Positions 1 through 53,742 of a stretch of DNA of 53,742 bases are shown piece after piece. The translations under genes were made by a program, and so were the position numbers. Source of the stretch: a virus (lineage: Duplodnaviria; Caudoviricetes); the IMG/VR virus record IMGVR_UViG_3300018757_000034, positions 1 to 53,742 of that record, one strand, 5' to 3'. How positions within the stretch are numbered: the stretch's first letter is position 1; each line of letters opens with the position of its first letter. Below the pieces are notes generated by a model, which searched no databases, was not told the DNA's origin, and saw only the letters and a list, made by a program, of their open reading frames with translations.

Positions 1-13
1 GGAGGACGGAACT

Positions 14-45
14 GTGAATGAAAAGGGATTTACACTGATAGAAAT
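14..45 (+). pseudogene. comGC: 5' fragment of competence major pilin comGC, interrupted by the prophage
   Basis: RBS GGAGG (1-5), GTG at 14, reads MNEKGFTLIE, the ComGC prepilin leader and cleavage motif KG|FTLxE. The expected hydrophobic helix is absent and the frame stops at 77-79. Confidence 0.85.
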
Positions 46-64
46 AAATAGGGGTAATAACCCC

Positions 65-1597
65 TTATTTTTGTTTTGAATTACTTTTGGAGTAATGCCA
101 GGGGAAGGGGTCTTCATTAACTAACACTTTCACATCAAAGTTTAAGCCTCCCACGTTTGCTTTTAATATGATATTGTCTCTATAAACAATACCTTCAGGA
201 AAGATTTTTCCCATTAGCATAGCTCTTTCGAGAGGAGAAAAATCACTATCAAAAAAATTAATTGACTCGAAAAGTTCGCTAAGAAAATCGTAACTCCACG
301 AATCACTTTTCAATGTTTCAAGCTTCGCTTTATCTCTTTTAAGTTGTGTTTGAAGATTTTCTGTTATGTTCTTGATTTCAACCTGTTTCTTATTTAATTG
401 ATCCTTTGTTAGATGATTGTCCAAGTATAAATCAATCAGCTTTTCATTTTTGGTGGTGTGCTTCTGGATGATTTGTTCATTGTTTTTTATGTTTTGTTCA
501 AGTTGAGTAATTTCTTCCTTTTCATTTTCAAGATTTACGTATTGTTTTGCTAATTCTTTACTGGTGACAATATCTTTAATTGCTTGTATGATATTACCCT
601 CAACTCTAACTGTATTTATACTCACATCACAAACTGAACCATCAGCTAGTCTCAATTTTCGGCCATGCTTTAGATAATAACGGGGAGACTCTTTGGTTCC
701 GTGGGCAGCAAGACTAATTTTTCTTCCACATTCACCGCATACAAAATATGTTCTTCTTAAAAGGTGAAGATCATTTCTCTTCCTACTGGTAACTTTATAT
801 TGATTTCCTCTTTTATTTCTTTCTATCTGAATTTTCTCCCAAGTTTCTTTGGTTCTTAACTTGGGAAAGATATTCTCTGCAGCAATCACTTCACCATTCG
901 CAAATGTTTTTTCTTGAACACCATGATATGCTTTTGTGGTCAGCCTAGTATGTACTAGATGCTCATTCCACATAATACCGGAAGGCGTTTTTGAGATTTT
1001 ATTAAGTTCATCTGTGATGCTTCTCATTCCTAGTTGTTCTTCCAGGTATAATCGATCAATGAATGGGATTACCCAAGCCCATTCTTTTTTTAATTTATAT
1101 TGTTCTTCCTTCTTATCATAATAATATTCATATGGAGCCTGGCCCCAGCCTTTACCTTCACGCATTCTTTGGCGTTTTCCACGCATCATTCTTTTCACAA
1201 GAGCTTTCTTTTCTCTCTTGGCAATTAAATTTTTAATGTCACTAACAAATTCTTGATCTTCATCATCTAGATCTACTATAGTTCCAGGTTCAGCGATTTT
1301 GACTTTGTTTTCACGAAGAGTAGACTTTAAATATTCCCATGATATTGTATCCAGACGAGAAAGTCTATCTTGATCAATGCAGACAACGACATCAATTTTA
1401 CCTTCTTCAACAATGTCGAGAAGGGCATTTAAGCCCTTTTTATGCAGCTTCCCACCAGATTCGATATCTTGAAATTCATCCACCAATCGCCATCTTTGTT
1501 GTTCCACATATCGGTGGAGTTCAGTTGTTTGCGCTCGTAGAGAATACTTTTCTTCTTGCATCTTTGTTGAAACACGTATATAGATGGCGGCTCGCAT
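65..1597 (-). CDS. Large serine recombinase (integrase)
   Basis: N-terminal YIRVST catalytic motif, DRLSR motif, recombinase domain, CGECG zinc ribbon, coiled coil. Confidence 0.95.
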   Translation of the reverse strand: MRAAIYIRVSTKMQEEKYSLRAQTTELHRYVEQQRWRLVDEFQDIESGGKLHKKGLNALLDIVEEGKIDVVVCIDQDRLSRLDTISWEYLKSTLRENKVKIAEPGTIVDLDDEDQEFVSDIKNLIAKREKKALVKRMMRGKRQRMREGKGWGQAPYEYYYDKKEEQYKLKKEWAWVIPFIDRLYLEEQLGMRSITDELNKISKTPSGIMWNEHLVHTRLTTKAYHGVQEKTFANGEVIAAENIFPKLRTKETWEKIQIERNKRGNQYKVTSRKRNDLHLLRRTYFVCGECGRKISLAAHGTKESPRYYLKHGRKLRLADGSVCDVSINTVRVEGNIIQAIKDIVTSKELAKQYVNLENEKEEITQLEQNIKNNEQIIQKHTTKNEKLIDLYLDNHLTKDQLNKKQVEIKNITENLQTQLKRDKAKLETLKSDSWSYDFLSELFESINFFDSDFSPLERAMLMGKIFPEGIVYRDNIILKANVGGLNFDVKVLVNEDPFPWHYSKSNSKQK

Positions 1598-1646
1598 AAA
1601 ATCAACCTTTCCATAAAATTGAAATTCAAACGAATTAACCAGGTAA

Positions 1647-2732
1647 TCATCTATTTAGTACTGATGATAAAACTTCTTCATTCACTTTAGTGATATTAAG
1701 ATAGCTAGTAATAACATCTTTTGATATTTTTAAGGTGACTGGCGAAAAGCTAGAAATCATTTTCTCAAAATCTAATTTTTTTTCTATAATTATTTCGTAT
1801 TGTAGTAATTCTAAATACCGCATAATATCCATAACATTATTAGGTTCACTTATAAAAACTCCAACTAAATGAGTTAATTTAGAAAGGTAATGTGGCTCTA
1901 TAAAGACCTCATGACCAATATCCTCAGTGTTAGTAATTTTCTGCAAGATAGGTCTCATATCTCGCACAAGGTTAATTTTATTAGTTAAGCCGTTTACACC
2001 CCCATGTATATATTCTAAAACTCCTTGAGGGATAGCTGAAATATTTCTATGCATAATATAATTGCAGCATTCGAAAATAGTTCTGCAGAATAAAATTACA
2101 ATTTCCATTAGTATGAACTTATGAGTCTTATCGTTGTATTTAAAGTTTTTATAGAAATCATTTTTTTCTAACATAACTAAAAGTGTCTTTAAGTTTGTTG
2201 GATTATCATTAAACCAATATCTCACGTTTAAGTATTTATAAATCATTGAATATTCGTCAGTAAGAGAATTAATTATTTCTAATTTGTTTGTATAATATTC
2301 TTCATTAAAAAGATTTGAAATCTTCGAGGTGTTGTATATTCTTTCCATCTCAATGAGATTGTTATTGTCTATTCCATAAATATTAAGTCTATCTAGAATG
2401 ACCCTGATGTTACGAGAGATTTTATTTTTTATTAAGTATCCTTTATTAGTTCCTACATAATCCATGACGCCTTTTAACCAAAAAACTCTTTCAACCATTT
2501 TTACATTCTTTCCGGACTTACAATCACCAAGTTGTTTAATGATATAAAAATCATTATTTACTTTCTCACCGTAAACATCCATATCGGTGAGGTCATGTCT
2601 TTTAGGTAATTGTGTTTTTGCATCCAGTTCATAAGCAATTACAGGAATTTCAATTCTAGTCCAAAAACCCATTTGCCACATAATTCTTTGAAATTTTATT
2701 TTTTGTTTAAAATCCCTATCATTAAAAAACAT
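1647..2732 (-). CDS. Putative PD-(D/E)xK nuclease, candidate defence effector
   Basis: N-terminal TDMDV...GDCKSG resembles the restriction-endonuclease-fold active site; AT-rich; overlaps the upstream gene by 11 nt. Confidence 0.6.
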   Translation of the reverse strand: MFFNDRDFKQKIKFQRIMWQMGFWTRIEIPVIAYELDAKTQLPKRHDLTDMDVYGEKVNNDFYIIKQLGDCKSGKNVKMVERVFWLKGVMDYVGTNKGYLIKNKISRNIRVILDRLNIYGIDNNNLIEMERIYNTSKISNLFNEEYYTNKLEIINSLTDEYSMIYKYLNVRYWFNDNPTNLKTLLVMLEKNDFYKNFKYNDKTHKFILMEIVILFCRTIFECCNYIMHRNISAIPQGVLEYIHGGVNGLTNKINLVRDMRPILQKITNTEDIGHEVFIEPHYLSKLTHLVGVFISEPNNVMDIMRYLELLQYEIIIEKKLDFEKMISSFSPVTLKISKDVITSYLNITKVNEEVLSSVLNR

Positions 2733-4041
2733 CCGGTTCTCCTCCGTTTTGGAAAAGTTTATTTAATACACTATTTATCTCACGGTTTTGTTCAGCTGTC
2801 GTATTCAATCCAATTCTTTGTTCTAAGGTTCTACTAATGGATTTAAGGTTCCCAAGGTTAGGGATGTATCCGTTAAATTCATACTCTGTAAGAAGTTTTC
2901 TTTCTTCCCAGGCTTCCCCAATGATGCCCCTAGTCAATTCTGAGTCAAAATCTGTGTCTGTAAACAAAATTTGTTGAGCTAATTTAACAACCATTCTAGC
3001 ATAATCTGTATCGGCTAAATAAAATCTATATCTTTTATTTCCTATTTCTTCTATTCTTCCTAATCCGCAATCTCGAAGGACACCATATTGAGCTTCAATA
3101 TCACTATGAGGAGTTTCGCCAATATAACCTCGGTCTAATAATCTTTGTAAAAATAATTCAGGAGATCTTAAAGCAGATATTTTAGAAAAACTTTCCCCGT
3201 ACCTAACGGCGGCAACAACGTATCTTGCATGTTTAAGTAGTTGTTTATCGTCTACTTCTGTAAATGGGCTAAACATAAAATTAACTTTGCCGCCCGAGGC
3301 TACAATAGCAGGAGTCTGTATTAAATTATTTTTCATAATTTCTAATAATATATCATTCTTAATTAAGTTTAAATCCGTTAATGGAAATCCAGGCTTAACC
3401 TTAAGTAGTTGAAGGGCATCCTGTACTTCTTTTTCATCATATTGGGACAAGAAATTCATAATTTGACTGGAGTTTTCTTCCATGTAAATTGGTGAAAAAA
3501 TCACTTGTTCTTCAGTGTTCTGATTTGTAAAGCTATCGATGAAACCACCTTCTTTTCCTATGAATAAAAGGTTATCAATATTATTTTGGTCCAAATCAAA
3601 GTCGGTTTTAAGTTTTCTTGGAGATAAACTAAACTTACTTAATCTATCTATAATTTCAATTGTTTGTTGTTCAAATTCTTGAGGGGAGCTATGTTTCCAA
3701 AACTCTCCTAACCGTTCATAAGTGGTGTCGAATTTATCCAATAAAACCTCGATCTTACTTGGACGATTTTTACTACCTTTTATACGTATGTATCTAATAT
3801 CCTCTAGAATATTCAATATCGAAATTAGCTCTGCAAACTGAATCTTTAATTTAGATGCTAAAACAACTAATCCATCAAAATTTTCAATTACATGAATGCC
3901 TCTTAAATGGGAGGCCAAACTTGCACACTTCCCTATTAAAATTGTTTGTCTAAGGTTTAAATCAAGATAAGGATCTTGATAACCTATAAGTCCAGTTTGG
4001 ATATCAAGACTTCTAACACCGATTTGTTTATTGTTAATCAT
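2722..4041 (-). CDS. Hypothetical 439-aa protein, partner of the putative nuclease
   Basis: Long AT-rich ORF with RBS (GAAGG); no recognisable catalytic motif. Confidence 0.75.
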   Translation of the reverse strand: MINNKQIGVRSLDIQTGLIGYQDPYLDLNLRQTILIGKCASLASHLRGIHVIENFDGLVVLASKLKIQFAELISILNILEDIRYIRIKGSKNRPSKIEVLLDKFDTTYERLGEFWKHSSPQEFEQQTIEIIDRLSKFSLSPRKLKTDFDLDQNNIDNLLFIGKEGGFIDSFTNQNTEEQVIFSPIYMEENSSQIMNFLSQYDEKEVQDALQLLKVKPGFPLTDLNLIKNDILLEIMKNNLIQTPAIVASGGKVNFMFSPFTEVDDKQLLKHARYVVAAVRYGESFSKISALRSPELFLQRLLDRGYIGETPHSDIEAQYGVLRDCGLGRIEEIGNKRYRFYLADTDYARMVVKLAQQILFTDTDFDSELTRGIIGEAWEERKLLTEYEFNGYIPNLGNLKSISRTLEQRIGLNTTAEQNREINSVLNKLFQNGGEPDVF

Positions 4042-4137
4042 CTATATACCTTCTTTCATTTAAATGAATAGCTTTGACTAGGTCTATATTATCAAAAATT
4101 TTTTTAAAAATTTCTTTTTCGACAAAAAAAGACAAAG

Positions 4138-4608
4138 TTAAGTATCATTATGTAAAGGAAGATTAATACCAATATTAATTCTTTCATGAGCAAATTCATT
4201 TGTAACATTAAAAAGAGTTGCAATCTCGCTTATAGCCTTGGTTTTTAAATAATTTAATCGCTTTAACATAAATAGGGGAACACAAAATTTATAAGCGAAA
4301 ATTTTGGCTTGCATCTCTTGTAACTCAGCAAAAAGGGGAGACATAATCAATTGATTCCCCTCGTGTCTAAGAGCATGACAAAGTTCATGACCAAAATCTT
4401 GCCACTGTTCTTGAGGGGAAATCCTATTATCAAGAATAATTACTCCATCATAATAACGACTACCTATGTTTAGAAATTCCACCTTTAATCCCAATCGATG
4501 CGAGATATCTAAGAGATCCAATTCATGAGGATTTGAAATTTTCATTTCCTTGTAAAATGCCTCAATCCAATCCTCGAGATGTGTATTATGGGGGACTATA
4601 GTTTTCAT
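4138..4608 (-). CDS. ImmA/IrrE-family metallopeptidase (anti-repressor, YqaB/XkdA-like)
   Basis: FGHELCH HExxH motif plus downstream E-x-QA; adjacent to the repressor. Confidence 0.92.
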   Translation of the reverse strand: MKTIVPHNTHLEDWIEAFYKEMKISNPHELDLLDISHRLGLKVEFLNIGSRYYDGVIILDNRISPQEQWQDFGHELCHALRHEGNQLIMSPLFAELQEMQAKIFAYKFCVPLFMLKRLNYLKTKAISEIATLFNVTNEFAHERINIGINLPLHNDT

Positions 4609-4634
4609 CTGTAGTTGCCTCCTTAAAAACTAAA

Positions 4635-4648
4635 GGAATATATGTTCG
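4635..4648 (-). promoter_or_regulatory. LexA (SOS) box-like site upstream of the ImmA gene
   Basis: Minus strand CGAACATATATTCC versus Bacillus consensus CGAACRNRYGTTCG. Confidence 0.65.
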
Positions 4649-4801
4649 CATTTAAGGTAAAAAGAAAAGCCCAAAGGCTTAGTAAAAGATGTAAACGATA
4701 TACATAATAAACCAACGAAAGGATATTGTCCATATTCAGAGCGGAAATTTAAAAAAGTTCACACTCTAAAGCTCTAAATAAAACAAAGTAATATATCATT
4801 A

Positions 4802-5149
4802 TTAGTTTGTTTTATCGCGGTTTTTTATGAACTCCCAGAACTGAATTAACTCATCAATTTTTTCTTCTGGTGCGTCTTTTAGATCCTTAAAGAGCAACTG
4901 AGTTTTAGGATTTAAAAGTTCCTTCCACATATCATCGTTAGATCCCTCATGTTCTTTTCCTGTCAAGAGAAAATCAATTGAAACATCATAAAGATCTGCC
5001 AATTTTTTAGTGGTTTCATAATCAGGTTGCCGTTTTCCTGATTCATAACTAGACAACGTGTTATTTTTTACACCGATTTTTTGGGCAACAAATTTTTGTG
5101 TTAACCCCGCTTTTTCACGTAAAAATTTCAATCTATCTGCATAATTCAT
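4802..5149 (-). CDS. XRE-family prophage repressor (ImmR/SknR-like)
   Basis: HTH LREKAGLTQKFVAQKIGVKNNTLSSYESGKRQP; divergent from cro. Confidence 0.93.
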   Translation of the reverse strand: MNYADRLKFLREKAGLTQKFVAQKIGVKNNTLSSYESGKRQPDYETTKKLADLYDVSIDFLLTGKEHEGSNDDMWKELLNPKTQLLFKDLKDAPEEKIDELIQFWEFIKNRDKTN

Positions 5150-5285
5150 GAATTATTCTCACTTCCCAATATTATCGCTTTATCGATATTACGCTTTACC
5201 GTAATTTTAACATTATTTATTTCTCTATTTGAGAAAAAATAATCACAATTCGAGAAAAAAATATCACAAAACGAGAACAAAAATC

Positions 5286-5314
5286 TTTACATTCTCGTTT
5301 TGTGAACTTATAAT
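5286..5314 (+). promoter_or_regulatory. Early lytic sigma-A promoter
   Basis: TTTACA-17 nt-TATAAT with an operator filling the spacer. Confidence 0.85.
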
Positions 5315-5354
5315 AAAATTGAATTCACGAAACGAGAACTTTGGGGGTGATAAT

Positions 5355-5558
5355 TTGAAGGAGATCTTGGGTTCCCGAATAAGAGAGCTAAGAAAAGAAA
5401 AAGGGCTAACTCAGTTTTATCTTGCTATTGAGTTGGGGTATAAACACTCTTCCATTATTAGTGAGATTGAATCCGGTAAGAAAAGTCTTAATGCCGAGAA
5501 GTTGCCCACTGTTGCTAAAGCGTTAGATGTAGAGATAAACAAACTTTTTTTTGAATAA
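5355..5558 (+). CDS. Cro-like XRE HTH protein
   Basis: TTG start after GGGGTGA RBS; HTH IRELRKEKGLTQ...ISEIESGK. Confidence 0.88.
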   Translation: MKEILGSRIRELRKEKGLTQFYLAIELGYKHSSIISEIESGKKSLNAEKLPTVAKALDVEINKLFFE

Positions 5559-5606
5559 AAAGTTCTCGAATTGTGAACTCCGAAAGACTATGAAAGAGGT
5601 GATCAA

Positions 5607-5798
5607 GTGAATCAACTTCCTGTTGATCCAGAGTTTCTCAAAAAGAGAATGGCTATCCCGTCAAAAATTGCTCAGTTGTCTTACTGCGATCCAGAGAAAG
5701 CAATTAAGTATATCCGCATTTGGGGGGAACATAAAAAGCCTGTATCTGAGTTATACACTGAATTAATTAATGCACTCATTGAAACTAAAGTTGTTTAG
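5607..5798 (+). CDS. Hypothetical phage protein
   Basis: RBS GAGGTGA, GTG start, 63 aa. Confidence 0.75.
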   Translation: MNQLPVDPEFLKKRMAIPSKIAQLSYCDPEKAIKYIRIWGEHKKPVSELYTELINALIETKVV

Positions 5799-5834
5799 TA
5801 ATCCTTTCTGTTAATAGCTTATCAAAAATTAAAT

Positions 5835-6392
5835 ATGACAAAGGTAGAAAAGGAGCGATTAGTAATGCAATTTGGTAGAGCATCACAAGCTGCCAAAAAC
5901 TCAAGGAAAGACGCAAAACTAACGCAGCAGCGAATGGCGATGGAAGACGATTTATTTATGTCAAGGGAGTCTATATCCCATCAAGAAAACGGCCGGCATC
6001 GGGTTCAACCAGAGGTGACCGAGTACTTTAGTGAAAAGCATAATGATCCGTGGTCAGCTATTGAGGCAGCTTCTGAGTATTCAGGGTGGGGGCCAATTAG
6101 ATTAGATGGCCCTGCTGCTGAGGTTAATCGTATGACAGCTGCTGTACAATCAACTATTCAAATGACAGAAGCAATCGATTCTTTAAAAGAGCATATGGAA
6201 ATTTTCACGATTAAGCCTGATTCTGTTTCAGATAAAACATCTATCGAAAAAACAATTCAAGAGTGTCTTGATGTTATAACTGCACTTACTCAATTTGTTG
6301 CAGTGATCTGCAAAGAATATTCGATTAACTGGTTAAAGATGTGGAGTAAACACAAGCTTAAGCTTTTAACACGAGGATTGATTACGAAATGA
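5835..6392 (+). CDS. YqaG-like HTH protein (start may be 5865)
   Basis: HTH with SRESISHQENGR; synteny with skin; RBS AAGGAG before ATG 5865. Confidence 0.75.
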   Translation: MTKVEKERLVMQFGRASQAAKNSRKDAKLTQQRMAMEDDLFMSRESISHQENGRHRVQPEVTEYFSEKHNDPWSAIEAASEYSGWGPIRLDGPAAEVNRMTAAVQSTIQMTEAIDSLKEHMEIFTIKPDSVSDKTSIEKTIQECLDVITALTQFVAVICKEYSINWLKMWSKHKLKLLTRGLITK

Positions 6393-6718
6393 CAGCTAAT
6401 CAACTTTTTAGGTCAGATTTGAAAAGAATGGTTGCTGAAGTAATTTGTATCGAAGAATTATCAAAAATGCTAGTTAAAGCTGTACATGAAGGGGATTCAA
6501 ACAAAGCGGAACGTTTTATTGGGGATATTCAAAAATCCCATAATGAGCTTAAGAGATTAAGAGAAAACAAGCGGAAATTTCCAGATGCTATGAAGATTAT
6601 GGAACAGTCTCAATCTTCTTCAGAACTAATCGAAAAAATTGGAAAGGATGTTTTAAATGAACTTTGTTTTTACTGTCAGTGGATTAAAGAAGGTTTCGGA
6701 TGTTCGTGTGCAGTGTAG
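6389..6718 (+). CDS. YqaH-like protein (C-terminus possibly frameshift-extended)
   Basis: EELSKMLVKAVHEGD resembles the skin YqaH core; ATGA overlap with the previous gene. Confidence 0.6.
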   Translation: MTANQLFRSDLKRMVAEVICIEELSKMLVKAVHEGDSNKAERFIGDIQKSHNELKRLRENKRKFPDAMKIMEQSQSSSELIEKIGKDVLNELCFYCQWIKEGFGCSCAV

Positions 6719-6848
6719 GAAAGCGAGAGAAAATCCAGCGGGGCTATTAATGGTAGAGGCAGAAATAAAAGGATACTTAAGGAGAAAAGCAGCAAGCCAC
6801 CACGCTCACTGCTTTCGCCATAAAAACTACTGGACGAATTTATTATAA
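6657..6848 (+). CDS. Hypothetical phage protein
   Basis: RBS GAAAGGA, ATG at 6657. Confidence 0.6.
   Translation: MNFVFTVSGLKKVSDVRVQCRKARENPAGLLMVEAEIKGYLRRKAASHHAHCFRHKNYWTNLL
6784..6835 (-). ncRNA. Candidate antisense sRNA 1 (~50 nt)
   Basis: Minus-strand TTGCCG(6870-6865)-17-TATAAT(6847-6842); ends in AAAGCAG...CTGCTTTT hairpin. Confidence 0.6.
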
Positions 6849-6987
6849 AGCTTTATTTGAAAATCGGCAAGCCAGCTTGTGCTTGTCGTCATGGCTGGGG
6901 ACGTATCTATTCCATTTGTATACCCTCCATGTACCGTTCCTGGCTGTGACGATGCGCGCAAGCATCAGAAAGAAGGTGAAATTATGG

Positions 6988-7179
6988 GTGCCATTTGATT
7001 CTGTAGAGGAATTGGTACATGCCACAAAAGTTGTTGGAGAACTTCGTATGGCCATTTGTGCGGAGAAAACTAGAGCCGAGTTGTTTTCAAATGACCAAAG
7101 CAGCAAAGAGGTTCTTCAAGAAGCGTTAGACCAGATTGCTCTCGATCTTTCAGAAGCGTTAAGCAAACACAAATTGTAA
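6988..7179 (+). CDS. Hypothetical phage protein (start uncertain)
   Basis: 3' part of track ORF 6877..7179; GTG at 6988 after GAAGGTGA. Confidence 0.5.
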   Translation: MPFDSVEELVHATKVVGELRMAICAEKTRAELFSNDQSSKEVLQEALDQIALDLSEALSKHKL

Positions 7180-7191
7180 GGAGGGAGACGA

Positions 7192-7407
7192 ATGGATCAT
7201 CCAATCATCACTCAAATTGAGCGTACGGGCTATCCCGCGTCTGTTCCAAAAGAGGATGAGAAAGTCAGGGATTTCTATGGTGAAGAGGTATCGCTGGCTC
7301 ATGACGATTATGTCTTTGATAAAAATCAAGGCGAAATCATTTTTATCGATAACCTGCCGCGCTACTTAAAAGAGGAGCTTGAATTTGAATTTTATACGGG
7401 CAAATAA
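7192..7407 (+). CDS. YqaI-like protein
   Basis: MDHPIITQIERTGYP N-terminus typical of the family; strong RBS. Confidence 0.75.
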   Translation: MDHPIITQIERTGYPASVPKEDEKVRDFYGEEVSLAHDDYVFDKNQGEIIFIDNLPRYLKEELEFEFYTGK

Positions 7408-7478
7408 AAAAAGCCCACTCTGTACAAGTGGGTGGTGAAAGGGCTGATGAGGGCTCTTTCACAATACACACGATTCAT
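7406..7478 (-). ncRNA. Candidate antisense sRNA 2 (~73 nt)
   Basis: Minus-strand TTGTTT-17-TAAACT with extended TG; internal GTGAAAG...CTTTCAC hairpin; terminator CCCACT...AGTGGG plus U7. Confidence 0.6.
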
Positions 7479-7527
7479 GATGATAGTTTATCAAAATGCC
7501 TCGTGAAAAACAAGGAGGTTTCAATAC

Positions 7528-7704
7528 ATGGCAAAACCATATAGAATTATTAGTTTTAGTTCAGATCGATTTGATCAATGGAGAATCAGTGAGTCTGGCG
7601 GATGTATTTCTTTCAAAGGTAGTACACCGGTATTTGAATTTAAAACCAAAGGACAATACGAGAAATATCTCAAGCTAAATGATCGTAGGGGGATTCAACA
7701 ATGA
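7528..7704 (+). CDS. Small hypothetical protein (58 aa, MAKPYRIISF...), not in the ORF track
   Basis: AAGGAGG RBS; ATGA overlap with the next gene. Confidence 0.75.
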   Translation: MAKPYRIISFSSDRFDQWRISESGGCISFKGSTPVFEFKTKGQYEKYLKLNDRRGIQQ

Positions 7705-8615
7705 ATGGTTTATCGGCTATAAATTATGACGATTACAAGCCTACCGATACTAAAGCACAAAGCGTAACCCAACAAGCTATGATCAGCAGACAAGCTCAAG
7801 AAGTACAGGTCGGCATGTATGTAGCAAAAAACTTCCCCCGGGACACTTATCAGGCTGTTGAGCGGGTTAAAACGGCATGCCAAAGAAGGTTGCTTGCTGA
7901 AAATGCAATTTATGAATATCCTCGCGGAGGCACAAAAGTTTCAGGGCCTTCAATTAGGCTGGCAGAAGCATTAGCCCAATGTTGGGGAAACATCGATTTT
8001 GGAATTATGGAACTCGAGCAAAAGGCTGGCGAATCAACTGTTATGTCTTATGCATGGGATCTCGAAACAAACACCAGACAAACAAAAATTTTCACTGTAA
8101 AACATGAACGGTCAACCAAAAAAGGCATTCAAAAATTAACCGATTCCCGCGATGTTTATGAACATATTGCCAATCAAGGCTCTCGCCGTTTAAGAGCCTG
8201 TATTCTTGGTGTGATTCCAGGTGACATTGTAGATCTAGCAGTTGATATGTGTCAAAAAACTCTTATCAGCGGTCATAAAGAGCCTTTAGAGGACCGCCTA
8301 AGAAATGCACAAACTATGTTTAAACAAGAATTCGGAGTAACCAAAGAAATGCTTGAAGAGTATATTGGTAGCAATTTTGACGCTTTTTCCGAACATGATT
8401 ATTTGAAAATTGGCCGTGTCTACAATTCATTGCGCGATGGCATGGCTAAGAAAGAAGATTATTTCAACATCAAAACCCCTTCTGCAACTAAATCTAAGGC
8501 TGAAGAGGAATTCAAAAAGCAAAAGGAAAAAGAAAAAGCACTAAAAGCGGAGAAGGAGGGTGATCCTGCTGATGGTGACCCTACCGCAGGTGAACAAGGA
8601 GAATTACTATTCTAA
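7701..8615 (+). CDS. Putative ssDNA-annealing recombinase
   Basis: Position next to an exonuclease, size, charged disordered tail ending GELLF; family not firmly recognised. Confidence 0.55.
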   Translation: MNGLSAINYDDYKPTDTKAQSVTQQAMISRQAQEVQVGMYVAKNFPRDTYQAVERVKTACQRRLLAENAIYEYPRGGTKVSGPSIRLAEALAQCWGNIDFGIMELEQKAGESTVMSYAWDLETNTRQTKIFTVKHERSTKKGIQKLTDSRDVYEHIANQGSRRLRACILGVIPGDIVDLAVDMCQKTLISGHKEPLEDRLRNAQTMFKQEFGVTKEMLEEYIGSNFDAFSEHDYLKIGRVYNSLRDGMAKKEDYFNIKTPSATKSKAEEEFKKQKEKEKALKAEKEGDPADGDPTAGEQGELLF

Positions 8616-9378
8616 CGAGATTGATAAGTATTACATGTCAAATTCACAATACAAGAGTTTTTTGCAATGTGAAGCTGCAACTATGGCAAAAATCAATGGA
8701 GAGTGGGAGCCACCAACTTCGGAAGCTCTCCTCTTCGGTCAATATATTCATGCCTGGCTTGAAGGAGAAGCTGCTTTTGACGAATTCAAAAACAACACAC
8801 CCTCTCTCTTTACTAAAAAAGGACATTTATATAAACAATATCAGTTAGCTGATCAGATGATTGAAACAATAAGAAGTGATGAACTCTGTATGTTTGTTCT
8901 TACTGGAGAAAAGGAAGCCATTATTACTGCCGAGCTATTCGGTGTTCATTGGAAAGGAAAGCTAGATGTCTATAACCCTGCAGGTGGACGGTTTGCAGAT
9001 TTAAAAACAACACGTTCATTACGGGAGAAGGTTTGGGATCCTGAGTTAGGATATTGTTCTTTTGTAGAAGCATATGGATATATTGCCCAAATGGCGTTAT
9101 ATGCAGAAATTGAAAAACGCTTTTCCAAAAGAAATGAATGGCTCGAGCCACTCATTGTTGGAGTTTCCAAGGAAAATCCGCCGGACAAAGCCGTCATCAA
9201 CATCGGTGAAAGCCGAATGGAAGTAGAGCTTGAGGATATTGAAAGAAGAATGGATCGTATTCTGCAGGTTAAACACGGTGGGGAAAAACCGAAACGCTGC
9301 GAAAGGTGCCAATATTGCCGCGCCACAAACCAGCTTAACCATATCGTTCATTTTACGGAGTTGATTGGCCAATCATGA
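8572..9378 (+). CDS. PD-(D/E)xK exonuclease (RecE/DUF3799-like)
   Basis: YMSNSQYK, KGKLD...ADLKTT, YxxQxAxY motifs, C-terminal CxxCxxC. Confidence 0.85.
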   Translation: MVTLPQVNKENYYSNEIDKYYMSNSQYKSFLQCEAATMAKINGEWEPPTSEALLFGQYIHAWLEGEAAFDEFKNNTPSLFTKKGHLYKQYQLADQMIETIRSDELCMFVLTGEKEAIITAELFGVHWKGKLDVYNPAGGRFADLKTTRSLREKVWDPELGYCSFVEAYGYIAQMALYAEIEKRFSKRNEWLEPLIVGVSKENPPDKAVINIGESRMEVELEDIERRMDRILQVKHGGEKPKRCERCQYCRATNQLNHIVHFTELIGQS

Positions 9379-9563
9379 AGGAAATTCTGATTCCTTATCC
9401 CTTCTGTTATGTATGGTTGACGGAAGGAATAAAAGAACGAAATGAACGGAAAGCGCTACTTGAAATGTATGTGAGGGATTATATCAAGGCAAATGAAGAG
9501 AATCTGGAATTTATAAAGGTTAAAGGCTTTTCAGCGCTCTGTAAACGGAAAGGAGGAGATTGA
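9375..9563 (+). CDS. Hypothetical phage protein
   Basis: 62-aa ORF translationally coupled to neighbours. Confidence 0.7.
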   Translation: MKEILIPYPFCYVWLTEGIKERNERKALLEMYVRDYIKANEENLEFIKVKGFSALCKRKGGD

Positions 9564-9564
9564 C

Positions 9565-10377
9565 GTGCATGGATGGATTAAGTTGCACCGGAAGATAGTT
9601 GATCATGAAATATGGAGTGATGTAACGACATTTCGGCTGTTCACCTTACTTCTGCTTAAAGCAAGTCATCAGGATGGAATAAAAATTAACGGTATTGAAC
9701 TGAAAAAAGGTCAGTACATAAGATCCTATTCAAAATTATGTGACGACCTTGAATTTAAAGAAGGACGGGCGTTTAAAAAAGTCTCAAAAAGCACCATTTT
9801 ACGTTCTGTGAAAAAACTCGTGAAAAATGGAATGATCACCGTTAGCGAAACGGATAGCGGAACGCTGTTCACCATCGTTAAATATCAATTGTACCAAGGG
9901 TTTAGCCATACAGATGAATCGTTTCACGAAACGGATAATGAACCTTTAACGAAACGACCGCAGAACGATCACGGAACGATCGCGGAACAAAAACAAGAAT
10001 TAAAGAATTTAAGAAGAGAAGAAGAGGAAGAGAACCTCTCAGCATTCCAACAAATCGAAAACAAATTTCTGCAGCGGAAAGGCAGCTTGTTTTTATCGCC
10101 TATGGATTCGCAGTCAATCAACAGACTTCTTAAAGACCAAATTCCTTTGGAGAATATCCTGAAATGGATTGATGAAATATTCGACGAATACAAGCCGAAA
10201 CATCGTGCCGATACCATCAAATCTTTTGCTTACTGTGAAAAAGGCATTCTTGATCGATGGGCCAAGCTTAAGCAACAGCAATCGAATGTCAAAGAGTTCC
10301 CGAATAAGAAAATCAAGAACAGTTTTGATGCTTTGGCCGAATATGCCAGAGAGCGCGGTATTCAGATGGGGGGATAA
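9565..10377 (+). CDS. Phage replication initiator (N-terminal wHTH, DnaD-like C-terminus)
   Basis: GWIKLHRKI start; SFAYCEKGILDRW DnaD-like motif; precedes loader and helicase. Confidence 0.85.
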   Translation: MHGWIKLHRKIVDHEIWSDVTTFRLFTLLLLKASHQDGIKINGIELKKGQYIRSYSKLCDDLEFKEGRAFKKVSKSTILRSVKKLVKNGMITVSETDSGTLFTIVKYQLYQGFSHTDESFHETDNEPLTKRPQNDHGTIAEQKQELKNLRREEEEENLSAFQQIENKFLQRKGSLFLSPMDSQSINRLLKDQIPLENILKWIDEIFDEYKPKHRADTIKSFAYCEKGILDRWAKLKQQQSNVKEFPNKKIKNSFDALAEYARERGIQMGG

Positions 10378-10379
10378 AC

Positions 10380-10661
10380 GTGGAAGTGAACCAGGCAATG
10401 GAGATCCTGCAAAGAATAGCTGCTGCTTATACAAAATTTGATTTAACCGGCGAAGTTGGTAAAAAGCGAATTGAACTCTGGATTGATCATCTTAGCAAAT
10501 TGCCATATGAACCGGTTTTCGCGAAAGTGGACGAGCACATTTTAAATAATCGATTTCCACCATCTATTGCTGAGATTAAAGTCAGACAGCCAGAGAAAAA
10601 CGAATTTTTAGCAAAACAGAAAGAGTGGGAACGCCATGCAAAATATTCTCCAAAACGTTGA
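10380..10661 (+). CDS. Helicase loader/inhibitor (SPP1 G39P-like)
   Basis: W...L...FPPSIAEI motif; between initiator and helicase. Confidence 0.8.
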   Translation: MEVNQAMEILQRIAAAYTKFDLTGEVGKKRIELWIDHLSKLPYEPVFAKVDEHILNNRFPPSIAEIKVRQPEKNEFLAKQKEWERHAKYSPKR

Positions 10662-11940
10662 GGCTGAACAGGCTCTGCTCGGCTGCATTCTCGTAGAAAG
10701 TGACCTGATTAAAGAATTGTCTCTGCAGCCCGAGCATTTTTCTGAAACGAGACATCAAGTCATTTTTAAGGCCATGCGTGAGGTTGAAAAGCTCGGCAAG
10801 TCCGTTGATATGGTCACCACGGTTACAAAATTAGGCGATTCCGTTGAGCAAGTAGGTGGCCTTCAATATTTAACGGACTTAGGTAGTGCAGTGGCCAGCA
10901 CCGCCAATTTCTTGGCCTATCAGACATTGATTTACGAAGCTTATAGATTAAGAGAAATGAAAAAGATTGCGATTGAATTCGCAAATACTCCGACCGACGA
11001 CGGCATCACGGAGCTATATAAACGAGCGATGGAGCTTCAAGAAATCGGCATTGAAAAAACCCGTACGAAACAGGATGTCCTCATGGAGATTTACAATGAC
11101 ATGCACGAGGAGAAGGAGGACATCACGGGCATCAACACTGGATTAATCGATTTGAACGCTATGACAGGCGGCTGGCAGGATGGCGACTTAATTGTGTTAG
11201 CCGCCCGCCCATCTATGGGAAAAACCGCTTTTGCATTAAACATGGGGAAATCAAATTGTGAAAAGGGTGGAGTGACCGACATTTTTTCACTTGAAATGCC
11301 GGACAAGCAATTAACTCATCGTCTACTTAGCAATCTTGGGAACATCGAGGGATCGAAGTGGAAGAACCCCCGAAAGTTCTTTAGCGATCACGATTATGGG
11401 AATGCAACCAAAGCCATTGGAGAATATGAAAGTTGGAATATCAACATTCACGATCAACCTGCTCAAACACTGGCAGATATACGTTCAAAAATTCGAAAGA
11501 CGAAAAAAGAAAATCCGGATAACCAAAAGCATTTGGTCATCATCGACTATCTGCAGCTTATCCGAGCTATAGGAAAGTATGAAAGAAGGGACTTAGAGGT
11601 CGGGAGTATTACTGCAGAATTGAAGGAAATGGCCCGAGCATTCAAGATCCCGATCATTCTTCTTTCTCAATTATCTAGGGCGGTAGAGCAGCGGCAAGAT
11701 AAGCGGCCAATGATGTCCGACTTAAGGGAATCCGGAAGCATTGAACAAGATGCCGATGTCGTCATGTTTCTTTACCGCGATGATTACTACAACAAAAATT
11801 CCGAACTAAAAAACATTATTGAAATTGATCTTGCCAAGCAGCGAAACGGTCCGACCGGCATGATACAAGCAAGCTTTATAAAGGAGTACGGAAGATTCAT
11901 AAACCTTGCCAGGCAGATGGATGCCGGTTTGGTTGGATAA
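10636..11940 (+). CDS. DnaB-family replicative helicase
   Basis: AARPSMGKT Walker A, IIDYLQL, LSQLSR, DLRESGSIEQDAD, KQRNGP. Confidence 0.97.
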   Translation: MQNILQNVEAEQALLGCILVESDLIKELSLQPEHFSETRHQVIFKAMREVEKLGKSVDMVTTVTKLGDSVEQVGGLQYLTDLGSAVASTANFLAYQTLIYEAYRLREMKKIAIEFANTPTDDGITELYKRAMELQEIGIEKTRTKQDVLMEIYNDMHEEKEDITGINTGLIDLNAMTGGWQDGDLIVLAARPSMGKTAFALNMGKSNCEKGGVTDIFSLEMPDKQLTHRLLSNLGNIEGSKWKNPRKFFSDHDYGNATKAIGEYESWNINIHDQPAQTLADIRSKIRKTKKENPDNQKHLVIIDYLQLIRAIGKYERRDLEVGSITAELKEMARAFKIPIILLSQLSRAVEQRQDKRPMMSDLRESGSIEQDADVVMFLYRDDYYNKNSELKNIIEIDLAKQRNGPTGMIQASFIKEYGRFINLARQMDAGLVG

Positions 11941-11956
11941 GAAAGGAGAAATTGTA

Positions 11957-12151
11957 TTGAGTGAAAAATCAACGACAGACACCGGCAGTGAGCGGCAGGA
12001 TTATTTGATTCATGAGCTTATCAGATATGGTCATTATGAATCAGATGATGGCCGTCAGCTCTATGAGTTACCGCTTGTCGAGCTTGAGCGGCTTCACATA
12101 AAAGTGAAATGTAATTTTGGCCATAAAATGTCATGCGAGGCGGGAGATTGA
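11957..12151 (+). CDS. FbpA-like small protein
   Basis: LIHELIRYGHY..DGRQLYELPLVELE motif; TTG after AAGGAG. Confidence 0.7.
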   Translation: MSEKSTTDTGSERQDYLIHELIRYGHYESDDGRQLYELPLVELERLHIKVKCNFGHKMSCEAGD

Positions 12152-12252
12152 TGAGAGTGTTTCAATCATTTCGATGTTTAGCATTTATTATTATTCACGC
12201 CAGAAGAGAAGATTCAAAGATTCATAGCTGGCTATCTGATGACGGGAGGTAG
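12151..12252 (+). CDS. Small hypothetical protein (33 aa)
   Basis: TGATG coupling, RBS GGGAG, fills the intergenic gap. Confidence 0.45.
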   Translation: MRVFQSFRCLAFIIIHARREDSKIHSWLSDDGR

Positions 12253-12258
12253 AGGAAA

Positions 12259-12519
12259 TTGATTGAAGTTGGCGATTGGATTTATATGAGTACACAAGGA
12301 TACCAAGGAAATGCATTTGTTGTGCACAGAGAGCAAGATGTGCTTTTAGTCCAGATCCCTTCTGGCACTTTATCACGAATTTCTATTCATTCTGTAACGA
12401 AACTCGATGAACGACTGAGAGACAAAGATTTTCAAGTGCTCATTGATCTTGCCTTGGATTTGGGAGATAAAAAATGGTTTGACGAGTTGGCAGAGCGACG
12501 CCGGGAGGTCATGAGATAA
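12259..12519 (+). CDS. IDEAL-domain protein
   Basis: C-terminal LIDLALDLGDKKWFDEL. Confidence 0.8.
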   Translation: MIEVGDWIYMSTQGYQGNAFVVHREQDVLLVQIPSGTLSRISIHSVTKLDERLRDKDFQVLIDLALDLGDKKWFDELAERRREVMR

Positions 12520-12659
12520 TGCCGAGGTTTTTCGTTGCAATCGTGCTTCTGAATTGGAACATCGGCTTTGAAATCCATTTAGTCAACGGAATGAGGTTGG
12601 TCAGATTGACCTTTCTTCCACTCACATTATTTATCAGAATAGGAGAGCCACAGAAATGA
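12519..12659 (+). CDS. Small hydrophobic protein (46 aa)
   Basis: TAATG and ATGA coupling on both sides; RBS GGAGG. Confidence 0.55.
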   Translation: MPRFFVAIVLLNWNIGFEIHLVNGMRLVRLTFLPLTLFIRIGEPQK

Positions 12660-13114
12660 TTGAATTCACGATTTACGGAGAACCAGTTGCGCAAGGTCGT
12701 CCCCGTGCGACGACTATAAACGGAATGGTGCGGATGTATGACCCTAAGAAATCAAGAGATTTCAAGCAGTATGTGAAATTAGCCGCTTCTGATCATCGCC
12801 CTCCTAATCTATTCAAAGGGCCGTTGGAGTTAGAAGTAAAGGTTTATAAATCGACTCTTAAGAGTTTTAGCAAGAAAAAGGCCGCTGCAGCTGAAAGAGG
12901 AGAGCTCCGGCCCAGCAAAAAGCCGGACGTTGATAACTATATCAAGGGTATCAAGGACGGCCTTAACAAAGTGCTATGGCAAGATGACAGCCAAATTGTT
13001 GATTTGCACGTCAGTAAATTTTATAGCGAGAAACCAAGAATTGAAATTAAAGTCACCCCATTATCCCAGGAGGAGGAACAATTATGTCTTTCATTGATTT
13101 CAAAGCAATCGTAA
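12656..13114 (+). CDS. rusA: RusA-family Holliday junction resolvase (YqaN-like)
   Basis: KPDVDNYIKGIKDGLN...WQDDSQI motif. Confidence 0.93.
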   Translation: MIEFTIYGEPVAQGRPRATTINGMVRMYDPKKSRDFKQYVKLAASDHRPPNLFKGPLELEVKVYKSTLKSFSKKKAAAAERGELRPSKKPDVDNYIKGIKDGLNKVLWQDDSQIVDLHVSKFYSEKPRIEIKVTPLSQEEEQLCLSLISKQS

Positions 13115-13761
13115 AAAAGGTGAATATGAAACCGAAGGGCTTAACGGAAATTACCTTGGAGGTCAATAGCGCGGATTTAGACGGGAAGATTCAACACCTC
13201 TCTGAAATGATTGATCAAAAAGTGGAATCCCAATTGGAATCAACACTGGTCAATTATAACGTTGAAATCAATCCTAACACGAACCAACCTACAACTAGCT
13301 ATAAGGTTGACCAGCGTGGAGTAGTATCAGAGGTTGAGCCGCAACCAGAACAACTTGAGGCTGAGCTTGGGCTACCCAAGGAAAACATTCCAACCAAAAA
13401 AGAAAAACGGCAGATAGAACGGGCAATTATAGAGGAGTTTATCACCAGCGGAATGGCGCCTAATTTCGAGGAGTTTCCGAGCGACTTCCCTAATTTCGTG
13501 AAGCGTAAAATTGAAGGTGAATCCTATAGCAAATTGGCGTCTGAGCTTGAGATCTCTTCGGGCAAAATTGTTGATCTAATGGATCAATATTTCGCGAAAG
13601 TTGCGCCGCTTGCAGATACATGGTGGGACTGGAAGCAAGACCAGGACGCAGAAGCGGAACCGCTGTTCAAGCAAGAAAACGATGCGCCGGCTGAAGAAGA
13701 CTCGCCAGCTGATAATGACAGCCAGGATGACCAGGAAGATGAGGAACACGGTGCTGCATGA
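13084..13761 (+). CDS. Hypothetical protein with HTH-like segment and acidic tail
   Basis: GESYSKLASELEIS segment; strong RBS. Confidence 0.75.
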   Translation: MSFIDFKAIVKKVNMKPKGLTEITLEVNSADLDGKIQHLSEMIDQKVESQLESTLVNYNVEINPNTNQPTTSYKVDQRGVVSEVEPQPEQLEAELGLPKENIPTKKEKRQIERAIIEEFITSGMAPNFEEFPSDFPNFVKRKIEGESYSKLASELEISSGKIVDLMDQYFAKVAPLADTWWDWKQDQDAEAEPLFKQENDAPAEEDSPADNDSQDDQEDEEHGAA

Positions 13762-13841
13762 TCAAACACAATGGTATTTGCTTTTTCGCATAGAGGAAGA
13801 GGATGGACAAGCCGTCCACCTCTATGCACCTATTAGCTAAC

Positions 13842-13887
13842 AAAAAAACCGAAGCGATTGCTCCGGCTATGGTACACAATAATGGGC
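13842..13887 (-). ncRNA. Candidate antisense sRNA 3 (~46 nt) opposite the xtrA leader
   Basis: Minus-strand TTCACT-17-TATGAT with extended TG; terminator CCGGAGC-AATC-GCTTCGG plus U7. Confidence 0.55.
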
Positions 13888-13917
13888 ACTTCAATCATAG
13901 CATAGGGAGCGATGCAA

Positions 13918-14124
13918 GTGAACCGTCCAAGAGAGTTAGACATCAATCAGGATTTTTCAGTTAATAGCAAAATTCAAAGTGGGAAAGTAACTGTCATCGT
14001 TTTAGATGGCGTTAACGGTGTTGCTTACGAAGCAGAGGCGCCGGAACATGGAAAAACGATCATTGAAACAGCGAAGGGTGACTTTGCCCGAGTCGATTAT
14101 CGAATTGGTTACAAGATTAAATAG
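13918..14124 (+). CDS. XtrA/YqaO-family protein
   Basis: GKVTVIVLDG...APEHGKTIIET.KG motif; GTG 8 nt after GGGAG; synteny after RusA. Confidence 0.85.
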   Translation: MNRPRELDINQDFSVNSKIQSGKVTVIVLDGVNGVAYEAEAPEHGKTIIETAKGDFARVDYRIGYKIK

Positions 14125-14237
14125 TGAAAGTGGTTTAGCCGTCCTTATGGCAAATGTGTAACTTAGAAAAAAGGGGGAAGAGTACTTCTGCTGTTTATTT
14201 TTAAGTGAGACTTAATTTACACTTGTATATATATTGG

Positions 14238-14266
14238 TTGCCAAAAAACAGTTTAAAGTGTAAAAT
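14238..14266 (+). promoter_or_regulatory. Sigma-A promoter of the inserted cassette, flanked by TGGTTGC direct repeats
   Basis: TTGCCA-17-TAAAAT; TGGTTGC at 14235 and 14266. Confidence 0.7.
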
Positions 14267-14299
14267 GGTTGCAAAGAATATGGGATAGGGAGTGTTAAT

Positions 14300-14944
14300 T
14301 TGGATATTGTTTTTCCTATTAATGCAAAAGAAATAATAAATAAAGAAATACCCTTAAATATTCGTCGCAACTTTGTTAATTTAATACAAACTGGTTATGA
14401 CTTAGTAACACAAAGTATGAATGAGACATCTTTTTTTAAATGGGATATTGGTAAGAGGCATAGAGGTTACTTAGACCATATTGCAGTGGAATATGTTCTT
14501 TATGAAGCAGCATTAAACGGAACAGTTAATTTAAAACCTTCTGTAGTACCTAATTCTAATCGTTCGGCTTTGCATCTTGAGTTAGAAAGTCAGAATATGA
14601 AATTGACAGTAAGCCGTGTCTCAGATAAATTTAAAACCGCTAGAAATGCTAAATTTAGATCAATACTCCAAAAAAGCAATCAACTATATTGGACTGAAAC
14701 AAATGAAATAAAGGAAGAACCTGCTTATTTACAGTTAACTCATGGAAATGAAGACGGAAAATTGTCATTTGCTAATCTGGGGATACCTGATAATAAAGGT
14801 GGATGGTATGATTTTCTTGATTTAACTAAGGAGTTACATATTGTCAGGAAAAAATTACAAGAGGAAAATGAAATTAAACCTGAACAATTGGTGGGTTTTA
14901 AAAATTTTGCTCAAGGAGTGCTAAAAAGTGGAGGATCGTCTTAA
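14300..14944 (+). CDS. Hypothetical protein, putative toxin of a RosmerTA-like pair
   Basis: AT-rich; overlaps the HTH-peptidase gene. Confidence 0.6.
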   Translation: MDIVFPINAKEIINKEIPLNIRRNFVNLIQTGYDLVTQSMNETSFFKWDIGKRHRGYLDHIAVEYVLYEAALNGTVNLKPSVVPNSNRSALHLELESQNMKLTVSRVSDKFKTARNAKFRSILQKSNQLYWTETNEIKEEPAYLQLTHGNEDGKLSFANLGIPDNKGGWYDFLDLTKELHIVRKKLQEENEIKPEQLVGFKNFAQGVLKSGGSS

Positions 14945-16088
14945 ACGATTCTCGTCCATAGTTCCCGAAAGAATAAAGATGGGACGAGAAGCCAGAGGAC
15001 TAACAACCAGAGAATTCGCAGAAATGATCGGAGTTTCTCACCAAATGATATCCAAGTATGAAAAAGGTCAATCAATTCCAGGATCACAAGTTCTTGATAA
15101 AATGGTTAAGGAATTGAACCTGCCATTTAGGTTCTTTTTGAAAACTAAGAAGGCAGCAGGAGAAGACAAAACAGTTTTCTTTAGAAGTAGAGCAGTTTCT
15201 TCTGTCAAATTAAAAAAAATACATGAAATCAAACTTGAGTGGTTAAAGGAAATTCAATATTATTTAGAAGATATTCTTGATTTTCCAAAAGTGAACTTTC
15301 CTAATCTTATTAATCAAAAAAATTTTTTTCAACCAGTACATTTTGAAGAAATTGATGAACTGGCAATGACCCTGAGAAAGTTTTGGAATCTAAATGAAGG
15401 TCCGATAAGTAATCTACTTTTGTTATTGGAGAAAAACGGTGTAATAATTAGTAAAGTAAATTTTTCAGATATAAAAATCGATGCCTGTTCTGAATGGGAT
15501 GAGAATGGAAGACCCTTTATTCTTTTAGGGAATAATAAACAATCGTCATCAAGAACTCGATTCGACTTAGCACATGAATTAGGTCATTTAATTTTACACC
15601 GGTATATTAAAAAAAGTGAATTTAACAATAAACAAATATATAAAAGAATAGAGGAAGAAGCTGATCGATTTGCTTCAGCATTTCTTATGCCTAGATCTTC
15701 GTTTATTGAGGAATTTGTAGGATCTTCCTTAGACTTTTTTGTTTTAATGAAAAAGAGATGGAAAGTGTCAATTCAAGCTCTTGTTTACAGGGCATCAGAT
15801 TTGGGTTTAATATCTGATTATCAAAAGTCTTATCTATGGAGGCAAATCTCTAGTAAGGGATGGAGAAAATCAGAACCATTTGAAGAGCTTATTGTAGAGG
15901 AACCTGTAGTTCTAAAACAAGCTTTTGAATTAATAATTAATCATGAAGTGAAGAGTAAAGGACAATTAGTTGATGATTTGTCTTTAAATCGTGAGGACAT
16001 AGAGGAGTTATCTAATGTTGAAAAAGGATTTTTGTTAGAATTTAATGAAAAGCCTTTGGAAGATAATATTCTTAACTTCAAAATTTAA
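14928..16088 (+). CDS. XRE-HTH plus ImmA/IrrE Zn-peptidase fusion (RmrA-like)
   Basis: N-terminal HTH; RFDLAHELGH; EEEADRFASAFLMP. Confidence 0.9.
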   Translation: MEDRLKRFSSIVPERIKMGREARGLTTREFAEMIGVSHQMISKYEKGQSIPGSQVLDKMVKELNLPFRFFLKTKKAAGEDKTVFFRSRAVSSVKLKKIHEIKLEWLKEIQYYLEDILDFPKVNFPNLINQKNFFQPVHFEEIDELAMTLRKFWNLNEGPISNLLLLLEKNGVIISKVNFSDIKIDACSEWDENGRPFILLGNNKQSSSRTRFDLAHELGHLILHRYIKKSEFNNKQIYKRIEEEADRFASAFLMPRSSFIEEFVGSSLDFFVLMKKRWKVSIQALVYRASDLGLISDYQKSYLWRQISSKGWRKSEPFEELIVEEPVVLKQAFELIINHEVKSKGQLVDDLSLNREDIEELSNVEKGFLLEFNEKPLEDNILNFKI

Positions 16089-16090
16089 AA

Positions 16091-16156
16091 GTCCAAGACG
16101 GAGAGCCTGCGGACACTAAACCAGCGCAAAAAAGCGTTTGTTTAGTGTCTTTTTTA
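16091..16156 (+). terminator. Conserved motif copy 1 overlapping an intrinsic terminator before arpU
   Basis: GTCCAAGACGGAGAGCCTGCGGACACT; stem GACACTAAAC/GTTTAGTGTC plus T-run. Confidence 0.8.
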
Positions 16157-16175
16157 TTTTAAGGAGGGGTGGATC

Positions 16176-16559
16176 TTGTTAGCTAAACAATTGGCTTTTC
16201 TACCGCCTATAGACGAAAAAGAAGTCAGAAATACGATGATAAGGGAGCTGAAAAGGTACAAGGCTTTGAAGGTCCAGCTTGAAAACCGGAAAGAACGGGA
16301 AGCAGCTGGGATGAATAACCTTTTCCCCAAGCTCAGAGACCAGAACTCTTTAAATGAATTGAAAGTTTGTCAGATGGACAGGGCGCTTAAACAAAGCCTT
16401 GATGTTGATGAATTAAAGATTATAAAGGCCAAGTATCTCTCTTCCCAAAAAATAAAGGACATTGAGATTTATATGGAGATGGGGTTGAAAAAGGACAAAT
16501 ACTATCAGATCAAACGGCAGGCCATTTATAATCTGGCCACAGCTCTCGGGATAATATAG
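16176..16559 (+). CDS. ArpU-family late transcriptional activator
   Basis: IIKAKYLS...KDIEIYMEMGLKKDKYYQIKRQAIYNLATALG; position at the end of the early region. Confidence 0.9.
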   Translation: MLAKQLAFLPPIDEKEVRNTMIRELKRYKALKVQLENRKEREAAGMNNLFPKLRDQNSLNELKVCQMDRALKQSLDVDELKIIKAKYLSSQKIKDIEIYMEMGLKKDKYYQIKRQAIYNLATALGII

Positions 16560-16577
16560 CGTGGCTTATTTAAAAAA

Positions 16578-16695
16578 CCGCAATAGCATTTAAATTTAAT
16601 CTCCTAAAATCACCCCCACTAAATCAATGATTCTTAATCCCTTCTTAAATTGCTATTGCGGGGGTAACCGAAAATTTAATTGCGGTGGTCCGAAC
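16578..16695. promoter_or_regulatory. ComA-box-like sites upstream of rap
   Basis: CCGCAA (16578), TTGCGG (16656), TTGCGG-TGGT-CCGAAC (16680-16695) versus consensus TTGCGG-N4-CCGCAA. Confidence 0.65.
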
Positions 16696-16764
16696 GTCTT
16701 TTTCAAATGGTGGAATATTGTTAAAATTTACATCATTAGTATAGTTAAGGGAAGGGTGAAAAGG

Positions 16765-17892
16765 TTGGATAGAATCTCATCTGCAGAAGTGGGGATGAAA
16801 ATTACTGAGTGGCACCAGCATATTCAAAAATTCAATGTGACAGACGCCGAAATGCTTAAAGCTGAAATTGAAAGGGATATAGAGGTTATGGAAGAAGATC
16901 AGGATTTACTAATCTATTATCAATTGATGGCTTTCCGCCATAGTATAATGATTGAATATATAGCACCTTCAGGTGAAAAACAGATGGAATTATCAGAATA
17001 TTTAAAGAGGATTGAAGGGAATAAACGAAAATTAGATCACATGCTCACGTATTATTATAATTTTTTTCGAGGGATGTATGAATTTAGGAATGGAGAATAT
17101 ACGAAGGCAATTACTTATTATAAAAGAGCTGAACGTCAATTTCCTGCTATATCAGATTCGATTGAGAAAGCGGAATTTTACTTTAAAATGGCTGAAGTCT
17201 ACTACCATATGAAAATGACCCACGTTTCAATGTATTTTGCAGAGCGAGCATATAACATTTACAAAAAATATGAACTCTATTCTGTTCGCCTTATTCAGTG
17301 TCATTTTGTCATTGCTGGAAATTATGATGATTTAGAGAATCATGAGAAGGCTCTTCCACACCTAAATAAAGCACTTAGAGGCGCAGAACTATTAAAAAAG
17401 AAAAATCTACAGATATACGCTTCTGCTTTTTACAATCTTGGCAACTGCTATCACAAAATGGACAACTTAAACAAGGCTGCAAGATATATTGAACAAGCTC
17501 TAGTTCAATATAAAAAATTAAAATCAAAAAATTTGCCGCAAGCATACCACGACTTGGCGCTAATCAATTTCAAACAAAATAAGTATGATAAAGCCAGGGA
17601 TTATTACCGCAAAGGGCTGAGAAGTGCTGTGGAACTTAAAGATAATCTGTTTATAAGCCTTTTTGAAGCTCTCGAGTCACTTTATATAAAACGTGGTGAA
17701 ACTACATCGCTTTTTAAAATTTTCAATCGATTGGAAACAAGCAAAGGATTTCCGTATTTGGAAGAGCTGGCATTGTTAGCCGGCACCTATCTAGATTATA
17801 ATGGAAAAACAGAGGATAGTCTCATCTGTCTTAAAAAGATGGTCTATGCTCAAAAGCAAATATTGAAGGGGGAATGTTTGTATGAAGTCTAA
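16765..17892 (+). CDS. Rap-family TPR aspartate phosphatase (RapE/RapA-like)
   Basis: SAEVGMKITEW...MEEDQDLLIYYQLMAFRH; TPR repeats; likely TTG start. Confidence 0.95.
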   Translation: MDRISSAEVGMKITEWHQHIQKFNVTDAEMLKAEIERDIEVMEEDQDLLIYYQLMAFRHSIMIEYIAPSGEKQMELSEYLKRIEGNKRKLDHMLTYYYNFFRGMYEFRNGEYTKAITYYKRAERQFPAISDSIEKAEFYFKMAEVYYHMKMTHVSMYFAERAYNIYKKYELYSVRLIQCHFVIAGNYDDLENHEKALPHLNKALRGAELLKKKNLQIYASAFYNLGNCYHKMDNLNKAARYIEQALVQYKKLKSKNLPQAYHDLALINFKQNKYDKARDYYRKGLRSAVELKDNLFISLFEALESLYIKRGETTSLFKIFNRLETSKGFPYLEELALLAGTYLDYNGKTEDSLICLKKMVYAQKQILKGECLYEV

Positions 17893-18019
17893 AATGAAGA
17901 TCGGTTTAGGGATTATGATAATTGGACTTGGTTTTCTCAGTCATTTTTCGAACAACGATGATATGAACACAGCTTCAAGAAACATCACAAGCGCACCCAG
18001 TCATTATTTTGTTGTTTAA
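17882..18019 (+). CDS. Phr propeptide, PhrE-like, predicted mature peptide SRNIT; not in the ORF track
   Basis: MKSKMKIGLGIMIIGLGFLSHFSNNDDMNTASRNITSAPSHYFVV; overlaps the rap stop; PhrE carries internal SRNVT. Confidence 0.9.
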   Translation: MKSKMKIGLGIMIIGLGFLSHFSNNDDMNTASRNITSAPSHYFVV

Positions 18020-18048
18020 CTAAAAAATGAGTTTTTGGATTATCCTTT

Positions 18049-18076
18049 TAGCCGTTTTATTAGCGGCTTTTTTTTA
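18049..18076 (+). terminator. Intrinsic terminator after phr
   Basis: AGCCG...CGGCT plus T-run. Confidence 0.75.
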
Positions 18077-18222
18077 TGTATTTCAAACACTCAACAAATA
18101 GGTTTAATGACCTGATCCCAAGGATTCATTTTCACGGATTGACAGGATTTATTCACCAATTCTTTTCTATAAAGTGGTAAAATATTTCGTGGTATGTCAC
18201 TTTTGTATTAGAGGAGAATGCT

Positions 18223-19887
18223 ATGAAAACTCTTGATGTTCAGGCGTTGCACAAAGCCATTGATCAAACGCTGGAACAATTAAAACATCAATCAGACGAA
18301 TTCGCCAAAGTCAAAAAAGCCGTAGAGGGTATTACATCACTTGATGATGCTTTACAGGGAAAAGGAGGAGACGCAATTCGTGCGTTTTATAAGGAATGTC
18401 ACACCCCTTTTCTACAGTTCTATGATACTTTCATAGAGGAATACAGTTCCACGCTAAAGAAAATGAAAAGCACGTTGAATTCCCTTGAACCAAACCACAA
18501 CGGATTTATATCGCAAACCTTCCTCGAACACGAGCTGGAACAAGGGGTGAATGCAGCCGACCGCACAACGAAGCGTTTGGTATCGAAAACAAATGCCACG
18601 ATCGCAAAAGTCAGCCACATTGTCGATTTGCCCGATTTGAATGACAGCGGTTTTCATGAACAGAATCAGAAAGCCTTAAAGGAAATCAATCAGACAATTG
18701 AAAAGCTACATGCTTTTGACCGCGAACAAACAAGCGCTCTTAAAACTGCTGAACAAGACCTTGAAACGATGCAAAAATACATCACAGAGCTTGAGAAAAT
18801 GTACACAGGCCCAAAAATCGAGATCACAAGCTATAAAAAAGGCTCAATTTTAAAACCGGATGAGAATACAAACATTAACGGTCCGGTCGGCGGTCTAAAA
18901 GGAGCGTTAGAAAATGCTGAGCCTTCTCCGATGGAAATCATGCTAAAAAAATTGTCCGATCAAGAAGCATCTGAAGTCGATTCACTTACCAAAGCAGACC
19001 ATTCTAAAAAGATTGATACAGGTATTCGCATCATCAAAGGCAAAGTATATAATATGAAGGGATACAAAAAGCTCGGTTCTGTCGATGTCACCGATGAAAT
19101 CGGTACAGGCAAGGACTTCGTCGGCGGTTCGTACATGCTTTATTCAAACGGTCAAATTGTCCGAAAATACATATCCGGCGGTGAAGTGAAATACGAACTT
19201 GTCAGTCGCATACCGGAAAGCAGAGTGAAGAAAAGCAACATTGAAAAAGCTCTTGATTGGGCTAAAGACACAGTTGGAGAATTGTCCGGTGGTTATGATG
19301 GTTATAGAGCGATAACAGGTGTTGACCCTGTGACTGGTGAAAAACTATCCGTCACTGACCGTATCCTGTCCGGTGTTTCTGTCATACCCGCTACTAAAGT
19401 AGTCAAGGTAGGAAAATATGTTTTCAAAGCGAATAAAGGTGCGAAGACGGCGAAAAGGGTTTCGACCAGTACTGCTAAAAGGCCAGGGGGATATCTCAAG
19501 GAAGATGTTGATGAACATGGCTATTTAAGCCCAGGGGTTAATCGTGCACCAGGTAACAAAAATATTGCTTCTGATAATCGGGTACAGTCTCACCACCCAA
19601 TACAAAATGAATGGGCGAAAAGATGGGCTAAAGAAGGTGGATTTGATTATAACGAAAAGAAAGCATCCGCAATACTTCTCCCGTCAAGCTCTGGCCTTTC
19701 ACACGCAAAAATCTCTTCGATGCAAAGAAAGCGAAGAAAAATTGAGGGATTTAATACTGACATACGTTATGAATTTAATGTGAGTTATAGGGAAATGATT
19801 GAAGCAGGTGTTGATCAAAAAGCTACCCGAAAAGCAATGAAGGATGCATATAAATATTTCGATGGTTTGGGAGGTTTTGTAAAGTGA
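18223..19887 (+). CDS. LXG polymorphic toxin (T7SS substrate, YqcG-like N-terminus) with putative HNH-type SHH nuclease tip
   Basis: LQGKGG LXG motif; pre-toxin TG segment GYDGYRAITGVDPVTGEKLS; C-terminal QSHHPIQ...H. Confidence 0.9.
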   Translation: MKTLDVQALHKAIDQTLEQLKHQSDEFAKVKKAVEGITSLDDALQGKGGDAIRAFYKECHTPFLQFYDTFIEEYSSTLKKMKSTLNSLEPNHNGFISQTFLEHELEQGVNAADRTTKRLVSKTNATIAKVSHIVDLPDLNDSGFHEQNQKALKEINQTIEKLHAFDREQTSALKTAEQDLETMQKYITELEKMYTGPKIEITSYKKGSILKPDENTNINGPVGGLKGALENAEPSPMEIMLKKLSDQEASEVDSLTKADHSKKIDTGIRIIKGKVYNMKGYKKLGSVDVTDEIGTGKDFVGGSYMLYSNGQIVRKYISGGEVKYELVSRIPESRVKKSNIEKALDWAKDTVGELSGGYDGYRAITGVDPVTGEKLSVTDRILSGVSVIPATKVVKVGKYVFKANKGAKTAKRVSTSTAKRPGGYLKEDVDEHGYLSPGVNRAPGNKNIASDNRVQSHHPIQNEWAKRWAKEGGFDYNEKKASAILLPSSSGLSHAKISSMQRKRRKIEGFNTDIRYEFNVSYREMIEAGVDQKATRKAMKDAYKYFDGLGGFVK

Positions 19888-20540
19888 TTGATTTATCAAT
19901 GGTTTCAGATTTGATAAAAAATATTCCAGCAAGTGAAAGTGAAATTCAAGAGTCAGAAGATATTCTACAAGCTAAATTACCAAATGTATATAAGGATTTA
20001 TTAAGAAATACAAATGGTTTTTCAATTGGTGGTGAGGTGGCTATTTATGGTACAGAAGATATTGTGGAAAGAAACGAGACATGGGAAGTAGATGAATATG
20101 CAAGAGGATATGTCGCTATTGGAGATGATGGCGGAGGTAATGTTTTCTTAATGTTTCAAAATGAAAAGGAAACAGAAGTATTGATTGTTGACTCTGGGGA
20201 TATGGATCCAAGCCATGCTACTGTAATCACTTCAGATTTTATTGAATGGGTGAATAGTGGTTGTATTATAAGGGAATCGGAACAGAAAACAATAAGTGAG
20301 CCACCTGATACATGCAATATAGTGTTAGCAAAGCCCCTTGATGGAGGATTGAAAGATTTAATAAAAATAAAGAATATATTAGGTATTGAGATTTCAACAG
20401 CGGATCTACTAAAGGGTTCAAAAAATCCCCCTTATTTATTAATGGAAAGATTCCCATATGGAAAGGCAAAGAAACTAATTGAAAAATTAGGACCCATTGG
20501 TACGGTGCTGAGATTAGAGCCGATTGTCAAAGATAACTAA
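19884..20540 (+). CDS. SMI1/KNR4-family immunity protein
   Basis: PASESEI..E..L..KLP..YK..L..TNG and IGDDGGGN motifs; coupled to the toxin. Confidence 0.9.
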   Translation: MIDLSMVSDLIKNIPASESEIQESEDILQAKLPNVYKDLLRNTNGFSIGGEVAIYGTEDIVERNETWEVDEYARGYVAIGDDGGGNVFLMFQNEKETEVLIVDSGDMDPSHATVITSDFIEWVNSGCIIRESEQKTISEPPDTCNIVLAKPLDGGLKDLIKIKNILGIEISTADLLKGSKNPPYLLMERFPYGKAKKLIEKLGPIGTVLRLEPIVKDN

Positions 20541-20577
20541 TATTAACGAATTAAAGAGAAATATTGCTGAAATCACC

Positions 20578-20613
20578 AAAACCTTGATTGGCTATTGCCT
20601 TTCAAGGTTTTTT
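20578..20613 (+). terminator. Terminator after the toxin-immunity pair
   Basis: AACCTTGA...TCAAGGTT plus T-run. Confidence 0.7.
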
Positions 20614-20623
20614 ATGTTCCAAT

Positions 20624-20690
20624 CCGAGAAAAATCCGACAAAAAGGGGGATAAAATGGGGGACTTTTTCTATTCCACTTTGTCATACGAT
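20624..20690 (+). promoter_or_regulatory. Putative ArpU-activated late promoter: four 11-bp-period repeats and -10 TACGAT
   Basis: ccgagaaaaat, ccgacaaaaag, ggggataaaat, gggggactttt; no canonical -35. Confidence 0.6.
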
Positions 20691-20720
20691 AGAGACAAGA
20701 AAAACGAACGTGAATATCGA

Positions 20721-20796
20721 GTCCAAGAAGGAGAGCCTGCGGACACTGATCTTTTGCACAAGGATGTTGTGCAGCTGATTGGTGGCCGCTTTTTTA
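20721..20796 (+). terminator. Conserved motif copy 2 overlapping an intrinsic terminator in the late leader
   Basis: GTCCAAGAAGGAGAGCCTGCGGACACT (26/27 identical to copy 1); stem GCGGACACTGATC/GATTGGTGGCCGC plus T6. Confidence 0.75.
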
Positions 20797-21077
20797 TTGG
20801 CCAGAATGGGAGACGCACCTTTCCCTTATCAAGTGTGAACTCGGATGTATCGAATGATGATGAAGGTCGTCAGCTTCACAGGAGGAGCGGCTGGAGTCTA
20901 TGCAGGATTGCGCGCGATAGTCACGGGGAACGCAAGCGGTGAGATCCCGTTTGCAAAGGAAGTCATTTTTATATGGCTCCCTATAATCTTTGCGTCCTCC
21001 TGGAGATTAGCCGGAGCCATTTTTAATTCAAAAAGCGAATAGCGCAAGGTGGTGTTTATTCGATAAGGAGAATGAGT

Positions 21078-21248
21078 ATGGAGTTGAAAGATGTTTTATC
21101 AGCGAACACGAAGCAACAGCTTAAAAAAGCGTTAAGCCCTTCAACGAAGGCAGATGAACCTTTAACGAGGCGAGATTGGGAAGAGATTATGGGAATCAGG
21201 AAAGACACTTACAAACGACTAGGCGGGCGCATTCGCCGAAAACAGTAG
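21078..21248 (+). CDS. Small basic hypothetical phage protein (56 aa), not in the ORF track
   Basis: RBS AAGGAG; MELKDVLS...RRDWEEIMGIRKDTYKRLGGRIRRKQ. Confidence 0.75.
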   Translation: MELKDVLSANTKQQLKKALSPSTKADEPLTRRDWEEIMGIRKDTYKRLGGRIRRKQ

Positions 21249-21315
21249 TAAGAAAGCTTTTCCCGGTAACGAATGCACCTAAATATTAAAAAAACACTTC
21301 CGATATATACAGGGG

Positions 21316-21816
21316 GTGATATTTATGAGAGATAGTAATGAAAAAATTGAGTTTGGTAAAATCAAAACCATAGAAATATATTTGCAACGATTTCAAAAGA
21401 ACCTACATAAAAAAAGCTTAGCTGATCAGATTGCATTTAAAGATGAAATCAAAAAACGTCATGATAAAAAGGAAATTCAAATGTTCCTGGGCAGGCTGGA
21501 AGATCAGATTGAAAATAAAAAAGCTTTAAATCACTTTACTACTGCTTTTTTTGCAATTCTATCTTTTGTTTTGGGAAGTACATTGAATTATGGTCTTAAA
21601 CTTGTGACTGAGGCAGATGCAGATGTTGCTCCTACAATTATCCTTTTGGTTTTTTATGCTGCCGTAGTAATTTGGTTTGTGCTATCAGGTTGGGAATCAA
21701 GGAACCTTAAAAAGCTGAGCCTTTATAAAAGGCTATTACAAGAGTGTTTAGATGAATCACCGGAAAAAAGACATTTTAGAAGAGTACAAAAAAGTACCAG
21801 ACACCTTACTAAATAA
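21316..21816 (+). CDS. Two-TM membrane protein (moron)
   Basis: Two hydrophobic helices; AT-rich; own terminator. Confidence 0.75.
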   Translation: MIFMRDSNEKIEFGKIKTIEIYLQRFQKNLHKKSLADQIAFKDEIKKRHDKKEIQMFLGRLEDQIENKKALNHFTTAFFAILSFVLGSTLNYGLKLVTEADADVAPTIILLVFYAAVVIWFVLSGWESRNLKKLSLYKRLLQECLDESPEKRHFRRVQKSTRHLTK

Positions 21817-21827
21817 GGTGTTTTTTT
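21801..21827 (+). terminator. Intrinsic terminator
   Basis: ACACCTTA-CTAAA-TAAGGTGT plus T-run. Confidence 0.8.
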
Positions 21828-21844
21828 ATTGGAGGCGATACATC

Positions 21845-22366
21845 ATGGATATTAGAACCATACCAGTAGAAAAGATTAACCCTGCCCCATATAATCCGCG
21901 CATTGATCTGCAGCAAGTTGATCCAGAATACGAAGCACTTAAACAGTCTATGACTCGTTTTGGTGCAGTCGAACCATTAGTCTGGAATGAAAGGACTGGC
22001 AACCTTGTAGGCGGCCACCAACGCTTTAAAATCCTCATGGAAGAAAATCCAAAGACACTCCTGGTTTCAGTTGTAAATCTGGATGAGGCTGAGGAAAAAG
22101 CGCTCAACCTGGCTTTAAATAAGATCAGCGGCGACTGGGATGATTACAAACTTGAACAGGTTTTAGAAGACCTGCAACACAATAATTTTGATCTATCCCT
22201 TACAGGCTTTTCAGAAAGTGAAATAGATGAAATCTTGGGAGATCTGGCTGAGCATGAAGGCAACGGAGGAAAAATCAATGACAGCCAGGAATTAGACCTG
22301 GATGATTATGAAGATGATCATTTCCAACATACTTGCCCGAAATGCGGATTTTCATTTAACGAATAG
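21845..22366 (+). CDS. ParB/sulfiredoxin-like protein with C-terminal CPKCG
   Basis: PAPYNPR, LVGGHQR, LNKISGDWD motifs; ATG after GGAGG. Confidence 0.88.
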   Translation: MDIRTIPVEKINPAPYNPRIDLQQVDPEYEALKQSMTRFGAVEPLVWNERTGNLVGGHQRFKILMEENPKTLLVSVVNLDEAEEKALNLALNKISGDWDDYKLEQVLEDLQHNNFDLSLTGFSESEIDEILGDLAEHEGNGGKINDSQELDLDDYEDDHFQHTCPKCGFSFNE

Positions 22367-22374
22367 GTGATTAC

Positions 22375-23403
22375 ATGGAAAAGAAAGAATACCGTTGGAA
22401 GTTGGCCGATTTAAAAAACATCAAGAAAAATGGCCTTAAAGTATTCAGTACATTCTCTTGCGGCGGAGGTTCCTCTATGGGCTATAAGCTCGCCGGCTAC
22501 GATCTTTTGGGGAACTGTGAGATCGATCCGCAAATGATGAAGATTTACAGGAAGAATCATAACCCGAAATATCCTTTTCTTATGGACATCAGAGACTTTA
22601 ACAAAATGGAAAATCTGCCTGATGAATTGTTCGATTTAGATATTTTTGATGGTTCCCCGCCCTGCAGCGTGTTTTCTATTGCGGGGGATCGGGAAAAGGC
22701 TTGGGGAAAAGAAAAAGCCTTTCGTGAAGGACAGGCCAAACAGTCACTTGATGATCTATTTTTTCATTACCTTGATGCTGTTGAAAGGCTGAGGCCCAAA
22801 ATCTTTGTGGCCGAGAATGTAAAAGGTATGGTGAGCGGAAACGCTAAAGGATATGTAAAGCTCGTAATTGAACGGGCAAAAGAAATAGGATACGATGTTC
22901 AGCTGTTCTTGCTGAATGCTGCCACAATGGGAGTCCCGCAACGTAGAGAGCGGGTCTTTTTTATTGGCCGAAGGAAGGACTTGAATTTACTGCCACTTAA
23001 ATTGTCCTTCAATGAGCCACCGATTGTATATAAAGAATTCAGAAGCGGCCATGGTGCAAGGCTTAAAGAAACATCAAAGCTTTATAAAAGATGGGTGAAG
23101 CGACGGCCGCCGGATAATAATGTGGGAGACATCACGAAAAGGATTGAAGGGAAAGAATCTAATTTCAATACGATTTTAGTGAAAAATAGCCTTGTCCCGC
23201 CTACTCTCGCAAGTGGTTCGGTCTTTGTCCGTTATGATGAGCCCTACTATATCTCTGAACGAGATATCATTTTGATGCAATCTTTCCCACTGGATTATGA
23301 TTTTATGGACGCATCTGTTCAATATGTTTGTGGGATGAGTGTTCCTCCGGTCATGATGAAAAAAATATCGGAACAGATTTACAAACAGTGGTTTGAAAAA
23401 TAA
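22375..23403 (+). CDS. Orphan DNA (cytosine-5) methyltransferase
   Basis: Motif I FSCGGG, IV GSPPC, VI ENV, VIII QRRERVF, X GMSVPP. Confidence 0.95.
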   Translation: MEKKEYRWKLADLKNIKKNGLKVFSTFSCGGGSSMGYKLAGYDLLGNCEIDPQMMKIYRKNHNPKYPFLMDIRDFNKMENLPDELFDLDIFDGSPPCSVFSIAGDREKAWGKEKAFREGQAKQSLDDLFFHYLDAVERLRPKIFVAENVKGMVSGNAKGYVKLVIERAKEIGYDVQLFLLNAATMGVPQRRERVFFIGRRKDLNLLPLKLSFNEPPIVYKEFRSGHGARLKETSKLYKRWVKRRPPDNNVGDITKRIEGKESNFNTILVKNSLVPPTLASGSVFVRYDEPYYISERDIILMQSFPLDYDFMDASVQYVCGMSVPPVMMKKISEQIYKQWFEK

Positions 23404-23502
23404 AAAAGAGGGTGCTGACAACACCCTCCCTCAACCAAGGCCATCAGCCTGGTAAGAGCGTGATAAAGACGCGGCCGCGTTTCGTGGGAAAATCACGCTC
23501 TC
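23402..23502 (-). ncRNA. Candidate antisense sRNA 4 (~100 nt)
   Basis: Minus-strand TTGCCA(23537-23532)-17-TAGAAT(23514-23509); 10-bp stem AGAGCGTGAT/ATCACGCTCT; terminator GAGGGTG...CACCCTC plus U6. Confidence 0.65.
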
Positions 23503-23530
23503 ATCTCTATTCTATTGGAGGACCAGGCAA

Positions 23531-23779
23531 ATGGCAACAGAAAATACAAACATACGTTCTTACGACGATGAAGAAAAAGAAGAACTGCTTCTCCTTCATA
23601 GTGCTGAATTACTTGAAAACATCAGTCAATCTAAAGAGAAATACCGGAAAATTATTCAGGCGGGTATCACCCAATGGGTCAAAGATTTTCAAAGCGGCCA
23701 TATTAAGGTGAACACTGTTGAAGATTTAAAAAAGCTCATCGAGCTCGATATACAGCTTCAGAAAGATGAAGAAATTTAA
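23531..23779 (+). CDS. Hypothetical phage protein
   Basis: RBS GGAGG, 82 aa. Confidence 0.75.
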   Translation: MATENTNIRSYDDEEKEELLLLHSAELLENISQSKEKYRKIIQAGITQWVKDFQSGHIKVNTVEDLKKLIELDIQLQKDEEI

Positions 23780-23825
23780 AAACAAACTCAAACTCAATTC
23801 AGGTTGCGGAGGTGGGTGAAATGTA

Positions 23826-24695
23826 ATGGCGAGACCGCGTGATCCAAGACGTGACGAAGCGTTCCGTTTATGGAAAGAAAGCAGCGGAACCAAGAAATTA
23901 AAAGACATCGCGGATGAATTGGGCGTCTCAAGCAGCACCGTCCGCAAGTGGAAAGCAACAGATAAATGGGAAGATGAATTCAAAAGGAGCGCTCCTAAAC
24001 CGAATGGGAGCGCTCCTTTTCGTCCCGGCGCTCCAAAAGGGAATAAAAACGCCAAAGGAAACAAGGGCGGAAATGTACCGCCTGGAAACCAAAATGCTAA
24101 AGGGAATAGGGGCGGTGCTGCACCAAAAGGGAATAAAAATTCTGTCCGTACCGGTGAATATGAAACAATCATGTGGGATTTTTTAACCGAGGATGAGCGA
24201 CAGCTGTTCGGGGAAATCGAAACGGACCCGCTCTTTCAAATTGATCTAACCATCAGGGAGTTAAACCTTCGGGAGCGGAGAATGATGCAGCGGATCAGCC
24301 GGATAGAAAGCGGCCTATCTGAAAAACAGCGCCGCGTGCTGCAACAAATGCGCAAGGTCAAGGACATCGTTCAAACCCCGGATAAGAATGGACTAGTCAA
24401 GCCCGTCCCGGTTATGAATGAGCGTCTTGTCGTGACTGAAATTGAGGAAACCGAGATGCGGGCTATTGATGATATTTTGAATATCGAGGAGGCACTCACC
24501 CGGGTAACGGATAAGCGGCTGAAGGCCATTCGTCAGAAATACGATATGATCCGCTTAATGGATGAACATGAATTGAAGCTCCGCGGTATCTATCTTTCAA
24601 ATGAGACAAAACAAGTTGAGCTTGAACGCTTGACTGCCCGCCCTGTGGACAATTCTGTGAATATCACAATTACTCGTAAGGGTGACGGCAAATGA
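23826..24695 (+). CDS. Terminase small subunit (YqaS/XtmA-like)
   Basis: N-terminal [12 protein letters not shown] repeats, upstream of TerL. Confidence 0.93.
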
Positions 24696-25993
24696 CGGTA
24701 AAAGAAAAAGAAGTCAATCCGCATTTTGAAGACTTTCTCTTTGACTGGAATCAAAAATTTCAGCTGCTCGTCGGCGGTTACGGATCATCCAAAAGCTATC
24801 ACATCGCTCTCAAGCTCATTTTGAAGCTTCTTGAAGAAAAACGAACAGTATTAGTCATTCGTGAAGTGTACGACACTCACCGGGATTCTACATTCTCTCT
24901 TTTTGAAGAGATCATCAATGATTTAGAGATTGATCATATTGTGAGGTGTATGACATCCCCGATGCAGGTCAGGTTTCCAAATGGCAGCCGGATCATATTC
25001 AAGGGGCTGGACAAACCGGCCAAACTGAAATCGATCAATAACATCTCGATCATTTGGATTGAGGAATGTTCAGAGGTCAAGTATGAAGGCTTTAAAGAGC
25101 TTCTCGGCCGTCTGCGGCATCCTACGCTGCCGCTTCATATGATTTTTTCCACGAACCCGGTCGGGGAAGACAACTGGACGTATAAGCATTTCTTTAAAGA
25201 CGATCTGAATAATCGATTTGTCCTGGATGATAAAGAGCTTTATGAAAAGCGAACGATCGTTTTAAATGACACATACTATCATCATTCCACGGCGGAAGAT
25301 AATTTGTTTCTACCAGAAAGCTATGTAAGGCAGCTGGATGAACTGAAAGAATACGATCCAGACCTTTACCGCATCGCCAGGAAAGGTCATTTTGGTGTGA
25401 ATGGGGTTCGGGTTTTTCCTCAGTTTGAAGAGTGGCCACACGATGAAGTTATGCAAGCCATCTCGAACATTGACCGTCCCATCAAGCGGGTAGGCATGGA
25501 CTTTGGTTTTGAAGAATCCTATAACGCTGTAGTCCGGCTTGCGGTGGATCATAAGAAAAAGCACCTCTATATCTATTGGGAGTATTACAAAAGAGGAATG
25601 ACGGATGACCTGACGGCAGAGGAGCTCCAAGAATTCAAGAACACCCAGGAGCTGATCAAAGCTGATTCAGCGGAGCCTAAAACGATTCAATATTTCCGGC
25701 AGCAGGGTTTCAATATGGTGGGAGCGCATAAGTACCAGGGTTCGCGCCTGCAGTATACGAAAAAGATCAAGCGGTTTAAAAAAATCATTTGTTCTGATCA
25801 ATGTCAAAACACTATTTTTGAACTCAAGCCGCTGACCTATAAAAAGGACAAGCTGGGTAACATCATTGAAGATGAATTCAAGATCGACCCCCACACTCTT
25901 TCGGCCATCTGGTACGCCCTCGATGATTACGAGGTCACCGATCTGAAGGAGAAACCGAAAATCCGGCCGCGGCCAAATAGAGAGAGGAGGTAA
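24692..25993 (+). CDS. xtmB: PBSX-family terminase large subunit
   Basis: GGYGSSKS Walker A, WIEE Walker B, GMDFG nuclease motif. Confidence 0.95.
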
Positions 25994-25996
25994 AGC

Positions 25997-27535
25997 ATGG
26001 CTCAACAATCTGTAAAAGCCACCGTGTTCAAAGCGAATGCGCCGAGCGAAACGACCAAACAGATTTATGAAGATCAGTTCACCTATCAAGGAAATGACAT
26101 CATCGAGCCGCCTTATAGTTTGAAGGAATTGAAAAGCATCGCAGAGTATTCAACGATCCTGCAGCAGTGCATTCACGCCTACAAAACGAATATTCTCGGC
26201 TTTGGCTTTGATGTGGAATACACCTTTGACATTAACGGGGATGATGTACAGTCTGAAAAAAAGCAGGCTGCGGAAAATGATTGGACTCGGCTTGAGGAAT
26301 TTATCCGCTACCTTCATTTTGATGAATCAGCCGAAATTGTTGTCGGATACGCTATAGAAGATCGGGAGAAAACCGGGAACGGATTTCTAGAAGTTCTTCG
26401 CAACGGGACCGGGCAGCCGGCGGGAGTTGAATATCTTGATGTTAAAAACATGAGGGTGTGCCACTATACAGAGCCGATCGAAGTAGAATTCACATTTCGG
26501 GAGCACAATGAAATCAAAACGATGAAGCGGAAGAAAAGATTCCGGAAGTACGTTCAGATGGTTGATGGAAAACAGGTCTTCTTCAAGGAATACGGGGATC
26601 CGCGAATTATGAATTTGCGGACTGGCAAATATGAAGCCAACACTCCAGAGGAGCTTCAAGCTAACGAAGTCATTCACTTCAAGCTCGGCAGCGGTGCTTA
26701 TGGCGTTCCCCGTTGGATTGGGCATATCGTAAATCTATACGGGGCCAGAAAAGCGGAAGAACTGAATTACATGTACTTTAAGCAAGGCAGGCATATCCCG
26801 GCAGCCATCACGGTGGAAAACGGGATGCTTTCTGAAGCCTCTTATCAACAGCTGCAGGAGTACATGAATGACCTTGAAGGCACAGAAAACGCTCATAAAT
26901 TCCTCCTGCTTGAAGTAGAGGGAATACCAACTGAAAAGGGCATTACGGGGGAAGAGAATGTTTCTTCCGTCAAAGTTGATATTAAGTCCCTGGGCGAAAT
27001 TCTGCAGCAAGACGCCTTATTTCTTGAATATGACGAGAAAAGCAGAAGCAAGCTGCGTTCTGCCTTCCGTCTGCCGCCGCTGTATACAGGGGAAGCACAC
27101 GAGTATAACAAGGCAACCGCGGACACCGCTCGAAAAATCACAGAAGAACAAGTCTTTCAGCCGGAAAGGAAGATCATAACCGGCAAACTGAATAATTTGT
27201 TTCTGTCTGATTTGAATATTTATCATGCTCAGCTTACTTTAAAAGGTCCAGACTTCCGTGATCCGATGGAGATTGCCAAAGTATTAGGGCCTTTTATTAA
27301 TGCCGGTGCAGTATCTCCCAATGATCTCCGGGATCTGGCTGGTCGTGTTCTTGGGAAAACACTTGAAGAATGGCCGGAGGATGAATACAGTCGGCCGCTT
27401 GGCAAGGTACAAAACAATTCTTCTGATCCGCTGCAGGCTCTTTTTCAAAAATCAAAAGATAATCGTTCAGAGGATTTGATCATGCTGCTGAAGGATATGA
27501 GGGATGTCCTTGAGGAGTTGAAGCAAAATGAATAA
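25997..27535 (+). CDS. xkdE: Portal protein (XkdE/YqbA)
   Basis: Synteny; YGVPRW and SAFRLPP motifs. Confidence 0.92.
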   Translation: MAQQSVKATVFKANAPSETTKQIYEDQFTYQGNDIIEPPYSLKELKSIAEYSTILQQCIHAYKTNILGFGFDVEYTFDINGDDVQSEKKQAAENDWTRLEEFIRYLHFDESAEIVVGYAIEDREKTGNGFLEVLRNGTGQPAGVEYLDVKNMRVCHYTEPIEVEFTFREHNEIKTMKRKKRFRKYVQMVDGKQVFFKEYGDPRIMNLRTGKYEANTPEELQANEVIHFKLGSGAYGVPRWIGHIVNLYGARKAEELNYMYFKQGRHIPAAITVENGMLSEASYQQLQEYMNDLEGTENAHKFLLLEVEGIPTEKGITGEENVSSVKVDIKSLGEILQQDALFLEYDEKSRSKLRSAFRLPPLYTGEAHEYNKATADTARKITEEQVFQPERKIITGKLNNLFLSDLNIYHAQLTLKGPDFRDPMEIAKVLGPFINAGAVSPNDLRDLAGRVLGKTLEEWPEDEYSRPLGKVQNNSSDPLQALFQKSKDNRSEDLIMLLKDMRDVLEELKQNE

Positions 27536-28445
27536 GACCGATCAGCTTTTAAACAGTCTGAACGTCTTTATTCGAAAGGCCGAGGAAGATGATGAAAAAT
27601 CACTCGTGGAGGTTATACCTGATTTCCCCGGCCTTTCTAAAATACCCGGTTATGTCCAGGAATATGAAAAAAAGGTCGCCAGATTGCTCAGAAGCCAGCG
27701 TAAGAAGTTTTTAAATGGTGTGAATGATTTTGTAAGCAAAGACTCAAAAGAGACGTTAAAAGCCATTCTGGTGTATTTTACGCAGAATCTATTTGCAGGG
27801 GACGACTTCGAGGAGCAATTTCAAGAGCTGACAGAAGGTTTCCTTCAGCAGACCATTGAGGAGCTGGCTTCTGTCATCATGGATTCATTGGATCCTGAAG
27901 TACCGTTTAAAGTTCTTTCGAGTCGTTCAACAAATTGGATCAAAGGCTGGTCCGAAGAGCTGGCCGAGATCATGAAATTGAATACCCATGAGGCGGTAGA
28001 AAACGTGCTGACAGATGCCATCAAGAACGGTTCTTCTATTCAGGACATTGAATTGACTCTCCGGGACTTGCCGCAGTTTGATAGATCGCGAGCACGGATA
28101 ACAGCCATAACTGAAGTGCTTGCCGCTTCCTCTGCAGCGCAGCAGGAGGCTTATTCTCAATCGCCGGCTGTCATCGCGAAAAAGTGGAAGCACAGCGGGG
28201 GAAAGAAAAATAATCCGCGTGAAAATCACATGGTTCTCGATGGAACGATTGTTGGAGTAGATGAAGAATTCATGATTCCAGGTAGCGGTGAAACCTGCAT
28301 GCATCCAAGAGATTCAAAGCTGTCAGCAAAGGAGCGGGTTCATTGTCATTGCGTTCTATCACCCGTGGTTGATAACAAAATTTTAGGGTTATCACTTGAA
28401 GAAAAAGAAGAGATTCGAAGAGAAGCCTTAGCAAATATGGAATAA
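27528..28445 (+). CDS. Minor head morphogenesis protein (Mu gpF/YqbB-like)
   Basis: RARITAITE, PRENH...DG, VHCHC motifs. Confidence 0.88.
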   Translation: MNKTDQLLNSLNVFIRKAEEDDEKSLVEVIPDFPGLSKIPGYVQEYEKKVARLLRSQRKKFLNGVNDFVSKDSKETLKAILVYFTQNLFAGDDFEEQFQELTEGFLQQTIEELASVIMDSLDPEVPFKVLSSRSTNWIKGWSEELAEIMKLNTHEAVENVLTDAIKNGSSIQDIELTLRDLPQFDRSRARITAITEVLAASSAAQQEAYSQSPAVIAKKWKHSGGKKNNPRENHMVLDGTIVGVDEEFMIPGSGETCMHPRDSKLSAKERVHCHCVLSPVVDNKILGLSLEEKEEIRREALANME

Positions 28446-28486
28446 AGTAGTATAATAGCCTCATTATATAATAGTGGGGTTTTAAT

Positions 28487-29344
28487 ATGGATTTGAATGC
28501 TTTTGGGTTTATAAAGGAATACTTACCTGTTATTACTGTAGTTTTATCAGCGTTTATTGCATTTATTTCAACTATTCGACACAAAGACCTTGAAAGGTTT
28601 TATAAAAATGCTGAAAATAACTTAGAAAAAGTAATCGAACCTATGTATCTTAAGGTTAAAAACATCGAAAATATCGAGGATAGACAACATAAAATTGAGC
28701 TGATTAAAGACTTTTTCGATATTTATGATTCGAAAAAAATGAATATCTCAAAGCTTGGGAATAGACAGTTGATTAATAAATTTTTTGAGACAGAGAAGGC
28801 ATTTAATCAATATATTCTTAAATTTGATGAAGAAAGTTTGAAATCATTATTCTTTAAAGTAAGGAGTCTAAAATACAATATTGAAAAAGAGTATTGGAGG
28901 CTGTTTGAGACTATATATAAGGACTACAACTGGTATAAAAAAACTGTAGACATGAATTATCTATTCCGCTTTTTTTTAAGAGTCTCTTTTTTTATTGAAA
29001 GTACCTTATATGCAGTTACTTGGATATCATTTGGTTTTGTACTGTTTGTAATTTTTGACGAAGTGTCTGTTAGTGAAGCAGTTTGGGTTGAAAACTTTAA
29101 AGAAGATATTTTATCTGCACTTATAATTTTTATTTCGTCTCTTGCCACTCTTTATATTTCTATGTTTATTAATTTTGCTTTTGCAGACGATACAAAACAG
29201 AAAAAAAGATTCGTCGATTATGCATCGGCGGGTTTAACTTATGTATTGAAGAAGATTTCTTTGAAAAATCGAGAATGGAAAGAAGAACGAGCTAATCGCA
29301 AAGTAGAAAGAGAACGTGCTGCCCGCTCAAAAGTAAATGATTAA
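28487..29344 (+). CDS. AT-rich membrane protein (moron in the head module)
   Basis: N-terminal TM plus two C-terminal TMs; markedly lower GC than flanks; TATAAT boxes upstream. Confidence 0.8.
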   Translation: MDLNAFGFIKEYLPVITVVLSAFIAFISTIRHKDLERFYKNAENNLEKVIEPMYLKVKNIENIEDRQHKIELIKDFFDIYDSKKMNISKLGNRQLINKFFETEKAFNQYILKFDEESLKSLFFKVRSLKYNIEKEYWRLFETIYKDYNWYKKTVDMNYLFRFFLRVSFFIESTLYAVTWISFGFVLFVIFDEVSVSEAVWVENFKEDILSALIIFISSLATLYISMFINFAFADDTKQKKRFVDYASAGLTYVLKKISLKNREWKEERANRKVERERAARSKVND

Positions 29345-29364
29345 GCTTGAAAGGGGGTGAATAA

Positions 29365-30336
29365 ATGCCACGCGAATTAGTAAACGCAAAAATCACACAT
29401 GTTTCTTATGTAGACAAGGCTGCTAACCAAAAGCAGTTCTTTTTTATGAAGTCAGAAAAACAGCCGGACTTTCAGAAAGAAATCAAGGTCCTGACAAAAG
29501 CGGATGATGAAAAAAAGCTTGTATACGGGATTGTATATGAACCAGATACGCCAGACGCTCATGGGGATTTCATGACAGCTGCCGAAATTGAGAAAGCAGC
29601 CCATGGATTCCTAAAGGATGCCAGGGAGATTGATAAGCAACATGATTTTCAAGGCGGCGTCGGTGAAGTGGTGGAATCCTATGTCGCGCCGGCGGACTTT
29701 GAGGTCAATGGTGAAACCATAAAAAAAGGATCATGGGTGCTTGTCACAAAAGCTTCGGATGAGGTCTGGGAGCAGATCAAAAAAGGCGACATCACAGGGT
29801 ATTCAATGGCCGGCACCGCCGAAACAATCGAAAAACAAAAAGAGAAGCCTGTTTCTCCTTCTGCCAATGAAGAGAAAGGGCTTTTTAATTTGCTGAAAAA
29901 CTTCTTTTTAGGCAAAAGCGAGGAGGAAGAAACGTCTGTAGAAAAAGCTGGTCGCAAGTTTTCGGCATCCAACCTGAATGAAATCAAAAGTGCTCATGCT
30001 GCACTCGGCAATTTGTTGAGTCAGGCAGAAGTCGAAGAGGAGGAAGACGAGTTGAAAAAAGAAGATATTGAAAAATTGCTTGATGACAAATTAAACCCGA
30101 TCACCAAGCGACTTGATGAAATTGAAAAGGAAGCTGAGCCTGCAGAGGGCGACGGAAAGGATGAAGAACAGTCCCTTGTTAAACAAATGGATGAGCTGCT
30201 TGAACAAAAGCTCTCACCTATTCAAGAGCGGTTGGAAGCTGTTGAAAAGAGCCGCAGTCTTTCAAAACAAGCCGGGGATGACCAAGTCTTAGACCAAGAA
30301 GAAGTCAAAAAGTCCGTTTGGGACGGCTTACTTTAA
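29365..30336 (+). CDS. xkdF: XkdF/YqbD-like prohead protease-scaffold
   Basis: SYVDKAAN, DAHGD, ITGYSMAG motifs; coiled-coil C-terminus. Confidence 0.9.
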   Translation: MPRELVNAKITHVSYVDKAANQKQFFFMKSEKQPDFQKEIKVLTKADDEKKLVYGIVYEPDTPDAHGDFMTAAEIEKAAHGFLKDAREIDKQHDFQGGVGEVVESYVAPADFEVNGETIKKGSWVLVTKASDEVWEQIKKGDITGYSMAGTAETIEKQKEKPVSPSANEEKGLFNLLKNFFLGKSEEEETSVEKAGRKFSASNLNEIKSAHAALGNLLSQAEVEEEEDELKKEDIEKLLDDKLNPITKRLDEIEKEAEPAEGDGKDEEQSLVKQMDELLEQKLSPIQERLEAVEKSRSLSKQAGDDQVLDQEEVKKSVWDGLL

Positions 30337-30348
30337 AGGAGGAATACG

Positions 30349-31284
30349 ATGAGAAACCAGGAGATTATCAACAAGGCAGAAATGACGCTCGCTTCACTGA
30401 AAAGCGGCGGGCTGATGAACCCTACTCAAGCATCAACGTTTATCCGTATGGTGCAAGATACGCCAACAATTTTAAATGATGCCCGCATCATTCCGATGGA
30501 CCACGATGCACAGAAATTTGAGAAGATCGGTTTTGGCCAGCGTATTCTGAGGGCAGCAGAGGAAGGAAAGTCACTTTCTTCTGATGAAAGAGCTGTTCCA
30601 ACTACAAGTACGATCGGTATGAACGCAAAAGAAGTCATCGCAGAAGTCCACATCACGTATGACACTCTCGAAAACAACATCGAAAAAGATGGCCTGCAAA
30701 ACACCATCATGCAGATGCTGGCTGAGCGCGCAGCAGTGGATATCGAGGAATTGATCATTAACGGTGATTCAAAATCAGATGATTCATTCCTTGCACAAAT
30801 TGATGGAATCCGTAAGCAAGCCCAATCTCACATTGTGGATGCTGCGGGGGGAGAGTTGTCACGGCAAATTTTCAAACGGGGTTATAAGGCTGTACCGCCT
30901 AAATATTTGCGCGTGCCGCAGGAATTCCGTTTCTATACTTCACCAGGTATCGAAGTTGAATGGAAGGATAAGGTGGCCGATCGTCAAACCAACTTAGGGG
31001 ATGCTGCTGTTCAAGGCGGGCTTTCTTCTGCTTTTGGTGTGCCGATCAAGGGAATTGCAAACATGCAGCCATATTCCACTGGCGAAGGAGAAAAAGCGAT
31101 CGACGTATCAGACGTCATTTTGACTCATCCGAAAAACATCGTGCTCGGATTTTCCCGTAATATCCGAATTGAAGTCGATAAAGATATCCGCCGACGAAAA
31201 TTCATTATTGTTTTGACAGCAAAACTCGACAGCGTGTTTGAGGAAGAGAACGCGGTAGCCAAAATCATCAAGGTCAAAGAGTAG
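30349..31284 (+). CDS. xkdG: Major capsid protein (XkdG/YqbE)
   Basis: Synteny; [23 protein letters not shown]. Confidence 0.92.
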
Positions 31285-31294
31285 GTGAAGACAC

Positions 31295-31708
31295 ATGGCA
31301 GATACCTATAAAGCGCAGCTGATCAAAGGGAAAACTTACGATGTAATGGACCATGTTTTTACCCTGGGTGCAGAGCGGGACGTCAAGAAATCGTTGTATC
31401 TCTATCTTAAAGACAATGAACAGTTTAATTGCGAATTGATCAAAGAAAAAGAAGAGAAAGAAGACCCCGAGACTGGCGGCGAGTCCAAGGATGACGGCGC
31501 AAAAGACAGCGGCGAATCGAATGAAGAGGAAACGGCCGCTAAAACATCAGCGGCGTCGCCTGCTTCAAAAGTATACACAGAATCAGAATTGAGAGGCATG
31601 ACGAAGGCGGAACAAGAGACCATTATCTCTGATCTTGGTGGCGATCCAGCAGCGTTCAAAAACGCAGATGAAAGGATTACCTTTATCCTACAGAAACAAG
31701 GGGAGTGA
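31295..31708 (+). CDS. YqbF-like head protein
   Basis: LIKGKTY start; YTESELRGMTKAEQE tail. Confidence 0.75.
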   Translation: MADTYKAQLIKGKTYDVMDHVFTLGAERDVKKSLYLYLKDNEQFNCELIKEKEEKEDPETGGESKDDGAKDSGESNEEETAAKTSAASPASKVYTESELRGMTKAEQETIISDLGGDPAAFKNADERITFILQKQGE

Positions 31709-31714
31709 TGCGGG

Positions 31715-32110
31715 ATGCTGATCACTCCTGACGAAGTGATTGCCTATTCTGTTTTCGATACGGTAAAGGCTCGGCCTGAGGATCTGCTTCAGCATGATAT
31801 TTTAGAGGCTGAAACCGAGATTCAAAGCATTGTCGGGGATAATTTTTCTGATGAGAAATATCAGCCGCTGCCGGAAAAGGTCAAGCTGGCCTTATTAAAG
31901 ATGGCGCAATATTTCGCTTTGATTAATTCTGATGAATCTATCGTCAAGGGCTATAAATCTGAAAAAATCGGAGACTATTCCTATACGCTTGGAGATGGTC
32001 AGACCATTCAAAAGCCAGATGTCGAAAATCTATTAAAAGATTTTGTTGAGGATCCAAATGTCCCACCTGATGGTAAAGGATCTGTCCTTCTTAGGGTGAG
32101 GGCATTATGA
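31715..32110 (+). CDS. Head-tail adaptor (YqbG-like)
   Basis: MLITPDEV...SEKIGDYSY. Confidence 0.82.
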
Positions 32111-32463
32111 GCTACAGCCGGCTCTTAACACACTGTTGTGACATCTACCATCTAAAAGAGGAACAGCCGGCGGAATCCCGGTATGGTGTTCCGGTTCAGG
32201 ATGGCCAGCCAGAATTCTCTTATCTCGATGAACCGGATATTTTGGATCAAGCTTGTTACTTTACGGAGAAAAATCAATCCGTTGTGCAGCAGGAGCCGAA
32301 TACATTGATCGTTCAATCCTTTCTGGTTCATTTCCCAGCTTCAGCGGATATTCGACTGAATGACAAAGTGGTTTGGGAAGGAACTTTTTATAAGCTGCAG
32401 AAGCCAAGAAAAATTAAAAATCATCACATTGAAGTGACGGCAGTCAGGAGTGACGATCTATGA
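32107..32463 (+). CDS. xkdH: Head-tail joining protein (XkdH/YqbH)
   Basis: [15 protein letters not shown]; synteny. Confidence 0.85.
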
Positions 32464-32957
32464 GAATTGACGGCTTGGATGAATTTATTCAGGCACTCGA
32501 TGAAGCAATTGACGGAGGGCTTCAAAGTCAGTATGAGCTCTGGCTTGAGGCGATGGGCTATGAGTTTTTGGATATTGTGCAAGATGAAATTATGAGAACT
32601 GAAACGGTTGAAACACGCCGCTTGCTCAATTCCTTTCAAAAAGGTGACGCGGACAATATTTTCTCTACTACTGCCGGCAATCTGACATTGGATGTAGGGA
32701 CCAACTTGGATTATGCTTCTTTTGCAAACGACGGGCACTTTACAATTGATCCATCAAAGAATCTTGACCGCCGGTGGGTTCCTGGGCGTTGGAAAGGTGA
32801 TCGCTTTGAATATGATCCCGCTGCGGAAACCGGAATGCTGTTGAAGTTTCAATGGGTTGACGGATCTGGCTACTGGGACAATGCCCTGTCCATCTTTGAG
32901 CGAATGTTTGAAAAAAGTTTAGACCGCAAGCTTCAGGAATGGCTGGATGAATTCTAA
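32460..32957 (+). CDS. xkdI: HK97 gp10-like neck protein (XkdI)
   Basis: VGTNLDYASFANDGH motif. Confidence 0.85.
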   Translation: MRIDGLDEFIQALDEAIDGGLQSQYELWLEAMGYEFLDIVQDEIMRTETVETRRLLNSFQKGDADNIFSTTAGNLTLDVGTNLDYASFANDGHFTIDPSKNLDRRWVPGRWKGDRFEYDPAAETGMLLKFQWVDGSGYWDNALSIFERMFEKSLDRKLQEWLDEF

Positions 32958-32970
32958 AGGTGGTGATGGC

Positions 32971-33411
32971 TTGAACGATGAAGTCGGGTCCATTATGAAT
33001 TTCTTTTATCGGGTGTTTCCCGTCCAAATATATGACCGGGAGATTCCTATTCAAATTAAAACCCCGTCTCTCTATTTTCCGCCGCCTTTCGTAGCGGATG
33101 GAAATGACACCGTATCAACGTATATGAAAACATACAGCCTCAATGTGAAGCTATTTCATAAGGATTCACAACAGGCCCACGATGAAGCTGAGAAGATCGC
33201 TGAGGCTGTACGGGAAAGGCGCAGCACGATTCCTCTTGTTGATACTGAAGGAACTGAGACGGGAGAATCCTTGCGAATCAATCGGATAGAATCACGAATA
33301 TCTGATAAAGGGGTCGCTGTGCTGGTTGTTCAATGGAACAGCCGGTATTGGTACAAAAGAGATGAAAAGCCAGCTCTTCAAGATTTTGATTTTACAAGCG
33401 GGGTGAAATAA
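32971..33411 (+). CDS. xkdJ: Tail terminator-like protein (XkdJ)
   Basis: PSLYFPPP; synteny; TTG start. Confidence 0.8.
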   Translation: MNDEVGSIMNFFYRVFPVQIYDREIPIQIKTPSLYFPPPFVADGNDTVSTYMKTYSLNVKLFHKDSQQAHDEAEKIAEAVRERRSTIPLVDTEGTETGESLRINRIESRISDKGVAVLVVQWNSRYWYKRDEKPALQDFDFTSGVK

Positions 33412-33639
33412 GTGGATACAAAGAAAGTAAAAAATGAAGAGGTTCAGGGGCAAGAGAATGCCACGCGCCGCCCTGAATCTCTTTTTCATATTCAAGACTT
33501 ACGGGAGCACAGTAAAGAGCTGTTCGGGGTTAAACCGGAAGTTCTGGACGGTGCTCTTTTTGGTTTAGACCAGAAGCAAGTCACAAAATCAGAAGCGAAG
33601 AAACGCATCCGCGAATTTCTTCGGAAGGAGGCTAACTAA
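33412..33639 (+). CDS. Small tail-region protein
   Basis: LREHSKELFGVKPEVLDGALF; precedes the sheath gene. Confidence 0.75.
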   Translation: MDTKKVKNEEVQGQENATRRPESLFHIQDLREHSKELFGVKPEVLDGALFGLDQKQVTKSEAKKRIREFLRKEAN

Positions 33640-35040
33640 ATGAATGGCGGAACATTTACGCCCGGCAAGGAAAAGGAACGTGCCGGCATTTATTTTAATT
33701 TCAAAACAACAGCCCAGGAACGCGTTTCTCTTGGTGAGCGTGGGATTGCGGCTATTCCTGTTAAAACAAGCTGGGGAGAAGCGAAAAAGTTCATTTCAAT
33801 TTCAAGCATTGAGGACTTGAATAAGAAAGTCGGTTTGCCAATTGATGATCCAACCCTCCTACTTTTCAGAGAGGCTAAGAAAAAAGCACAGACGGTTCTC
33901 CTGTATCGCTTGAATGAAGGAAACCGGGCTACAGGTGATATTGATGAAGGTGTAAAAGCTACAGCCAATTATGGCGGCACAAAGGGCAATGACATTATTA
34001 TTCAAGTCAGCGAGAATGTCCTGGATTCTTCAAAATTTGACGTCACTACATTCTTTAATCAGTCTGAGGTCGATAAACAGACGGTTTCTAAGGCAGAGGA
34101 ACTCAAGTCAAACCAATACGTCACCTTCACTGGAAAAGGAGAACTGACCATTACAATTCCGCTTTCAGGGGCTGAAGGTGACAAGGAAGAAGGAAAATTA
34201 AACACTTCTGCCGGAGTCCGGTTGTCTGGCGGCACAGACAAAAGTGTATCGAATGAAGACTATATGGACTTCTTGGAGGCAGCCGAAACAGAATACTTCG
34301 ATACCATCGCATTACCGGTGAAAAACAGTGAGCAGCTGAAAGCCACATTCGTATCCTTTATTCAGCGTTTACGGGATAAGCAAGGGCGCAAGGTTCAAGG
34401 TGTTCTTTCCGGTTATAAAGGCGATTATGAAGGCATTATCAATGTGACAGAAGGCGTGCTGTTGGAAGACGGTACAGAAATTGCGCCGCATCAGGCCACA
34501 GCATGGGTAGCCGGGGCCAGCGCGGGAGCTTCTTTCAATCAATCCTTGACCTTTGTTGAATACGAAGGTGCGGTGGATGTCCTGAACCGCCTTGATGATG
34601 ACACAGTCATTGAAAAGCTGAACAACGGGGAGTTCTTGTTCACGTTCGATGCCCGTGATAAATCCGTCAGTGTTGAAAAGGATATTAATTCTCTCACGAC
34701 CTATACGGCCGAGAAGAATAAAAAATTCTCGAAAAACAAAATCATCCGGGTACTTGATGCCATTAACAACGATCTCACGCGGGAACTGAAGGCGCTCATT
34801 AAATCCAGAAAAGGAACCGGCAGTGACATCCCGGCTTCTGATGATGGCCTGCAGTATGTCAAAACGCTCATCATTCAATACCTGACGACACTTGAAGACG
34901 GAGACGGGATTATAGGATTTGATTCAGATAACGATCTGACTATCAAGCTGAATGAGAACCGTGACGGATTCTTGATTGACTTGGCCGTTCAGCCGGTTGA
35001 CGCAGCTGAAAAATTCTACTTCAATGTGGAGGTGAAGTAA
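33640..35040 (+). CDS. xkdK: Tail sheath protein (XkdK)
   Basis: MNGGTF...ERAGIYFNF; AWVAGASAGA; KNKIIRVLD. Confidence 0.93.
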   Translation: MNGGTFTPGKEKERAGIYFNFKTTAQERVSLGERGIAAIPVKTSWGEAKKFISISSIEDLNKKVGLPIDDPTLLLFREAKKKAQTVLLYRLNEGNRATGDIDEGVKATANYGGTKGNDIIIQVSENVLDSSKFDVTTFFNQSEVDKQTVSKAEELKSNQYVTFTGKGELTITIPLSGAEGDKEEGKLNTSAGVRLSGGTDKSVSNEDYMDFLEAAETEYFDTIALPVKNSEQLKATFVSFIQRLRDKQGRKVQGVLSGYKGDYEGIINVTEGVLLEDGTEIAPHQATAWVAGASAGASFNQSLTFVEYEGAVDVLNRLDDDTVIEKLNNGEFLFTFDARDKSVSVEKDINSLTTYTAEKNKKFSKNKIIRVLDAINNDLTRELKALIKSRKGTGSDIPASDDGLQYVKTLIIQYLTTLEDGDGIIGFDSDNDLTIKLNENRDGFLIDLAVQPVDAAEKFYFNVEVK

Positions 35041-35041
35041 G

Positions 35042-35485
35042 ATGGCTTTTAAAGCTCAAAACACGATCTCAGGAAAAGAAGGCCGTCTGTTTTTGGATGG
35101 TGAAGAACTGGCCTTTATTAAAACATTTGAAGCAAACGTGGAGAAAAATAAAGCAGAGGTCAATGTCATGGGCCGCCGTATGACAGGGCATAAGACAACG
35201 GGGGCAAATGGAACAGGAACAGCCACGTTCTACAAAGTTACATCACGATTTGTGCAGCTGATGCTGAACTATGTGAAAAAGGGAGAAGATCCGTATTTCA
35301 CATTGCAGGCCGTTCTCGATGACCAGTCTTCCGGCCGCGGAACAGAACGAGTCACACTGTTTGATGTGAACTTTGACTCCGCCAAAATCGCAGGGCTCGA
35401 TGTAGACTCAGAAGCGCTTGAGGAGGAAGTGCCGTTTACTTTCGAGGATTTTGATTTGCCTGAGAAATTGAATGATGCGTTTTGA
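35042..35485 (+). CDS. xkdM: Tail tube protein (XkdM)
   Basis: NTISGKEG...EEEVPFTFEDFD. Confidence 0.93.
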   Translation: MAFKAQNTISGKEGRLFLDGEELAFIKTFEANVEKNKAEVNVMGRRMTGHKTTGANGTGTATFYKVTSRFVQLMLNYVKKGEDPYFTLQAVLDDQSSGRGTERVTLFDVNFDSAKIAGLDVDSEALEEEVPFTFEDFDLPEKLNDAF

Positions 35486-35635
35486 AAACTAATGAATAGG
35501 GTATAAGTGTAAACAAGAGTTTTTTTGAGTAAATAAAAGGATATTAGCGGAATATGTCCATTTTTTAAGGTATTCAAATTTAAGGTGTTTACACTTTTTG
35601 TGTACTCGGATGGCTCAATATAGTATAATAAGTAT

Positions 35636-35838
35636 TCAAATAGAGAACTTTTGAATAGTACTATTCAAAAACGGCATTAAGTATTTTTTTCATTGTAAAT
35701 GCATAAAATAAAGAAGACCCGACTGCGGCCAACAGTCGAGTCAGATGTACAAAGTGGCCCTCAAGGGGCTGGCTCAAAATCGTCTTAAATAGACTTTCCC
35801 TTTAAACTTTTGCGGGTCTCAAGGGAAGTCTATTTTTC
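35636..35838 (+). ncRNA. Putative antisense antitoxin RNA of a type I TA locus (5' end uncertain)
   Basis: TATAAT at 35624; terminator AGACTTTCCCTT/AAGGGAAGTCT overlapping the toxin 3' end; convergent terminator at 35706-35742. Confidence 0.6.
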
Positions 35839-35907
35839 TTTCTTCGACAACACGGCAATTAACATGCCAAAAGCAATCATTAATGAGATTGTTTCGTATG
35901 TTGTCAT
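35830..35907 (-). CDS. Type I toxin peptide, BsrG/BsrH-like (25 aa), not in the ORF track
   Basis: MTTYETISLMIAFGMLIAVLSKKEK; RBS GGGGGTGA; same position as skin txpA/bsrH between tube and chaperone genes. Confidence 0.85.
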   Translation of the reverse strand: MTTYETISLMIAFGMLIAVLSKKEK

Positions 35908-35987
35908 AAGCATCACCCCCTTCCATAGGGGATGAGCCAACTTCCCTTGAGTGAGCCGAAACTTTGTACAAAGAATATTTTACCATA

Positions 35988-36017
35988 ACACTCTCAAACA
36001 CCGAGAGTGTTTTTTTA
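35988..36017 (+). terminator. Intrinsic terminator within the tail operon
   Basis: ACACTCTC-AAACACC-GAGAGTGT plus T-run. Confidence 0.8.
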
Positions 36018-36052
36018 TTGCCTAAAGACAAAATGAAAAGGAGCTAATACAC

Positions 36053-36502
36053 ATGAGCGAAAAACAAAACGAAAAAGTATATGATCTTTCCTTCTTTATG
36101 CCGGGACAAACCGAGGAATCGGAAGAAGTAAAGGTGCCTATCTCTAAGCGTTTTAAAGACAAAGAGGGAAACGTCATTCCTTTTGTGTTCAAAGCCATCA
36201 CGACAGAGCGCATCGATGAGTTAGAAAAAGAGAACACAACTTTTAAAAATGTGAAAGGCCGGGGCCGTGTGAAAGACTTGGACACTCAACGTTTCTATGC
36301 CCGAATTGCGGTTGAGTCTACTGTTTACCCGGATTTTCGTTCAAAAGAGTTGCGTGAGGCATATAAAACACCTGATCCAGTAGAAGTCGCCAAGCGCGTG
36401 CTGTCAGTCGGCGGTGAATATGCGAACTGGCTCAACAAAGCAATCGAAATCAACGGCTTTGAAGACGATCCAGAAGATTTAGAAGCCGCTGTAAAAAACT
36501 AA
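36053..36502 (+). CDS. xkdN: Tail assembly chaperone (XkdN)
   Basis: YDLSFFMPG start; ends in slippery A-AAA-AAC-TAA. Confidence 0.9.
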   Translation: MSEKQNEKVYDLSFFMPGQTEESEEVKVPISKRFKDKEGNVIPFVFKAITTERIDELEKENTTFKNVKGRGRVKDLDTQRFYARIAVESTVYPDFRSKELREAYKTPDPVEVAKRVLSVGGEYANWLNKAIEINGFEDDPEDLEAAVKN

Positions 36503-36681
36503 TCAAGGATGGGAATAAGGAGGCCGTGTATTTGTATTACTGCATGCATGAGCTTCATTATTCTCCATCCCAACTATTAGAAATCTATGAAGCGCCTCGA
36601 CATTTTAAGGCGTTTTTATTTGGACTTATCGGTCACAAACTTGAAGTTTTAGAGAAAGAGGCAAAGAAGGGAGGTAAATAG
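36493..36681 (+). CDS. -1 frameshift extension of the chaperone (G/GT type)
   Basis: A AAA AAC at 36493-36499; -1 frame open (LIKDGNKEAVYLYYCMHELH...KKGGK) to TAG 36681. Confidence 0.8.
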   Translation, partial: KKLIKDGNKEAVYLYYCMHELHYSPSQLLEIYEAPRHFKAFLFGLIGHKLEVLEKEAKKGGK

Positions 36682-36684
36682 ATT

Positions 36685-39600
36685 ATGGCCAAATTAACTG
36701 CACGCTTTGATCTGCAGGATCGCATGACCTCCCGTCTACGTGCGATTCGGGGTGAGATGGTTCGTATTGATAGACTCAGACAAAGGACTGAACAGCGCCC
36801 TTTTGTTATTCGGGTACGAGATAGGGCTAGCCAAACATTGAGAAGAATTCATATGTTTATCCTTCGGGATATCGGCAAGTCTCATCAGCTTGTCCTTTCT
36901 GTGAAAGATTTGGCTACCCGATCCATGCAAAAGATGAATCGATTTATCGCACGACGGATGCCGCGAACCCATGAAATCATGATGAAAGTGGTAGACCGGG
37001 CAACACCGCAGATTCTGCGACTGAGGCGATATTTAGATCGTCACTTATCTGGTCCTCGCAGAATCCTTATTGAGGCAAAGGATCGGGCGACGGCCGTCAT
37101 TCGCCGTATTTCCAGGTATGCCAAAGATCAGCTAGAAAGAGGCTACAATGTTACAGTTCGGGCAGTAGACATGGTGACGAAAACCGTGAATCGTATCGTC
37201 TCAAGTGCCAGGCGTGAAATTCCGGAGTACTACAAATCAAGTATTCAAGCGATTGACCGGTTTACAGCGCCTGCCCGACGGGTTACGTCTTTTGCGAACC
37301 AACACTTGAACCGGACATGGACCGCCACTGTCAAAGTGTTAGACCTTGCAACTAAGCCTTTGAAGGCGATCGCTTCCGCGGCAACTTCAACACTCGGAAT
37401 TCTTGGTGTAGGAGCCGGGGCGACCGGGGGAATTGTCGTTCCTTTAAAGATGGTTGCCGACCGTCAAAATATGACCACTGCATTTGAAACTCTACTCGGA
37501 AGCCGGGCTAAAGCCGATCAAAGACTGGACGAATTAACAACATTCGCTGGTCAAACTCCATTTACCCGGGATGAAATCTTTGAATCAAGCCGGGTGCTGC
37601 AGGTCTTTACAGGAAACGCCCTTTCTACTGCTGAAGGGATGAAACTTGTCGGGGATGTTGCTGCAGGTGTGCAGCGGCCATTCTCGGAAGTCGCTCTTTG
37701 GATGGGACGTCTCTATGACGGGATCAAGTCTGGCCGTCCGATCGGGGATGCTACGGCAGCCCTGCAAGAAATGGGGGCGATCTCAGGTGAGGCTCGCGGC
37801 AAACTTGAGAAATTAGCGGAGAGTGGACAGGACATTTCTAAAACTTGGCCGCAGGTCACAAAAGAATTCAGTAAATACAATGACATGATGGTCAAGATGT
37901 CTGACAACCTCGCAAACTTATTTTTAGGGGTTAAGTCATTTATCAATAACTCCATTCTCATGCCATGGGGAAAAGGGCTGGCAGAGGCATTTCAGCCGGC
38001 TCTTGAAGCGTTTAGAGAATGGCGCGGTGAATACTCTTTTGTACTGACAGACCTTACAAATAAAGCTCAGAAGGCAGGAAAGGCCTTTGCAGAAAGCTTC
38101 TTGAATCCGACGAAAAATGTGTTTGGCTTCATCGGTGAACAGTTCAAAATCCTTTTTCCAGGAGAACTTACGAAAAAACAAAAGAAAGAGCTGGAGCTTA
38201 AATTCAAAGAAGATCCTAAGCTGAAAAAACGGTTTGATCAGCTGCAGAAATACAGGGATATGGATTTTAAAACCCGTTGGCAGATCGTGCTGGATAACAC
38301 GAAGGACGTCTTCGGAGAATGGTGGAAAAAGACGGGAGAACCCGGCTTAATTAAAATGGCAGGCAATCTCGGCAGCACTTACGGAGGCATCATTAATGGG
38401 GTTATCAATGGTTTGCTTGGAATTGATGATAAGTCATCCGAAAATGGATTCGTCAATGCCGGAACAAAAGCCGGCCGGACATTTGTTGTCAGCTTTGTGG
38501 ATGCTTTGGATCCGGTTGAGCTGTCGATGCGTATTGCGAAAAAGCTCGCTAAATTAAATTGGGATGCGGTTACCGGTCAAGGTTCTGTTGGTGGTGCCCT
38601 TCTTGCTGATGCGCTCGCTTTAGCCTTTATCGGTAAGGTGGGACGTCTTCTCAAGCCTGTTGGGAAGCTTGTTTCTGGTGTTTTCGCAGGCTATAAGTGG
38701 CTAAAAAACAGGCCGGGTTCCGGTGGAAGAACAGGTGGCCCTCTCACCCCAGGTAAGAACAAAAGAGCTGGCGGAGGCCGTCGAGGACCGGAATACCGGA
38801 ACCCTTGGTTTGGTCAAGGAGAAAGGGTTTCTCTATCAAATCCAAACCAAACGAGAGGCGGCGGGTTCTGGAGCAAAGCAGGAAAAGGGGCCAAGTCAGT
38901 CGGTAAACGCGTTCCAATCTTAGGAACCGCGCTTGCTGCAACCGAACTCATTGGCATGAATAAAGACAATGCTGGTGAAAAATTAGGCGGTTTTGGTGGC
39001 GGCTTGGCAGGATCAGCTGGAGGAGCAAGTGCAGGGGCTGCCGTCGGAACTTTAATTGCACCAGGTATCGGAACCGCAGTCGGTGGTGTTATCGGTGGTG
39101 TCGCCGGTGGCATCGGCGGTTCAGACTTTGGACAATCCATTGGAAAGTGGATTGATGATGGCGGCATCATGAAAACATGGGATACTATTGTGAAAAAGTC
39201 GTCAGAAGCTTGGACCAATATTCAAAAGACATGGGAAAAGGTGTCTGACTGGTTTCAGGAAAATGTATCAGATCCTGTCTCTAAAACGTTTGATGATGCG
39301 CTCACCTGGATTAAGAATACTTGGTCAACCGTCACAACGTGGTTCGAAGAAAATGTTTGGAATCCTTTTCTGAAACCTGTCGTCGATTTTGCTATTCAAG
39401 TCTGGGGCTGGTTAGAACAAGCGTGGTCATGGATCCAAGACACTTGGAAAACTGTAAAGACGTGGTTTCAAGATAACGTTTGGACGCCTATATACAATAT
39501 TGGAGTAAGAATTATAAACAATGTTGTAGGCTTCTTTGCGGTAGCCTGGTATTCTATCCAGTTGGTATGGGGAATTGCTTCATCATGGTTCATGGAATAT

Positions 39601-41943
39601 GTTTGGGACCCAATATTATCCCATGTTGTTCAATTCGCAATAGACGTGTGGAACTGGCTCGTGCAGGCTTGGAACTGGATTTCTGAAACATGGGAAACCG
39701 TCTCGACCTGGTTTGTCGAAAATGTTTGGGATCCAATATTGTCCCACGTTGTTCAATTTGCATTGGATGTGTGGGATTGGTTCGTTAAAGCATGGAACTG
39801 GATTTCCGAAACATGGGAGACTGTTTCAACTTGGTTCGTTGAAAATGTCTGGGATCCAATTTTGGAGCCTGCGATTCAGACCGCAACAGATATCTGGAAC
39901 TGGCTTGTCCAAGCATGGAATTGGATCAAAGAAACATGGGACACTGTTTCGAAATGGTTCACTGAGAACGTCTGGGATCCGATCATTAAAAATCTTATTA
40001 TAGCAGCTATCCAAATTTACGGTCATTTTTGGATGGCAAAAAATAAAGTGATCAAATACTGGACCGATATTTCTGCTTGGTTTGATGAACATGTTAAAAA
40101 ACCAATAGTCGGGGTCGCAAATGACATATCAAAAGCGTTTGAAAAAGCGTTTGGCTGGGTCGGAAAAGTCTGGGATAAGGCAAAGGATTTTGGAGGCGGT
40201 ATAAAACAAAGCTGGGACGATCTGTGGCAGGGTAAAAACAAAACAACCTTTGAAAAAATTGGTGAAGAAAAGACAGGCTGGAAGCCAAAAGAAATACCTG
40301 ATAAAAAGGCTACAGGTGGCTACATCACAAAACCAACTATTTCATGGATTGGAGAAGCCGGTAATGAATTTGTCATCCCGACAGAAAACAACCGGGGCCG
40401 CGGAAAGATGCTGCTCTCACAAGCGGCAACTCAACTCGGTATGCGGGTTGTTGATGATATCGGCTCTGTTTCTACGGATGCCGGAACTGTCGCACCTATT
40501 TCGAGTGTTGCTTCCTATTCTGCTTCAGTATCGCCATCAATGAATGCGGGAAACATGACGAATCAAGCATCGTCTTTTGGTCAGCAATTTACAGAAGGCT
40601 TTGACGAAGGTCTCAATTCAAACGTTGTCTCTATAGAAGACTGGAAGAAGAAAAACATTCAAACACCTTTTAATAACCTGGTGACAAGTTCCCCATCCTT
40701 CGGGAAAAATGTCGTAGCTGGATATGCTTCAGGGCAGAATGCAACTTCTACCGGAACAGATGGATTCTTGCAGTCAAAAGTGAAGACGCCATTTCAAAAC
40801 ACAGTGAATACGGCTTCTTCATGGGGTGTGAATACGGTTAGAGGATTTGCGGCTGGCCAGAATGCTACGCCTACAGGTACAAACCAATATGTCAACACCC
40901 ATATCAATAAGCCGTTTCTTGATTCGAAACAGTCATCAAGAGGCTGGGGATCTGGCATGATTGGCAATTTTGTATCCGGCATGAATTCAAAAGAGAATGA
41001 AGTAAAAGAAGCTGCCAAGGAATTGGCCAAGAAAGTGGAACAAGCTTTCCGCGATGAGTTGGATATTCACTCCCCATCCCGAGTCATGATGAGCCTCGGG
41101 CGTTTTGCGTCTGTTGGTATCGTGAAAGGTTTAAGCTCAGTCGATGTGAAGAGTTTCGCCGAAAAACAAGCCGGCTCTCTTGCCGCAGCCTTCTCGGGGA
41201 TGGGAGCAGTCGGTGGCAACGTAAAAGACTGGCTGCAGAAGGCTCTTATGATCACAGGCACGTCGATGAGTTGGCTTGGCCCACTATCTCAAATGGCCAT
41301 GCATGAATCAGGCGGAAACCCGCGGGCCATTAACCTGTGGGACAGCAATGCCAAGCGGGGCACGCCATCAAAAGGATTAATGCAAACCATCGATCCAACC
41401 TTTAATGCCTATAAGATGAAAGGGTTAAATGATATTTGGAACCCGATTCATAATGCGGTGGCAGCCATCAATTACATCAAAGCTCGGTATGGTTCTGTTT
41501 TTAACACGCCGGGAATGAGAAGCAAGCGAAATGGCGGCGGCTATAAGGGCTACGCGAACGGCGGGTTAATCACAAATGAACAAATTGCTCGCATCGGTGA
41601 AGGTGGAAAACGGGAATGGATTATTCCAGAAGAGCGCGGCATCCGCGGTCGTTATCTGCTTTCTCAGGCAGCACAGGCACTTGGTCTTGATGTGATCGAT
41701 CCATCGTCTCAACAATCTGGCATGTCATCTGATCAAGTGGATATTGCCACATCTGGCCAAACTGGTGCCGCCACGGTCGTCCCGTCTGGAACCAAAGAAA
41801 TCAACATCCATTTTAATGGCGATCAGCATTTTCACAATGATCAAGATGTGGATCGCTTAATTGATAAAATCAAACAGGCCTTAGTTGATGAGTTAGAAGA
41901 GGACATTAACATTGGAACGAAGGGAAGTGTAGCTTTTGACTAA
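36685..41943 (+). CDS. xkdO: Tape measure protein with C-terminal lytic transglycosylase (XkdO/YqbO)
   Basis: 1752 aa; FAGQTPF motif; Trp-rich repeats; [16 protein letters not shown]...SKGLMQ SLT motif. Confidence 0.95.
39601..39969 (+). repeat. Three tandem 123-bp (41-aa) repeats in the tape measure gene
   Basis: VWDPIL...[18 protein letters not shown] units start at 39601, 39724, 39847. Confidence 0.9.
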
Positions 41944-42595
41944 ATCTGTTTATGAATTTTGGCTATCTCAGGGGAAGGAAAAGCTGCGCTTCCCCGTGCT
42001 TCCTGAAAAAATAGACGTAACCAACAACACGGCAAATGAAACCGTTCAAGTGGCCAAATTTGGCGAGCTGACATTCATCAACGATCCGAATGCCAAAACC
42101 ATTTCGTTTTCCTCTTATTTTTCGAAGAAGTATTCCCCTTTGGCTGAATATAAGGGATTCCCTTCGCCGGAAAATGCAATTGCCACAATCGAACGATGGA
42201 TGAAAAATAAAAAGCCGGTTCGATTTCTTGTTACCGGTACGAAGATCAATTTAAACTGCAGCATCGATGCCTTTACTCATCATGAAGGCCAAAAAGACAT
42301 TGGAGACCGTGATTTCGATATCACATTAAAGGAATATAAAACAGCGTCTCCGCGAAAGATCAAGCAAAAAAAGAAGACGAAAAAGAAACGTCCGTCAAAG
42401 GCAGCGCCTAAAGTATACACCGTAAAAAAAGGGGATACCCTCTGGCATATTGCTGGCCGATTTTATGGAAACAGCCTGCAGTGGCGGAAAATCTGGAATG
42501 CGAATAAAACAGCGATGATCAAGCGGAGTAAACGAAACATAAGGCAGCCTGGTCATTGGATTTTCCCCGGCCAGAAACTAAAAATACCTCAATGA
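41936..42595 (+). CDS. xkdP: LysM-domain tail protein (XkdP)
   Basis: [13 protein letters not shown]...[10 protein letters not shown]. Confidence 0.9.
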
Positions 42596-42616
42596 AAACA
42601 GGTGGGGTGAACGAAT

Positions 42617-43600
42617 ATGATTGAACTATTCGTAGTAAAAGAAACGGAATGGAGGGAGCTGGTGACAGAAAGTGTTTCCCTTGAAGGCCAGCGGTACCAG
42701 GCCCCCCGTTCTATTCAAGCGACGATCGTGGTCAAACAAGGCGATCAAAAATATTACAGTGTCCAGGAAGGCGACACGGTTTTATTCAAGTGGAAAGGCA
42801 AAGAGCTGTTCCGCGGAATTGTGTTTTCCAGGATACCTGATGAACATACGTTAGTGTTCACTGCTTATGATATGCTGCAATATCTTGTGAAAAATAAAGA
42901 TGTCTATGTTTTTTCAAATAAACGGGCGGATCAAATTGTCCACCGGATCGCCAACGATTTTCAAATTCCAAAGACTTCGATCGCCAATACAGGGTATACA
43001 ATTAAATCCCTTGTCATCAAAGACGATACATCGCTCTATGACATCATTTTGAAGGCCTTAAAAGAGACCAAAAAGCAAACGGGGAAAAACTTTCAACTCT
43101 ATTCATCCAAAGGAAAGCTCGGTTTGCGGGCATGGCCGGACCCGTCGGAAATTTGGGTATTAGAAACCGGCGTCAATATTATGGACTATCAGTACAGTAC
43201 ATCCATAAATGATACAGCGACACGCGTTAAAATGCGCCGACAGAAAGACAACAAAACGTATACGGCTACCGCAAGCGACAGCACCGGCATAAAAAAATAC
43301 GGTGTTTTGCAGTATGTTGAAACGGTATCGGATAACATTAACCAGGCACAGCTCCAAGAGCGAGCCAAAGTTAGACAGTCACAGAAAAAGGGTGTCAAAA
43401 AGGAGCTGAAAAGCATTCAGGCACTTGGGATTCCGGATCTTCAAAGCGGCATGCCGGTGTACATCTCGATCCCGGAGGTCGGCAATAAACAAAAGTATTG
43501 GGTCGATACAGACAAGCATGAATTTAAGGGTTCCAAACACACGATGACGATCGATGTTGTCCCTAAAAACCATATGCCGAGTGGAGCGTCCGCATCATGA
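42617..43600 (+). CDS. xkdQ: Baseplate hub (XkdQ)
   Basis: ELFRGIVF...AYDMLQYLVKNKD; synteny. Confidence 0.88.
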   Translation: MIELFVVKETEWRELVTESVSLEGQRYQAPRSIQATIVVKQGDQKYYSVQEGDTVLFKWKGKELFRGIVFSRIPDEHTLVFTAYDMLQYLVKNKDVYVFSNKRADQIVHRIANDFQIPKTSIANTGYTIKSLVIKDDTSLYDIILKALKETKKQTGKNFQLYSSKGKLGLRAWPDPSEIWVLETGVNIMDYQYSTSINDTATRVKMRRQKDNKTYTATASDSTGIKKYGVLQYVETVSDNINQAQLQERAKVRQSQKKGVKKELKSIQALGIPDLQSGMPVYISIPEVGNKQKYWVDTDKHEFKGSKHTMTIDVVPKNHMPSGASAS

Positions 43601-43905
43601 GATTAAGTGATGCCATAAAAGAGTTAGCTCTCGGAGCCGTGAACGCAGAGTCTCCTGTCGATGTGATGCCCGCGAAAATCGTATCGGCTTCACCTCTCAG
43701 CATTAAAATTCGAGACAATGACAAATTGGTGATTCCCTCTGATTTGTTGGTTGTGGCTGAACATTTAACAGAACATACAAGGGAAATAGAGCTTGACGGA
43801 GAGAAAAAAAACATCCGTTTTTACAATCAGTTGAATACAGGAGACCATGTGATGATTGCAGCCATGCCAGGCGGGCAATCTTTTTTTGTGATCGACAAGA
43901 TATAG
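43597..43905 (+). CDS. xkdR: XkdR-like spike protein
   Basis: MRLSDAIK...GGQSFFVIDKI. Confidence 0.85.
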   Translation: MRLSDAIKELALGAVNAESPVDVMPAKIVSASPLSIKIRDNDKLVIPSDLLVVAEHLTEHTREIELDGEKKNIRFYNQLNTGDHVMIAAMPGGQSFFVIDKI

Positions 43906-43917
43906 GAGGTGTCTGAT

Positions 43918-44343
43918 ATGGCGCTTTCCCCGGAAGTAGAATTTGAAGATATCGAGGATGACAGTAACGTCATTGAGACTTCAAAAACATACAAAATTGA
44001 TTTTGATTCCGGCCAAATAACGAATGAAATCATTACAGGGCTTGATGCCATTAAACAAATGGTTTATATGGCCCTTCGAACGGAACGTTATGGTTATCCG
44101 ATCTATAGCCATGATATCGGAAATGAACTGCAGGAGGTTCTTTCTGACAATGAAACGACCGATGCTTATAAGGAAATGGAGATCCCGCGACTGATCGAGG
44201 AGGCTCTGATTTTTGACGAAAGAATCACGGCCGTCAAAGATTTTGAAATTCATAAAATAGAGGACGCCTTTCATGTATCATTTACGGTTGAAACAGATGA
44301 AGGAACCTTGGAGATTGAAGAGGTGATTGGTGAAGATGTTTGA
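43918..44343 (+). CDS. xkdS: Baseplate protein (XkdS)
   Basis: ALRTERY..PIYS..IG.E motif. Confidence 0.88.
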
Positions 44344-45379
44344 AGATCAGACGTTTGATGAGATTATGGAGCGTATGCTTGAACGTGTCCCAGCTGATAT
44401 TGATAAACGGGAAAACAGTGTGATTTGGAATGCATTGGCGCCAGCGGCTGCAGAACTCGCTCAATCCTATATCTGGCTGGACACGGTGTTGGAATTGGTC
44501 TTCGCCGACACTGCCCAAGGTGAATTTTTAGACAGGCGGGCCGCTGAAGCCGGTTTGGAAAGGCAGCCAGCAACAAAAGCGGTCAGGGCCGCAAAATTTA
44601 CAAAAGGCGTTAACATTCCCGTAGGTTCCCGCTTCTTTATTGACAATCTGTATTTCAAATATACGAGGGATGGTTATTTGGAATGTGAAACCGCCGGAGA
44701 AGCCGGAAACGCAAATTTAGACGGGCGTCCTCTCCTTTCTCTCGATACAATTCCAGGACTTGATTCAGCCGTTATGGGGAAACTCCTGGTTCCAGGCAAG
44801 GAAGAGGAAACAGACGAAGAATTGTATGCGCGGTATTCCGTCCGGGTCCGGCGGGAAGCTGTAAGCGCAAATAAAATGCATTATAAGCAATGGGCGGAAG
44901 AGGTAGACGGAGTTGGCCGGGCGAAGGTATTTCCTCTTTGGGATGGAGACGGAACGGTTAAAATCGTGATTACGAATGCCAAAATGGAACCTGCATCAGA
45001 TACCTTAGTCGATAAGGTAAAAGACTATATTGATCCCGATCCCGGAAAAGGGGAGGGACAGGCTCCGATCGGGGCGACGGTCACCGTAGAAAGCGCAGTA
45101 TATAAAAAAGTTGATATTGAAGTTACCGTTGTTCCCGAACCTGATTACTCAATTGAGGATGTTCAAAAAGAAATCGAAGATAAAGTGAAAAGCTTTTTTA
45201 AAGAAATTGCATTTACAGAAAGCATTGTCCGACTTTCCAAAATCAATAACATTGTTTTTAACGCGGATTCTGTCAGCGATTATGCTGATGTGAAAATCAA
45301 CGGGGATACGAAAAACTTGGAGCTGAAGGATGAAGACATACCGAAGCTTGGGACGGTGACGATCCATGAACAAGATTGA
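44336..45379 (+). CDS. xkdT: Baseplate J protein (XkdT)
   Basis: [26 protein letters not shown]. Confidence 0.92.
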
Positions 45380-45944
45380 AGAAATGGAGAACTATTTGCC
45401 GCCGTTCCTCACAAAAGTTAGAGAAATGAGCGAGATTCTACAAGCGGAAGCACCGGAATTTGAGCAGCAGAACAATGATATTTTTGATCTGACAGATCAG
45501 CTGTTCATTACAACAGCGACATGGGGCCTTGATCGGTGGGAAGCTCTATTAAATGTGGCCAGAGAATCTGGAGATTCTATAGAGATAAGGCGACTACGGC
45601 TGATATCGAAGACATCTAATATTCCGCCGGCTACTTATCAGGCTATCGAACAAGCTTTAAACCGATTTTTAAAGAATCCTTCAGCTCAAGTTCGGCTACT
45701 TCCGAAAGAGTACCGCTTTAATGTAGATATTGACATTGATGATTTGCAGAATGTCAGAGAGCTTATTGAAACACTTGAAAATATAAAACCGGCTCATCTC
45801 GCATATACATTTCGGCCAGGCTTCAATGAGCAGCTGAAAATTAAGGATACAGTCACAATGAATCATCGAAGGTATCGAAAAATAAAGGAACTCCGGGTCG
45901 GTTACTCTGTCACTCTCGATAATAATGAGGTGGTTTTAACATGA
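45366..45944 (+). CDS. xkdU: Baseplate protein (XkdU/YmfQ-like)
   Basis: [15 protein letters not shown]. Confidence 0.88.
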
Positions 45945-46216
45945 TCACAAAAAAATACAGGGAGCGCGTGGCGGCCGATCTGAAAAGCAGGATCAAAAAG
46001 GTATTGTTGAATGGGAAAGAAACTGAGATTGCCAACATCACGATCAATGGCACGACTGTCACGGTGTTGACCAAACGTGAGGAAGATGTCAGCCATATTG
46101 AAAATGTCCAGGTCATCGATGATCAAGACCATGTGATTACAGAACGAAGTCCCGATCTGGATGTCAGCACCAACCGCACGCTCGATTTCCGATTTACATT
46201 TGAGGTGGTGGAATAA
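45941..46216 (+). CDS. Small tail protein (YqcB-like)
   Basis: Synteny; coupled start and stop. Confidence 0.75.
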
Positions 46217-47320
46217 ATGACTTATAAAGAAAAGACGGACTGGCTCCCGGATGATCCGATAACTGAAGATGACGTGAACCGCTGGGAAAAAGGCATTAAA
46301 GAGGCGCATACCGATTTGGCTGCCCATAAAAATGACCTGAATAATCCGCACGGCACGACAAAGGACCAAATTGGGCTTGGAAATGTAGAGAATGTGAAGC
46401 AAGCTTCAAAAGCTGAATTTATTCGGCATGTTGATGATGAAACGATCCATATTACAGCAGATGAAAGAGCAGAATGGAATGCCAAGGAAACGCCGAGTGC
46501 TGCCCAGGATAAAGCAGATCGTGCGGAAGAGAATGCGAAAACATATGCGGATCAAACATTCACCAATGAGAAATTGACTGTTTTACCAGATTCAGAGGCG
46601 ATTCAAGATGCCCGGACTGCAGGAAGTGAATATCCTCTCGGAATTACATTGATGGATATTGGCCAAGGCAATAAAACTGGTTATCCACTCAGCTATGGCT
46701 TTGTGAAAAACGAAAAGCGTTCGAACTATCGTTTTACTCAATACTTTTATGGGACCGCAAATGAAACCGGTGATTATTACTATAATACGGGGACATGGAT
46801 TCGGCACTGGTGGAATGAGTCTGGCTGGACCCAATGGGAAAAAATATCTGGTTTTGCCCATGCGAACATAGGGACAACAGGCAGACAAGCTTTGATAAGA
46901 GGGGAACTCCAGAAAATCAAATTCAATCGCATCATCAAAGACAGCCATAAATTGTTTGATACGAAAAACAACAGGTTTAAGGCCAGTCATTCAGGAATGT
47001 ACCTGGTAGGCGCAAGTTTGTATATTGAAAACCCACTCCAATATTCAAACTTTGAGCTTTATGTTTACAAGAACGGCACTAAATATAAATTGATGAATCG
47101 TTTCATCATTCCATCTCCAAAAGATAACAGTGATTCAACAGAATTTCATGCGACGGTGACAGGCACAGTAAGCGTTCCACTTGATGAAGGAGATTATATC
47201 GAGATTTACGTATATGCAGGTTATTCCGGAACCAAGACCCGTTATCTTATGGACAGCGATGGAGTTCTTAATTATTTCGATATTTTAGAACTAGGTGGCC
47301 GGAATTACCCGAATATGTAG
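46217..47320 (+). CDS. Tail fibre / receptor-binding protein (XkdV/YqcC-like)
   Basis: KTDWLPDDPI.EDDVNRWE; NPHGTTKDQIGLGNVEN; beta-rich C-terminus. Confidence 0.85.
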   Translation: MTYKEKTDWLPDDPITEDDVNRWEKGIKEAHTDLAAHKNDLNNPHGTTKDQIGLGNVENVKQASKAEFIRHVDDETIHITADERAEWNAKETPSAAQDKADRAEENAKTYADQTFTNEKLTVLPDSEAIQDARTAGSEYPLGITLMDIGQGNKTGYPLSYGFVKNEKRSNYRFTQYFYGTANETGDYYYNTGTWIRHWWNESGWTQWEKISGFAHANIGTTGRQALIRGELQKIKFNRIIKDSHKLFDTKNNRFKASHSGMYLVGASLYIENPLQYSNFELYVYKNGTKYKLMNRFIIPSPKDNSDSTEFHATVTGTVSVPLDEGDYIEIYVYAGYSGTKTRYLMDSDGVLNYFDILELGGRNYPNM

Positions 47321-47331
47321 GAGGTGAGCTT

Positions 47332-47661
47332 ATGATCTTATATGATGCCATCATGTACAAGTATCCTGAGGCCATCCCCAAAAAGGATTTTGTCTTGAGA
47401 AACGATGGGAATGGATCTTATATTGAAGAATGGAATTTAAGGGCGCCTATTCCGACAAAAGAGGAGCTGCAGTTGTGGTGGGAAGAATCAAAAAAGAGTC
47501 AGCTATATACACCGCCAAGCCTAACAGAGTCCCTTGGCCGCCAGCTGACAGAGGAGAGGCTGGCACGAAAAGCTCTTGAGGAGTCATACAAACTTATGGG
47601 GCAAGAACTGGCAAAACTTAAGATTCAATCGCTTCAATTGAAAGGGGAGGAGCAGCAATGA
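47332..47661 (+). CDS. xkdW: XkdW-like protein
   Basis: LYDAIMYKYP...NDGNGSYIEEWN. Confidence 0.85.
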   Translation: MILYDAIMYKYPEAIPKKDFVLRNDGNGSYIEEWNLRAPIPTKEELQLWWEESKKSQLYTPPSLTESLGRQLTEERLARKALEESYKLMGQELAKLKIQSLQLKGEEQQ

Positions 47662-47840
47662 ACTTTTGGGTGTTGGCACTTTACTATAATTGGGCCACAA
47701 CAGACATGGTGAAACAAGCACTCTATTATAAAGACTGTACCGCAGAAGACTTCAAAGATGGGGTAGATAACAGGCTTGTGTCTCCCGGACAATACAAAGA
47801 AATCTTTAATGAAGAATACCCGCCGGAAGCCGTCATATAG
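47658..47840 (+). CDS. xkdX: XkdX-like protein
   Basis: MNFWVLALYYNWAT...YKEIFNEEY. Confidence 0.85.
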   Translation: MNFWVLALYYNWATTDMVKQALYYKDCTAEDFKDGVDNRLVSPGQYKEIFNEEYPPEAVI

Positions 47841-47849
47841 GCTTTTTTA
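47827..47849 (+). terminator. Intrinsic terminator
   Basis: AAGCC...GGCTT plus T-run. Confidence 0.6.
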
Positions 47850-47941
47850 TTTTGCCTTTTAGGGGGTGATCTATGGGCGCGTGCTTCATCCGTTTGATTG
47901 GTCAGATTAAAGAGATATACAAAAACAGAGGAGGATGAACA

Positions 47942-48775
47942 TTGGCTAAACACAATTTTTTGTTTCCGTTGGATGCTGATTCAAGACCAGGTGCGGTGAA
48001 ACCATTTCGGGAGGGGGATACGGATTTTACAGTTCCTAATATGGATGTCAGCGGCGGCGCAGAGCTGCTGACCAATCTGCCTCTTAAAGCTACAGAGGTT
48101 TATAACCAATATGGCCAAGACCGGCTGGGAGATGTACTTATTTCTAAAGTGAGGGGCCATGCTTTTGCAGATAAAGCTGGGTCATTATATGTTGAAGAAA
48201 GTGACGACGGGAATTCTTGGTCCACAGTGAAATCTATCGATGTAAAAGAACATGAGTTAGGTGACACAGGATGGGTTTATCTATCCAAAAGGTATTATCG
48301 TTTTCGATATGTTAACGGCAACTTGGAACAGTCTGATTTTGCCCTATATCAATCACTTGGATCAGGTGAACAGGATGTCCGGGTTTCAGGAGGATTTGAG
48401 GCGCCTTCTTTAGACATTCCAGCTGATGGTCTCCCTGTAAAAGCACTGAAAACTATTACTTCAGAAAGCTTTTTAGAAGAACAGGTCATCAAAGCAGGAG
48501 AGTCTATCTATCTAAATATTGATGCGGCAGGTCATCAGCTTGGACTCGCGATTTATCTTTATGAAAAGACGAATCTGAGTGTTCGCATGACTTACATCAT
48601 CCCGGGAACAAGCAACTATACCCTGAGGGGTTATGAAGATGTCATTGTATTAGAAAATAATGACCGAGACGCTCAGAAGGTTGATTTATTAGCTGCCTCT
48701 CCGCGACTTATGCTGACCAATAACGGAGAAACAGACGTGAAAATTAAAAACCTTGTGGTTACTCATTTCTTGTAA
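47942..48775 (+). CDS. xepA: XepA-like lytic exoprotein
   Basis: FPLDA..RPGAVKPFRE; YGQDRLG; KRYYRFRY; upstream of holins. Confidence 0.85.
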   Translation: MAKHNFLFPLDADSRPGAVKPFREGDTDFTVPNMDVSGGAELLTNLPLKATEVYNQYGQDRLGDVLISKVRGHAFADKAGSLYVEESDDGNSWSTVKSIDVKEHELGDTGWVYLSKRYYRFRYVNGNLEQSDFALYQSLGSGEQDVRVSGGFEAPSLDIPADGLPVKALKTITSESFLEEQVIKAGESIYLNIDAAGHQLGLAIYLYEKTNLSVRMTYIIPGTSNYTLRGYEDVIVLENNDRDAQKVDLLAASPRLMLTNNGETDVKIKNLVVTHFL

Positions 48776-48778
48776 GAA

Positions 48779-48803
48779 CACACCGTAAAAAAACGGTGTC
48801 TTT
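48779..48803 (+). terminator. Hairpin terminator before the holins
   Basis: ACACCGT-A6-ACGGTGT-CTTT. Confidence 0.6.
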
Positions 48804-48855
48804 ATTTTGCCTCGGAGGAGGTGAAAACGATGTGAGAACGGGAGGATTTAGGGAG

Positions 48856-49125
48856 ATGTCGCAAACAAACGAATACGAAGTATTTCAGAAAGAGATCAAA
48901 GAGATCAAGGCGGATCAAAAAACGCTTGAGAAGCGTGTCAGTACCCTAGAAAGAACATCAGAACGCCATGATCAGCAGATTATATCTATCAATGAAAAGC
49001 TGAATAAGATCGAGGAAAACACAACTTGGATCAAGCGCAGCATCACCGGCGCGATCATTACAGCGGTAAGCACCGGCATCATCGGCGGCGCAATCGCTGT
49101 TTTTTATAATCTACTGCAGAAATAA
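48856..49125 (+). CDS. xhlA: XhlA-family holin-associated protein
   Basis: Coiled coil plus KIEENTTWIKR and C-terminal TM; 89 aa. Confidence 0.9.
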   Translation: MSQTNEYEVFQKEIKEIKADQKTLEKRVSTLERTSERHDQQIISINEKLNKIEENTTWIKRSITGAIITAVSTGIIGGAIAVFYNLLQK

Positions 49126-49140
49126 GGAGGAAAGCACAAT

Positions 49141-49404
49141 ATGAAAAACTTAGACAAAGGCACAGTTGTCCGGACGGTGCTTCTTTTTATTGCGTTGGTA
49201 AACCAGACATTGATCATGTTTGGAAAATCAACTTTGCCGATCAGCGAGGATCAGGTCAATACGTTGGCCGACGCTTTGTATGTGGCCGGCTCCACGATTT
49301 TTACAATCATCACAACGTTGGTCGCTTGGTTTAAAAACAACTATGTTACCGGTAAAGGAAAGCAGCAAAAAGAAGTTTTGAAACAAAAAGGATTAACAAA
49401 ATGA
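49141..49404 (+). CDS. xhlB: SPP1-family holin
   Basis: [18 protein letters not shown]...AWFKNNYVT. Confidence 0.93.
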
Positions 49405-49426
49405 GGTTGCCGGCTGGCAGCCTTTT
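49404..49426 (+). terminator. Hairpin terminator before the endolysin
   Basis: AGGTTGCC-GGCT-GGCAGCCT-TTT. Confidence 0.6.
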
Positions 49427-49451
49427 AATAATTTAAAGGAGGATTTTAATA

Positions 49452-50408
49452 ATGGGAATTAAAGGAATCGACGTATCACACTGGCAAGGTAATATCAATT
49501 GGAAGAAAGTTGCGGGGGACGGTATTAAATTCGCTTTTATCAAAGCAACAGAAGGGACAACATTAAAGGACAATAAATTTGTAACGAATATTTCAGGTGC
49601 TAACGCTGTGGGGATTAAAACGGGAGCCTACCACTTTGCAAGATTCGGTTCCAAGTCAGAAGCATTGGCAGAGGCCAGGTTCTTTTTGTCAGTTGCCAAT
49701 AAGGTCCGTCTCACATATCCGCTTGTGCTTGATCTTGAAGTCAATCAACGGAATGTCAGTAAATCAGTTTTGACAGATGCAGCAGTGGCCTTTTTACGGG
49801 AAGTTGAAAAAGCTGGTTACTTCGCCATGATATACAGCGGTAAGTCTTTCCTTGAGAATTGCCTTGACGAATCCAAGCTGAAGCCATTTGCATTATGGGT
49901 TGCTCGTTATAACAACACACTTGGCCGTCATGCGGATATCTGGCAGTATTCTTCTAACGGAAAGGTGTCAGGTATTTCTGGTAATGTTGATATGAATATT
50001 TGTTATCGTGACGGGTTACGGGCACAGGTGGCCGTAAAAACTGAAAAAGTTGCCACTACAGTAAAACCTATTTCAAACAAAAAGCCAGTTAAATCGGGTA
50101 CGGTTTACACAGTCAAAAAAGGGAATACGCTCTCGGAAATCGCACAGAAATACAACACAACCGTCAAAGCTCTCCAAAGTTTGAACAACATAAAAGACCC
50201 TAATAAGATTTATGTTGGCCAAAAATTAAAGATTAGCAGCAGTACTTCAACAGCATCGAATAAAAAACAGTATTACACAATCAAATCCGGTGATACTTTA
50301 TTCGGAATCTCCAAAAGATTCAACACATCAATAAAGACGCTGCAGAATTGGAATGGCATCAAAAATCCAAATAAAATTTATGCTGGACAAAAGATTCGTG
50401 TTAGATGA
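49452..50408 (+). CDS. Endolysin: GH25 muramidase plus two LysM domains
   Basis: [28 protein letters not shown]; two LysM repeats. Confidence 0.95.
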
Positions 50409-50542
50409 CAACACATGACTAGCTCAAAATCAATGGGAAAGCTACTGGGCAAGGTTGTTTGCAGAACGAGAGTCCTTCTTTAACACAAGTTAAAAAATAA
50501 GATCAAAGAGGAGTTACATTGTAAAACTATCCACATCAATCA

Positions 50543-50572
50543 AGAAGTACAACAGTAAACTGTTGTACTTCT
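50543..50572. terminator. Perfect 13-bp hairpin between convergent genes
   Basis: AGAAGTACAACAG-TAAA-CTGTTGTACTTCT. Confidence 0.75.
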
Positions 50573-50611
50573 CTTTTCTTTTCATGATGTTTAATTTAGT
50601 TCTTTTGTGCA

Positions 50612-51367
50612 TTAACTATTTCGAAGTGCATATGCTGAACAGTAACCAATTTCAAAAGAATATCCGACTCCTGCTGTTGTTAAACATCCGAGACAAACAG
50701 GAGCAGCACCTGATAGACAAAAAGCTGCGCAAGCAAGGTTTAATCCGTCCTGTATCCAATCCGGAATAGGTGCAAGATTGTCCCAACAGTAATTCATTGC
50801 AGACCAAAAACTTTTATGTTTTTTTGCTGCAGTTCCTAATTTTTGGTCTCTATCAACTGATGGTATATAGTCTTTATCTACAACAATTTCTCCATTTCTT
50901 AGAGACTTTACATTTGCTTTGGTGTCACTTATTTTGGTGATTAAAACCTCTGAATACTCTACTACTTTTTTTGTATTATCATAGATTACTGAAAATCCAT
51001 GTACACCATCAGATTCAACGTCAATTTGTACTAATAATAAATCATACTCTTCTAATTTAAAAACTTTGAAACCATCAATATTTGATACTGTTATTTTATC
51101 TTTATATGTATCAAATTTGTTATTTTCAAGACCCTTAACTGTTTGATTGTACATTTCCTCCGCTTCTTTTCCTGTTATTTCTTTTGCTATTTCTTTAAAG
51201 GCTTCTAAACTTTTTGAAAAACCTCCATTTTTACCTTTTTCAATTTGTGATGACAGTGGAGTGTAGGAAACGTTTGGCTCACTTTGAACTGCAATACTTT
51301 CATTAGGAAACAAAATACTGGATAGAAACATCAAGCTCGTTAATGCAAAGAAAAAAGTTTTCTTCAA
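50612..51367 (-). CDS. Secreted protein with six-Cys C-terminal peptide (halocin C8-like bacteriocin precursor?)
   Basis: TTG after GGAGGT; Sec signal peptide; charged pro-region; hydrophobic C-terminus with 6 Cys. Confidence 0.6.
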   Translation of the reverse strand: MKKTFFFALTSLMFLSSILFPNESIAVQSEPNVSYTPLSSQIEKGKNGGFSKSLEAFKEIAKEITGKEAEEMYNQTVKGLENNKFDTYKDKITVSNIDGFKVFKLEEYDLLLVQIDVESDGVHGFSVIYDNTKKVVEYSEVLITKISDTKANVKSLRNGEIVVDKDYIPSVDRDQKLGTAAKKHKSFWSAMNYCWDNLAPIPDWIQDGLNLACAAFCLSGAAPVCLGCLTTAGVGYSFEIGYCSAYALRNS

Positions 51368-51509
51368 ATCATTACCTCCCATTTTAGGTTATTTATAGAA
51401 TCAATGTAAATTATATCAAAATGAGTATTATCATTCAATAACTGTTTTATTTGTGGTAAAATTTGTGGAAGTTAGGTATGAGATCAACCGAATTTTTAGA
51501 AGGAGTGTG

Positions 51510-51872
51510 ATGGCGTTGGCTTTATCGTCAGGAAAAATTTTATCAACACTAGGAGTATTTCTTTTTGTTATTGGAATAGTAGATGTGGTATTAAGTAAGT
51601 CAGTTGAAAGTTATATCCTTATTCTTTCGTTTATTCCTTTAGGATTTGCTCTAATAAGTGATAGACTAAAGAATAAAGAACTTTTTAAAAAAATTAGGAT
51701 GAAGGCTGCTTATGGAGCACTTCACTTTTTGTTTGCTTTCCTTCTATTTTTGTATCTTTTTATGAATATTTTTAATGTTGAAGTCAACACAATATTTTGG
51801 ATATTTACTGTAACATTAATTAGTTATCTGGGGTGCATAATTTTTGTTGCAAGGAAAACTGTTGACCGTTAA
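51510..51872 (+). CDS. Four-TM membrane protein
   Basis: Four hydrophobic segments; RBS AAGGAG. Confidence 0.75.
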   Translation: MALALSSGKILSTLGVFLFVIGIVDVVLSKSVESYILILSFIPLGFALISDRLKNKELFKKIRMKAAYGALHFLFAFLLFLYLFMNIFNVEVNTIFWIFTVTLISYLGCIIFVARKTVDR

Positions 51873-52003
51873 ATAATTTTGTAAGGGGGATTGTTGGTGA
51901 ATTGTTGTCCGGCTTTGCCAACAATCATCATTACGAAAAATCGTGAATTTAATTTTTTAAGCGGATGAAGTAAGGAAGAAATTTTTGATTCTTACGTTTG
52001 TTT

Positions 52004-52034
52004 AAGCGTGAGACGTTATCTATCTCACGCTTTT
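52004..52034 (+). terminator. Intrinsic terminator
   Basis: AAGCGTGAGA...TCTCACGCTT plus T-run. Confidence 0.7.
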
Positions 52035-52143
52035 TGTTTGTAAAATCATCACGTAAGAATGTGCGATATGATGTGGAAATTGCTTATTGCGTTAATAAAG
52101 AGAAAGGAGGCATTGCCTCTCTCTTTAGTTTTAGAATGCACAT

Positions 52144-52884
52144 TTATTTGAATGAATTTTCAAGGTTAGACATTGCTTTTTCAAATGCAGCTTTTCGTTT
52201 TTTGTCTTCGTAATCAATACGTTCTAAAATTCTTGTCCAATAAATATTCCCGGTATCAGCGTATCTTTTTGCAGTTTCCCTCCAAAGAAAAGCTTCAGCT
52301 TCTTCTAAGACAATTATGTAGCGACTTCCCATACGAATATGAGGCATACCTTCCTCATGAATTAAATTGGTTATTGTGGATGGGCTTGTCCGAAAATACT
52401 TAGCAGCTTCTTTAATCGTTAAGTTAGTGCGTCCCATATAATTTTCTTTAGATGTCGCATTCTTTATATCTTGGACAAATACTTCTAACTCATCCCTGAT
52501 AATTTTTCTAAGTGCTTCTTCGATCATGGTCGGCTCCTCCTTAGGGTTTCTTAAATTTTCAACGTCTTTAAAAGCTTTTGCAACATCCCATTCATCATCA
52601 GGATCAGTCCAACCAAATTCTTTGTAATGCATAATTGTAGGCCTGATCTCTTCTTCAAGAAAAAGAACTTTGCTTTTGACTCGAAGATGAGGCATGGCTC
52701 TTCTACGCATTAAATCACCTATAGTAGAAAGACCTAAACCGGTTTTTTTCGAAACCTCTTTCATGGTGAGATAAGATTTGAGTTGCTTTTTTTGATTCTC
52801 GACTGAAAACGATTTAACCATCATAGAAACTTCTTGGCGGAACATAGATCTTATCGAAGCTTCATACAAGCCTTCAACCGTCAT
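52144..52884 (-). CDS. Protein with two excisionase-type (MerR-like) HTH domains
   Basis: YLTMKEVSKKTGLG...MPHLRV and LTIKEAAKYFRTS...MPHIRMGSRYI. Confidence 0.8.
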   Translation of the reverse strand: MTVEGLYEASIRSMFRQEVSMMVKSFSVENQKKQLKSYLTMKEVSKKTGLGLSTIGDLMRRRAMPHLRVKSKVLFLEEEIRPTIMHYKEFGWTDPDDEWDVAKAFKDVENLRNPKEEPTMIEEALRKIIRDELEVFVQDIKNATSKENYMGRTNLTIKEAAKYFRTSPSTITNLIHEEGMPHIRMGSRYIIVLEEAEAFLWRETAKRYADTGNIYWTRILERIDYEDKKRKAAFEKAMSNLENSFK

Positions 52885-53052
52885 ACGAAATTCACTCCTT
52901 TCTTTTATAAAAATTCTTTTTGGAGTGTTTAACTCCTTGAATTCGTTAAATTCTTCACAAATCTTTTATTTTTTCATTTGCGCAAAAGCAGGATTGATTG
53001 TTTTGAACAAATTAAAAACACTCACCCTTTAGAAATAGGGGAGTGTTTGTTG

Positions 53053-53742
53053 TTAATATTGAATTGAAGTTAATACACCGTCTTCAAAGTAGAGATATTT
53101 GTTTCCTTTGTAGACCCATTGCTCGCGTTTACCATTACTTGTGACAGTTGTGTTAATATCAATTGGCCGACCCCATCCTTCAGTTAACACTTCTTCAGTA
53201 GTCATACCAATTGAAACCTCTTTCGGATTTGCCGTTCGTTCATTCATAGCGTCAAGCTTTTCGTTTTTTTCCTCTTCTTTTCTTTCTGCTTCTTTAACTA
53301 TGTCTTGTTCTTTTTTCGCGGATTCCATTCTTTTGTTGTTCATCTTTTTGAATTGCTGCACTTGTAAATCATCATGACTATCCATATAAACAACTTTATC
53401 TAACATTGCACTCATGTAAGAATAGTCATCGTAAGTGCCTGAATGTGTTTCTTTTAATTCTTTTTCCTTTTTATTGACAGATGCAATAAAATAATAATCC
53501 TTTTCAAAGACGTCCCTTAAATCGCTTGTTTCTTTAATGACTTTATCGTATTCACCATCTTTTATAAGCTGAATAAAACGTTTAGCTTTATCAGTCAGCT
53601 TATGCGTTTTAATTTTCTTCTCTTTTTGATTCGATGTTGTCTTAGTTTGATGGACTGCTTTTTCTTCCTCGGGCTGTTTATTTGGGTTTGAACAAGCGGT
53701 TAATAACGTAACTACAAACATTAATGTAAATAACCTTTTCAT
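53053..53742 (-). CDS. Lipoprotein with SmpA/OmlA-like C-terminal domain
   Basis: Lipobox LLTAC; IGMTTEEV...WGRP...EQWVY...YLYFEDGVL. Confidence 0.8.
   Translation of the reverse strand: MKRLFTLMFVVTLLTACSNPNKQPEEEKAVHQTKTTSNQKEKKIKTHKLTDKAKRFIQLIKDGEYDKVIKETSDLRDVFEKDYYFIASVNKKEKELKETHSGTYDDYSYMSAMLDKVVYMDSHDDLQVQQFKKMNNKRMESAKKEQDIVKEAERKEEEKNEKLDAMNERTANPKEVSIGMTTEEVLTEGWGRPIDINTTVTSNGKREQWVYKGNKYLYFEDGVLTSIQY

Follow-up and report, generated by a model that had tools for sequence, protein, structure and literature searches.

Left junction and integrase

The window, a stretch of 53,742 nt analysed at its full length, comes from IMG/VR as a provirus record whose ends were cut back to gene boundaries; comGB and the right junction therefore lie outside it, and positions 1–1597 hold the left junction and the integrase only. 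The first-pass annotation saw in this interval a serine-integrase prophage inserted into the competence pilin gene comGC. Junction and integrase are both in place, but they form just the left end of an element of roughly 53.8 kb, not the whole prophage. The features of this end are:

1–13, plus strand: host DNA, comGC ribosome-binding site GGAGG (1–5) and spacer, read directly
14–43, plus strand: comGC 5' fragment, GTG start (14–16) and codons 2–10
14–79, plus strand: fusion ORF cut short at 21 codons (10 from comGC, 11 from the phage arm), TGA stop at 77–79
41–45, unstranded: core GAAAT, common to attL, attR and the empty attB by three-way site comparison
46–70, unstranded: phage attachment arm (P') with a terminator-like hairpin on both strands (hairpins listed at 46–70 and 50–65)
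65–1597, minus strand: large serine integrase, 510 aa, from Pfam domains, conserved residues and a structure match

Base 1 of the window is the first base past the TAA stop codon of comGB, the same sequence being present at loci L003 and L033. The abrupt switch that had been noticed, from a ribosome-binding site and the peptide MNEKGFTLIE to a hairpin and the integrase stop, is readily retraced: GGAGG at 1–5 is followed by comGC codons up to position 43, the hairpin at 46–70 and the stop codon of the 510-aa minus-strand ORF at 65–67. The M of this peptide holds as a start codon, although it is encoded by GTG. The fragment at 14–43 specifies the prepilin leader, the Gly-Phe cleavage site and residues 1–5 of the mature pilin, the last of them Glu. 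Its identification as the beginning of ComGC is borne out twice: the same 45 nt follow the comGB stop in Bacillus haynesii NRRL B-41327 and in L033, and the same ten residues start an intact ComGC in three close relatives (L014–L016).

The core GAAAT spans the Glu10 codon together with the AT that opens the Met11 codon, and on comparison of the sites strand exchange is assigned to this core, at the Glu10/Met11 boundary. Two distant relatives carry GAGAT instead, which leaves GA and AT as the possible crossover positions. The P' arm repeats the attR arm imperfectly in inverted orientation (alignment score 10, against a mean of -4.4 and a maximum of 7 in 2000 shuffles). A 5-nt core, imperfectly palindromic phage arms and attL and attR that share no long repeat resemble the attachment sites of a serine integrase. 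The stem-loop at 46–70, with its core at 50–65, is found on both strands and is predicted to stop both integrase transcription (minus strand) and comG read-through (plus strand).

The predicted product of 65–1597 is a large serine recombinase. It matches Pfam Resolvase over residues 3–149 (E 3.1e-24) and Recombinase (PF07508) over residues 179–263 (E 1.1e-07), and its catalytic domain matches the structure of the TP901-1 integrase (3bvp, E 3.6e-09). R8 and S10 of the YIRVS motif are invariant in six homologues, and the homologue alignment also keeps C287, C290, H311 and C323; no Pfam zinc-ribbon was detected at E <= 0.001. Residues 334–427 give a weak, coiled-coil-like match to Spectrin in Pfam.

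This integrase itself is absent from the collection of isolated phages, all 40 of the matching records being below 60% identity, and positions 1–3000 of the window have no blastn match there. Among streptococcal Javan phages, the records whose integrases cover ours best begin at the integrase stop codon, so the host flank is not visible in them.

The two halves of comGC and the empty site

Both host flanks were read from copies 98–99% identical to the window, not from the window's own host: the genome of B. haynesii NRRL B-41327 (99% identical) and a 54,610-nt metagenome contig that spans both junctions. The split gene is the third of the comG operon in the B. haynesii genome, where comGA (354 aa) and comGB (344 aa) immediately precede the prophage; ComGB scores 337.7 bits against the NCBIfam model T4P_ComGB (cut-off 240). 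An isolate contig from run X3 likewise joins integrase, attL and comGB.

At the other end, both copies place attR 123 nt past position 53742, beyond the end of the window. The comGC remainder follows, 87 aa from Met11, and then comGD (148 aa), comGE (115 aa), comGF (169 aa) and comGG (121 aa). In the B. haynesii genome this remainder scores 100.2 bits against pilin_ComGC (NF040999, cut-off 75) over profile positions 9–83 of 84, and the missing positions correspond to the ten codons kept in the window. The insertion of the prophage behind comGB and ahead of the rest of comGC and comGD, as first supposed, is thereby seen in the near-identical copies. The phage ends do not rebuild the pilin either: the left fusion ends after 21 codons, and the frame upstream of the right fragment meets a stop nine codons before Met11, with neither a leader nor a Gly-Phe cleavage site.

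The undisturbed gene is found in relatives. comGC is uninterrupted at 17 of 17 loci (L014–L030), and in the three closest of these relatives the N-terminus of ComGC equals the window fragment followed by the remainder from the B. haynesii genome. The insertion lies inside a coding sequence that is intact in non-lysogens, as expected of a comGC-disrupting prophage. Raw reads of two strains that share the species label of the lysogen run X3 contain the host side only and read through the empty site, with 68 and 62 overhanging reads that match the window up to position 45 and there turn into the comGC remainder. The site is polymorphic, then, among runs under one species label. Raw reads covered these prophage-free runs, while the two lysogen runs were available as contigs, in which rare excised forms cannot show.

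Phage genome and predicted consequence for the host

As a whole, the window looks like a complete temperate phage, about 53.8 kb long and contractile-tailed, as judged from its gene content, which beyond the integrase comprises:

1647–4041, minus strand: two overlapping ORFs (361 and 439 aa) between integrase and immunity genes, resembling a variable cargo slot
4138–5149, minus strand: immunity, ImmA/IrrE-type M78 metalloprotease (4138–4608) and Xre-type repressor (4802–5149)
5229–5558, plus strand: Cro-like helix-turn-helix regulator, first gene of the rightward early operon
5607–5798, plus strand: 63-aa protein, candidate directionality (excision) factor by co-occurrence with the integrase clade
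7701–11940, plus strand: recombination and replication, with exonuclease, DnaD-like helicase loader and DnaB-like helicase
9375–9563, plus strand: 62-aa protein (phrog_13255), second candidate directionality factor, present in three of three distant prophages
24692–31284, plus strand: packaging and head, with large terminase, portal, head protease and capsid-like structural protein
33640–47320, plus strand: contractile tail, with sheath, tube, 1752-aa tape measure, baseplate wedge and fibre
48796–50408, plus strand: lysis, with holin and a GH25 and LysM endolysin
50612–53742, unstranded: right-arm accessory genes
52144–52884, minus strand: 246-aa protein with two excisionase-type helix-turn-helix domains
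53053–53742, minus strand: lipoprotein

The segment at 1647–4041 looks like variable cargo: related copies fill it with different DNA (they diverge at position 698 of L003, and L033 holds a 398-aa ORF), and no family was found for the 361- and 439-aa products beyond one weak PADLOC match (E 5.4e-04). The metalloprotease and the repressor are both kept in three distant prophages that share the integrase.

Two small proteins are candidate directionality factors. The 63-aa one accompanies the integrase clade in otherwise unrelated prophages (35–44% identity, 13 invariant positions); it belongs to no Pfam or PHROG family, and its family profile found nothing below E 0.4 among solved structures. 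Complex prediction with integrase residues 265–510, run three times without controls, scored 0.00, 0.52 and 0.01. The 62-aa protein is the other candidate. The 246-aa protein with its double excisionase-type domain was rejected for this role in favour of these two: like the other right-arm accessory genes, it was not found in the stretches examined beside attR in distant prophages of the same integrase clade.

Is the element still alive? The phage record closest to the head and packaging genes is that of PBP180, a defective, PBSX-like element of Bacillus pumilus (71% identity over 58% of 7.9 kb), and this proximity means that infectivity is not assured. Together with the want of any isolated phage carrying this integrase, this might point to a cryptic, immobile remnant that neither excises nor forms particles and leaves comGC permanently dead in its lineage. 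Such a remnant seems highly improbable: the integrase is open, as are the genes for immunity, replication, packaging, head, tail and lysis, IMG/VR rates the record 100% complete, and the comGC site is polymorphic under one species label. Moreover, copies 94–99% identical occur in several records, with host flanks that match the comGC starts of two species; one integrase of 94% identity occupies this junction beside 45 nt of host DNA equal to the comGC start in the genome of another species.

We consider it very likely that the window is a comGC-inserted prophage of a Bacillus haynesii-group host, which would block production of the pilin until the prophage leaves. In this scheme the integrase joined a roughly palindromic site on the phage to the stretch of comGC coding for the conserved prepilin motif. 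What remains to the left is the comG promoter with comGA-comGB and ten comGC codons, leading into the 21-codon dead-end ORF and the hairpin; on the right, the other 87 codons and comGD-GG lie some 54 kb away, beside a phage gene directed away from them. The lysogen would lack the major competence pilin, and probably the minor ones too, and from this gene structure it would take up no DNA. An unrecognised promoter could nevertheless drive comGD-GG in the lysogen. By the chemistry of serine integrases, excision by the integrase and a phage directionality factor should restore comGC exactly, so the block would be reversible, but only on loss of the prophage through induction or curing. Where the host species is not naturally transformable, the loss of comGC would carry no cost.

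A seamless excision, predicted by the attachment sites, would also suit a regulated switch ("active lysogeny"), in which the prophage leaves without lysis during competence or another defined state and so rebuilds comGC. The flanking comG genes are open in the lysogen, as are comK (205 aa) and comEC (826 aa), both without internal stops, and so, in all five of the other lysogenic genomes examined, are the comGC remainder and the four pilin-like ORFs that follow it. In metagenome run X1 the contigs break exactly at the junction, with a depth of 29.4 on the phage side against 50.2 on the host side, from which occupied and empty sites appear to coexist; mixed strains explain these depths equally well. 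Against a switch, the paired ComK-box motif has no match in the window at up to one mismatch, and at two mismatches it has 5 where 2.6 are expected; the integrase closes the operon on the repressor side, as a plain lysogeny gene would; and the related prophage in genome G287 cannot be a working switch, since its integrase has no catalytic N-terminus. Altogether, nothing we found supports a regulated competence switch, and we regard it as improbable.

The integrase clade and its target

Of 401 genomes of the order searched at E <= 1e-60, eight contain an integrase match, six of them with a full or nearly full integrase. In all six, comGC is cut at the same codon, and in five the pilin start abuts the integrase stop. 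Five genomes of the order other than the close copies carry homologous integrases at 53–61% identity, and comGC is split at that same codon in each (5/5). The G065 homologue (599 aa, 47% identity) does not adjoin a pilin gene, which indicates that target specificity is not shared at this level of identity.

The prepilin-motif target is the most conserved part of comGC across relatives, and the clade uses it in differing neighbourhoods, comGB not being found within 1.5 kb upstream in the distant lysogens G301 and G287. Both facts would suit a phage that treats this DNA merely as a highly conserved short sequence, the loss of competence being a by-product in hosts that possibly use competence rarely. 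We think such a neutral landing pad rather unlikely, as integrases reported as distinct repeatedly strike competence genes in various species, for example comYC, comFA, comK, comM and comGA, in passages of PMC4774983 and PMC12378983, whose authors read the recurrence as selected. Going further, the integrase lineage, the immunity pair and the 63-aa protein might form a dedicated module for the prepilin codons of comGC across Bacillales, perhaps of common ancestry with the pneumococcal comGC phages, and in some hosts a reversible competence switch that restores the pilin gene when needed by non-lytic excision instead of blocking it for good; this is speculative, and we give it little credence.

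Known prophages in competence genes

The "chromosomal curing" hypothesis, which sets transformation against mobile elements, draws its main evidence from prophages that interrupt competence genes, and those disrupting comGC/comYC are usually read as protecting themselves from removal by transformation. To the comGC insertions of streptococci and lactococci, the present case adds one in Bacillus haynesii-type bacteria and others in five further genomes of their order. Well-studied laboratory species belong to this group, which would allow a direct comparison of lysogenic, cured and re-sited strains. A comGC prophage is also a simple, checkable reason for a strain to resist natural transformation, and an integrase clade with a defined 5-nt core and arms offers a characterisable set of attachment sites for the serine-integrase toolbox.

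Large serine recombinases also split host genes in SPbeta (spsM) and skin (sigK) of B. subtilis, where sporulation in the mother cell governs the excision that restores the gene. No such developmental control is visible in the prophage described here. The Listeria comK prophages undergo regulated, non-lytic excision in phagosomes and are the model of reversible active lysogeny. That they are a precedent, as initially proposed, is supported by a passage of PMC12378983: elements of the A118/phi10403S type combine a large serine integrase with a split competence gene, as here. Their target is the regulator comK, not a pilin, and their integrase resembles ours in the catalytic domain only (32% over 133 aa). 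In the comFA prophages of Bacillus cereus and B. thuringiensis, a Bacillus prophage again splits a competence gene; the gene differs, however, and passages of PMC4774983 relate their integrase family to the Listeria comK type.

Insertion in comGC itself has three parallels. Lactococcal TP901-1, likewise named at the outset, proves a sound precedent: a large serine integrase integrates within comGC and truncates it, as here, according to a passage of PMC7693887. Its published 13-bp core differs from GAAAT, and TP901-1 is not among the 25 phage integrase matches listed, similarity over the whole length being low. In Streptococcus agalactiae, the serine-integrase prophages of cluster B lie between ComGB and ComGD, within ComGC, according to a table in PMC11357604, with a 10-nt attachment sequence that differs from our core.

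The third parallel is with the pneumococcal comGC (comYC) prophages of group PPH100. Passages of PMC8637289 and PMC4774983 describe a 481-aa serine integrase and an insertion inside comGC that, according to the authors, interrupts the development of competence. The host here is one of the Bacillaceae and core identity is just 5 nt. The streptococcal phage integrases, not necessarily of PPH100 type, reach 24–27% identity to ours at best among the matches listed. A scan of IMG/VR with the 17-nt pneumococcal core, which carries no weight either way, hit 61 stretches, with a prepilin context in 0 of 65 matches. When the 17-nt core given in PMC8637289 is reverse-complemented and translated by hand, one frame reads L-V-E-M-L-V, the prepilin motif at the N-terminus of pneumococcal ComGC (PMC6370729) and the same position of the protein as here. 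As the published pneumococcal core covers the same pilin motif, the present element is a Bacillus member of an already known kind of comGC-disrupting prophage.

The split comGC gene and its junctions

Host DNA occupies positions 1–45 of the window and phage DNA begins at position 46. The first-pass annotation had read this end as a ribosome-binding site and a prepilin start (MNEKGFTLIE) interrupted by a hairpin and the integrase stop. Positions 1–79 bear this out, with the sole adjustment that the initiator is a GTG codon:

1–5, plus strand: comGC ribosome-binding site, GGAGG
14–16, plus strand: comGC start codon, GTG
to 43, plus strand: nine more comGC codons, comprising the prepilin leader, the Gly-Phe cleavage site and mature residues to the conserved Glu
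46–70, both strands: hairpin with a terminator-like score
65–67, minus strand: integrase stop codon of a 510-aa ORF

The comGC frame continues 11 codons into the phage arm and stops at 77–79, so that the left fusion ORF is a 21-codon dead end. Pfam recognises a Resolvase and a Recombinase domain in the 510-aa ORF, whose catalytic domain is a match to the structure of the TP901-1 integrase.

The window, 53,742 bases long, is a provirus entry in IMG/VR with a completeness rating of 100%. Because both its ends are gene boundaries (base 1 directly follows the comGB stop codon, and the start codon of a lipoprotein gene on the minus strand forms the other end), comGB and the right junction lie outside it. 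Near-identical copies supply both. Searching species-representative genomes with the integrase gave one locus, in Bacillus haynesii NRRL B-41327 (99% identity), where comGA (354 aa) and comGB (344 aa, above its NCBIfam cut-off) lie upstream of this junction. The window's right end is a 100% match to a different contig of the same genome; beyond it come 122 nt of phage DNA, the core, and an 87-aa ORF beginning at the residue next after the window's comGC fragment, followed by comGD, comGE, comGF and comGG. This 87-aa piece scores above the ComGC family cut-off although it lacks the first eight profile positions. The flanks foreseen by the first-pass annotation, comGB on the left and the comGC remainder followed by comGD on the right, are thus both found in this copy. 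Neither phage end rebuilds an intact comGC: beside the dead end on the left, the right fragment's frame is closed by a stop nine codons upstream and offers no leader.

A 54,610-nt metagenome contig, 98–99% identical to the window, carries both junctions together, ending in the comGB 3′ end with attL and in attR with 122 nt of the comGC 3′ part. The element would measure about 53.8 kb in the window's version, an estimate by inference, since its last 122 nt come from relatives' copies.

The empty site is also seen. Relatives of the B. haynesii genome have an unbroken comGC at each of 17 loci out of 17, and in the three closest the ComGC N-terminus equals the window fragment and the 87-aa piece, directly joined. 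The structural reading, a prophage with a serine integrase inserted in comGC, stands. By DNA comparison attL, attR and the relatives' attB share GAAAT alone (window 41–45). Occupancy varies: in raw reads of two strains with the species label of a lysogenic isolate run (X3), only the comGB side is covered, and the overhanging reads (68 and 62) pass into comGC 3′ sequence right after position 45. In a third run of that label a contig bridges integrase, attL and comGB; the site is accordingly polymorphic among runs of one species label. A metagenome run from which the window may derive has two contigs that overlap by 30 nt at the junction. The phage-side contig has a depth of 29.4 and the host-side contig one of 50.2, which suggests that occupied and empty forms are both present, depth not being a cell count.

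Crossover site and target of the integrase clade

Aligned as inverted copies, the phage arms of attL and attR score 10, whereas 2000 shuffles averaged −4.4 and never exceeded 7; such imperfect inverted repetition is the expected look of a serine-integrase phage site. Two of the lysogenic genomes in the order have GAGAT at attL and GAAAT at attR, which, unless a mutation came later, limits the crossover to GA or AT. GA is the more plausible dinucleotide, since serine integrases need an asymmetric one at the centre. In one genome, G301, attL and attR share about 15 nt, not 5.

Another IMG/VR provirus, whose integrase is 94% identical, has the same junction, next to 45 nt of host DNA identical to the start of comGC in the genome of another species. 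Across the family (91 genomes), the integrase matched only in B. haynesii and in one 47%-identical homologue that does not adjoin a pilin gene. Across the order (401 sampled genomes, E ≤ 1e-60), eight genomes matched, six with full or nearly full copies at 53–99% identity and two with fragments. Prepilin codons adjoin the integrase stop in five of the six; in all six the ComGC remainder starts exactly at the equivalent Met, with a non-pilin arm before it and pilin-like ORFs after it. Integrase and remainder are 47–50 kb apart on one contig in three. A whole integrase clade in this bacterial order keeps the same codon-level target, and this is the added point of the finding.

Individual genomes show further variation. 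Genome G292 has two copies of the right junction (L056 on contig C33, L052 on C6): one has the full comGC remainder followed by comGD–GG, the other, on a different contig, shares the phage arm but keeps no more than some 48 codons of the remainder. Duplication, capture of a host fragment or the presence of a second element could account for this. In G287 (L046, contig C3) the integrase match is limited to residues 91–505; as its ORF begins downstream of the region with the catalytic serine, the prophage may be unable to leave comGC. In both G301 (L044/L054) and G287 (L046/L055) the split pilin gene is without comGB within 1.5 kb upstream, where one genome has a tRNA-like region and the other an EAL-domain gene. 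The remainder is still followed by pilin-like comGD–GG ORFs. In G422 (L045, L051) comGC is split at the usual codon and a 54%-identical integrase sits on another contig, where the 400 nt past its stop contain no pilin start. Integrase and pilin start may be separated by additional DNA, or else the insertion was made by a different integrase.

Phage genes and predicted consequences for competence

The remaining phage genes are arranged as follows:

integrase strand: immunity pair, M78 protease and Xre repressor
early operon: Cro-like gene first, then exonuclease, helicase-loader and helicase genes
5607–5798: 63-aa ORF, just after the Cro-like gene
9375–9563: 62-aa ORF
late genes: terminase, portal, head protease, capsid, sheath, tube, 1752-aa tape measure, baseplate, fibre, holin, GH25-LysM endolysin

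The head module most resembles that of PBP180, a defective element of B. pumilus (71% identity across 58% of the query), which calls for caution on infectivity. Isolated phages in the phage collection held no close integrase: all 40 matches fall below 60% identity, and the well-covering ones reach 24–27%.

In a comparison with three distant prophages that share the integrase, seven window ORFs match all three. Two are shadow frames inside the integrase gene; the others are the integrase, the immunity pair and the 63-aa and 62-aa ORFs. The 63-aa family is clearly conserved, and no known family was found for it. In size and position it resembles known directionality factors, which makes it a candidate excision factor, as a lead only. 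Near the right junction, a 246-aa protein (52144–52884, minus strand) consists of two excisionase-type helix-turn-helix halves, 28% identical; it was not found in the examined stretches next to attR of the distant prophages.

Other regions merit mention. Two overlapping ORFs (361 and 439 aa; 1647–4041, minus strand) between the integrase and immunity genes gave no match in Pfam, PHROGs or NCBIfam and one weak PADLOC match (E 5.4e-04). Related copies have different DNA here, a loose end in run X3 and a 398-aa ORF in L033, an IMG/VR contig copy of the left junction; the region thus has the behaviour of an exchangeable cargo slot, whose genes may serve defence or exclusion. A second, fused Xre-M78 regulator (386 aa, 14928–16088) is found in mid-phage, after the replication genes and before the packaging module, as is a 554-aa protein (18223–19887) with weak SMC-like similarity to the LmuB and JetC models. 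B. haynesii contigs C8, C63 and C23 (L006–L011) hold further partial matches (67–93% identity) to window 45000–53742, the tail, lysis and right-arm region. These point to other related prophages, which may explain why the draft assembly has this prophage in three separate contigs.

A review describes ComGC as needed for pilus assembly; given the gene structure, the lysogen would lack ComGC. It would probably also suffer polar loss of ComGD–GG, as the promoter is far away and the last phage gene points away from them. All flanking comG genes, comK and comEC are open in the lysogen, and the remaining competence machinery looks usable. Scanning the window for paired ComK boxes found none at ≤1 mismatch, a weak negative. 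Nothing thus ties excision to competence, and the competence switch, one of the options raised at first pass, is possible but unsupported.

Comparison with known comGC prophages

Prophages in comGC or comYC are documented in S. pneumoniae, S. mutans, S. parauberis and L. lactis (PMC4774983, PMC12378983), and in S. agalactiae with serine integrases (PMC11357604). Lactococcal TP901-1, one of the precedents named at first pass, does reside in comGC (PMC7693887). In the pages available, the targets given for Bacillus are comFA (in B. cereus and B. thuringiensis) and radC (in B. subtilis), comGC not being among them; the accessible literature on comGC prophages, serine integrases and licheniformis/haynesii prophages yielded no Bacillus comGC insertion. 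Pneumococcal prophages of the PPH100 group encode a serine integrase of 481 aa, and their published core is 17 nt long (PMC8637289). Reverse-complemented, this core reads L-V-E-M-L-V, which is the prepilin motif in the pneumococcal ComGC sequence given by PMC6370729, and so occupies the same place in the protein as in the window's prophage. The finding is a Bacillus member of an already described phage–host arrangement.

What the first reader, a model, noticed from the sequence alone, without database searches (positions are those of the whole stretch)
1647..4100. Unrecognised two-gene cassette (439 aa plus PD-(D/E)xK-like 361 aa) in the lysogeny module: candidate anti-phage system
Seen: two overlapping AT-rich genes between integrase and immA, co-oriented with the repressor, with an AT-rich promoter-like region upstream; the second has TDMDV...DCKSG. 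Known: this slot is a hotspot for prophage defence genes. Inference: a sensor/scaffold plus nuclease effector pair. I cannot match it to a named system.
Basis: partly seen in the sequence, partly recalled or inferred. Interest (0 to 1): 0.8.

Follow-up and report, generated by a model that had tools for sequence, protein, structure and literature searches.

The report
Unnamed winged-helix plus nuclease prophage cassette
A Bacillus prophage carries, between its immunity genes and its integrase, a conserved but unnamed pair of genes (a DNA-binding-type protein and a DNA-cutting enzyme) that also occurs among anti-phage genes and on plasmids in several bacterial phyla, so it is a credible but untested new defence module.

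Summary
Two overlapping minus-strand genes, A (439 aa, 2722-4041) and B (361 aa, 1647-2732), lie between ImmA and a serine integrase in a complete prophage. They are the most AT-rich stretch of the window.

Neither protein matches Pfam, PADLOC 2.0.0, PHROGs or NCBIfam.

B is a confident model (pLDDT 87). It has an N-terminal restriction-endonuclease-like (PD-(D/E)xK) domain with an invariant LTDxDV...DCK motif, then a 225-residue helical domain with no fold match. A is poorly modelled but holds at least two winged-helix domains.

The pair travels as a unit. B directly follows A in 13 of 14 independent loci from three phyla, the two proteins' divergences correlate (r 0.95), and dN/dS is 0.05-0.10. 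Neighbours include Thoeris, R-M, RnlAB, ABC-3C and toxin-antitoxin genes. Sister prophages carry an unrelated gene in the same slot.

Best reading: a rare, unnamed two-subunit, restriction-like defence nuclease. Function is untested, A-B binding could not be modelled, and no dedicated promoter was found.

The parts
2722..4041 (-). Gene A, 439 aa: winged-helix array protein of an unnamed family
   Evidence: ORF. 52 homologue clusters. 323 representatives at E<=1e-3 among 1.84 billion proteins. No family hit. AF2 model is poor (pLDDT 59).
3739..3978 (-). A residues ~22-101: winged-helix domain 1
3484..3696 (-). A residues ~116-186: winged-helix domain 2
1647..2732 (-). Gene B, 361 aa: nuclease subunit
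   Evidence: ORF. AF2 pLDDT 87, pTM 0.88. 18 and 37 homologue clusters. No family hit.
2328..2732 (-). B residues 1-135: PD-(D/E)xK restriction-endonuclease-like domain
2574..2588 (-). B residues 49-53, TDMDV: first catalytic acidic motif
   Evidence: T49 D50 D52 V53 invariant in 33 sequences. They lie in strand 43-58 of the model.
2511..2525 (-). B residues 70-74, DCKSG: the (D/E)xK motif
   Evidence: D70 and C71 invariant, K72 at least 90% conserved in 33 sequences. At the end of strand 64-72.
1650..2327 (-). B residues 136-361: all-helical C-terminal domain with no recognised fold
2739..2745 (-). RBS of B (GGAGGAG) inside the 3' end of A; the genes overlap by 11 nt
   Evidence: Sequence read; ORF coordinates.
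4042..4137 (-). 96-nt AT-rich spacer between immA and A, holding the RBS of A (4049-4057)
   Evidence: Sequence read. No promoter or terminator consensus on this strand.
1597..4188 (-). Swapped cargo module relative to sister prophages
   Evidence: blastn to L012-L014: similarity (86-94% upstream of the module, 91-97% over the integrase) stops at window 4189 and resumes at 1596. The sister prophages hold an unrelated gene there.
65..1597 (-). Large serine recombinase (integrase), downstream neighbour
   Evidence: Pfam Resolvase and Recombinase.
4138..4608 (-). ImmA/IrrE metallopeptidase, upstream neighbour
   Evidence: Pfam Peptidase_M78, 5e-17.
4802..5149 (-). HTH_3 repressor heading the lysogeny gene string
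   Evidence: Pfam HTH_3, 5e-17.

Best explanation
A and B form a rare, mobile, two-subunit restriction-like defence nuclease carried as prophage cargo.

Shown:
- B has a restriction-endonuclease-like (PD-(D/E)xK, distantly Mrr-like) domain with intact catalytic residues.
- A holds at least two winged-helix domains.
- The two genes are translationally coupled, inherited together and under purifying selection.
- They sit in a variable cargo slot of the lysogeny gene string.
- Their homologues lie on plasmids, prophage-like regions and defence islands.

Inferred:
- The pair is transcribed in the lysogen with repressor, immA and int.
- A binds B, perhaps through B's helical domain.
- A supplies nucleic-acid recognition, as the winged-helix parts do in Mrr, DpnI and FokI and as proposed for DndG.
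- B cuts incoming phage or plasmid DNA.
- Because no methyltransferase travels with the pair, self DNA would be spared by recognising a feature of foreign DNA, such as a modification or structure, rather than by host methylation.
For: Fold and motif of B.

Winged-helix domains in A.

Gene coupling: 11-nt overlap, with the RBS of B inside A.

Pair conservation: B follows A in 13 of 14 distinct non-self loci tested with profiles (L001-L003, L005-L011, L015, L022, L023 positive; L016 has A alone). In 8 of the 11 plasmid records that hold A, tblastn finds B immediately downstream on the same strand.

Co-inheritance: the A and B identity matrices correlate, Pearson 0.95 over 78 pairs, and 0 of 2000 Mantel permutations reach that value.

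Purifying selection: dN/dS 0.046-0.103.

Defence and mobile-element context (for the genome loci):
- L011: ThsA and ThsB.
- L007 and L010: NgoPII restriction enzyme plus C5 methylase.
- L005: RnlA/RnlB and ABC-3C parts.
- L006: Schlafen-like gene and a prophage lysin.
- L009: phage-like genes.
- L003: Phd/RelE plus a ThiF-multiubiquitin-ImmA cluster.

Sporadic distribution: 2 of 91 genomes in the family of G001 and 2 of 401 in a sample of its phylum, G001 itself included in both.

Foreign composition and cargo-slot swap.

No terminator-like site inside the gene string.
Against: - No phenotype, expression or biochemical data exist.
- A's model is poor (pLDDT 59). Only two of the suggested winged-helix units are supported by structural matches. 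The other segments show no internal sequence similarity (probability under 3%).
- Some contexts are not defence-like: sugar genes in L008, and between the MobF relaxase and the coupling protein in L002.
- There is no match for A or B in 50,697 phage records, nor for A in IMG/VR, so it is not a common phage gene.
- One plasmid has A alone (L016).
- The loci were found through A, so the 13 of 14 measures how often A is followed by B more than the converse.
- Modification dependence is a guess.
Confidence: 0.45

Rival explanations
1. Abortive-infection or toxin-antitoxin-like module. B is a toxic nuclease held inactive by A. A phage cue releases or activates B, which then degrades DNA indiscriminately and kills or arrests the infected lysogen.
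Against: A is large (439 aa) and more conserved than B (63% against 52% mean identity in the close clade), unlike typical fast-evolving antitoxins. A is built from DNA-binding-type domains. One plasmid keeps A without B, but no orphan B was seen among the loci inspected. No ligand-sensing domain was recognised in either protein.
Confidence: 0.25
2. Weapon or stabiliser for competition between mobile elements rather than anti-phage immunity. The pair would serve its carrier by cutting competing plasmids or prophages, or by post-segregational killing.
For: 13 plasmid records carry A and/or B, including conjugative or mobilizable ones. In L002 the pair lies between the MobF relaxase and the type IV coupling protein. 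In L003 it is next to Phd/RelE. It was not found in the phage databases.
Against: Chromosomal copies sit in classical anti-phage islands (Thoeris, R-M, RnlAB). The window copy is in a prophage lysogeny module, where superinfection defence is the usual cargo (recalled knowledge). The two roles are also not exclusive.
Confidence: 0.15
3. A function of the phage's own life cycle, such as recombination, excision control or DNA processing, and not a conflict system.
Against: Sister prophages with integrases 94-98% identical lack the pair and hold an unrelated gene instead. Most homologues are not next to integrases. The composition is foreign to the rest of the prophage.
Confidence: 0.07

Closest known systems
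EcoKMrr-type Type IV restriction enzymes (winged helix + Mrr_cat)
   Same: A winged-helix DNA reader combined with a PD-(D/E)xK nuclease and no cognate methyltransferase. 13 of 33 B-family members give weak Mrr_cat hits. The Atlas's own structure model of B aligns at TM 0.75 to a 'restriction endonuclease' cluster in which 26% of members carry Mrr_cat.
   Different: A is a 439-aa multi-domain protein. B has an extra 225-residue helical domain. The window's B does not reach any Mrr_cat score. Modification dependence is untested.
FokI and the DndG / SspB triple winged-helix modules
   Different: A gives no sequence match to any Dnd or Ssp model in NCBIfam or PADLOC. No DndF/H, SspA/C/D or methyltransferase partner travels with it. 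FokI's DNA-binding domain did not appear among A's structural matches, although A's model is too poor for a multi-domain comparison.
END nucleases (PLD or NucS-like PD-DExK nuclease fused to an inactive EndoIII sensor; PMC12191111, abstract and sections 6 and 9 read)
   Different: END nucleases are single genes with no conserved partner (section 6 of the paper). B's helical domain shows no HhH-GPD signal: 0 of 33 members in Pfam and hhalign probability 0.1% against 11 HhH-GPD proteins.
PADLOC candidate PDC-S02 (single-gene Mrr nuclease with a tandem winged-helix front end), as described in earlier finding e1-101949
   Same: The same domain logic, tandem winged helices plus an Mrr-type nuclease, in defence islands.
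   Different: That candidate is one polypeptide. Only 2 of 33 B members touch the PDC-S02 model, at E 0.0081, and no A member does. It is therefore an analogue, not the same family.
Nuclease domains of Card1 / Can2 / Cdn1 / VC1899 and AF1548
   Different: Those enzymes carry CARF or SAVED-type sensor domains for cyclic oligonucleotides. Neither A nor B has one, and no cyclase or CRISPR genes are linked to the pair.

Membership tests
PD-(D/E)xK (restriction-endonuclease-like) superfamily | Alpha-beta-beta-beta-alpha-beta core fold | tested here: met
PD-(D/E)xK (restriction-endonuclease-like) superfamily | Conserved D ... (D/E)xK catalytic residues on strands 2 and 3 | tested here: met
   D50, D52 and D70 invariant, K72 at least 90% conserved in 33 sequences. 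They lie on strands 43-58 and 64-72.
PD-(D/E)xK (restriction-endonuclease-like) superfamily | Metal-dependent nuclease activity | not testable with these tools
   Needs a biochemical assay.
Pfam Mrr_cat (PF04471) | Score above the family's gathering cut-off | tested here: not met
   The window's B gives 0 families at E<=1. 13 of 33 relatives match weakly, best E 5.1e-4. At most a distant relative.
EcoKMrr-like Type IV restriction enzyme | Reader and nuclease in one polypeptide; cleavage depends on DNA modification | tested here: not met
   There are two separate ORFs. Modification dependence cannot be tested here.
Type II / IIS restriction-modification system (FokI-like) | A cognate methyltransferase encoded with the nuclease | tested here: not met
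   No methylase family is shared by the 7 non-self genome loci. Methylases seen belong to other systems or lie kilobases away. None lies in the module 1597-4188.
END nucleases | Inactive EndoIII/Ogg1 (HhH-GPD) sensor domain fused to the nuclease | tested here: inconclusive
   0 of 33 members hit HhH-GPD at E<=1. hhalign of B residues 123-361 against 11 HhH-GPD proteins gives probability 0.1%. No EndoIII appears in the listed structural rows, but the C-terminal domain was not folded and searched alone.
Any system in PADLOC-DB 2.0.0 | A significant match of A or B to a system's protein models | tested here: not met
   A: only PRTase_III-A at 17 bits over 79 residues. B: none. Across 66 A members and 33 B members there are only scattered hits, at most 5 members and E at least 3.9e-4.
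DndFGH / Ssp phosphorothioate-sensing systems (DndG, SspB) | A match to DndG/DptG or SspB models, with DndF/H or SspA/C/D partners present | tested here: not met
   No such hit in NCBIfam or PADLOC. No such partner genes appear in the neighbourhoods. That those libraries hold DptG and SspB models is recalled, not checked.
Prophage-borne defence cargo (functional class) | Variable cargo slot, foreign composition, association with known defence genes | tested here: met
   Slot swap. Lowest GC of 512 windows. Neighbours.
Prophage-borne defence cargo (functional class) | Protection against phage infection | not testable with these tools
   Needs plaque assays.

The most novel reading that the evidence does not exclude
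A and B define a new, cross-phylum family of two-component immune nucleases in which a novel winged-helix array protein reads a feature of foreign DNA that is not a classical methyl mark, such as a hypermodified base, an unusual structure or a phage protein-DNA complex. It would license the Mrr-like nuclease through that enzyme's unique helical domain. That would be a recognition principle distinct from known Type I-IV restriction, and prophages and plasmids would use it against rivals.
Probability: 0.2. Interest if true: 0.75.

Novelty: new variant of a known kind. Interest (0 to 1): 0.5.

Why it matters
If the pair protects against phages, it adds a compact two-gene nuclease system with two protein families that no library names. 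It occurs in Bacillota, Actinomycetota and Pseudomonadota on prophages, plasmids and defence islands.

It would also show that the immA-int junction of these Bacillus prophages is a cargo slot worth mining, because sister phages carry another unknown gene there.

A split winged-helix reader plus nuclease could help explain how methylase-less restriction enzymes choose their targets. It might also yield a programmable or modification-specific nuclease. The practical value is modest until a phenotype is shown.

Tried and rejected
A-B complex prediction (A4 + A3, partner B). The queue was full, or the machine gave no usable answer, every time. It never ran, so nothing is known about binding.

Named-system and family searches. 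Nothing turned up in Pfam, PADLOC, PHROGs or NCBIfam for the window proteins or member by member. The only hits were weak Mrr_cat for B and scattered winged-helix hits for A.

Solved-structure sequence search. Profiles A1 and A2 gave only chance-level rows (E at least 0.21).

Phage collections.
- No match for A or B protein, nor for DNA 1-7000, in 50,697 phage records.
- No relative of A in IMG/VR. The window's own record may be hidden there.
- BFVD gave only matches to B's N-terminal nuclease domain, E at least 1.7e-3.

iEndoIII idea for B's helical domain. Not supported, but not excluded.

Multi-domain match of A to FokI, DndG or SspB. None was listed. A's model is too poor to judge.

Relation of the sister prophages' slot gene to A or B. 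Rejected (hhalign probability 0.4% and 0.03%).

Promoter upstream of A. No consensus site on the right strand, and no enrichment.

Expression.

Earlier findings of this scan. Nothing by place or by sequence.

Literature. Six full-text searches found no paper describing this pair. They included six RefSeq accessions of homologues (0 papers). Supplementary tables of defence-discovery papers such as DefensePredictor (PMC13092281, seen only in the search listing) were not examined and could hold relatives.

Conserved flanking repeat. The 14-nt repeat bracketing the cassette is not seen in 11 other loci.
Full report
**What is in the sequence**

One search confirms two minus-strand ORFs:
- A: 2722-4041, 439 aa.
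- B: 1647-2732, 361 aa.

They overlap by 11 nt. A has the RBS GAAAGAAGG a few bases ahead of its ATG. B has a strong GGAGGAG inside the last codons of A, which suggests translational coupling.

Downstream, 49 nt after B, starts a 510-aa large serine recombinase (65-1597). Upstream lie an ImmA/IrrE M78 peptidase (4138-4608) and an HTH_3 repressor (4802-5149). All five genes are on the same strand.

The rest of the window is a complete-looking tailed prophage. PHROGs found:
- a recombination exonuclease, DnaD- and DnaB-like replication genes and RusA;
- methyltransferases;
- terminase (23826-25990), portal and head genes;
- tail sheath (33640-35037), tape measure (36685-41940) and baseplate;
- endolysin (49452-50405).

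The tool reports that the window is a virus record. A locus 100% identical over gene A lies on a Bacillus haynesii NRRL B-41327 contig.

The cassette is the most AT-rich part of the window. It is 30.0% GC against 40.9% for the rest, and none of 512 sliding windows of the same length is lower.

No minus-strand consensus site lies between immA and A, and such sites are not enriched overall (17 found against 19.6 +/- 4.8 expected). No terminator-like site lies between immA, A, B and int either. Co-transcription with the lysogeny genes is therefore a reasonable inference, but it is untested.

**The proteins**

Neither protein matches Pfam, PADLOC-DB 2.0.0, PHROGs or NCBIfam at a meaningful level.

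B folds confidently (pLDDT 87, pTM 0.88). It has an alpha/beta domain (about residues 1-135) and an all-helical domain (136-361).

The first domain is a restriction-endonuclease-like fold:
- Foldseek gives the same set at weak E-values, best 1.8e-3.
- BFVD returns phage 'restriction endonuclease' proteins, E at least 1.7e-3.
- The Atlas's own model of B aligns at TM 0.75 to a cluster in which 26% of members carry Mrr_cat.
- 13 of 33 family members give sub-threshold Mrr_cat hits.

These scores are middling, but they all point to one fold, and the motif agrees. L48 T49 D50 D52 V53 D70 C71 are invariant, and K72 is at least 90% conserved, across 33 sequences down to 18% identity. They sit on strands 2 and 3 of the model.

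I tested one idea from the literature. END nucleases join a nuclease to an inactive EndoIII sensor (PMC12191111; I read the abstract and sections 6 and 9). Here 0 of 33 members hit HhH-GPD. An hhalign of B residues 123-361 against 11 HhH-GPD proteins taken from five genomes gave probability 0.1%. The idea is not supported, but the test is weak.

A folds poorly (pLDDT 59). Two parts are modelled at about 80 and match winged-helix domains:
- Residues ~116-186: LmrR/PadR 8.9, Z-alpha 8.2-8.8, ArsR/MarR about 8.

Foldseek and the Atlas list multi-winged-helix proteins (TFIIIC, TFIIE, RPC34/62, UFL1, ScpB, Nse, ArsR/TrmB), but none significantly. The two units are weakly similar to each other (hhalign probability 45%, E 2e-4). 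The later segments show no such signal. 'Four winged helices' therefore rests only on the secondary structure of a poor model.

No NTPase motif or other enzyme family was detected in A by the family scans.

**Is the pair a unit?**

The A family has 323 representatives at E<=1e-3 among 1.84 billion cluster representatives, 78 of them at E<=1e-30.

Loci were fetched through A from one-genome-per-species contigs, plasmids and genome searches. I then tested for B with profiles.
- In 13 of 14 distinct non-self loci a B homologue starts at or within a few bases of the end of A, on the same strand.
- The exception is a Streptomycetaceae plasmid with A alone (L016).

By tblastn, 8 of the 11 plasmid records that hold A also show B immediately downstream. 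Conversely, 8 of the 10 plasmid records that hold B show A upstream. In the one of the other two that I inspected, the upstream gene is A-like by hhalign (99.8%).

Over 13 pairs, the identity matrices of A and B correlate (Pearson 0.95), and 0 of 2000 Mantel permutations reach that value. This shows joint inheritance, though shared ancestry alone also contributes to the correlation. B evolves faster than A (52% against 63% mean identity in the close clade). Both are under purifying selection (dN/dS 0.046-0.103 in three close pairs).

**Context**

The pair is sporadic. It is in 2 of 91 genomes of the family of G001 and 2 of 401 sampled from its phylum, G001 included in both counts.

Neighbours:
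- L011: ThsA (SIR2-STALD) and ThsB, then an AAA ATPase. Downstream of the pair, a radical-SAM gene and a large methylase.
- L007 and L010: the pair is inserted after prfA-prmC and followed by an NgoPII endonuclease and a C5 methylase.
- L005: RnlA/RnlB, HNH-CTD11 and AAA_23/DUF2326 (parts of ABC-3C).
- L006: a prophage lysin, a repressor and a Schlafen/HATPase_c_4 gene.
- L009: phage-like nucleotide-metabolism genes.
- L003: Phd/RelE and a ThiF-multiubiquitin-ImmA cluster.
- L015: an Rpn-family nuclease.
- L002: between the MobF relaxase and the coupling protein.
- L008: sugar-metabolism genes.

No methyltransferase, NTPase or other gene is shared by these loci.

Three IMG/VR prophages have integrases 94-98% identical to the window's. 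In them, nucleotide similarity to the window (86-94% upstream, 91-97% over the integrase) stops at window position 4189, inside the end of immA. It resumes at 1596, the integrase start. Between those points they carry a single unrelated gene of about 395 aa, split in one of them. That gene has no Pfam or PADLOC match. The general statement that prophage defence genes cluster beside immunity and integration genes is recalled knowledge that I did not look up.

**How it most likely works**

The shown parts are an intact nuclease, a winged-helix partner, coupling and mobility. The most economical mechanism is a two-subunit restriction-like enzyme in which A recognises nucleic acid and B cuts.

This mirrors enzymes in which winged helices read DNA for a PD-(D/E)xK domain. 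Mrr and DpnI are recalled examples. For FokI and DndG/SspB I read the triple-winged-helix account in section 19 of PMC10853773.

No methylase travels with the pair. Self-sparing would therefore have to come from recognising something that only foreign DNA has. Modification dependence is one option, but it is only an inference.

The main rival is an abortive, toxin-antitoxin-like mode in which A restrains B until a phage cue. The resemblance of B's domain to the Card1 and Can2 effector nucleases and the toxin-antitoxin-rich neighbourhoods fit that. The size and conservation of A fit it less well.

A role in competition between mobile elements is compatible with the plasmid copies. A role in the phage's own integration is unlikely, given the slot swap.

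**Comparison with what is known, and novelty**

The pair fails the tests for membership of every named family tried:
- the Mrr_cat cut-off;
- any PADLOC model;
- Dnd or Ssp models;
- R-M with a cognate methylase.

The END-nuclease test was inconclusive rather than failed.

Only 2 of 33 B members touch that model, at E 0.0081. It is an analogue, not the same family.

Six literature searches found no description of this pair. Supplementary lists of recent discovery screens were not seen.

I therefore rate it a new variant of a known kind, a winged-helix reader plus restriction-fold nuclease. The two protein families are unnamed, and B carries a helical domain with no recognised fold.

**Limits**

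- No phenotype, expression or binding evidence exists.
- The complex prediction never ran because the tool's queue was full.
- No RNA run was listed.
- A's structure is unreliable.
- The fold scores for B are moderate.
- The neighbourhood evidence comes from a small sample, about 15 loci, found through A.

Noticed in passing
window 1644-1657 and 4035-4048: A 14-nt direct repeat (13 of 14 identical) brackets the cassette exactly. One copy spans the stop codon of B, the other the start codon of A. In 300 Markov-1 random sequences, none had such a pair at both gene ends, although about 5 such pairs per sequence occur somewhere by chance. No comparable repeat was seen at the gene ends of 9 of 11 other loci (best 12-mer match 7-9 of 12); L010 reaches 11 of 12, as the window does, and L015 10 of 12. 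The break with the sister prophages also lies elsewhere, at 1596 and 4189. It may be chance or a recombination scar.
   Followed up: partly
L012:4758-5954, L013:4773-5954, L014:4773-5953: Sister prophages carry a different unknown gene of about 395 aa in the same immA-int slot. In L014 it is split into 104-aa and 306-aa ORFs. It has no Pfam or PADLOC match and no similarity to A or B. It is a second candidate cargo or defence gene.
   Followed up: partly
window 14300-20537: A second possible accessory block lies in the middle of the prophage: a 386-aa HTH plus ImmA-like metalloprotease fusion (14928-16085; phrog_2439, phrog_87), a transcriptional activator (16176-16556), then proteins of 421, 554 and 218 aa that match only PHROGs of unknown function.
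   Followed up: no
window 21752-23400: A ParB-like nuclease-domain protein and a DNA methyltransferase lie just upstream of the terminase. The phage probably methylates its own DNA, which matters if A-B reads DNA modification.
   Followed up: no
window 50615-53742: Beyond the endolysin lie minus-strand genes with no match or only weak matches: 50615-51382; 52147-52884, with an excisionase/HTH-like PHROG hit; and 53056-53742, which runs off the window. The right prophage end and the att sites were not defined. No tRNA gene is in the window.
   Followed up: no
L019/L020 (G001:C30 and G001:C3); L004 end: In the Bacillus haynesii NRRL B-41327 assembly, gene B is cut by two contig ends (residues 2-183 on one contig, 153-361 on another). 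This explains the 213-aa 100%-identical fragment P0004. It is an assembly break in the AT-richest stretch, not a broken gene.
   Followed up: yes
P0021 (656 aa), P0075 (577 aa): Two A homologues carry N-terminal extensions of about 217 and 160 residues. These may be read-through gene calls or real fusions.
   Followed up: no
L016 (CP108401.1:163075-164349): An orphan A homologue without B lies on a linear Streptomycetaceae plasmid, next to a TetR regulator and a cellulase.
   Followed up: no
L003:8752-12420: Next to the pair on the Mycolicibacterium plasmid lies a ThiF adenylyltransferase, multiubiquitin-domain protein and ImmA/IrrE cluster, as annotated in the record. It looks like a ubiquitin-like conjugation defence module.
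   Followed up: no

Follow-up and report, generated by a model that had tools for sequence, protein, structure and literature searches.

Four conserved minus-strand promoter-terminator units, putative small-RNA genes, in the lytic operon of a skin-like Bacillus prophage

Four units in the gaps of the lytic operon

Reading the minus strand of a skin-like Bacillus prophage directly, over a stretch of 53,742 nt (the window), reveals four promoter-terminator units. These are supported as self-contained minus-strand small-RNA genes, beyond chance hexamers, because promoters, hairpins and position are conserved across related prophages, and because compensatory changes and G.U pairs fit a minus-sense RNA only. 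The plus-strand lytic operon has few intergenic gaps, and each unit fills one of them, immediately ahead of a small plus-strand gene. All four hexamer pairs of the preliminary description, with their 17-nt spacers, lie at the coordinates it gave (6842..6870, 7485..7513, 13894..13922 and 23509..23537 for units 1 to 4), and the hairpin and U-run that it placed 45-100 nt after each promoter are found 45-105 nt downstream, the U-run of unit 1 being weak in the window. The predicted RNAs of units 1, 2, 3 and 4 measure ~58, 75, 46 and 105 nt, respectively, and we agree with the earlier view that they contain no open reading frame of noteworthy length led by a Shine-Dalgarno (SD) sequence. Three promoters had been described as overlapping the ribosome-binding site or start of the next gene, which applies to units 2, 3 and 4 (genes at 7528, 13912 and 23531) and not to unit 1.

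By their hexamers the promoters are of sigma-A type, with an extended -10 element in two or three of the four. In a consensus promoter scan units 1, 3 and 4 score 10, 9 and 10 matches out of 12, while the unit 2 hexamer pair, with 7/12 matches plus a TG, is below the reach of such a scan. Rows 1, 2 and 7 of the terminator scan, at 23432-23404, 13868-13847 and 7432-7414, are minus-strand sites directly 3' of units 4, 3 and 2. The RNAs themselves would cover leader or intergenic sequence only, leaving all SD sequences and start codons free, since their predicted ends stop 20-50 nt before the SD of the downstream gene and contact the upstream gene at its stop codon at most.

Comparison with chance and with Rfam

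It might be argued that the units are chance promoter-like hexamers beside terminators that simply end stray antisense transcription, as promoter-like sites are abundant here (58 seen against 47 expected) and the unit 2 hexamers have a mere 7/12 matches. We regard this explanation as extremely improbable. A strict scan of positions 5000-50500 for a promoter followed by a terminator (stems of 7 or more pairs, 4 or more of them GC) finds three units on the minus strand and none on the plus strand, against a mean of 0.35 (sd 0.53, maximum 2) in 40 dinucleotide shuffles; loose criteria give a weak excess, 6 units versus 2.65 in the shuffles (sd 1.6). Moreover, variation of the -10 element across relatives is confined to positions 3-5 (18 distinct unit 4 upstream regions), in units 2 and 3 the extended -10 is retained through three sequence versions, and published cDNA peaks, as far as they are reported, begin directly past the homologous -10 elements. 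The preliminary description had made conservation of the hexamers in related prophages decisive, and all four units do recur there, with hexamers and hairpins retained while the flanking genes drift.

A scan of the whole window with Rfam 15 at gathering thresholds returned BsrG at 35718-35970 as the sole match. Unit 3 was compared with Rfam by this gathering scan alone, whereas E-value scans of units 1, 2 and 4 gave at most 21.5 bits versus thresholds of 33-111. For units 1 and 4 neither a matching Rfam family nor a counterpart in the B. subtilis 168 skin was found.

Units 1 and 4

From its promoter (TTGCCG-17-TATAAT; 6842..6870, minus strand), unit 1 is predicted to specify an RNA of ~58 nt (6778..6835) ending in a terminator hairpin at 6787-6814, which comprises 11 bp with two G.U pairs and precedes a U-run, weak in the window (TTTTCTCC) but stronger in relatives, which have TTTTTT. 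Both promoter and hairpin persist in 10/10 and 11/11 relatives of two sets; the -10 element is invariant in all ten sequences of set A2, nine of which retain the -35 (TTGTCG once), and it reads TATAAT in ten and TACAAT in one of 11 genus loci, all with the promoter retained. The hairpin is near-invariant between species and shows one compensatory C-G to U-A change, its two G.U pairs form on the minus sense only, and folding favors the minus sense over its reverse complement in 12/12 sequences. The 5' part of the RNA differs between relatives, in which the promoter spacer contains a palindrome, a possible operator, which bears on the proposed independence from a repressor. The small plus-strand open reading frame after unit 1 (6988..7179) gave no match in the PHROG search, and its start is uncertain, a GTG at 6988 lying behind AAGGTGA. 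Between the two lies a plus-strand leader hairpin of ~30 bp (6871..6966) with folding energies of -38 to -47 kcal/mol, which occurs in three sequence versions and is stabler on the plus strand in 11/12 sequences; it accompanies unit 1 and is separate from the antisense RNA.

Unit 4 is located just upstream of the packaging genes, its promoter (TTGCCA-17-TAGAAT; 23509..23537, minus strand) covering the SD and start codon of an 82-aa gene (23531..23779, plus strand; phrog_1476), the first of the packaging block. The ~105-nt RNA (23398..23502, minus strand) is predicted to form three hairpins, namely SL1 (23455-23502), which consists of an outer stem and the palindrome ACGCGGCCGCGT, SL2 (23435-23452) and the terminator (23406-23432). 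This unit is present in 20/20 related viral loci and reaches 75 bits or more in 16 of the 49 species genomes of the genus. Among 18 distinct upstream regions, the promoter has at least 9/12 matches and a -10 of the form TAnnnT in every case, and the 17-nt spacer in 17. The covariation analysis proposed at the outset bears the structure out: 99.7% of cells pair, compensatory changes occur in 10 of 23 pairs, and 0 of 500 shuffles came up to this. In addition, the minus-sense fold is stabler than its reverse complement in all 28 variants. In the most distant species, conservation of SL1 and of the terminator hairpins of units 1 and 4 is 0.83-1.00 versus ~0.5 at neighbouring third codon positions, and these hairpins are near-invariant across species while the genes flanking units 1 and 4 drop to 57-63% protein identity.

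Such conservation might also be expected of a DNA site, and the inverted repeat with ACGCGGCCGCGT could serve pac/terminase, a ParB-like protein or a late activator, the RNA being secondary. SL1 is indeed invariant in sequence, the repeat stands immediately ahead of the 82-aa gene and TerS, and the same phage has an ArpU/RinA-like activator gene (16176-16559); activators of this kind are described as binding upstream of terS (Quiles-Puchalt 2013). Furthermore, some relatives have a plus-strand terminator just upstream of the unit 4 stretch, so that a late promoter must sit within it. The sites reported for ArpU-type activators, however, are three direct 7-nt repeats and not inverted repeats (Quiles-Puchalt 2013). 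Nor would a DNA site account for SL2, in which at least five sequence changes leave the hairpin preserved with G.U pairs valid on the minus sense only (28/28), for the G.U pairs that one locus (L019) uses in the SL1 stem too, or for the retention of both promoter and terminator. On balance we consider a primary DNA-site role unlikely, although the two roles could coexist.

Units 2 and 3 and the skin element of B. subtilis 168

The remaining two units have relatives among published RNAs. Unit 2 has the promoter TTGTTT-17-(TGn)TAAACT (7485..7513, minus strand; TG at -15/-14), the -35 of which adjoins the SD of a 58-aa gene (7528..7704, plus strand; phrog_12451), and a predicted RNA of ~75 nt (7404..7478) with an internal hairpin (7435-7462) and a terminator (7414-7432). 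The 3' end of this RNA reaches the stop codon of the preceding gene (7192-7407), which encodes a 71-aa YqaI homologue (56% identity over 45 aa, E 8e-13). Nine of 14 loci retain unit 2; its promoter is identical in L021-L029, save one spacer base in L028, and L034, L153 and L156 have a unit of different sequence in its place.

In Table 2 of Irnov 2010 (PMC2965217), ncr1160, an sRNA candidate of the skin element, is given as 70 nt with 920 reads, opposite yqaI/yqaJ, and thus shares with unit 2 its strand, intergenic site and yqaI-like neighbour. Both lie opposite lytic genes and immediately after yqaI, on the stop codon of which the terminator ends in the window and likewise in genome G041, where the homologous promoter is TTGTTT-17-(TGn)TAAAAT. 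The two align at their ends, in a promoter block (TTGTTTTT..GAGGC..TGATAAAnT) and in the terminator (CCACTT..AGTGGGCTTTTTT), whereas the middle does not align; blastn matches of 25 nt (88% identity) and 39 nt (77%) have weak E values of 0.011 and 0.037. Judged by these shared ends and by position, unit 2 is a homologue of ncr1160, the bodies of the RNAs having diverged so that only the ends are common, and the window differs from the 168 skin in the additional 58-aa gene after the unit.

The promoter of unit 3 (TTCACT-17-(TGn)TATGAT; 13894..13922, minus strand) covers the SD and start codon of a 70-aa XtrA/YqaO-like gene (13912..14124, plus strand). Its predicted RNA of ~46 nt (13842..13887, minus strand) is made up of ~19 nt of single strand and a terminator (13847-13868); the 5' part varies among relatives, and 26 of 32 examined loci retain the extended -10 (TGnTAnnAT). 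A second skin sRNA candidate, ncr1159, is listed at 50 nt with 352 reads opposite yqaN/yqaO (Irnov 2010, PMC2965217, Table 2) and has in common with unit 3 the strand, the intergenic site and the yqaO-like neighbour. The A1 profile of the 70-aa gene matches G041 at 2692651-2692851 (E 4.2e-26), which puts the published ncr1159 peak (2692882-2692931) 31-80 nt upstream of the yqaO-like gene; unit 3 sits 25-70 nt upstream of 13912, also on the opposite strand. By blastn, 46 nt match at 76% identity (E 1.7e-4) and 18 nt at 89%, and the common blocks are CCCTATGyTATGAT and GCTTCGGT, the second one leading into a T-run. By the same reasoning unit 3 is a homologue of ncr1159, the window having an additional 225-aa gene before it relative to the 168 skin.

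According to Irnov 2010 (PMC2965217), ncr1160 and ncr1159 are the two most-sequenced sRNA candidates in B. subtilis 168. In G041 the published cDNA peaks coincide exactly with the unit 2 and unit 3 homologues, starting a few nt past the predicted -10 and ending within the T-run. Sequence and position together make ncr1160 and ncr1159 the same kind of unit as 2 and 3, and leave units 1 and 4 as new. The claim that no such RNAs had been described in skin-like elements was therefore only partly right: it stands for units 1 and 4 and fails for units 2 and 3. In the literature that we searched, ncr1160 and ncr1159 are neither treated as a set nor assigned a function.

Relation to known antisense RNAs

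With a promoter and a terminator of their own, set opposite to the operon, the four units resemble regulators of the OOP/sar type, whereas the overlap with coding sequence or SD that also marks this type is absent from all four. The OOP RNA of phage lambda, also short and antisense, is transcribed from its own promoter to its own terminator and overlaps cII at the 3' end of the coding region. It is likewise set against a phage operon; the RNAs discussed here, however, overlap leaders only, are four in number, belong to a Gram-positive myophage and show no homology to OOP. P22 sar and sas, P1 c4 and P4 CI are phage-encoded antisense or immunity RNAs that cover an SD or act through processed seed regions on defined targets and lie within single immunity loci, in contrast to four dispersed loci without SD overlap. 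STnc6030 of the Salmonella prophage BTP1 is also an antisense RNA within lytic genes, but it is reported as ~786 nt long and antisense to late-gene coding sequence (Owen 2020, PMC7067206), compared with 46-105 nt and intergenic sites here, and the two are not homologous. Among the type I antitoxin RNAs of Bacillus prophages, RatA, SR4 and as-bsrH are described as overlapping the 3' ends of small hydrophobic toxin mRNAs (Irnov 2010, PMC2965217; Durand 2012). These, too, are constitutive small antisense RNAs of the same elements with RNase III as the likely effector, but they are paired with a hydrophobic toxin ORF and none lies beside the four units.

Possible functions

The reading that we favor, to which we give somewhat less than an even chance, is that the units act in cis as a constitutive brake on lytic transcripts, through antisense pairing and convergent promoters, and possibly also against incoming relatives. 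The RNAs would be made constitutively in the lysogen, expression having been seen for the unit 2 and 3 homologues in another genome, and each would be perfectly complementary to a stretch of leader or intergenic sequence within the polycistronic lytic mRNA. Because no SD or start codon is covered, a simple translation block is not available; the duplex may instead be cut by RNase III or uncouple the small downstream gene. In addition, polymerase bound at, or firing from, a promoter placed over the next SD and start might collide head-on with lytic polymerase. Leaky early and late expression would thus be braked until induction overruns the brake, which would also strike related phages entering the lysogen. 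In favor of such a brake are the promoter-RNA-terminator architecture at all four sites, above shuffles, and the toxicity of early skin genes upon derepression described in Durand 2012. Against it, sequence conservation in the hairpins (unit 4 SL1, unit 1 and 4 terminators) exceeds what pure cis-antisense needs. Moreover, the early operon of the 168 skin is reportedly under tight repression, so that scant target RNA is expected in the lysogen, and yet the RNAs are highly abundant.

A more speculative and rather doubtful extension is that the four RNAs form one coordinated, repressor-independent layer, conserved across skin-like prophages of the B. subtilis group, that silences early and late expression of relatives as well as the prophage's own leaky toxic early genes. 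Here the invariant hairpins (unit 1 terminator, unit 4 SL1 and unit 4 terminator) would pair with leader segments that each relative must retain for its own reasons, namely an early-leader processing hairpin and the leader of the late operon, with its packaging or activator site, so that a resident prophage would silence any incoming relative, whatever its repressor type. The prophage's own toxic early genes would stay suppressed until induction sweeps the antisense promoters. If this were true, unit 4 would represent a new structured RNA family gating the switch to packaging, and two known but unexplained skin sRNAs, together with two new units, would become a testable RNA layer of prophage control.

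Superinfection exclusion in trans, in which the RNAs mainly pair with identical leaders of incoming relatives of any repressor type, we likewise hold to be doubtful. Near-invariance of the unit 1 and 4 hairpins across species, beside flanking genes at 57-63% identity, means that one resident RNA would match most relatives; the RNAs are abundant in the 168 lysogen although their own targets are repressed; and there is a precedent in STnc6030, which is reported to be highly expressed in the lysogen and proposed to act against the same or related superinfecting phages (Owen 2020, PMC7067206). Invariance of the targets may have other causes, however, and relatives differ from one another in the body of unit 2 and in the 5' portions of units 1 and 3.

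Action in trans on host mRNAs or proteins, that is, lysogenic conversion with an incidental antisense position, appears less probable still. Irnov 2010 (PMC2965217) raises host targets as a possibility and reports ncr1160 and ncr1159 to be abundant in stationary phase, and conservation of the hairpins at the sequence level would agree with this role. It leaves unexplained, however, why all four units occupy equivalent sites before small lytic genes, and a scan of 102 translation-initiation regions, all of the phage, found no pairing above shuffled controls except the cis overlaps.

Finally, short constitutive antisense RNAs next to small ORFs recall type I antitoxins, the adjacent plus-strand genes being the toxins, and true type I pairs do occur in the same elements: the BsrG-like locus at 35718-35970 in the window, and txpA/ratA and bsrH in skin (Irnov 2010, PMC2965217). 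We nevertheless consider this highly unlikely, as none of the four RNAs lies opposite a small hydrophobic toxin's mRNA or reaches into the SD or coding region of the adjacent ORF. The adjacent proteins (58-82 aa) have 29-35% charged residues and no hydrophobic stretch, with maximum 19-residue Kyte-Doolittle means of 0.05-0.91.

Anatomy of the antisense units

The four minus-strand units, each made up of a promoter, a small RNA and a terminator, are a real and conserved feature of this prophage; half of the set has been published before in the form of expression peaks, and the other half is new. They lie at positions 6778-6870 (unit 1), 7404-7513 (unit 2), 13842-13922 (unit 3) and 23398-23537 (unit 4), and all four hexamer pairs with 17-nt spacers were found where the preliminary description had placed them. 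A consensus promoter scan gives 9-10 of 12 matches for units 1, 3 and 4, and the unit 2 pair has 7/12 matches together with a TG. The hairpin and U-run claimed behind each promoter are likewise present in all four, with an 11-bp hairpin and a poorer U-run in unit 1; minus-strand sites directly behind units 4, 3 and 2 form rows 1, 2 and 7 of a terminator scan of the 20-kb region. When a promoter had to be followed by a terminator within 15-130 nt, scanning region 5000-50500 on both strands gave three minus-strand units and no plus-strand ones, against 0.35 ± 0.53 units (maximum 2) on 40 shuffles. The predicted RNAs are 58, 75, 46 and 105 nt long for units 1-4. No SD-led reading frame is found in any of them, as the preliminary description also held, and the sole ATG of unit 2 is missing from seven of nine close relatives. 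Every unit occupies one of the rare intergenic gaps, upstream of a small plus-strand gene (63, 58, 70 and 82 aa for units 1-4), and the overlap of three promoters with the ribosome-binding site or start of the next lytic gene holds for units 2-4 (SD or start codon).

The surrounding virus record (53.7 kb, G+C 40%) carries minus-strand genes for a large serine recombinase, an ImmA-like protease and an Xre repressor at its left end. The long plus-strand block runs from Cro-like and YqaG-like regulators and YqaH-/YqaI-like small genes, through a replication part (DUF3799 nuclease, DnaD-like loader, DnaB, RusA), to an XtrA/YqaO-like gene, an ArpU/RinA-like activator and a toxin moron, and then to a ParB-like protein, a C5 methylase, the 82-aa gene, TerS and TerL; a contractile tail of the PBSX/skin type and then lysis genes occupy the right part. 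This gene content and the origin of the named relatives (B. haynesii, B. sonorensis, B. glycinifermentans, B. swezeyi and B. paralicheniformis) therefore place the record among the skin-like prophages of the B. subtilis/licheniformis group. In the phage record collection, neither the 20-kb region nor units 1-2 found a match, and a unit 4 query returned one unannotated record with the match confined to the 82-aa gene.

Additional hairpins adjoin two of the units. A plus-strand leader hairpin of about 30 bp (6871-6966, -44.8 kcal/mol) precedes the small gene after unit 1 and ends a few bases upstream of its SD. Twelve sequences retain it, in three versions; mismatched positions become G.U when read on the plus strand, and in 11/12 the plus-strand fold is the more stable one. 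The element resembles a processing site of the RNase III type or a 5' stabiliser. Between a 225-aa gene and the unit 3 terminator, a conserved hairpin at 13775-13830 (GCATAGAGG..CCTCTATGC plus an inner stem) is also present in loci L035, L036, L038, L042 and L074 of related viruses and prophages.

Units 2 and 3 and published skin sRNAs

Irnov et al. (2010; PMC2965217) sequenced stationary-phase RNA of B. subtilis 168, and the most-read candidates of their Table 2 are ncr1160 (70 nt, 2697037-2697106, 920 reads, opposite strand in the yqaJ/yqaI gap) and ncr1159 (50 nt, 2692882-2692931, 352 reads, opposite strand in the yqaO/yqaN gap). We read these coordinates directly on the genome of the genus that carries both loci (G041), where the yqaO-like gene occupies 2692651-2692851. 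The two loci match units 2 and 3, respectively, in build and have promoter and terminator blocks in common with them; the peaks start a few bases past the -10 and finish in the T-run. Synteny agrees, with YqaI and YqaO homologues as neighbours, so that units 2 and 3 belong to sRNA loci that are known yet uncharacterised. A full-text literature search found no later study of ncr1160 or ncr1159, nor any function.

The unit 3 motif (extended -10, hairpin and T-run) is present in 26 of 32 loci, the exceptions being a near miss (L038) and five loci without any gap, and its hairpin exists in three sequence versions. PBSX-type xtrA is mostly without unit 3 (27 of the best 30 xtrA-like loci of the genus). 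The PBSX copy in G041 has no unit upstream of xtrA, in agreement with the parts of Irnov et al. (2010; PMC2965217) cited here, which give no such candidates for PBSX. Unit 2 is near-identical in 9/14 viral loci and absent from four, and a different sequence of the same build takes its place in L034. In two skin-like prophages of other species, L153 (17245-17334) and L156 (19523-19608), there is a promoter and terminator unit of unrelated sequence, TTGATT-16-TATAAT with a TG, then GGTTCACTTGTGGGAGTGAACC and T's; the L153 copy occupies the unit 2 position, roughly 0.6 kb away from unit 1.

Conservation of units 1 and 4

The promoter hexamers of units 1 and 4 are conserved in related prophages. 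In unit 1, all ten aligned relatives keep the -10 TATAAT and the hairpin, the -35 is TTGCCG in nine and TTGTCG in one, and the 5' part of the RNA occurs in two versions. By blastn the region is present in 14/49 genomes of the genus, sharing the prophage with unit 4 at a distance of 16-20 kb. The promoter and hairpin are kept in all 11 genus loci shown, with one compensatory change from C-G to U-A, and folding stability favours the minus sense over the reverse complement in 12/12. In L142 and L144-L150, a palindrome, GCTC(N6)GAGC, sits inside the 17-nt spacer of the unit 1 promoter; it is absent from that spacer in the window itself. In these prophages of other species it may be an operator, in which case the unit 1 promoter there would be regulated rather than constitutive.

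Unit 4 is found upstream of the 82-aa gene (23531-23779, plus strand) in 20/20 viral loci, and in L014 the last hairpin is absent and the T-run directly follows the second. A covariance model of the unit reaches 75 bits or more at 18 places, distributed over 16 of the 49 species genomes searched within the genus, and also picks up one truncated copy (52 bits); elsewhere in the family, no score exceeds 34 bits across 42 genomes. All 18 distinct upstream regions contain a promoter with at least 9/12 matches, with a 17-nt spacer in 17. Variation in the -10 is confined to positions 3-5 (TACAAT 12, TAGAAT 3, and TAAAAT, TATCAT and TATTAT 1 each).

Across 28 distinct unit 4 sequences 99.7% of cells pair, and covariation is seen as both-side changes in 10 of 23 pairs (as high in 0/500 shuffles), mostly from two divergent sequences and in an alignment fitted to the model. 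The middle hairpin, SL2, has at least five sequence versions, all folding, with 1-3 G.U pairs that correspond to A.C on the opposite strand. Because the minus-sense fold is favoured over the reverse complement in 28/28 sequences, both for the whole unit (by a mean of 9.9 kcal/mol) and for SL2 by itself, the constraint acts on the minus-strand RNA. The first hairpin, SL1, and the terminator hairpin retain 83-100% identity in diverged species where identity falls to 57-67% for the 82-aa protein and to about 50% at third codon positions.

Relatives differ in the DNA past the unit 4 terminator, which consists of the end of the methylase gene, other genes or a plus-strand terminator (L011, L013, L016, L020 and others versus L006, L008, L009, L108 and L110). 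The conserved packaging module therefore has the unit 4 RNA at its left boundary. The 5' arm of this terminator (23404-23432), GGGAGGGTG, is SD-like and its 3' arm anti-SD-like. Its complement in the plus-strand mRNA, CACCCTCCC, has the potential to base-pair with the 82-aa gene's SD (23514-23520), an interaction that appeared in the RNAalifold structure once the promoter region was added to the input.

The skin element of G041 has no counterpart of units 1 and 4, and Rfam has no family for any of the four units. The preliminary claim that no such set had been described in skin/PBSX-like phages consequently stands for units 1 and 4 and falls for units 2 and 3, which were published as the ncr1160 and ncr1159 peaks. 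Judged by promoter, structure and covariation, units 1 and 4 are well-supported candidates for new RNA families.

Possible modes of action

Anatomy, conservation and, for two homologues, expression in a lysogen are established, and it is from these that we infer a mechanism. Each of the four RNAs has full complementarity to a leader segment of the polycistronic lytic transcript, and the antisense promoters oppose the oncoming lytic polymerase on top of the start of the next gene. They cannot simply mask ribosome binding, since none reaches an SD. The most economical reading combines two effects: pairing with the leader segment would give a duplex open to cleavage, and the convergent promoters would interfere with lytic transcription, the net effect being less leaky expression of the early genes and the packaging block. 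Some early skin genes are toxic according to Durand (2012). The RNAs are unlikely to be type I antitoxins, given that the proteins encoded next to them are hydrophilic.

That the hairpins of units 1 and 4 are invariant in sequence calls for more than duplex cleavage and promoter interference. Action on incoming relatives, as reported for STnc6030 in Salmonella (Owen et al. 2020; PMC7067206), is one possible answer by analogy, and a protein partner for the invariant hairpins is another. When 102 phage translation-initiation regions were examined as trans targets, the best energies, cis overlaps excepted, were no better than those of shuffled RNAs. It is also possible that SL1 coincides with a DNA site for packaging or late activation. 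Some relatives have a plus-strand terminator just upstream of the unit 4 stretch, so a late promoter must sit within it; inspection by eye revealed no plus-strand sigma-A promoter there, and ArpU-type activators use direct rather than inverted repeats in the account of Quiles-Puchalt (2013).

The two most abundant sRNA candidates of B. subtilis 168 in 2010, left without function or follow-up in the literature found, belong to a conserved set of antisense RNA genes, as many as four, that occupy fixed positions in skin-like prophages. The recurrence of this set leads to the testable hypothesis that toxic lytic genes are kept silent, or relatives excluded, without a protein repressor. Genetic manipulation is possible in B. 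subtilis and in strains of the B. licheniformis group, which makes the set experimentally tractable.

Other features of the prophage

Contigs from 4 of 19 public RNA runs derive from related phages, most at 90-99% identity, as assemblies without strand, ends or levels. The moron is an LXG/PT-TG/Tox-SHH polymorphic toxin gene (18223-20540, plus strand) followed by an overlapping 218-aa ORF, with the ArpU-like activator gene on one side and the ParB-like and methylase genes on the other. A minus-strand BsrG-like RNA (35718-35970; Rfam RF01412, 156.9 bits versus a gathering score of 55) is located in the interval separating the tail tube gene (35042-35485) from the tail gene that follows. Skin of strain 168 carries txpA/ratA and bsrH at the matching position (Irnov et al. 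2010; PMC2965217), and the BsrG-like locus is probably a type I toxin-antitoxin pair.

What the first reader, a model, noticed from the sequence alone, without database searches (positions are those of the whole stretch)
16091..20796. Duplicated 27-nt RNA motif overlapping intrinsic terminators before arpU and at the start of the late operon: candidate antitermination system
Seen: GTCCAAGA(C/A)GGAGAGCCTGCGGACACT occurs at 16091 and 20721. In both, GTCC can pair with GGAC around a purine-rich loop, and that GGAC(ACT) is also the 5' arm of a terminator whose remaining sequence differs between copies, so the two folds are mutually exclusive. Several further terminators lie inside the late operon (21801, 35988, 47827, 48779, 49404). 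Known: the same logic is used by RAT/BglG antiterminators and lambda nut/N. Inference: a phage protein, plausibly the small XtrA/YqaO encoded just upstream of the first copy once the moron is discounted, binds the motif and licenses both the late activator and the late genes.
Basis: partly seen in the sequence, partly recalled or inferred. Interest (0 to 1): 0.85.

Follow-up and report, generated by a model that had tools for sequence, protein, structure and literature searches.

The report
Phage antiterminator hairpin paired with XtrA
A short, almost invariant RNA hairpin that competes with a transcription terminator sits in front of the late-gene activators of many Bacillus prophages and always travels with the small protein XtrA, which probably binds it to switch on the late genes.

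Summary
The 27-nt motif occurs exactly twice in the window (16091, 20721), and each copy overlaps the 5' base of a strong intrinsic terminator.

It is not a private duplication. The same motif plus a variable, covarying terminator was found in over 100 Bacillus provirus records and 56 of 62 XtrA-encoding genome loci, including PBSX-type elements, PBP180 and phi105. It usually lies just upstream of a late regulator (Xpf, ArpU-like, DUF1492 or sigma-r4-like).

A diverged sister class follows genes of DUF3954, a distant XtrA relative. Its hairpin (P1, 4 bp; P2, 3-4 bp; A-rich loop) shows clear covariation: 7 of 8 pairs have double changes, and 0 of 500 shuffles reach the observed values.

The hairpin alone is weak (-4 to -6 kcal/mol) against terminators of -22 to -30 kcal/mol, so a stabilising factor is needed.

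XtrA/DUF3954 is the best candidate because of near-perfect co-occurrence, adjacency, class-wise co-divergence, and joint absence of protein and class-1 motif in phage rho14. Binding itself is untested.

No Rfam family matched and no paper was found. The system works like RAT/BglG but is not a member of that family. A lambda N-like processive mode is not supported.

The parts
13912..14124 (+). xtrA (70 aa), the proposed trans-acting RNA-binding antiterminator
   Evidence: PF17356 PBSX_XtrA, E 1.6e-20. AF2 model is an all-beta meander, pLDDT 82.3. The homodimer model passes its controls.
14300..16088 (+). Inserted cargo between xtrA and hairpin 1: a 214-aa ORF of unknown family and an HTH + M78 (IrrE/ImmA-like) fusion of 386 aa
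   Evidence: Pfam. In PBSX-type loci xtrA is followed by the motif after only 17-28 nt.
16091..16114 (+). Antiterminator hairpin, copy 1. P1 = 16091-16094 paired with 16111-16114; purine-rich internal part and loop. The invariant block extends to 16116.
16111..16156 (+). Intrinsic terminator 1 (stem 16111-16150 plus U-run). Its first 4-6 nt are shared with the hairpin.
   Evidence: Fold -21.8 kcal/mol, z -6.7. The outer helix covaries across 127 unique elements.
16176..16559 (+). arpU-like late transcriptional activator (127 aa). Its RBS lies directly after terminator 1, leaving no room for a promoter of its own.
   Evidence: phrog_248 transcriptional activator, E 3.3e-22; no Pfam family with E up to 0.01. 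Sequence.
20613..20720 (+). Conserved leader upstream of hairpin 2, presumed to hold the late promoter (inferred)
   Evidence: The segment is conserved in 8 loci while the DNA further upstream differs. No sigma-70-like site was found there.
20721..20744 (+). Antiterminator hairpin, copy 2. P1 = 20721-20724 paired with 20741-20744.
   Evidence: hairpin -6.1 kcal/mol.
20739..20795 (+). Intrinsic terminator 2 (stem 20739-20789 plus U-run)
   Evidence: Fold of 20718-20799 at -29.8 kcal/mol. The same type occurs in 8 further loci.
20845..21248 (+). First genes released by read-through of terminator 2 (65-aa and 58-aa ORFs), followed by the ParB-like gene, methyltransferase, terS and terL
   Evidence: phrog_34225 and phrog_20406; terS phrog_1889; ORFs.

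Best explanation
The motif is the 5' half of a two-state RNA switch. As the early transcript is made, a small hairpin can form: P1 GUCC/GGAC, a purine-rich internal part, a short P2 and an A-rich loop. Its 3' strand is also the bottom of the 5' arm of an intrinsic terminator. The bottom pairs are the ones next to the U-tract, which termination needs.

Alone the hairpin is far weaker than the terminator, so transcription stops before the late activator gene. XtrA, a small all-beta protein that is probably a dimer, is encoded upstream in the same early transcription unit. When XtrA has accumulated, it binds and locks the hairpin. The terminator base then cannot close, and RNA polymerase reads into arpU (xpf in PBSX-type elements).

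In this phage group a second copy in the 5' leader of the late operon makes late genes depend on both the activator and XtrA. The result is a delay timer with an AND gate.

Shown here: the element, its distribution, the terminator, hairpin covariation in the sister class, and the gene linkage. Inferred: that XtrA is the binder, that binding gives read-through, and the timing logic.
For: 1. The element is real and widespread.

2. In 127 unique elements the 26-nt block is almost invariant. The terminator's outer helix covaries: 97.6% of cells paired, 44 cells with double changes, 0 of 500 shuffles as high. The 5'-arm bases GGACAC stay fixed although their 3' partners vary, which points to a second constraint on them.

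3. Read-through is needed. In the window and in PBP180 the terminator is followed within about 20 nt by the RBS and start of arpU/xpf. Of 105 instances with at least 1.3 kb downstream, 70 have an Xpf- or ArpU-like gene starting within 1.3 kb and 7 have the late-leader type. Among the remaining 28, the one examined (L022) has another sigma-r4-like regulator.

4. Hairpin covariation in the DUF3954-associated class (23 sequences, 16 distinct): 93.8% paired, 7 of 8 pairs with changes on both sides, 0 of 500 shuffles, covariation score 0.447 against at most 0.153 for slid controls. In class 1 there is one AUCC/GGAU double change, three G-U pairs and one break.

5. Energetics: hairpin -4.2 to -6.4 kcal/mol, terminators -21.8 to -29.8 kcal/mol.

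6. Link to XtrA.
- 47 of 50 motif-bearing records encode PF17356. The 3 misses are fragments, and 21 of 21 records at least 90% complete have it.
- 56 of 62 loci fetched by an XtrA peptide pattern have the motif downstream on the same strand.
- XtrA is the commonest ORF family in the 5 kb upstream: 37 of 46 loci, against 22 of 46 for the next family.
- The downstream regulator family varies while XtrA stays.
- 27 of 31 DUF3954 loci have the class-2 element downstream. DUF3954 is a distant XtrA relative: hhalign E 4.7e-4, probability 32%; 2 of 8 members also hit PF17356.
- Phage rho14 has an ArpU-like gene but no XtrA, no DUF3954 and no class-1 motif, while its relative phi105 has both XtrA and the motif.

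7. The XtrA homodimer model scores ipSAE 0.50 against a best control of 0.00. That mark was reached by 20 of 30 proteins solved as pairs of one chain and by 1 of 23 solved as single chains. The runs agree in at least 96% of contacts, and the partner's pLDDT is at least 66.
Against: - No binding or read-through data exist, and nothing here tests RNA binding.
- Co-occurrence is confounded by shared ancestry and synteny of one phage lineage.
- The class-1 motif is almost invariant while XtrA is only 43-58% identical among these phages. That would also fit a highly conserved host partner. The variable position R19 does not track XtrA sequence strictly.
- The XtrA model has no clear structural relative, in particular no CAT domain: best Foldseek E-value 3.6, best VIA Z 3.2.
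- Exceptions:
  - L151 has XtrA but no motif within 6.2 kb.
  - L326-L328 have DUF3954 but no clear element.
  - The record of L504 has an element-like hairpin but no PF17356 or PF13128 hit. The 56-aa ORF in the xtrA position is not significantly similar.
- Only 43 of 67 instances have XtrA within 4 kb upstream, so it often acts from a distance if it acts at all.
- P1 in class 1 itself is nearly invariant and so is not independently proven there.
Confidence: 0.6

Rival explanations
1. The hairpin is a sensor for a conserved host factor or small ligand (a riboswitch-like or RNA-polymerase/ribosome-associated factor site). XtrA merely travels with it as a neighbouring early gene.
For: - The class-1 sequence is almost invariant across hosts while XtrA diverges to 43-58% identity.
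- A conserved aptamer-like part with a variable expression platform is the usual riboswitch pattern.
- The L504 record has an element-like hairpin without a recognisable XtrA or DUF3954.
Against: - A 22-24-nt hairpin with 7-8 pairs is very small for a ligand pocket.
- The RNA splits into classes that follow the protein classes, XtrA versus DUF3954. A universal host partner would not predict that.
- One whole Bacillus genome holds only the single prophage copy, so no host gene uses the motif.
- rho14 lacks both the protein and the class-1 motif.
- No Rfam family matches.
Confidence: 0.15
2. XtrA/DUF3954 binds the motif but acts negatively. It would hold the 5' strand single-stranded, or stabilise the terminator, to keep the late activator off. 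Read-through would then occur by another route.
For: The gene linkage is the same as for the main reading. Proteins such as TRAP and PyrR (recalled, not tested here) regulate by favouring termination.
Against: The terminator already wins by about 16-24 kcal/mol without help, so a helper for termination seems unneeded. XtrA is co-transcribed with the lytic early genes, and the late activator has no other promoter. A negative factor would therefore block the lytic programme it belongs to.
Confidence: 0.08
3. The element is only a leaky attenuator. The conserved block serves another role, such as an RNA processing or stability site, or a hotspot for module exchange between phages. No dedicated factor exists.
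For: - Variable cargo genes are inserted directly next to the motif; it often starts 0-9 nt after a foreign stop codon.
- One ORF is flanked by two copies (L027).
- A contig of an RNA library joins the element to a different arpU 5' part.
Against: - Covariation maintains a hairpin that competes with the terminator. A recombination site or a plain terminator does not need that.
- The element always lies on the transcribed strand and is always fused to a terminator.
- Both window copies have intact, different terminators.
Confidence: 0.1
4. The two window copies are a recombination scar left at the boundary of the rap/LXG cargo.
For: The copies bracket arpU plus the cargo (rap-phr, LXG toxin and immunity gene).
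Against: - Single copies with the same architecture occur in PBSX-type elements without this cargo.
- The copy-2 type, with its own conserved 105-nt leader, occurs in 8 loci with different upstream DNA.
- Only the 27-nt block is shared between the two copies; their terminators differ.
Confidence: 0.03

Closest known systems
RAT RNA with BglG/SacY/LicT antiterminators (Bacillus and enterobacteria; knowledge recalled, not from a call)
   Same: A short hairpin with internal loops overlaps the first bases of a terminator's 5' arm. It is too weak on its own and is locked by a small dimeric beta-sheet RNA-binding module. It acts locally, with one site per terminator.
   Different: There is no sequence or family relation. 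XtrA hits only PF17356 and has no PRD domains or CAT domain match. No Rfam family is hit. The system is phage-encoded and gates late-gene activators rather than sugar operons.
Lambda N/nut and Q/qut, and HK022 put RNA (processive antitermination; recalled)
   Same: A phage uses antitermination to time the move from early to late genes.
   Different: Those systems modify RNA polymerase so that it ignores many downstream terminators. Here every motif copy is physically fused to its own terminator, and the other terminators in the late operon carry no motif. There are no boxA/boxB-like elements, and XtrA is all-beta rather than an arginine-rich peptide.
HutP, GlpP, PyrR, TRAP (Bacillus RNA-binding attenuation proteins; recalled)
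   Same: A small oligomeric protein decides between terminator and alternative fold in a leader RNA.
   Different: The RNA sites and protein folds are different. No PyrR or other Rfam hit appears even at E up to 10. Those proteins sense metabolites, and no ligand is implied here.
Late transcriptional regulators RinA/ArpU/LtrA-C (Quiles-Puchalt et al. 2013, PMC3753634; passages read)
   Same: The same step of the phage cycle. These are the genes placed under control of the element. [quoted passage not shown]
   Different: In the passages read, the paper describes DNA-binding activators and states that Ltr proteins were the only phage proteins needed for terS expression in the phages studied. 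It does not mention an RNA hairpin upstream of the regulator, XtrA or PBSX (0 occurrences of Xpf and PBSX).

Membership tests
Intrinsic (Rho-independent) terminator | G+C-rich hairpin directly followed by a U-run, with structure conserved through compensatory changes | tested here: met
   Folds of -21.8 and -22.7 kcal/mol, z -6.7 and -4.8. The outer helix is 97.6% paired in 127 unique elements, with 44 double-change cells and 0 of 500 shuffles as high.
RAT/BglG-family antitermination | RNA hairpin that overlaps the 5' base of the terminator and excludes it | tested here: met
   The P1 3' strand is the first 4 nt of the terminator arm in both copies. The hairpin is supported by covariation in the sister class. 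This shows a shared way of working, not membership.
RAT/BglG-family antitermination | Protein with a CAT RNA-binding domain followed by two PRD domains | tested here: not met
   XtrA is 70 aa and hits only PF17356, so it is too short for PRD domains. The fold searches did not list a CAT domain, which is itself inconclusive.
RAT/BglG-family antitermination | RAT consensus sequence and structure | tested here: inconclusive
   No Rfam family matched the element at gathering score or at E up to 10. I did not confirm that Rfam holds a RAT model. The sequence differs from the RAT consensus as I recall it.
Lambda N/nut-type processive antitermination | One loading site upstream, with read-through of many downstream terminators that lack the site | tested here: not met
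   Every copy is fused to its own terminator. Multi-copy phages repeat the whole unit. Only two copies exist in the window. Whether read-through extends further cannot be tested here.
Riboswitch | Conserved ligand-binding aptamer with a variable expression platform | tested here: inconclusive
   The pattern of a conserved 5' part and a variable terminator is met.
PBSX_XtrA (PF17356) / DUF3954 (PF13128) superfamily | Match to the family model above the curated cut-off | tested here: met
   Window protein: 73.1 bits against a cut-off of 29.7. Sister-class proteins: 8 of 8 hit PF13128 and 2 of 8 also hit PF17356. The link between the two profiles is weak (hhalign probability 32%, E 4.7e-4).

The most novel reading that the evidence does not exclude
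XtrA/DUF3954 is a previously unrecognised superfamily of small, dimeric, sequence-specific RNA-binding antiterminators. Together with its hairpin-terminator switch it is the master timer that releases the late activators (Xpf, ArpU, DUF1492 and sigma-r4 types) in a large group of Bacillus phages and phage-like elements. These include PBSX, phi105 and skin-like prophages. Protein classes and RNA classes have co-diverged into orthogonal pairs.
Probability: 0.55. Interest if true: 0.85.

Novelty: new variant of a known kind. Interest (0 to 1): 0.78.

Why it matters
- XtrA has carried a name but no known function since PBSX was sequenced. This gives it a concrete, testable role.
- It adds a missing step to the regulatory cascade of PBSX (Xre, then the early operon, then Xpf, then late genes) and of phi105-like temperate phages.
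- It defines an RNA family that is absent from Rfam 15 and has real covariation support.
- The XtrA/class-1 and DUF3954/class-2 pairs may be orthogonal. If so, they could serve as compact protein-controlled terminator switches for Bacillus engineering.
- The element marks the early/late boundary where phages insert cargo such as rap-phr and LXG toxin cassettes. That helps in reading prophage architecture.

Tried and rejected
- rRNA mimicry. The class-1 core CAAGACGGAAAG is identical to E. coli 23S rRNA positions 2050-2061, which I located in rrlH. The class-2 hairpins do not keep this sequence, so I treat the identity as probable chance.

- PyrR-like or other known leader. There is no Rfam hit on the element, even at E up to 10.

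- sRNA seed or antisense target. The longest complement to either copy elsewhere in the window is 10 nt, which is chance level. A host target was not searched.

- Promoter reading. PBSX-type loci have a single copy, upstream of xpf and not upstream of the terminase genes. The motif is always fused to a terminator.

- XtrA fold. No convincing structural relative was found (Foldseek best E 3.6; VIA-align best Z 3.2). This does not show a new fold.

- RNA-seq. All 24 runs offered were Logan contigs, not reads. The four runs laid cannot show transcript ends or levels. Contigs that cross terminator 1 may come from DNA or from relatives. No conclusion is drawn.

- XtrA versus motif-variant covariation. 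The A/G position 19 partly follows XtrA clades but varies within identical XtrA sequences, so it is not informative. The 1-nt insertion variant goes with the most divergent XtrA, which could be plain phylogeny.

- A single alignment holding both classes in register. MAFFT and the covariance model R1 aligned them without gaps, which puts class-1 P1 out of register. The formal count was therefore made only on the 23 class-2 sequences that share one spacing.

- Literature. Searches found no paper describing the motif, an XtrA function or antitermination in PBSX. From the search listings I saw only titles and abstract starts. I read passages of PMC3753634, PMC5540618 and PMC4374763. The primary PBSX paper (McDonnell et al. 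1994, PMC196787) is not held. It may describe the xtrA-xpf terminator, so the novelty claim covers only what could be searched. Supplementary files were not opened.


Full report
**1. Observation**

The 27-nt sequence occurs exactly at 16091-16117 and 20721-20747 on the + strand. It occurs nowhere else in the window with up to 3 mismatches, and no shuffle gave a match.

Copy 1 starts 3 nt after the stop codon of an HTH+M78 ORF (14928-16088). It runs into a long hairpin plus U-run. Then come AAGGAGGGG and the TTG start of a 127-aa activator at 16176 (phrog_248).

Copy 2 lies in a non-coding leader. It runs into a different long hairpin plus U-run at 20739-20795, ahead of small ORFs, a ParB-like gene, a methyltransferase, terS and terL.

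Folding:
- Terminators: -21.8 and -22.7 kcal/mol (z -6.7 and -4.8). The whole leaders fold at -24.1 and -29.8 kcal/mol.
- The 24-nt GUCC...GGAC hairpin alone: only -4.2 and -6.1 kcal/mol.
- GGAC is the start of the terminator's 5' arm in both copies.

**2. The element is not private to this phage**

A distant search picked up the motif region in the defective B. pumilus phage PBP180. There it lies directly between an XtrA homologue and the sigma-like positive control factor xpf, again fused to a terminator, with the xpf start about 20 nt after the U-run.

A scan of IMG/VR left the proposed stem bases free (AAGANGGANAGCCTGCNNNNAC). Of 127 matches, 125 were (A)GTCCAAGACGGA[A/G]AGCCTGCGGACAC followed by a terminator whose remaining sequence varies.

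In an alignment of 127 unique elements:
- The 26-nt block is invariant or nearly so at every position except two (C/A/T at position 9, A/G at position 13).
- The outer terminator helix is 97.6% paired. It has 44 double-change cells in 3 pairs, and 0 of 500 shuffles reach the observed values.
- GGACAC, on the 5' side of that helix, stays fixed while its 3' partners vary. I read this as a second constraint on those bases.

No Rfam 15 family matches, at gathering score or at E up to 10. One complete Bacillus genome (B. spizizenii TU-B-10) holds a single copy.

**3. What lies around it**

Of 105 instances with at least 1.3 kb of downstream DNA:
- 70 have an Xpf-like (49) or ArpU-like (21) gene starting within 1.3 kb.
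- 7 have the late-leader type seen at window copy 2.
- 28 have neither by tblastn. The one I examined (L022), and phi105, have other regulators: sigma-r4-like and DUF1492 respectively.

So the downstream partner is a late regulator from several unrelated families.

The upstream constant is XtrA:
- 47 of 50 motif-bearing records encode PF17356. The three misses are fragments of 13, 13 and 59% completeness, and 21 of 21 records at least 90% complete have it.
- XtrA is the commonest ORF family in the 5 kb upstream: 37 of 46 loci, against 22 of 46 for the next family.
- Within 4 kb upstream it is found in 43 of 67 instances, because cargo is often inserted between xtrA and the motif.

The converse holds as well. 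Of 62 genome loci fetched only by an XtrA peptide pattern, 54 have the motif downstream on the same strand. Two more have a 1-nt insertion variant. Four of the six misses have under 2.6 kb of downstream DNA. One full-length locus (L151) has none within 6.2 kb.

Phage phi105 has both XtrA and the motif. Phage rho14 is from the same genus and has an ArpU-like gene. It has no XtrA, no DUF3954 and no class-1 motif anywhere in its genome, and model R1 finds nothing significant around its ArpU-like gene.

**4. A sister class gives the covariation that class 1 cannot**

The protein atlas pointed to DUF3954 as a neighbour of XtrA.
- Profile comparison is weak but aligns the conserved cores (hhalign E 4.7e-4, probability 32%).
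- 2 of 8 DUF3954 proteins also hit PF17356.

DUF3954 genes are followed by a hairpin plus terminator of the same build but different sequence. An example is GCUUAU-CGG-AAAAA-CCG-A-GGGC-AC followed by a terminator. Then come a late regulator and often a small basic ORF.

Of 31 DUF3954 loci fetched by protein alone, 27 carry such an element downstream:
- 26 were found by model R1.
- L330 was found by the terminator scan.
- L336 has only 248 nt downstream.
- L326-L328 have none.

Of 36 candidate elements found by pattern, 27 have a DUF3954 or XtrA HMM hit upstream. Seven misses are evident chance matches. Two (L504, L561) look real. The record of L561 does encode DUF3954, and that of L504 does not.

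On 23 class-2 hairpins with the same spacing (16 distinct, gapless 22 columns), I counted the structure ((((.((((.....)))))))):
- 93.8% of cells are paired.
- 7 of 8 pairs have changes on both sides, in 16 cells.
- 0 of 500 shuffles reach any of the measures.
- The covariation score is 0.447, against at most 0.153 when the partners are slid.

P1 occurs as GCUU/GGGC, GCUU/GAGC, GCCU/GGGC, GUCU/GGAC, GUCU/GGGC and UGUU/GACA. Some DUF3954 loci have GUCC/GGAC or AUCC/GGAU, as in class 1. P2 occurs as CGG/CCG, UCGG/CCGA, CUGG/CCAG, CUGG/CCGG, GGG/CCC, CCG/CGG and CCA/UGG.

Two caveats apply. The sequences are related. Also, I set the 22-nt frame from the P2 core and a rule for the 3' strand, although these rows were already gapless and in the same columns in the blind alignment.

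In class 1 the helix is almost invariant: 122 G-C, 3 G-U, 1 A-U double change and 1 break at the outer pair.

**5. Mechanism**

The terminator base pairs next to the U-run are the ones shared with P1, so locking P1 should prevent termination. This step rests on established knowledge of intrinsic termination and of RAT-type antiterminators, not on a test here.

The hairpin is about 16-24 kcal/mol weaker than the terminator, so the default state is termination. Yet arpU and xpf have no room for a promoter of their own, so conditional read-through is required.

The most economical factor is XtrA:
- It is early-expressed.
- It lies immediately upstream in the minimal PBSX arrangement.
- It is always present with the motif.
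- It has a diverged relative that carries a matching diverged hairpin.

Its model is a four- to five-strand beta meander (pLDDT 82.3). A symmetric homodimer model scores ipSAE 0.50 against a best control of 0.00. That mark was reached by 20 of 30 proteins solved as pairs of one chain and by 1 of 23 solved as single chains. The runs agree in at least 96% of contacts, and the partner's pLDDT is at least 66. This supports a dimer and says nothing about RNA binding.

In this window the second copy follows a 105-nt leader that is conserved in 8 loci whose upstream cargo differs. Late genes would therefore need both the activator and antitermination. This timing logic is inferred.

**6. What speaks against the XtrA reading**

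- There is no direct test.
- Co-occurrence within one phage lineage is confounded by synteny.
- Class 1 is invariant although XtrA diverges to 43-58% identity.
- Position 19 does not follow XtrA strictly.
- Fold searches gave no relative.
- L151, L326-L328 and L504 are exceptions.

A host factor or ligand therefore remains possible.

**7. Comparison and novelty**

The system works like RAT/BglG. It is not a member of that family, because there is no CAT or PRD domain and no related RNA.

It does not look like lambda N/nut or put. Each copy is tied to its own terminator, and the other terminators in the late operon lack the motif.

I found no description of the motif or of an XtrA function in the searchable library. 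The 1994 PBSX paper could not be read.

My verdict is a new RNA family and a new candidate RNA-binding protein family using a known regulatory principle. The RNA switch itself is very likely real (about 0.85). XtrA as its antiterminator stands at about 0.6.

Noticed in passing
window 35718-35970 (-): Full-length match to Rfam BsrG (RF01412, 156.9 bits). This is a type I toxin-antitoxin-associated RNA, here inside the late/structural region.
   Followed up: no
window 16627-20540 (+): Cargo sits between arpU and the late leader. It comprises a Rap phosphatase (RapH_N + TPR) with a 45-aa Phr-like ORF, then an LXG/PT-TG/Tox-SHH toxin with a SUKH (SMI1/KNR4) immunity gene. Its own terminator lies at about 20578-20612.
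   Followed up: partly
window 14300-16088 (+): A 214-aa ORF without any family hit and a fused HTH_3 + Peptidase_M78 (IrrE/ImmA-like) protein are inserted between xtrA and hairpin 1. In PBSX-type loci this space is only 17-28 nt.
   Followed up: partly
window 20613-20720 (+): A 105-nt leader upstream of hairpin 2 is conserved in 8 loci whose upstream DNA differs. It has no sigma-70-like site. It may hold the ArpU-dependent late promoter.
   Followed up: partly
window 21072-21248; L022:5802-5930; L189:2029-2268: A family of small, very basic ORFs (phrog_20406 in the window; C-terminal part rich in K/R and G, no Pfam hit) recurs just downstream of the hairpin-terminator unit in both RNA classes.
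   Followed up: no
window 16094-16105 and L187 (E. coli rrlH) 2309-2320: In the majority variant, the class-1 core CAAGACGGAAAG is identical to 23S rRNA positions 2050-2061 (the A2058 region). The window copies differ from it by one or two bases. Class 2 does not keep it, so it is probably chance.
   Followed up: yes
L027:7728 and 8652; L092:6758 and 6985; L040:8153: In L027 a 251-aa ORF is flanked by two complete units. In L092 two units lie 227 nt apart. L040 holds a decayed copy whose hairpin is not followed by a T-run.
   Followed up: no
run X9, record 25 laid on window 20669-20747 and 16446-18074: A contig of an RNA library joins the late-leader-plus-hairpin segment, through 684 other letters, to the 3' part of arpU and rap. 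This is a relative with a mosaic joint at the element.
   Followed up: no
L504:4048-4297: A complete provirus record has an element-like hairpin (GUCC...GGAC around CGG-AAGAA-CCG) before a sigma-like gene, but no PF17356 or PF13128 hit. A 56-aa ORF sits in the xtrA position and is not significantly similar (hhalign probability 2.7%).
   Followed up: partly
window 21799-21823 (+): A terminator-like hairpin at the end of the 166-aa ORF overlaps the start region of the ParB-like ORF. Its arms (GACACC.../...GGTGT) resemble the arms of the motif-linked terminators, but no motif precedes it.
   Followed up: no
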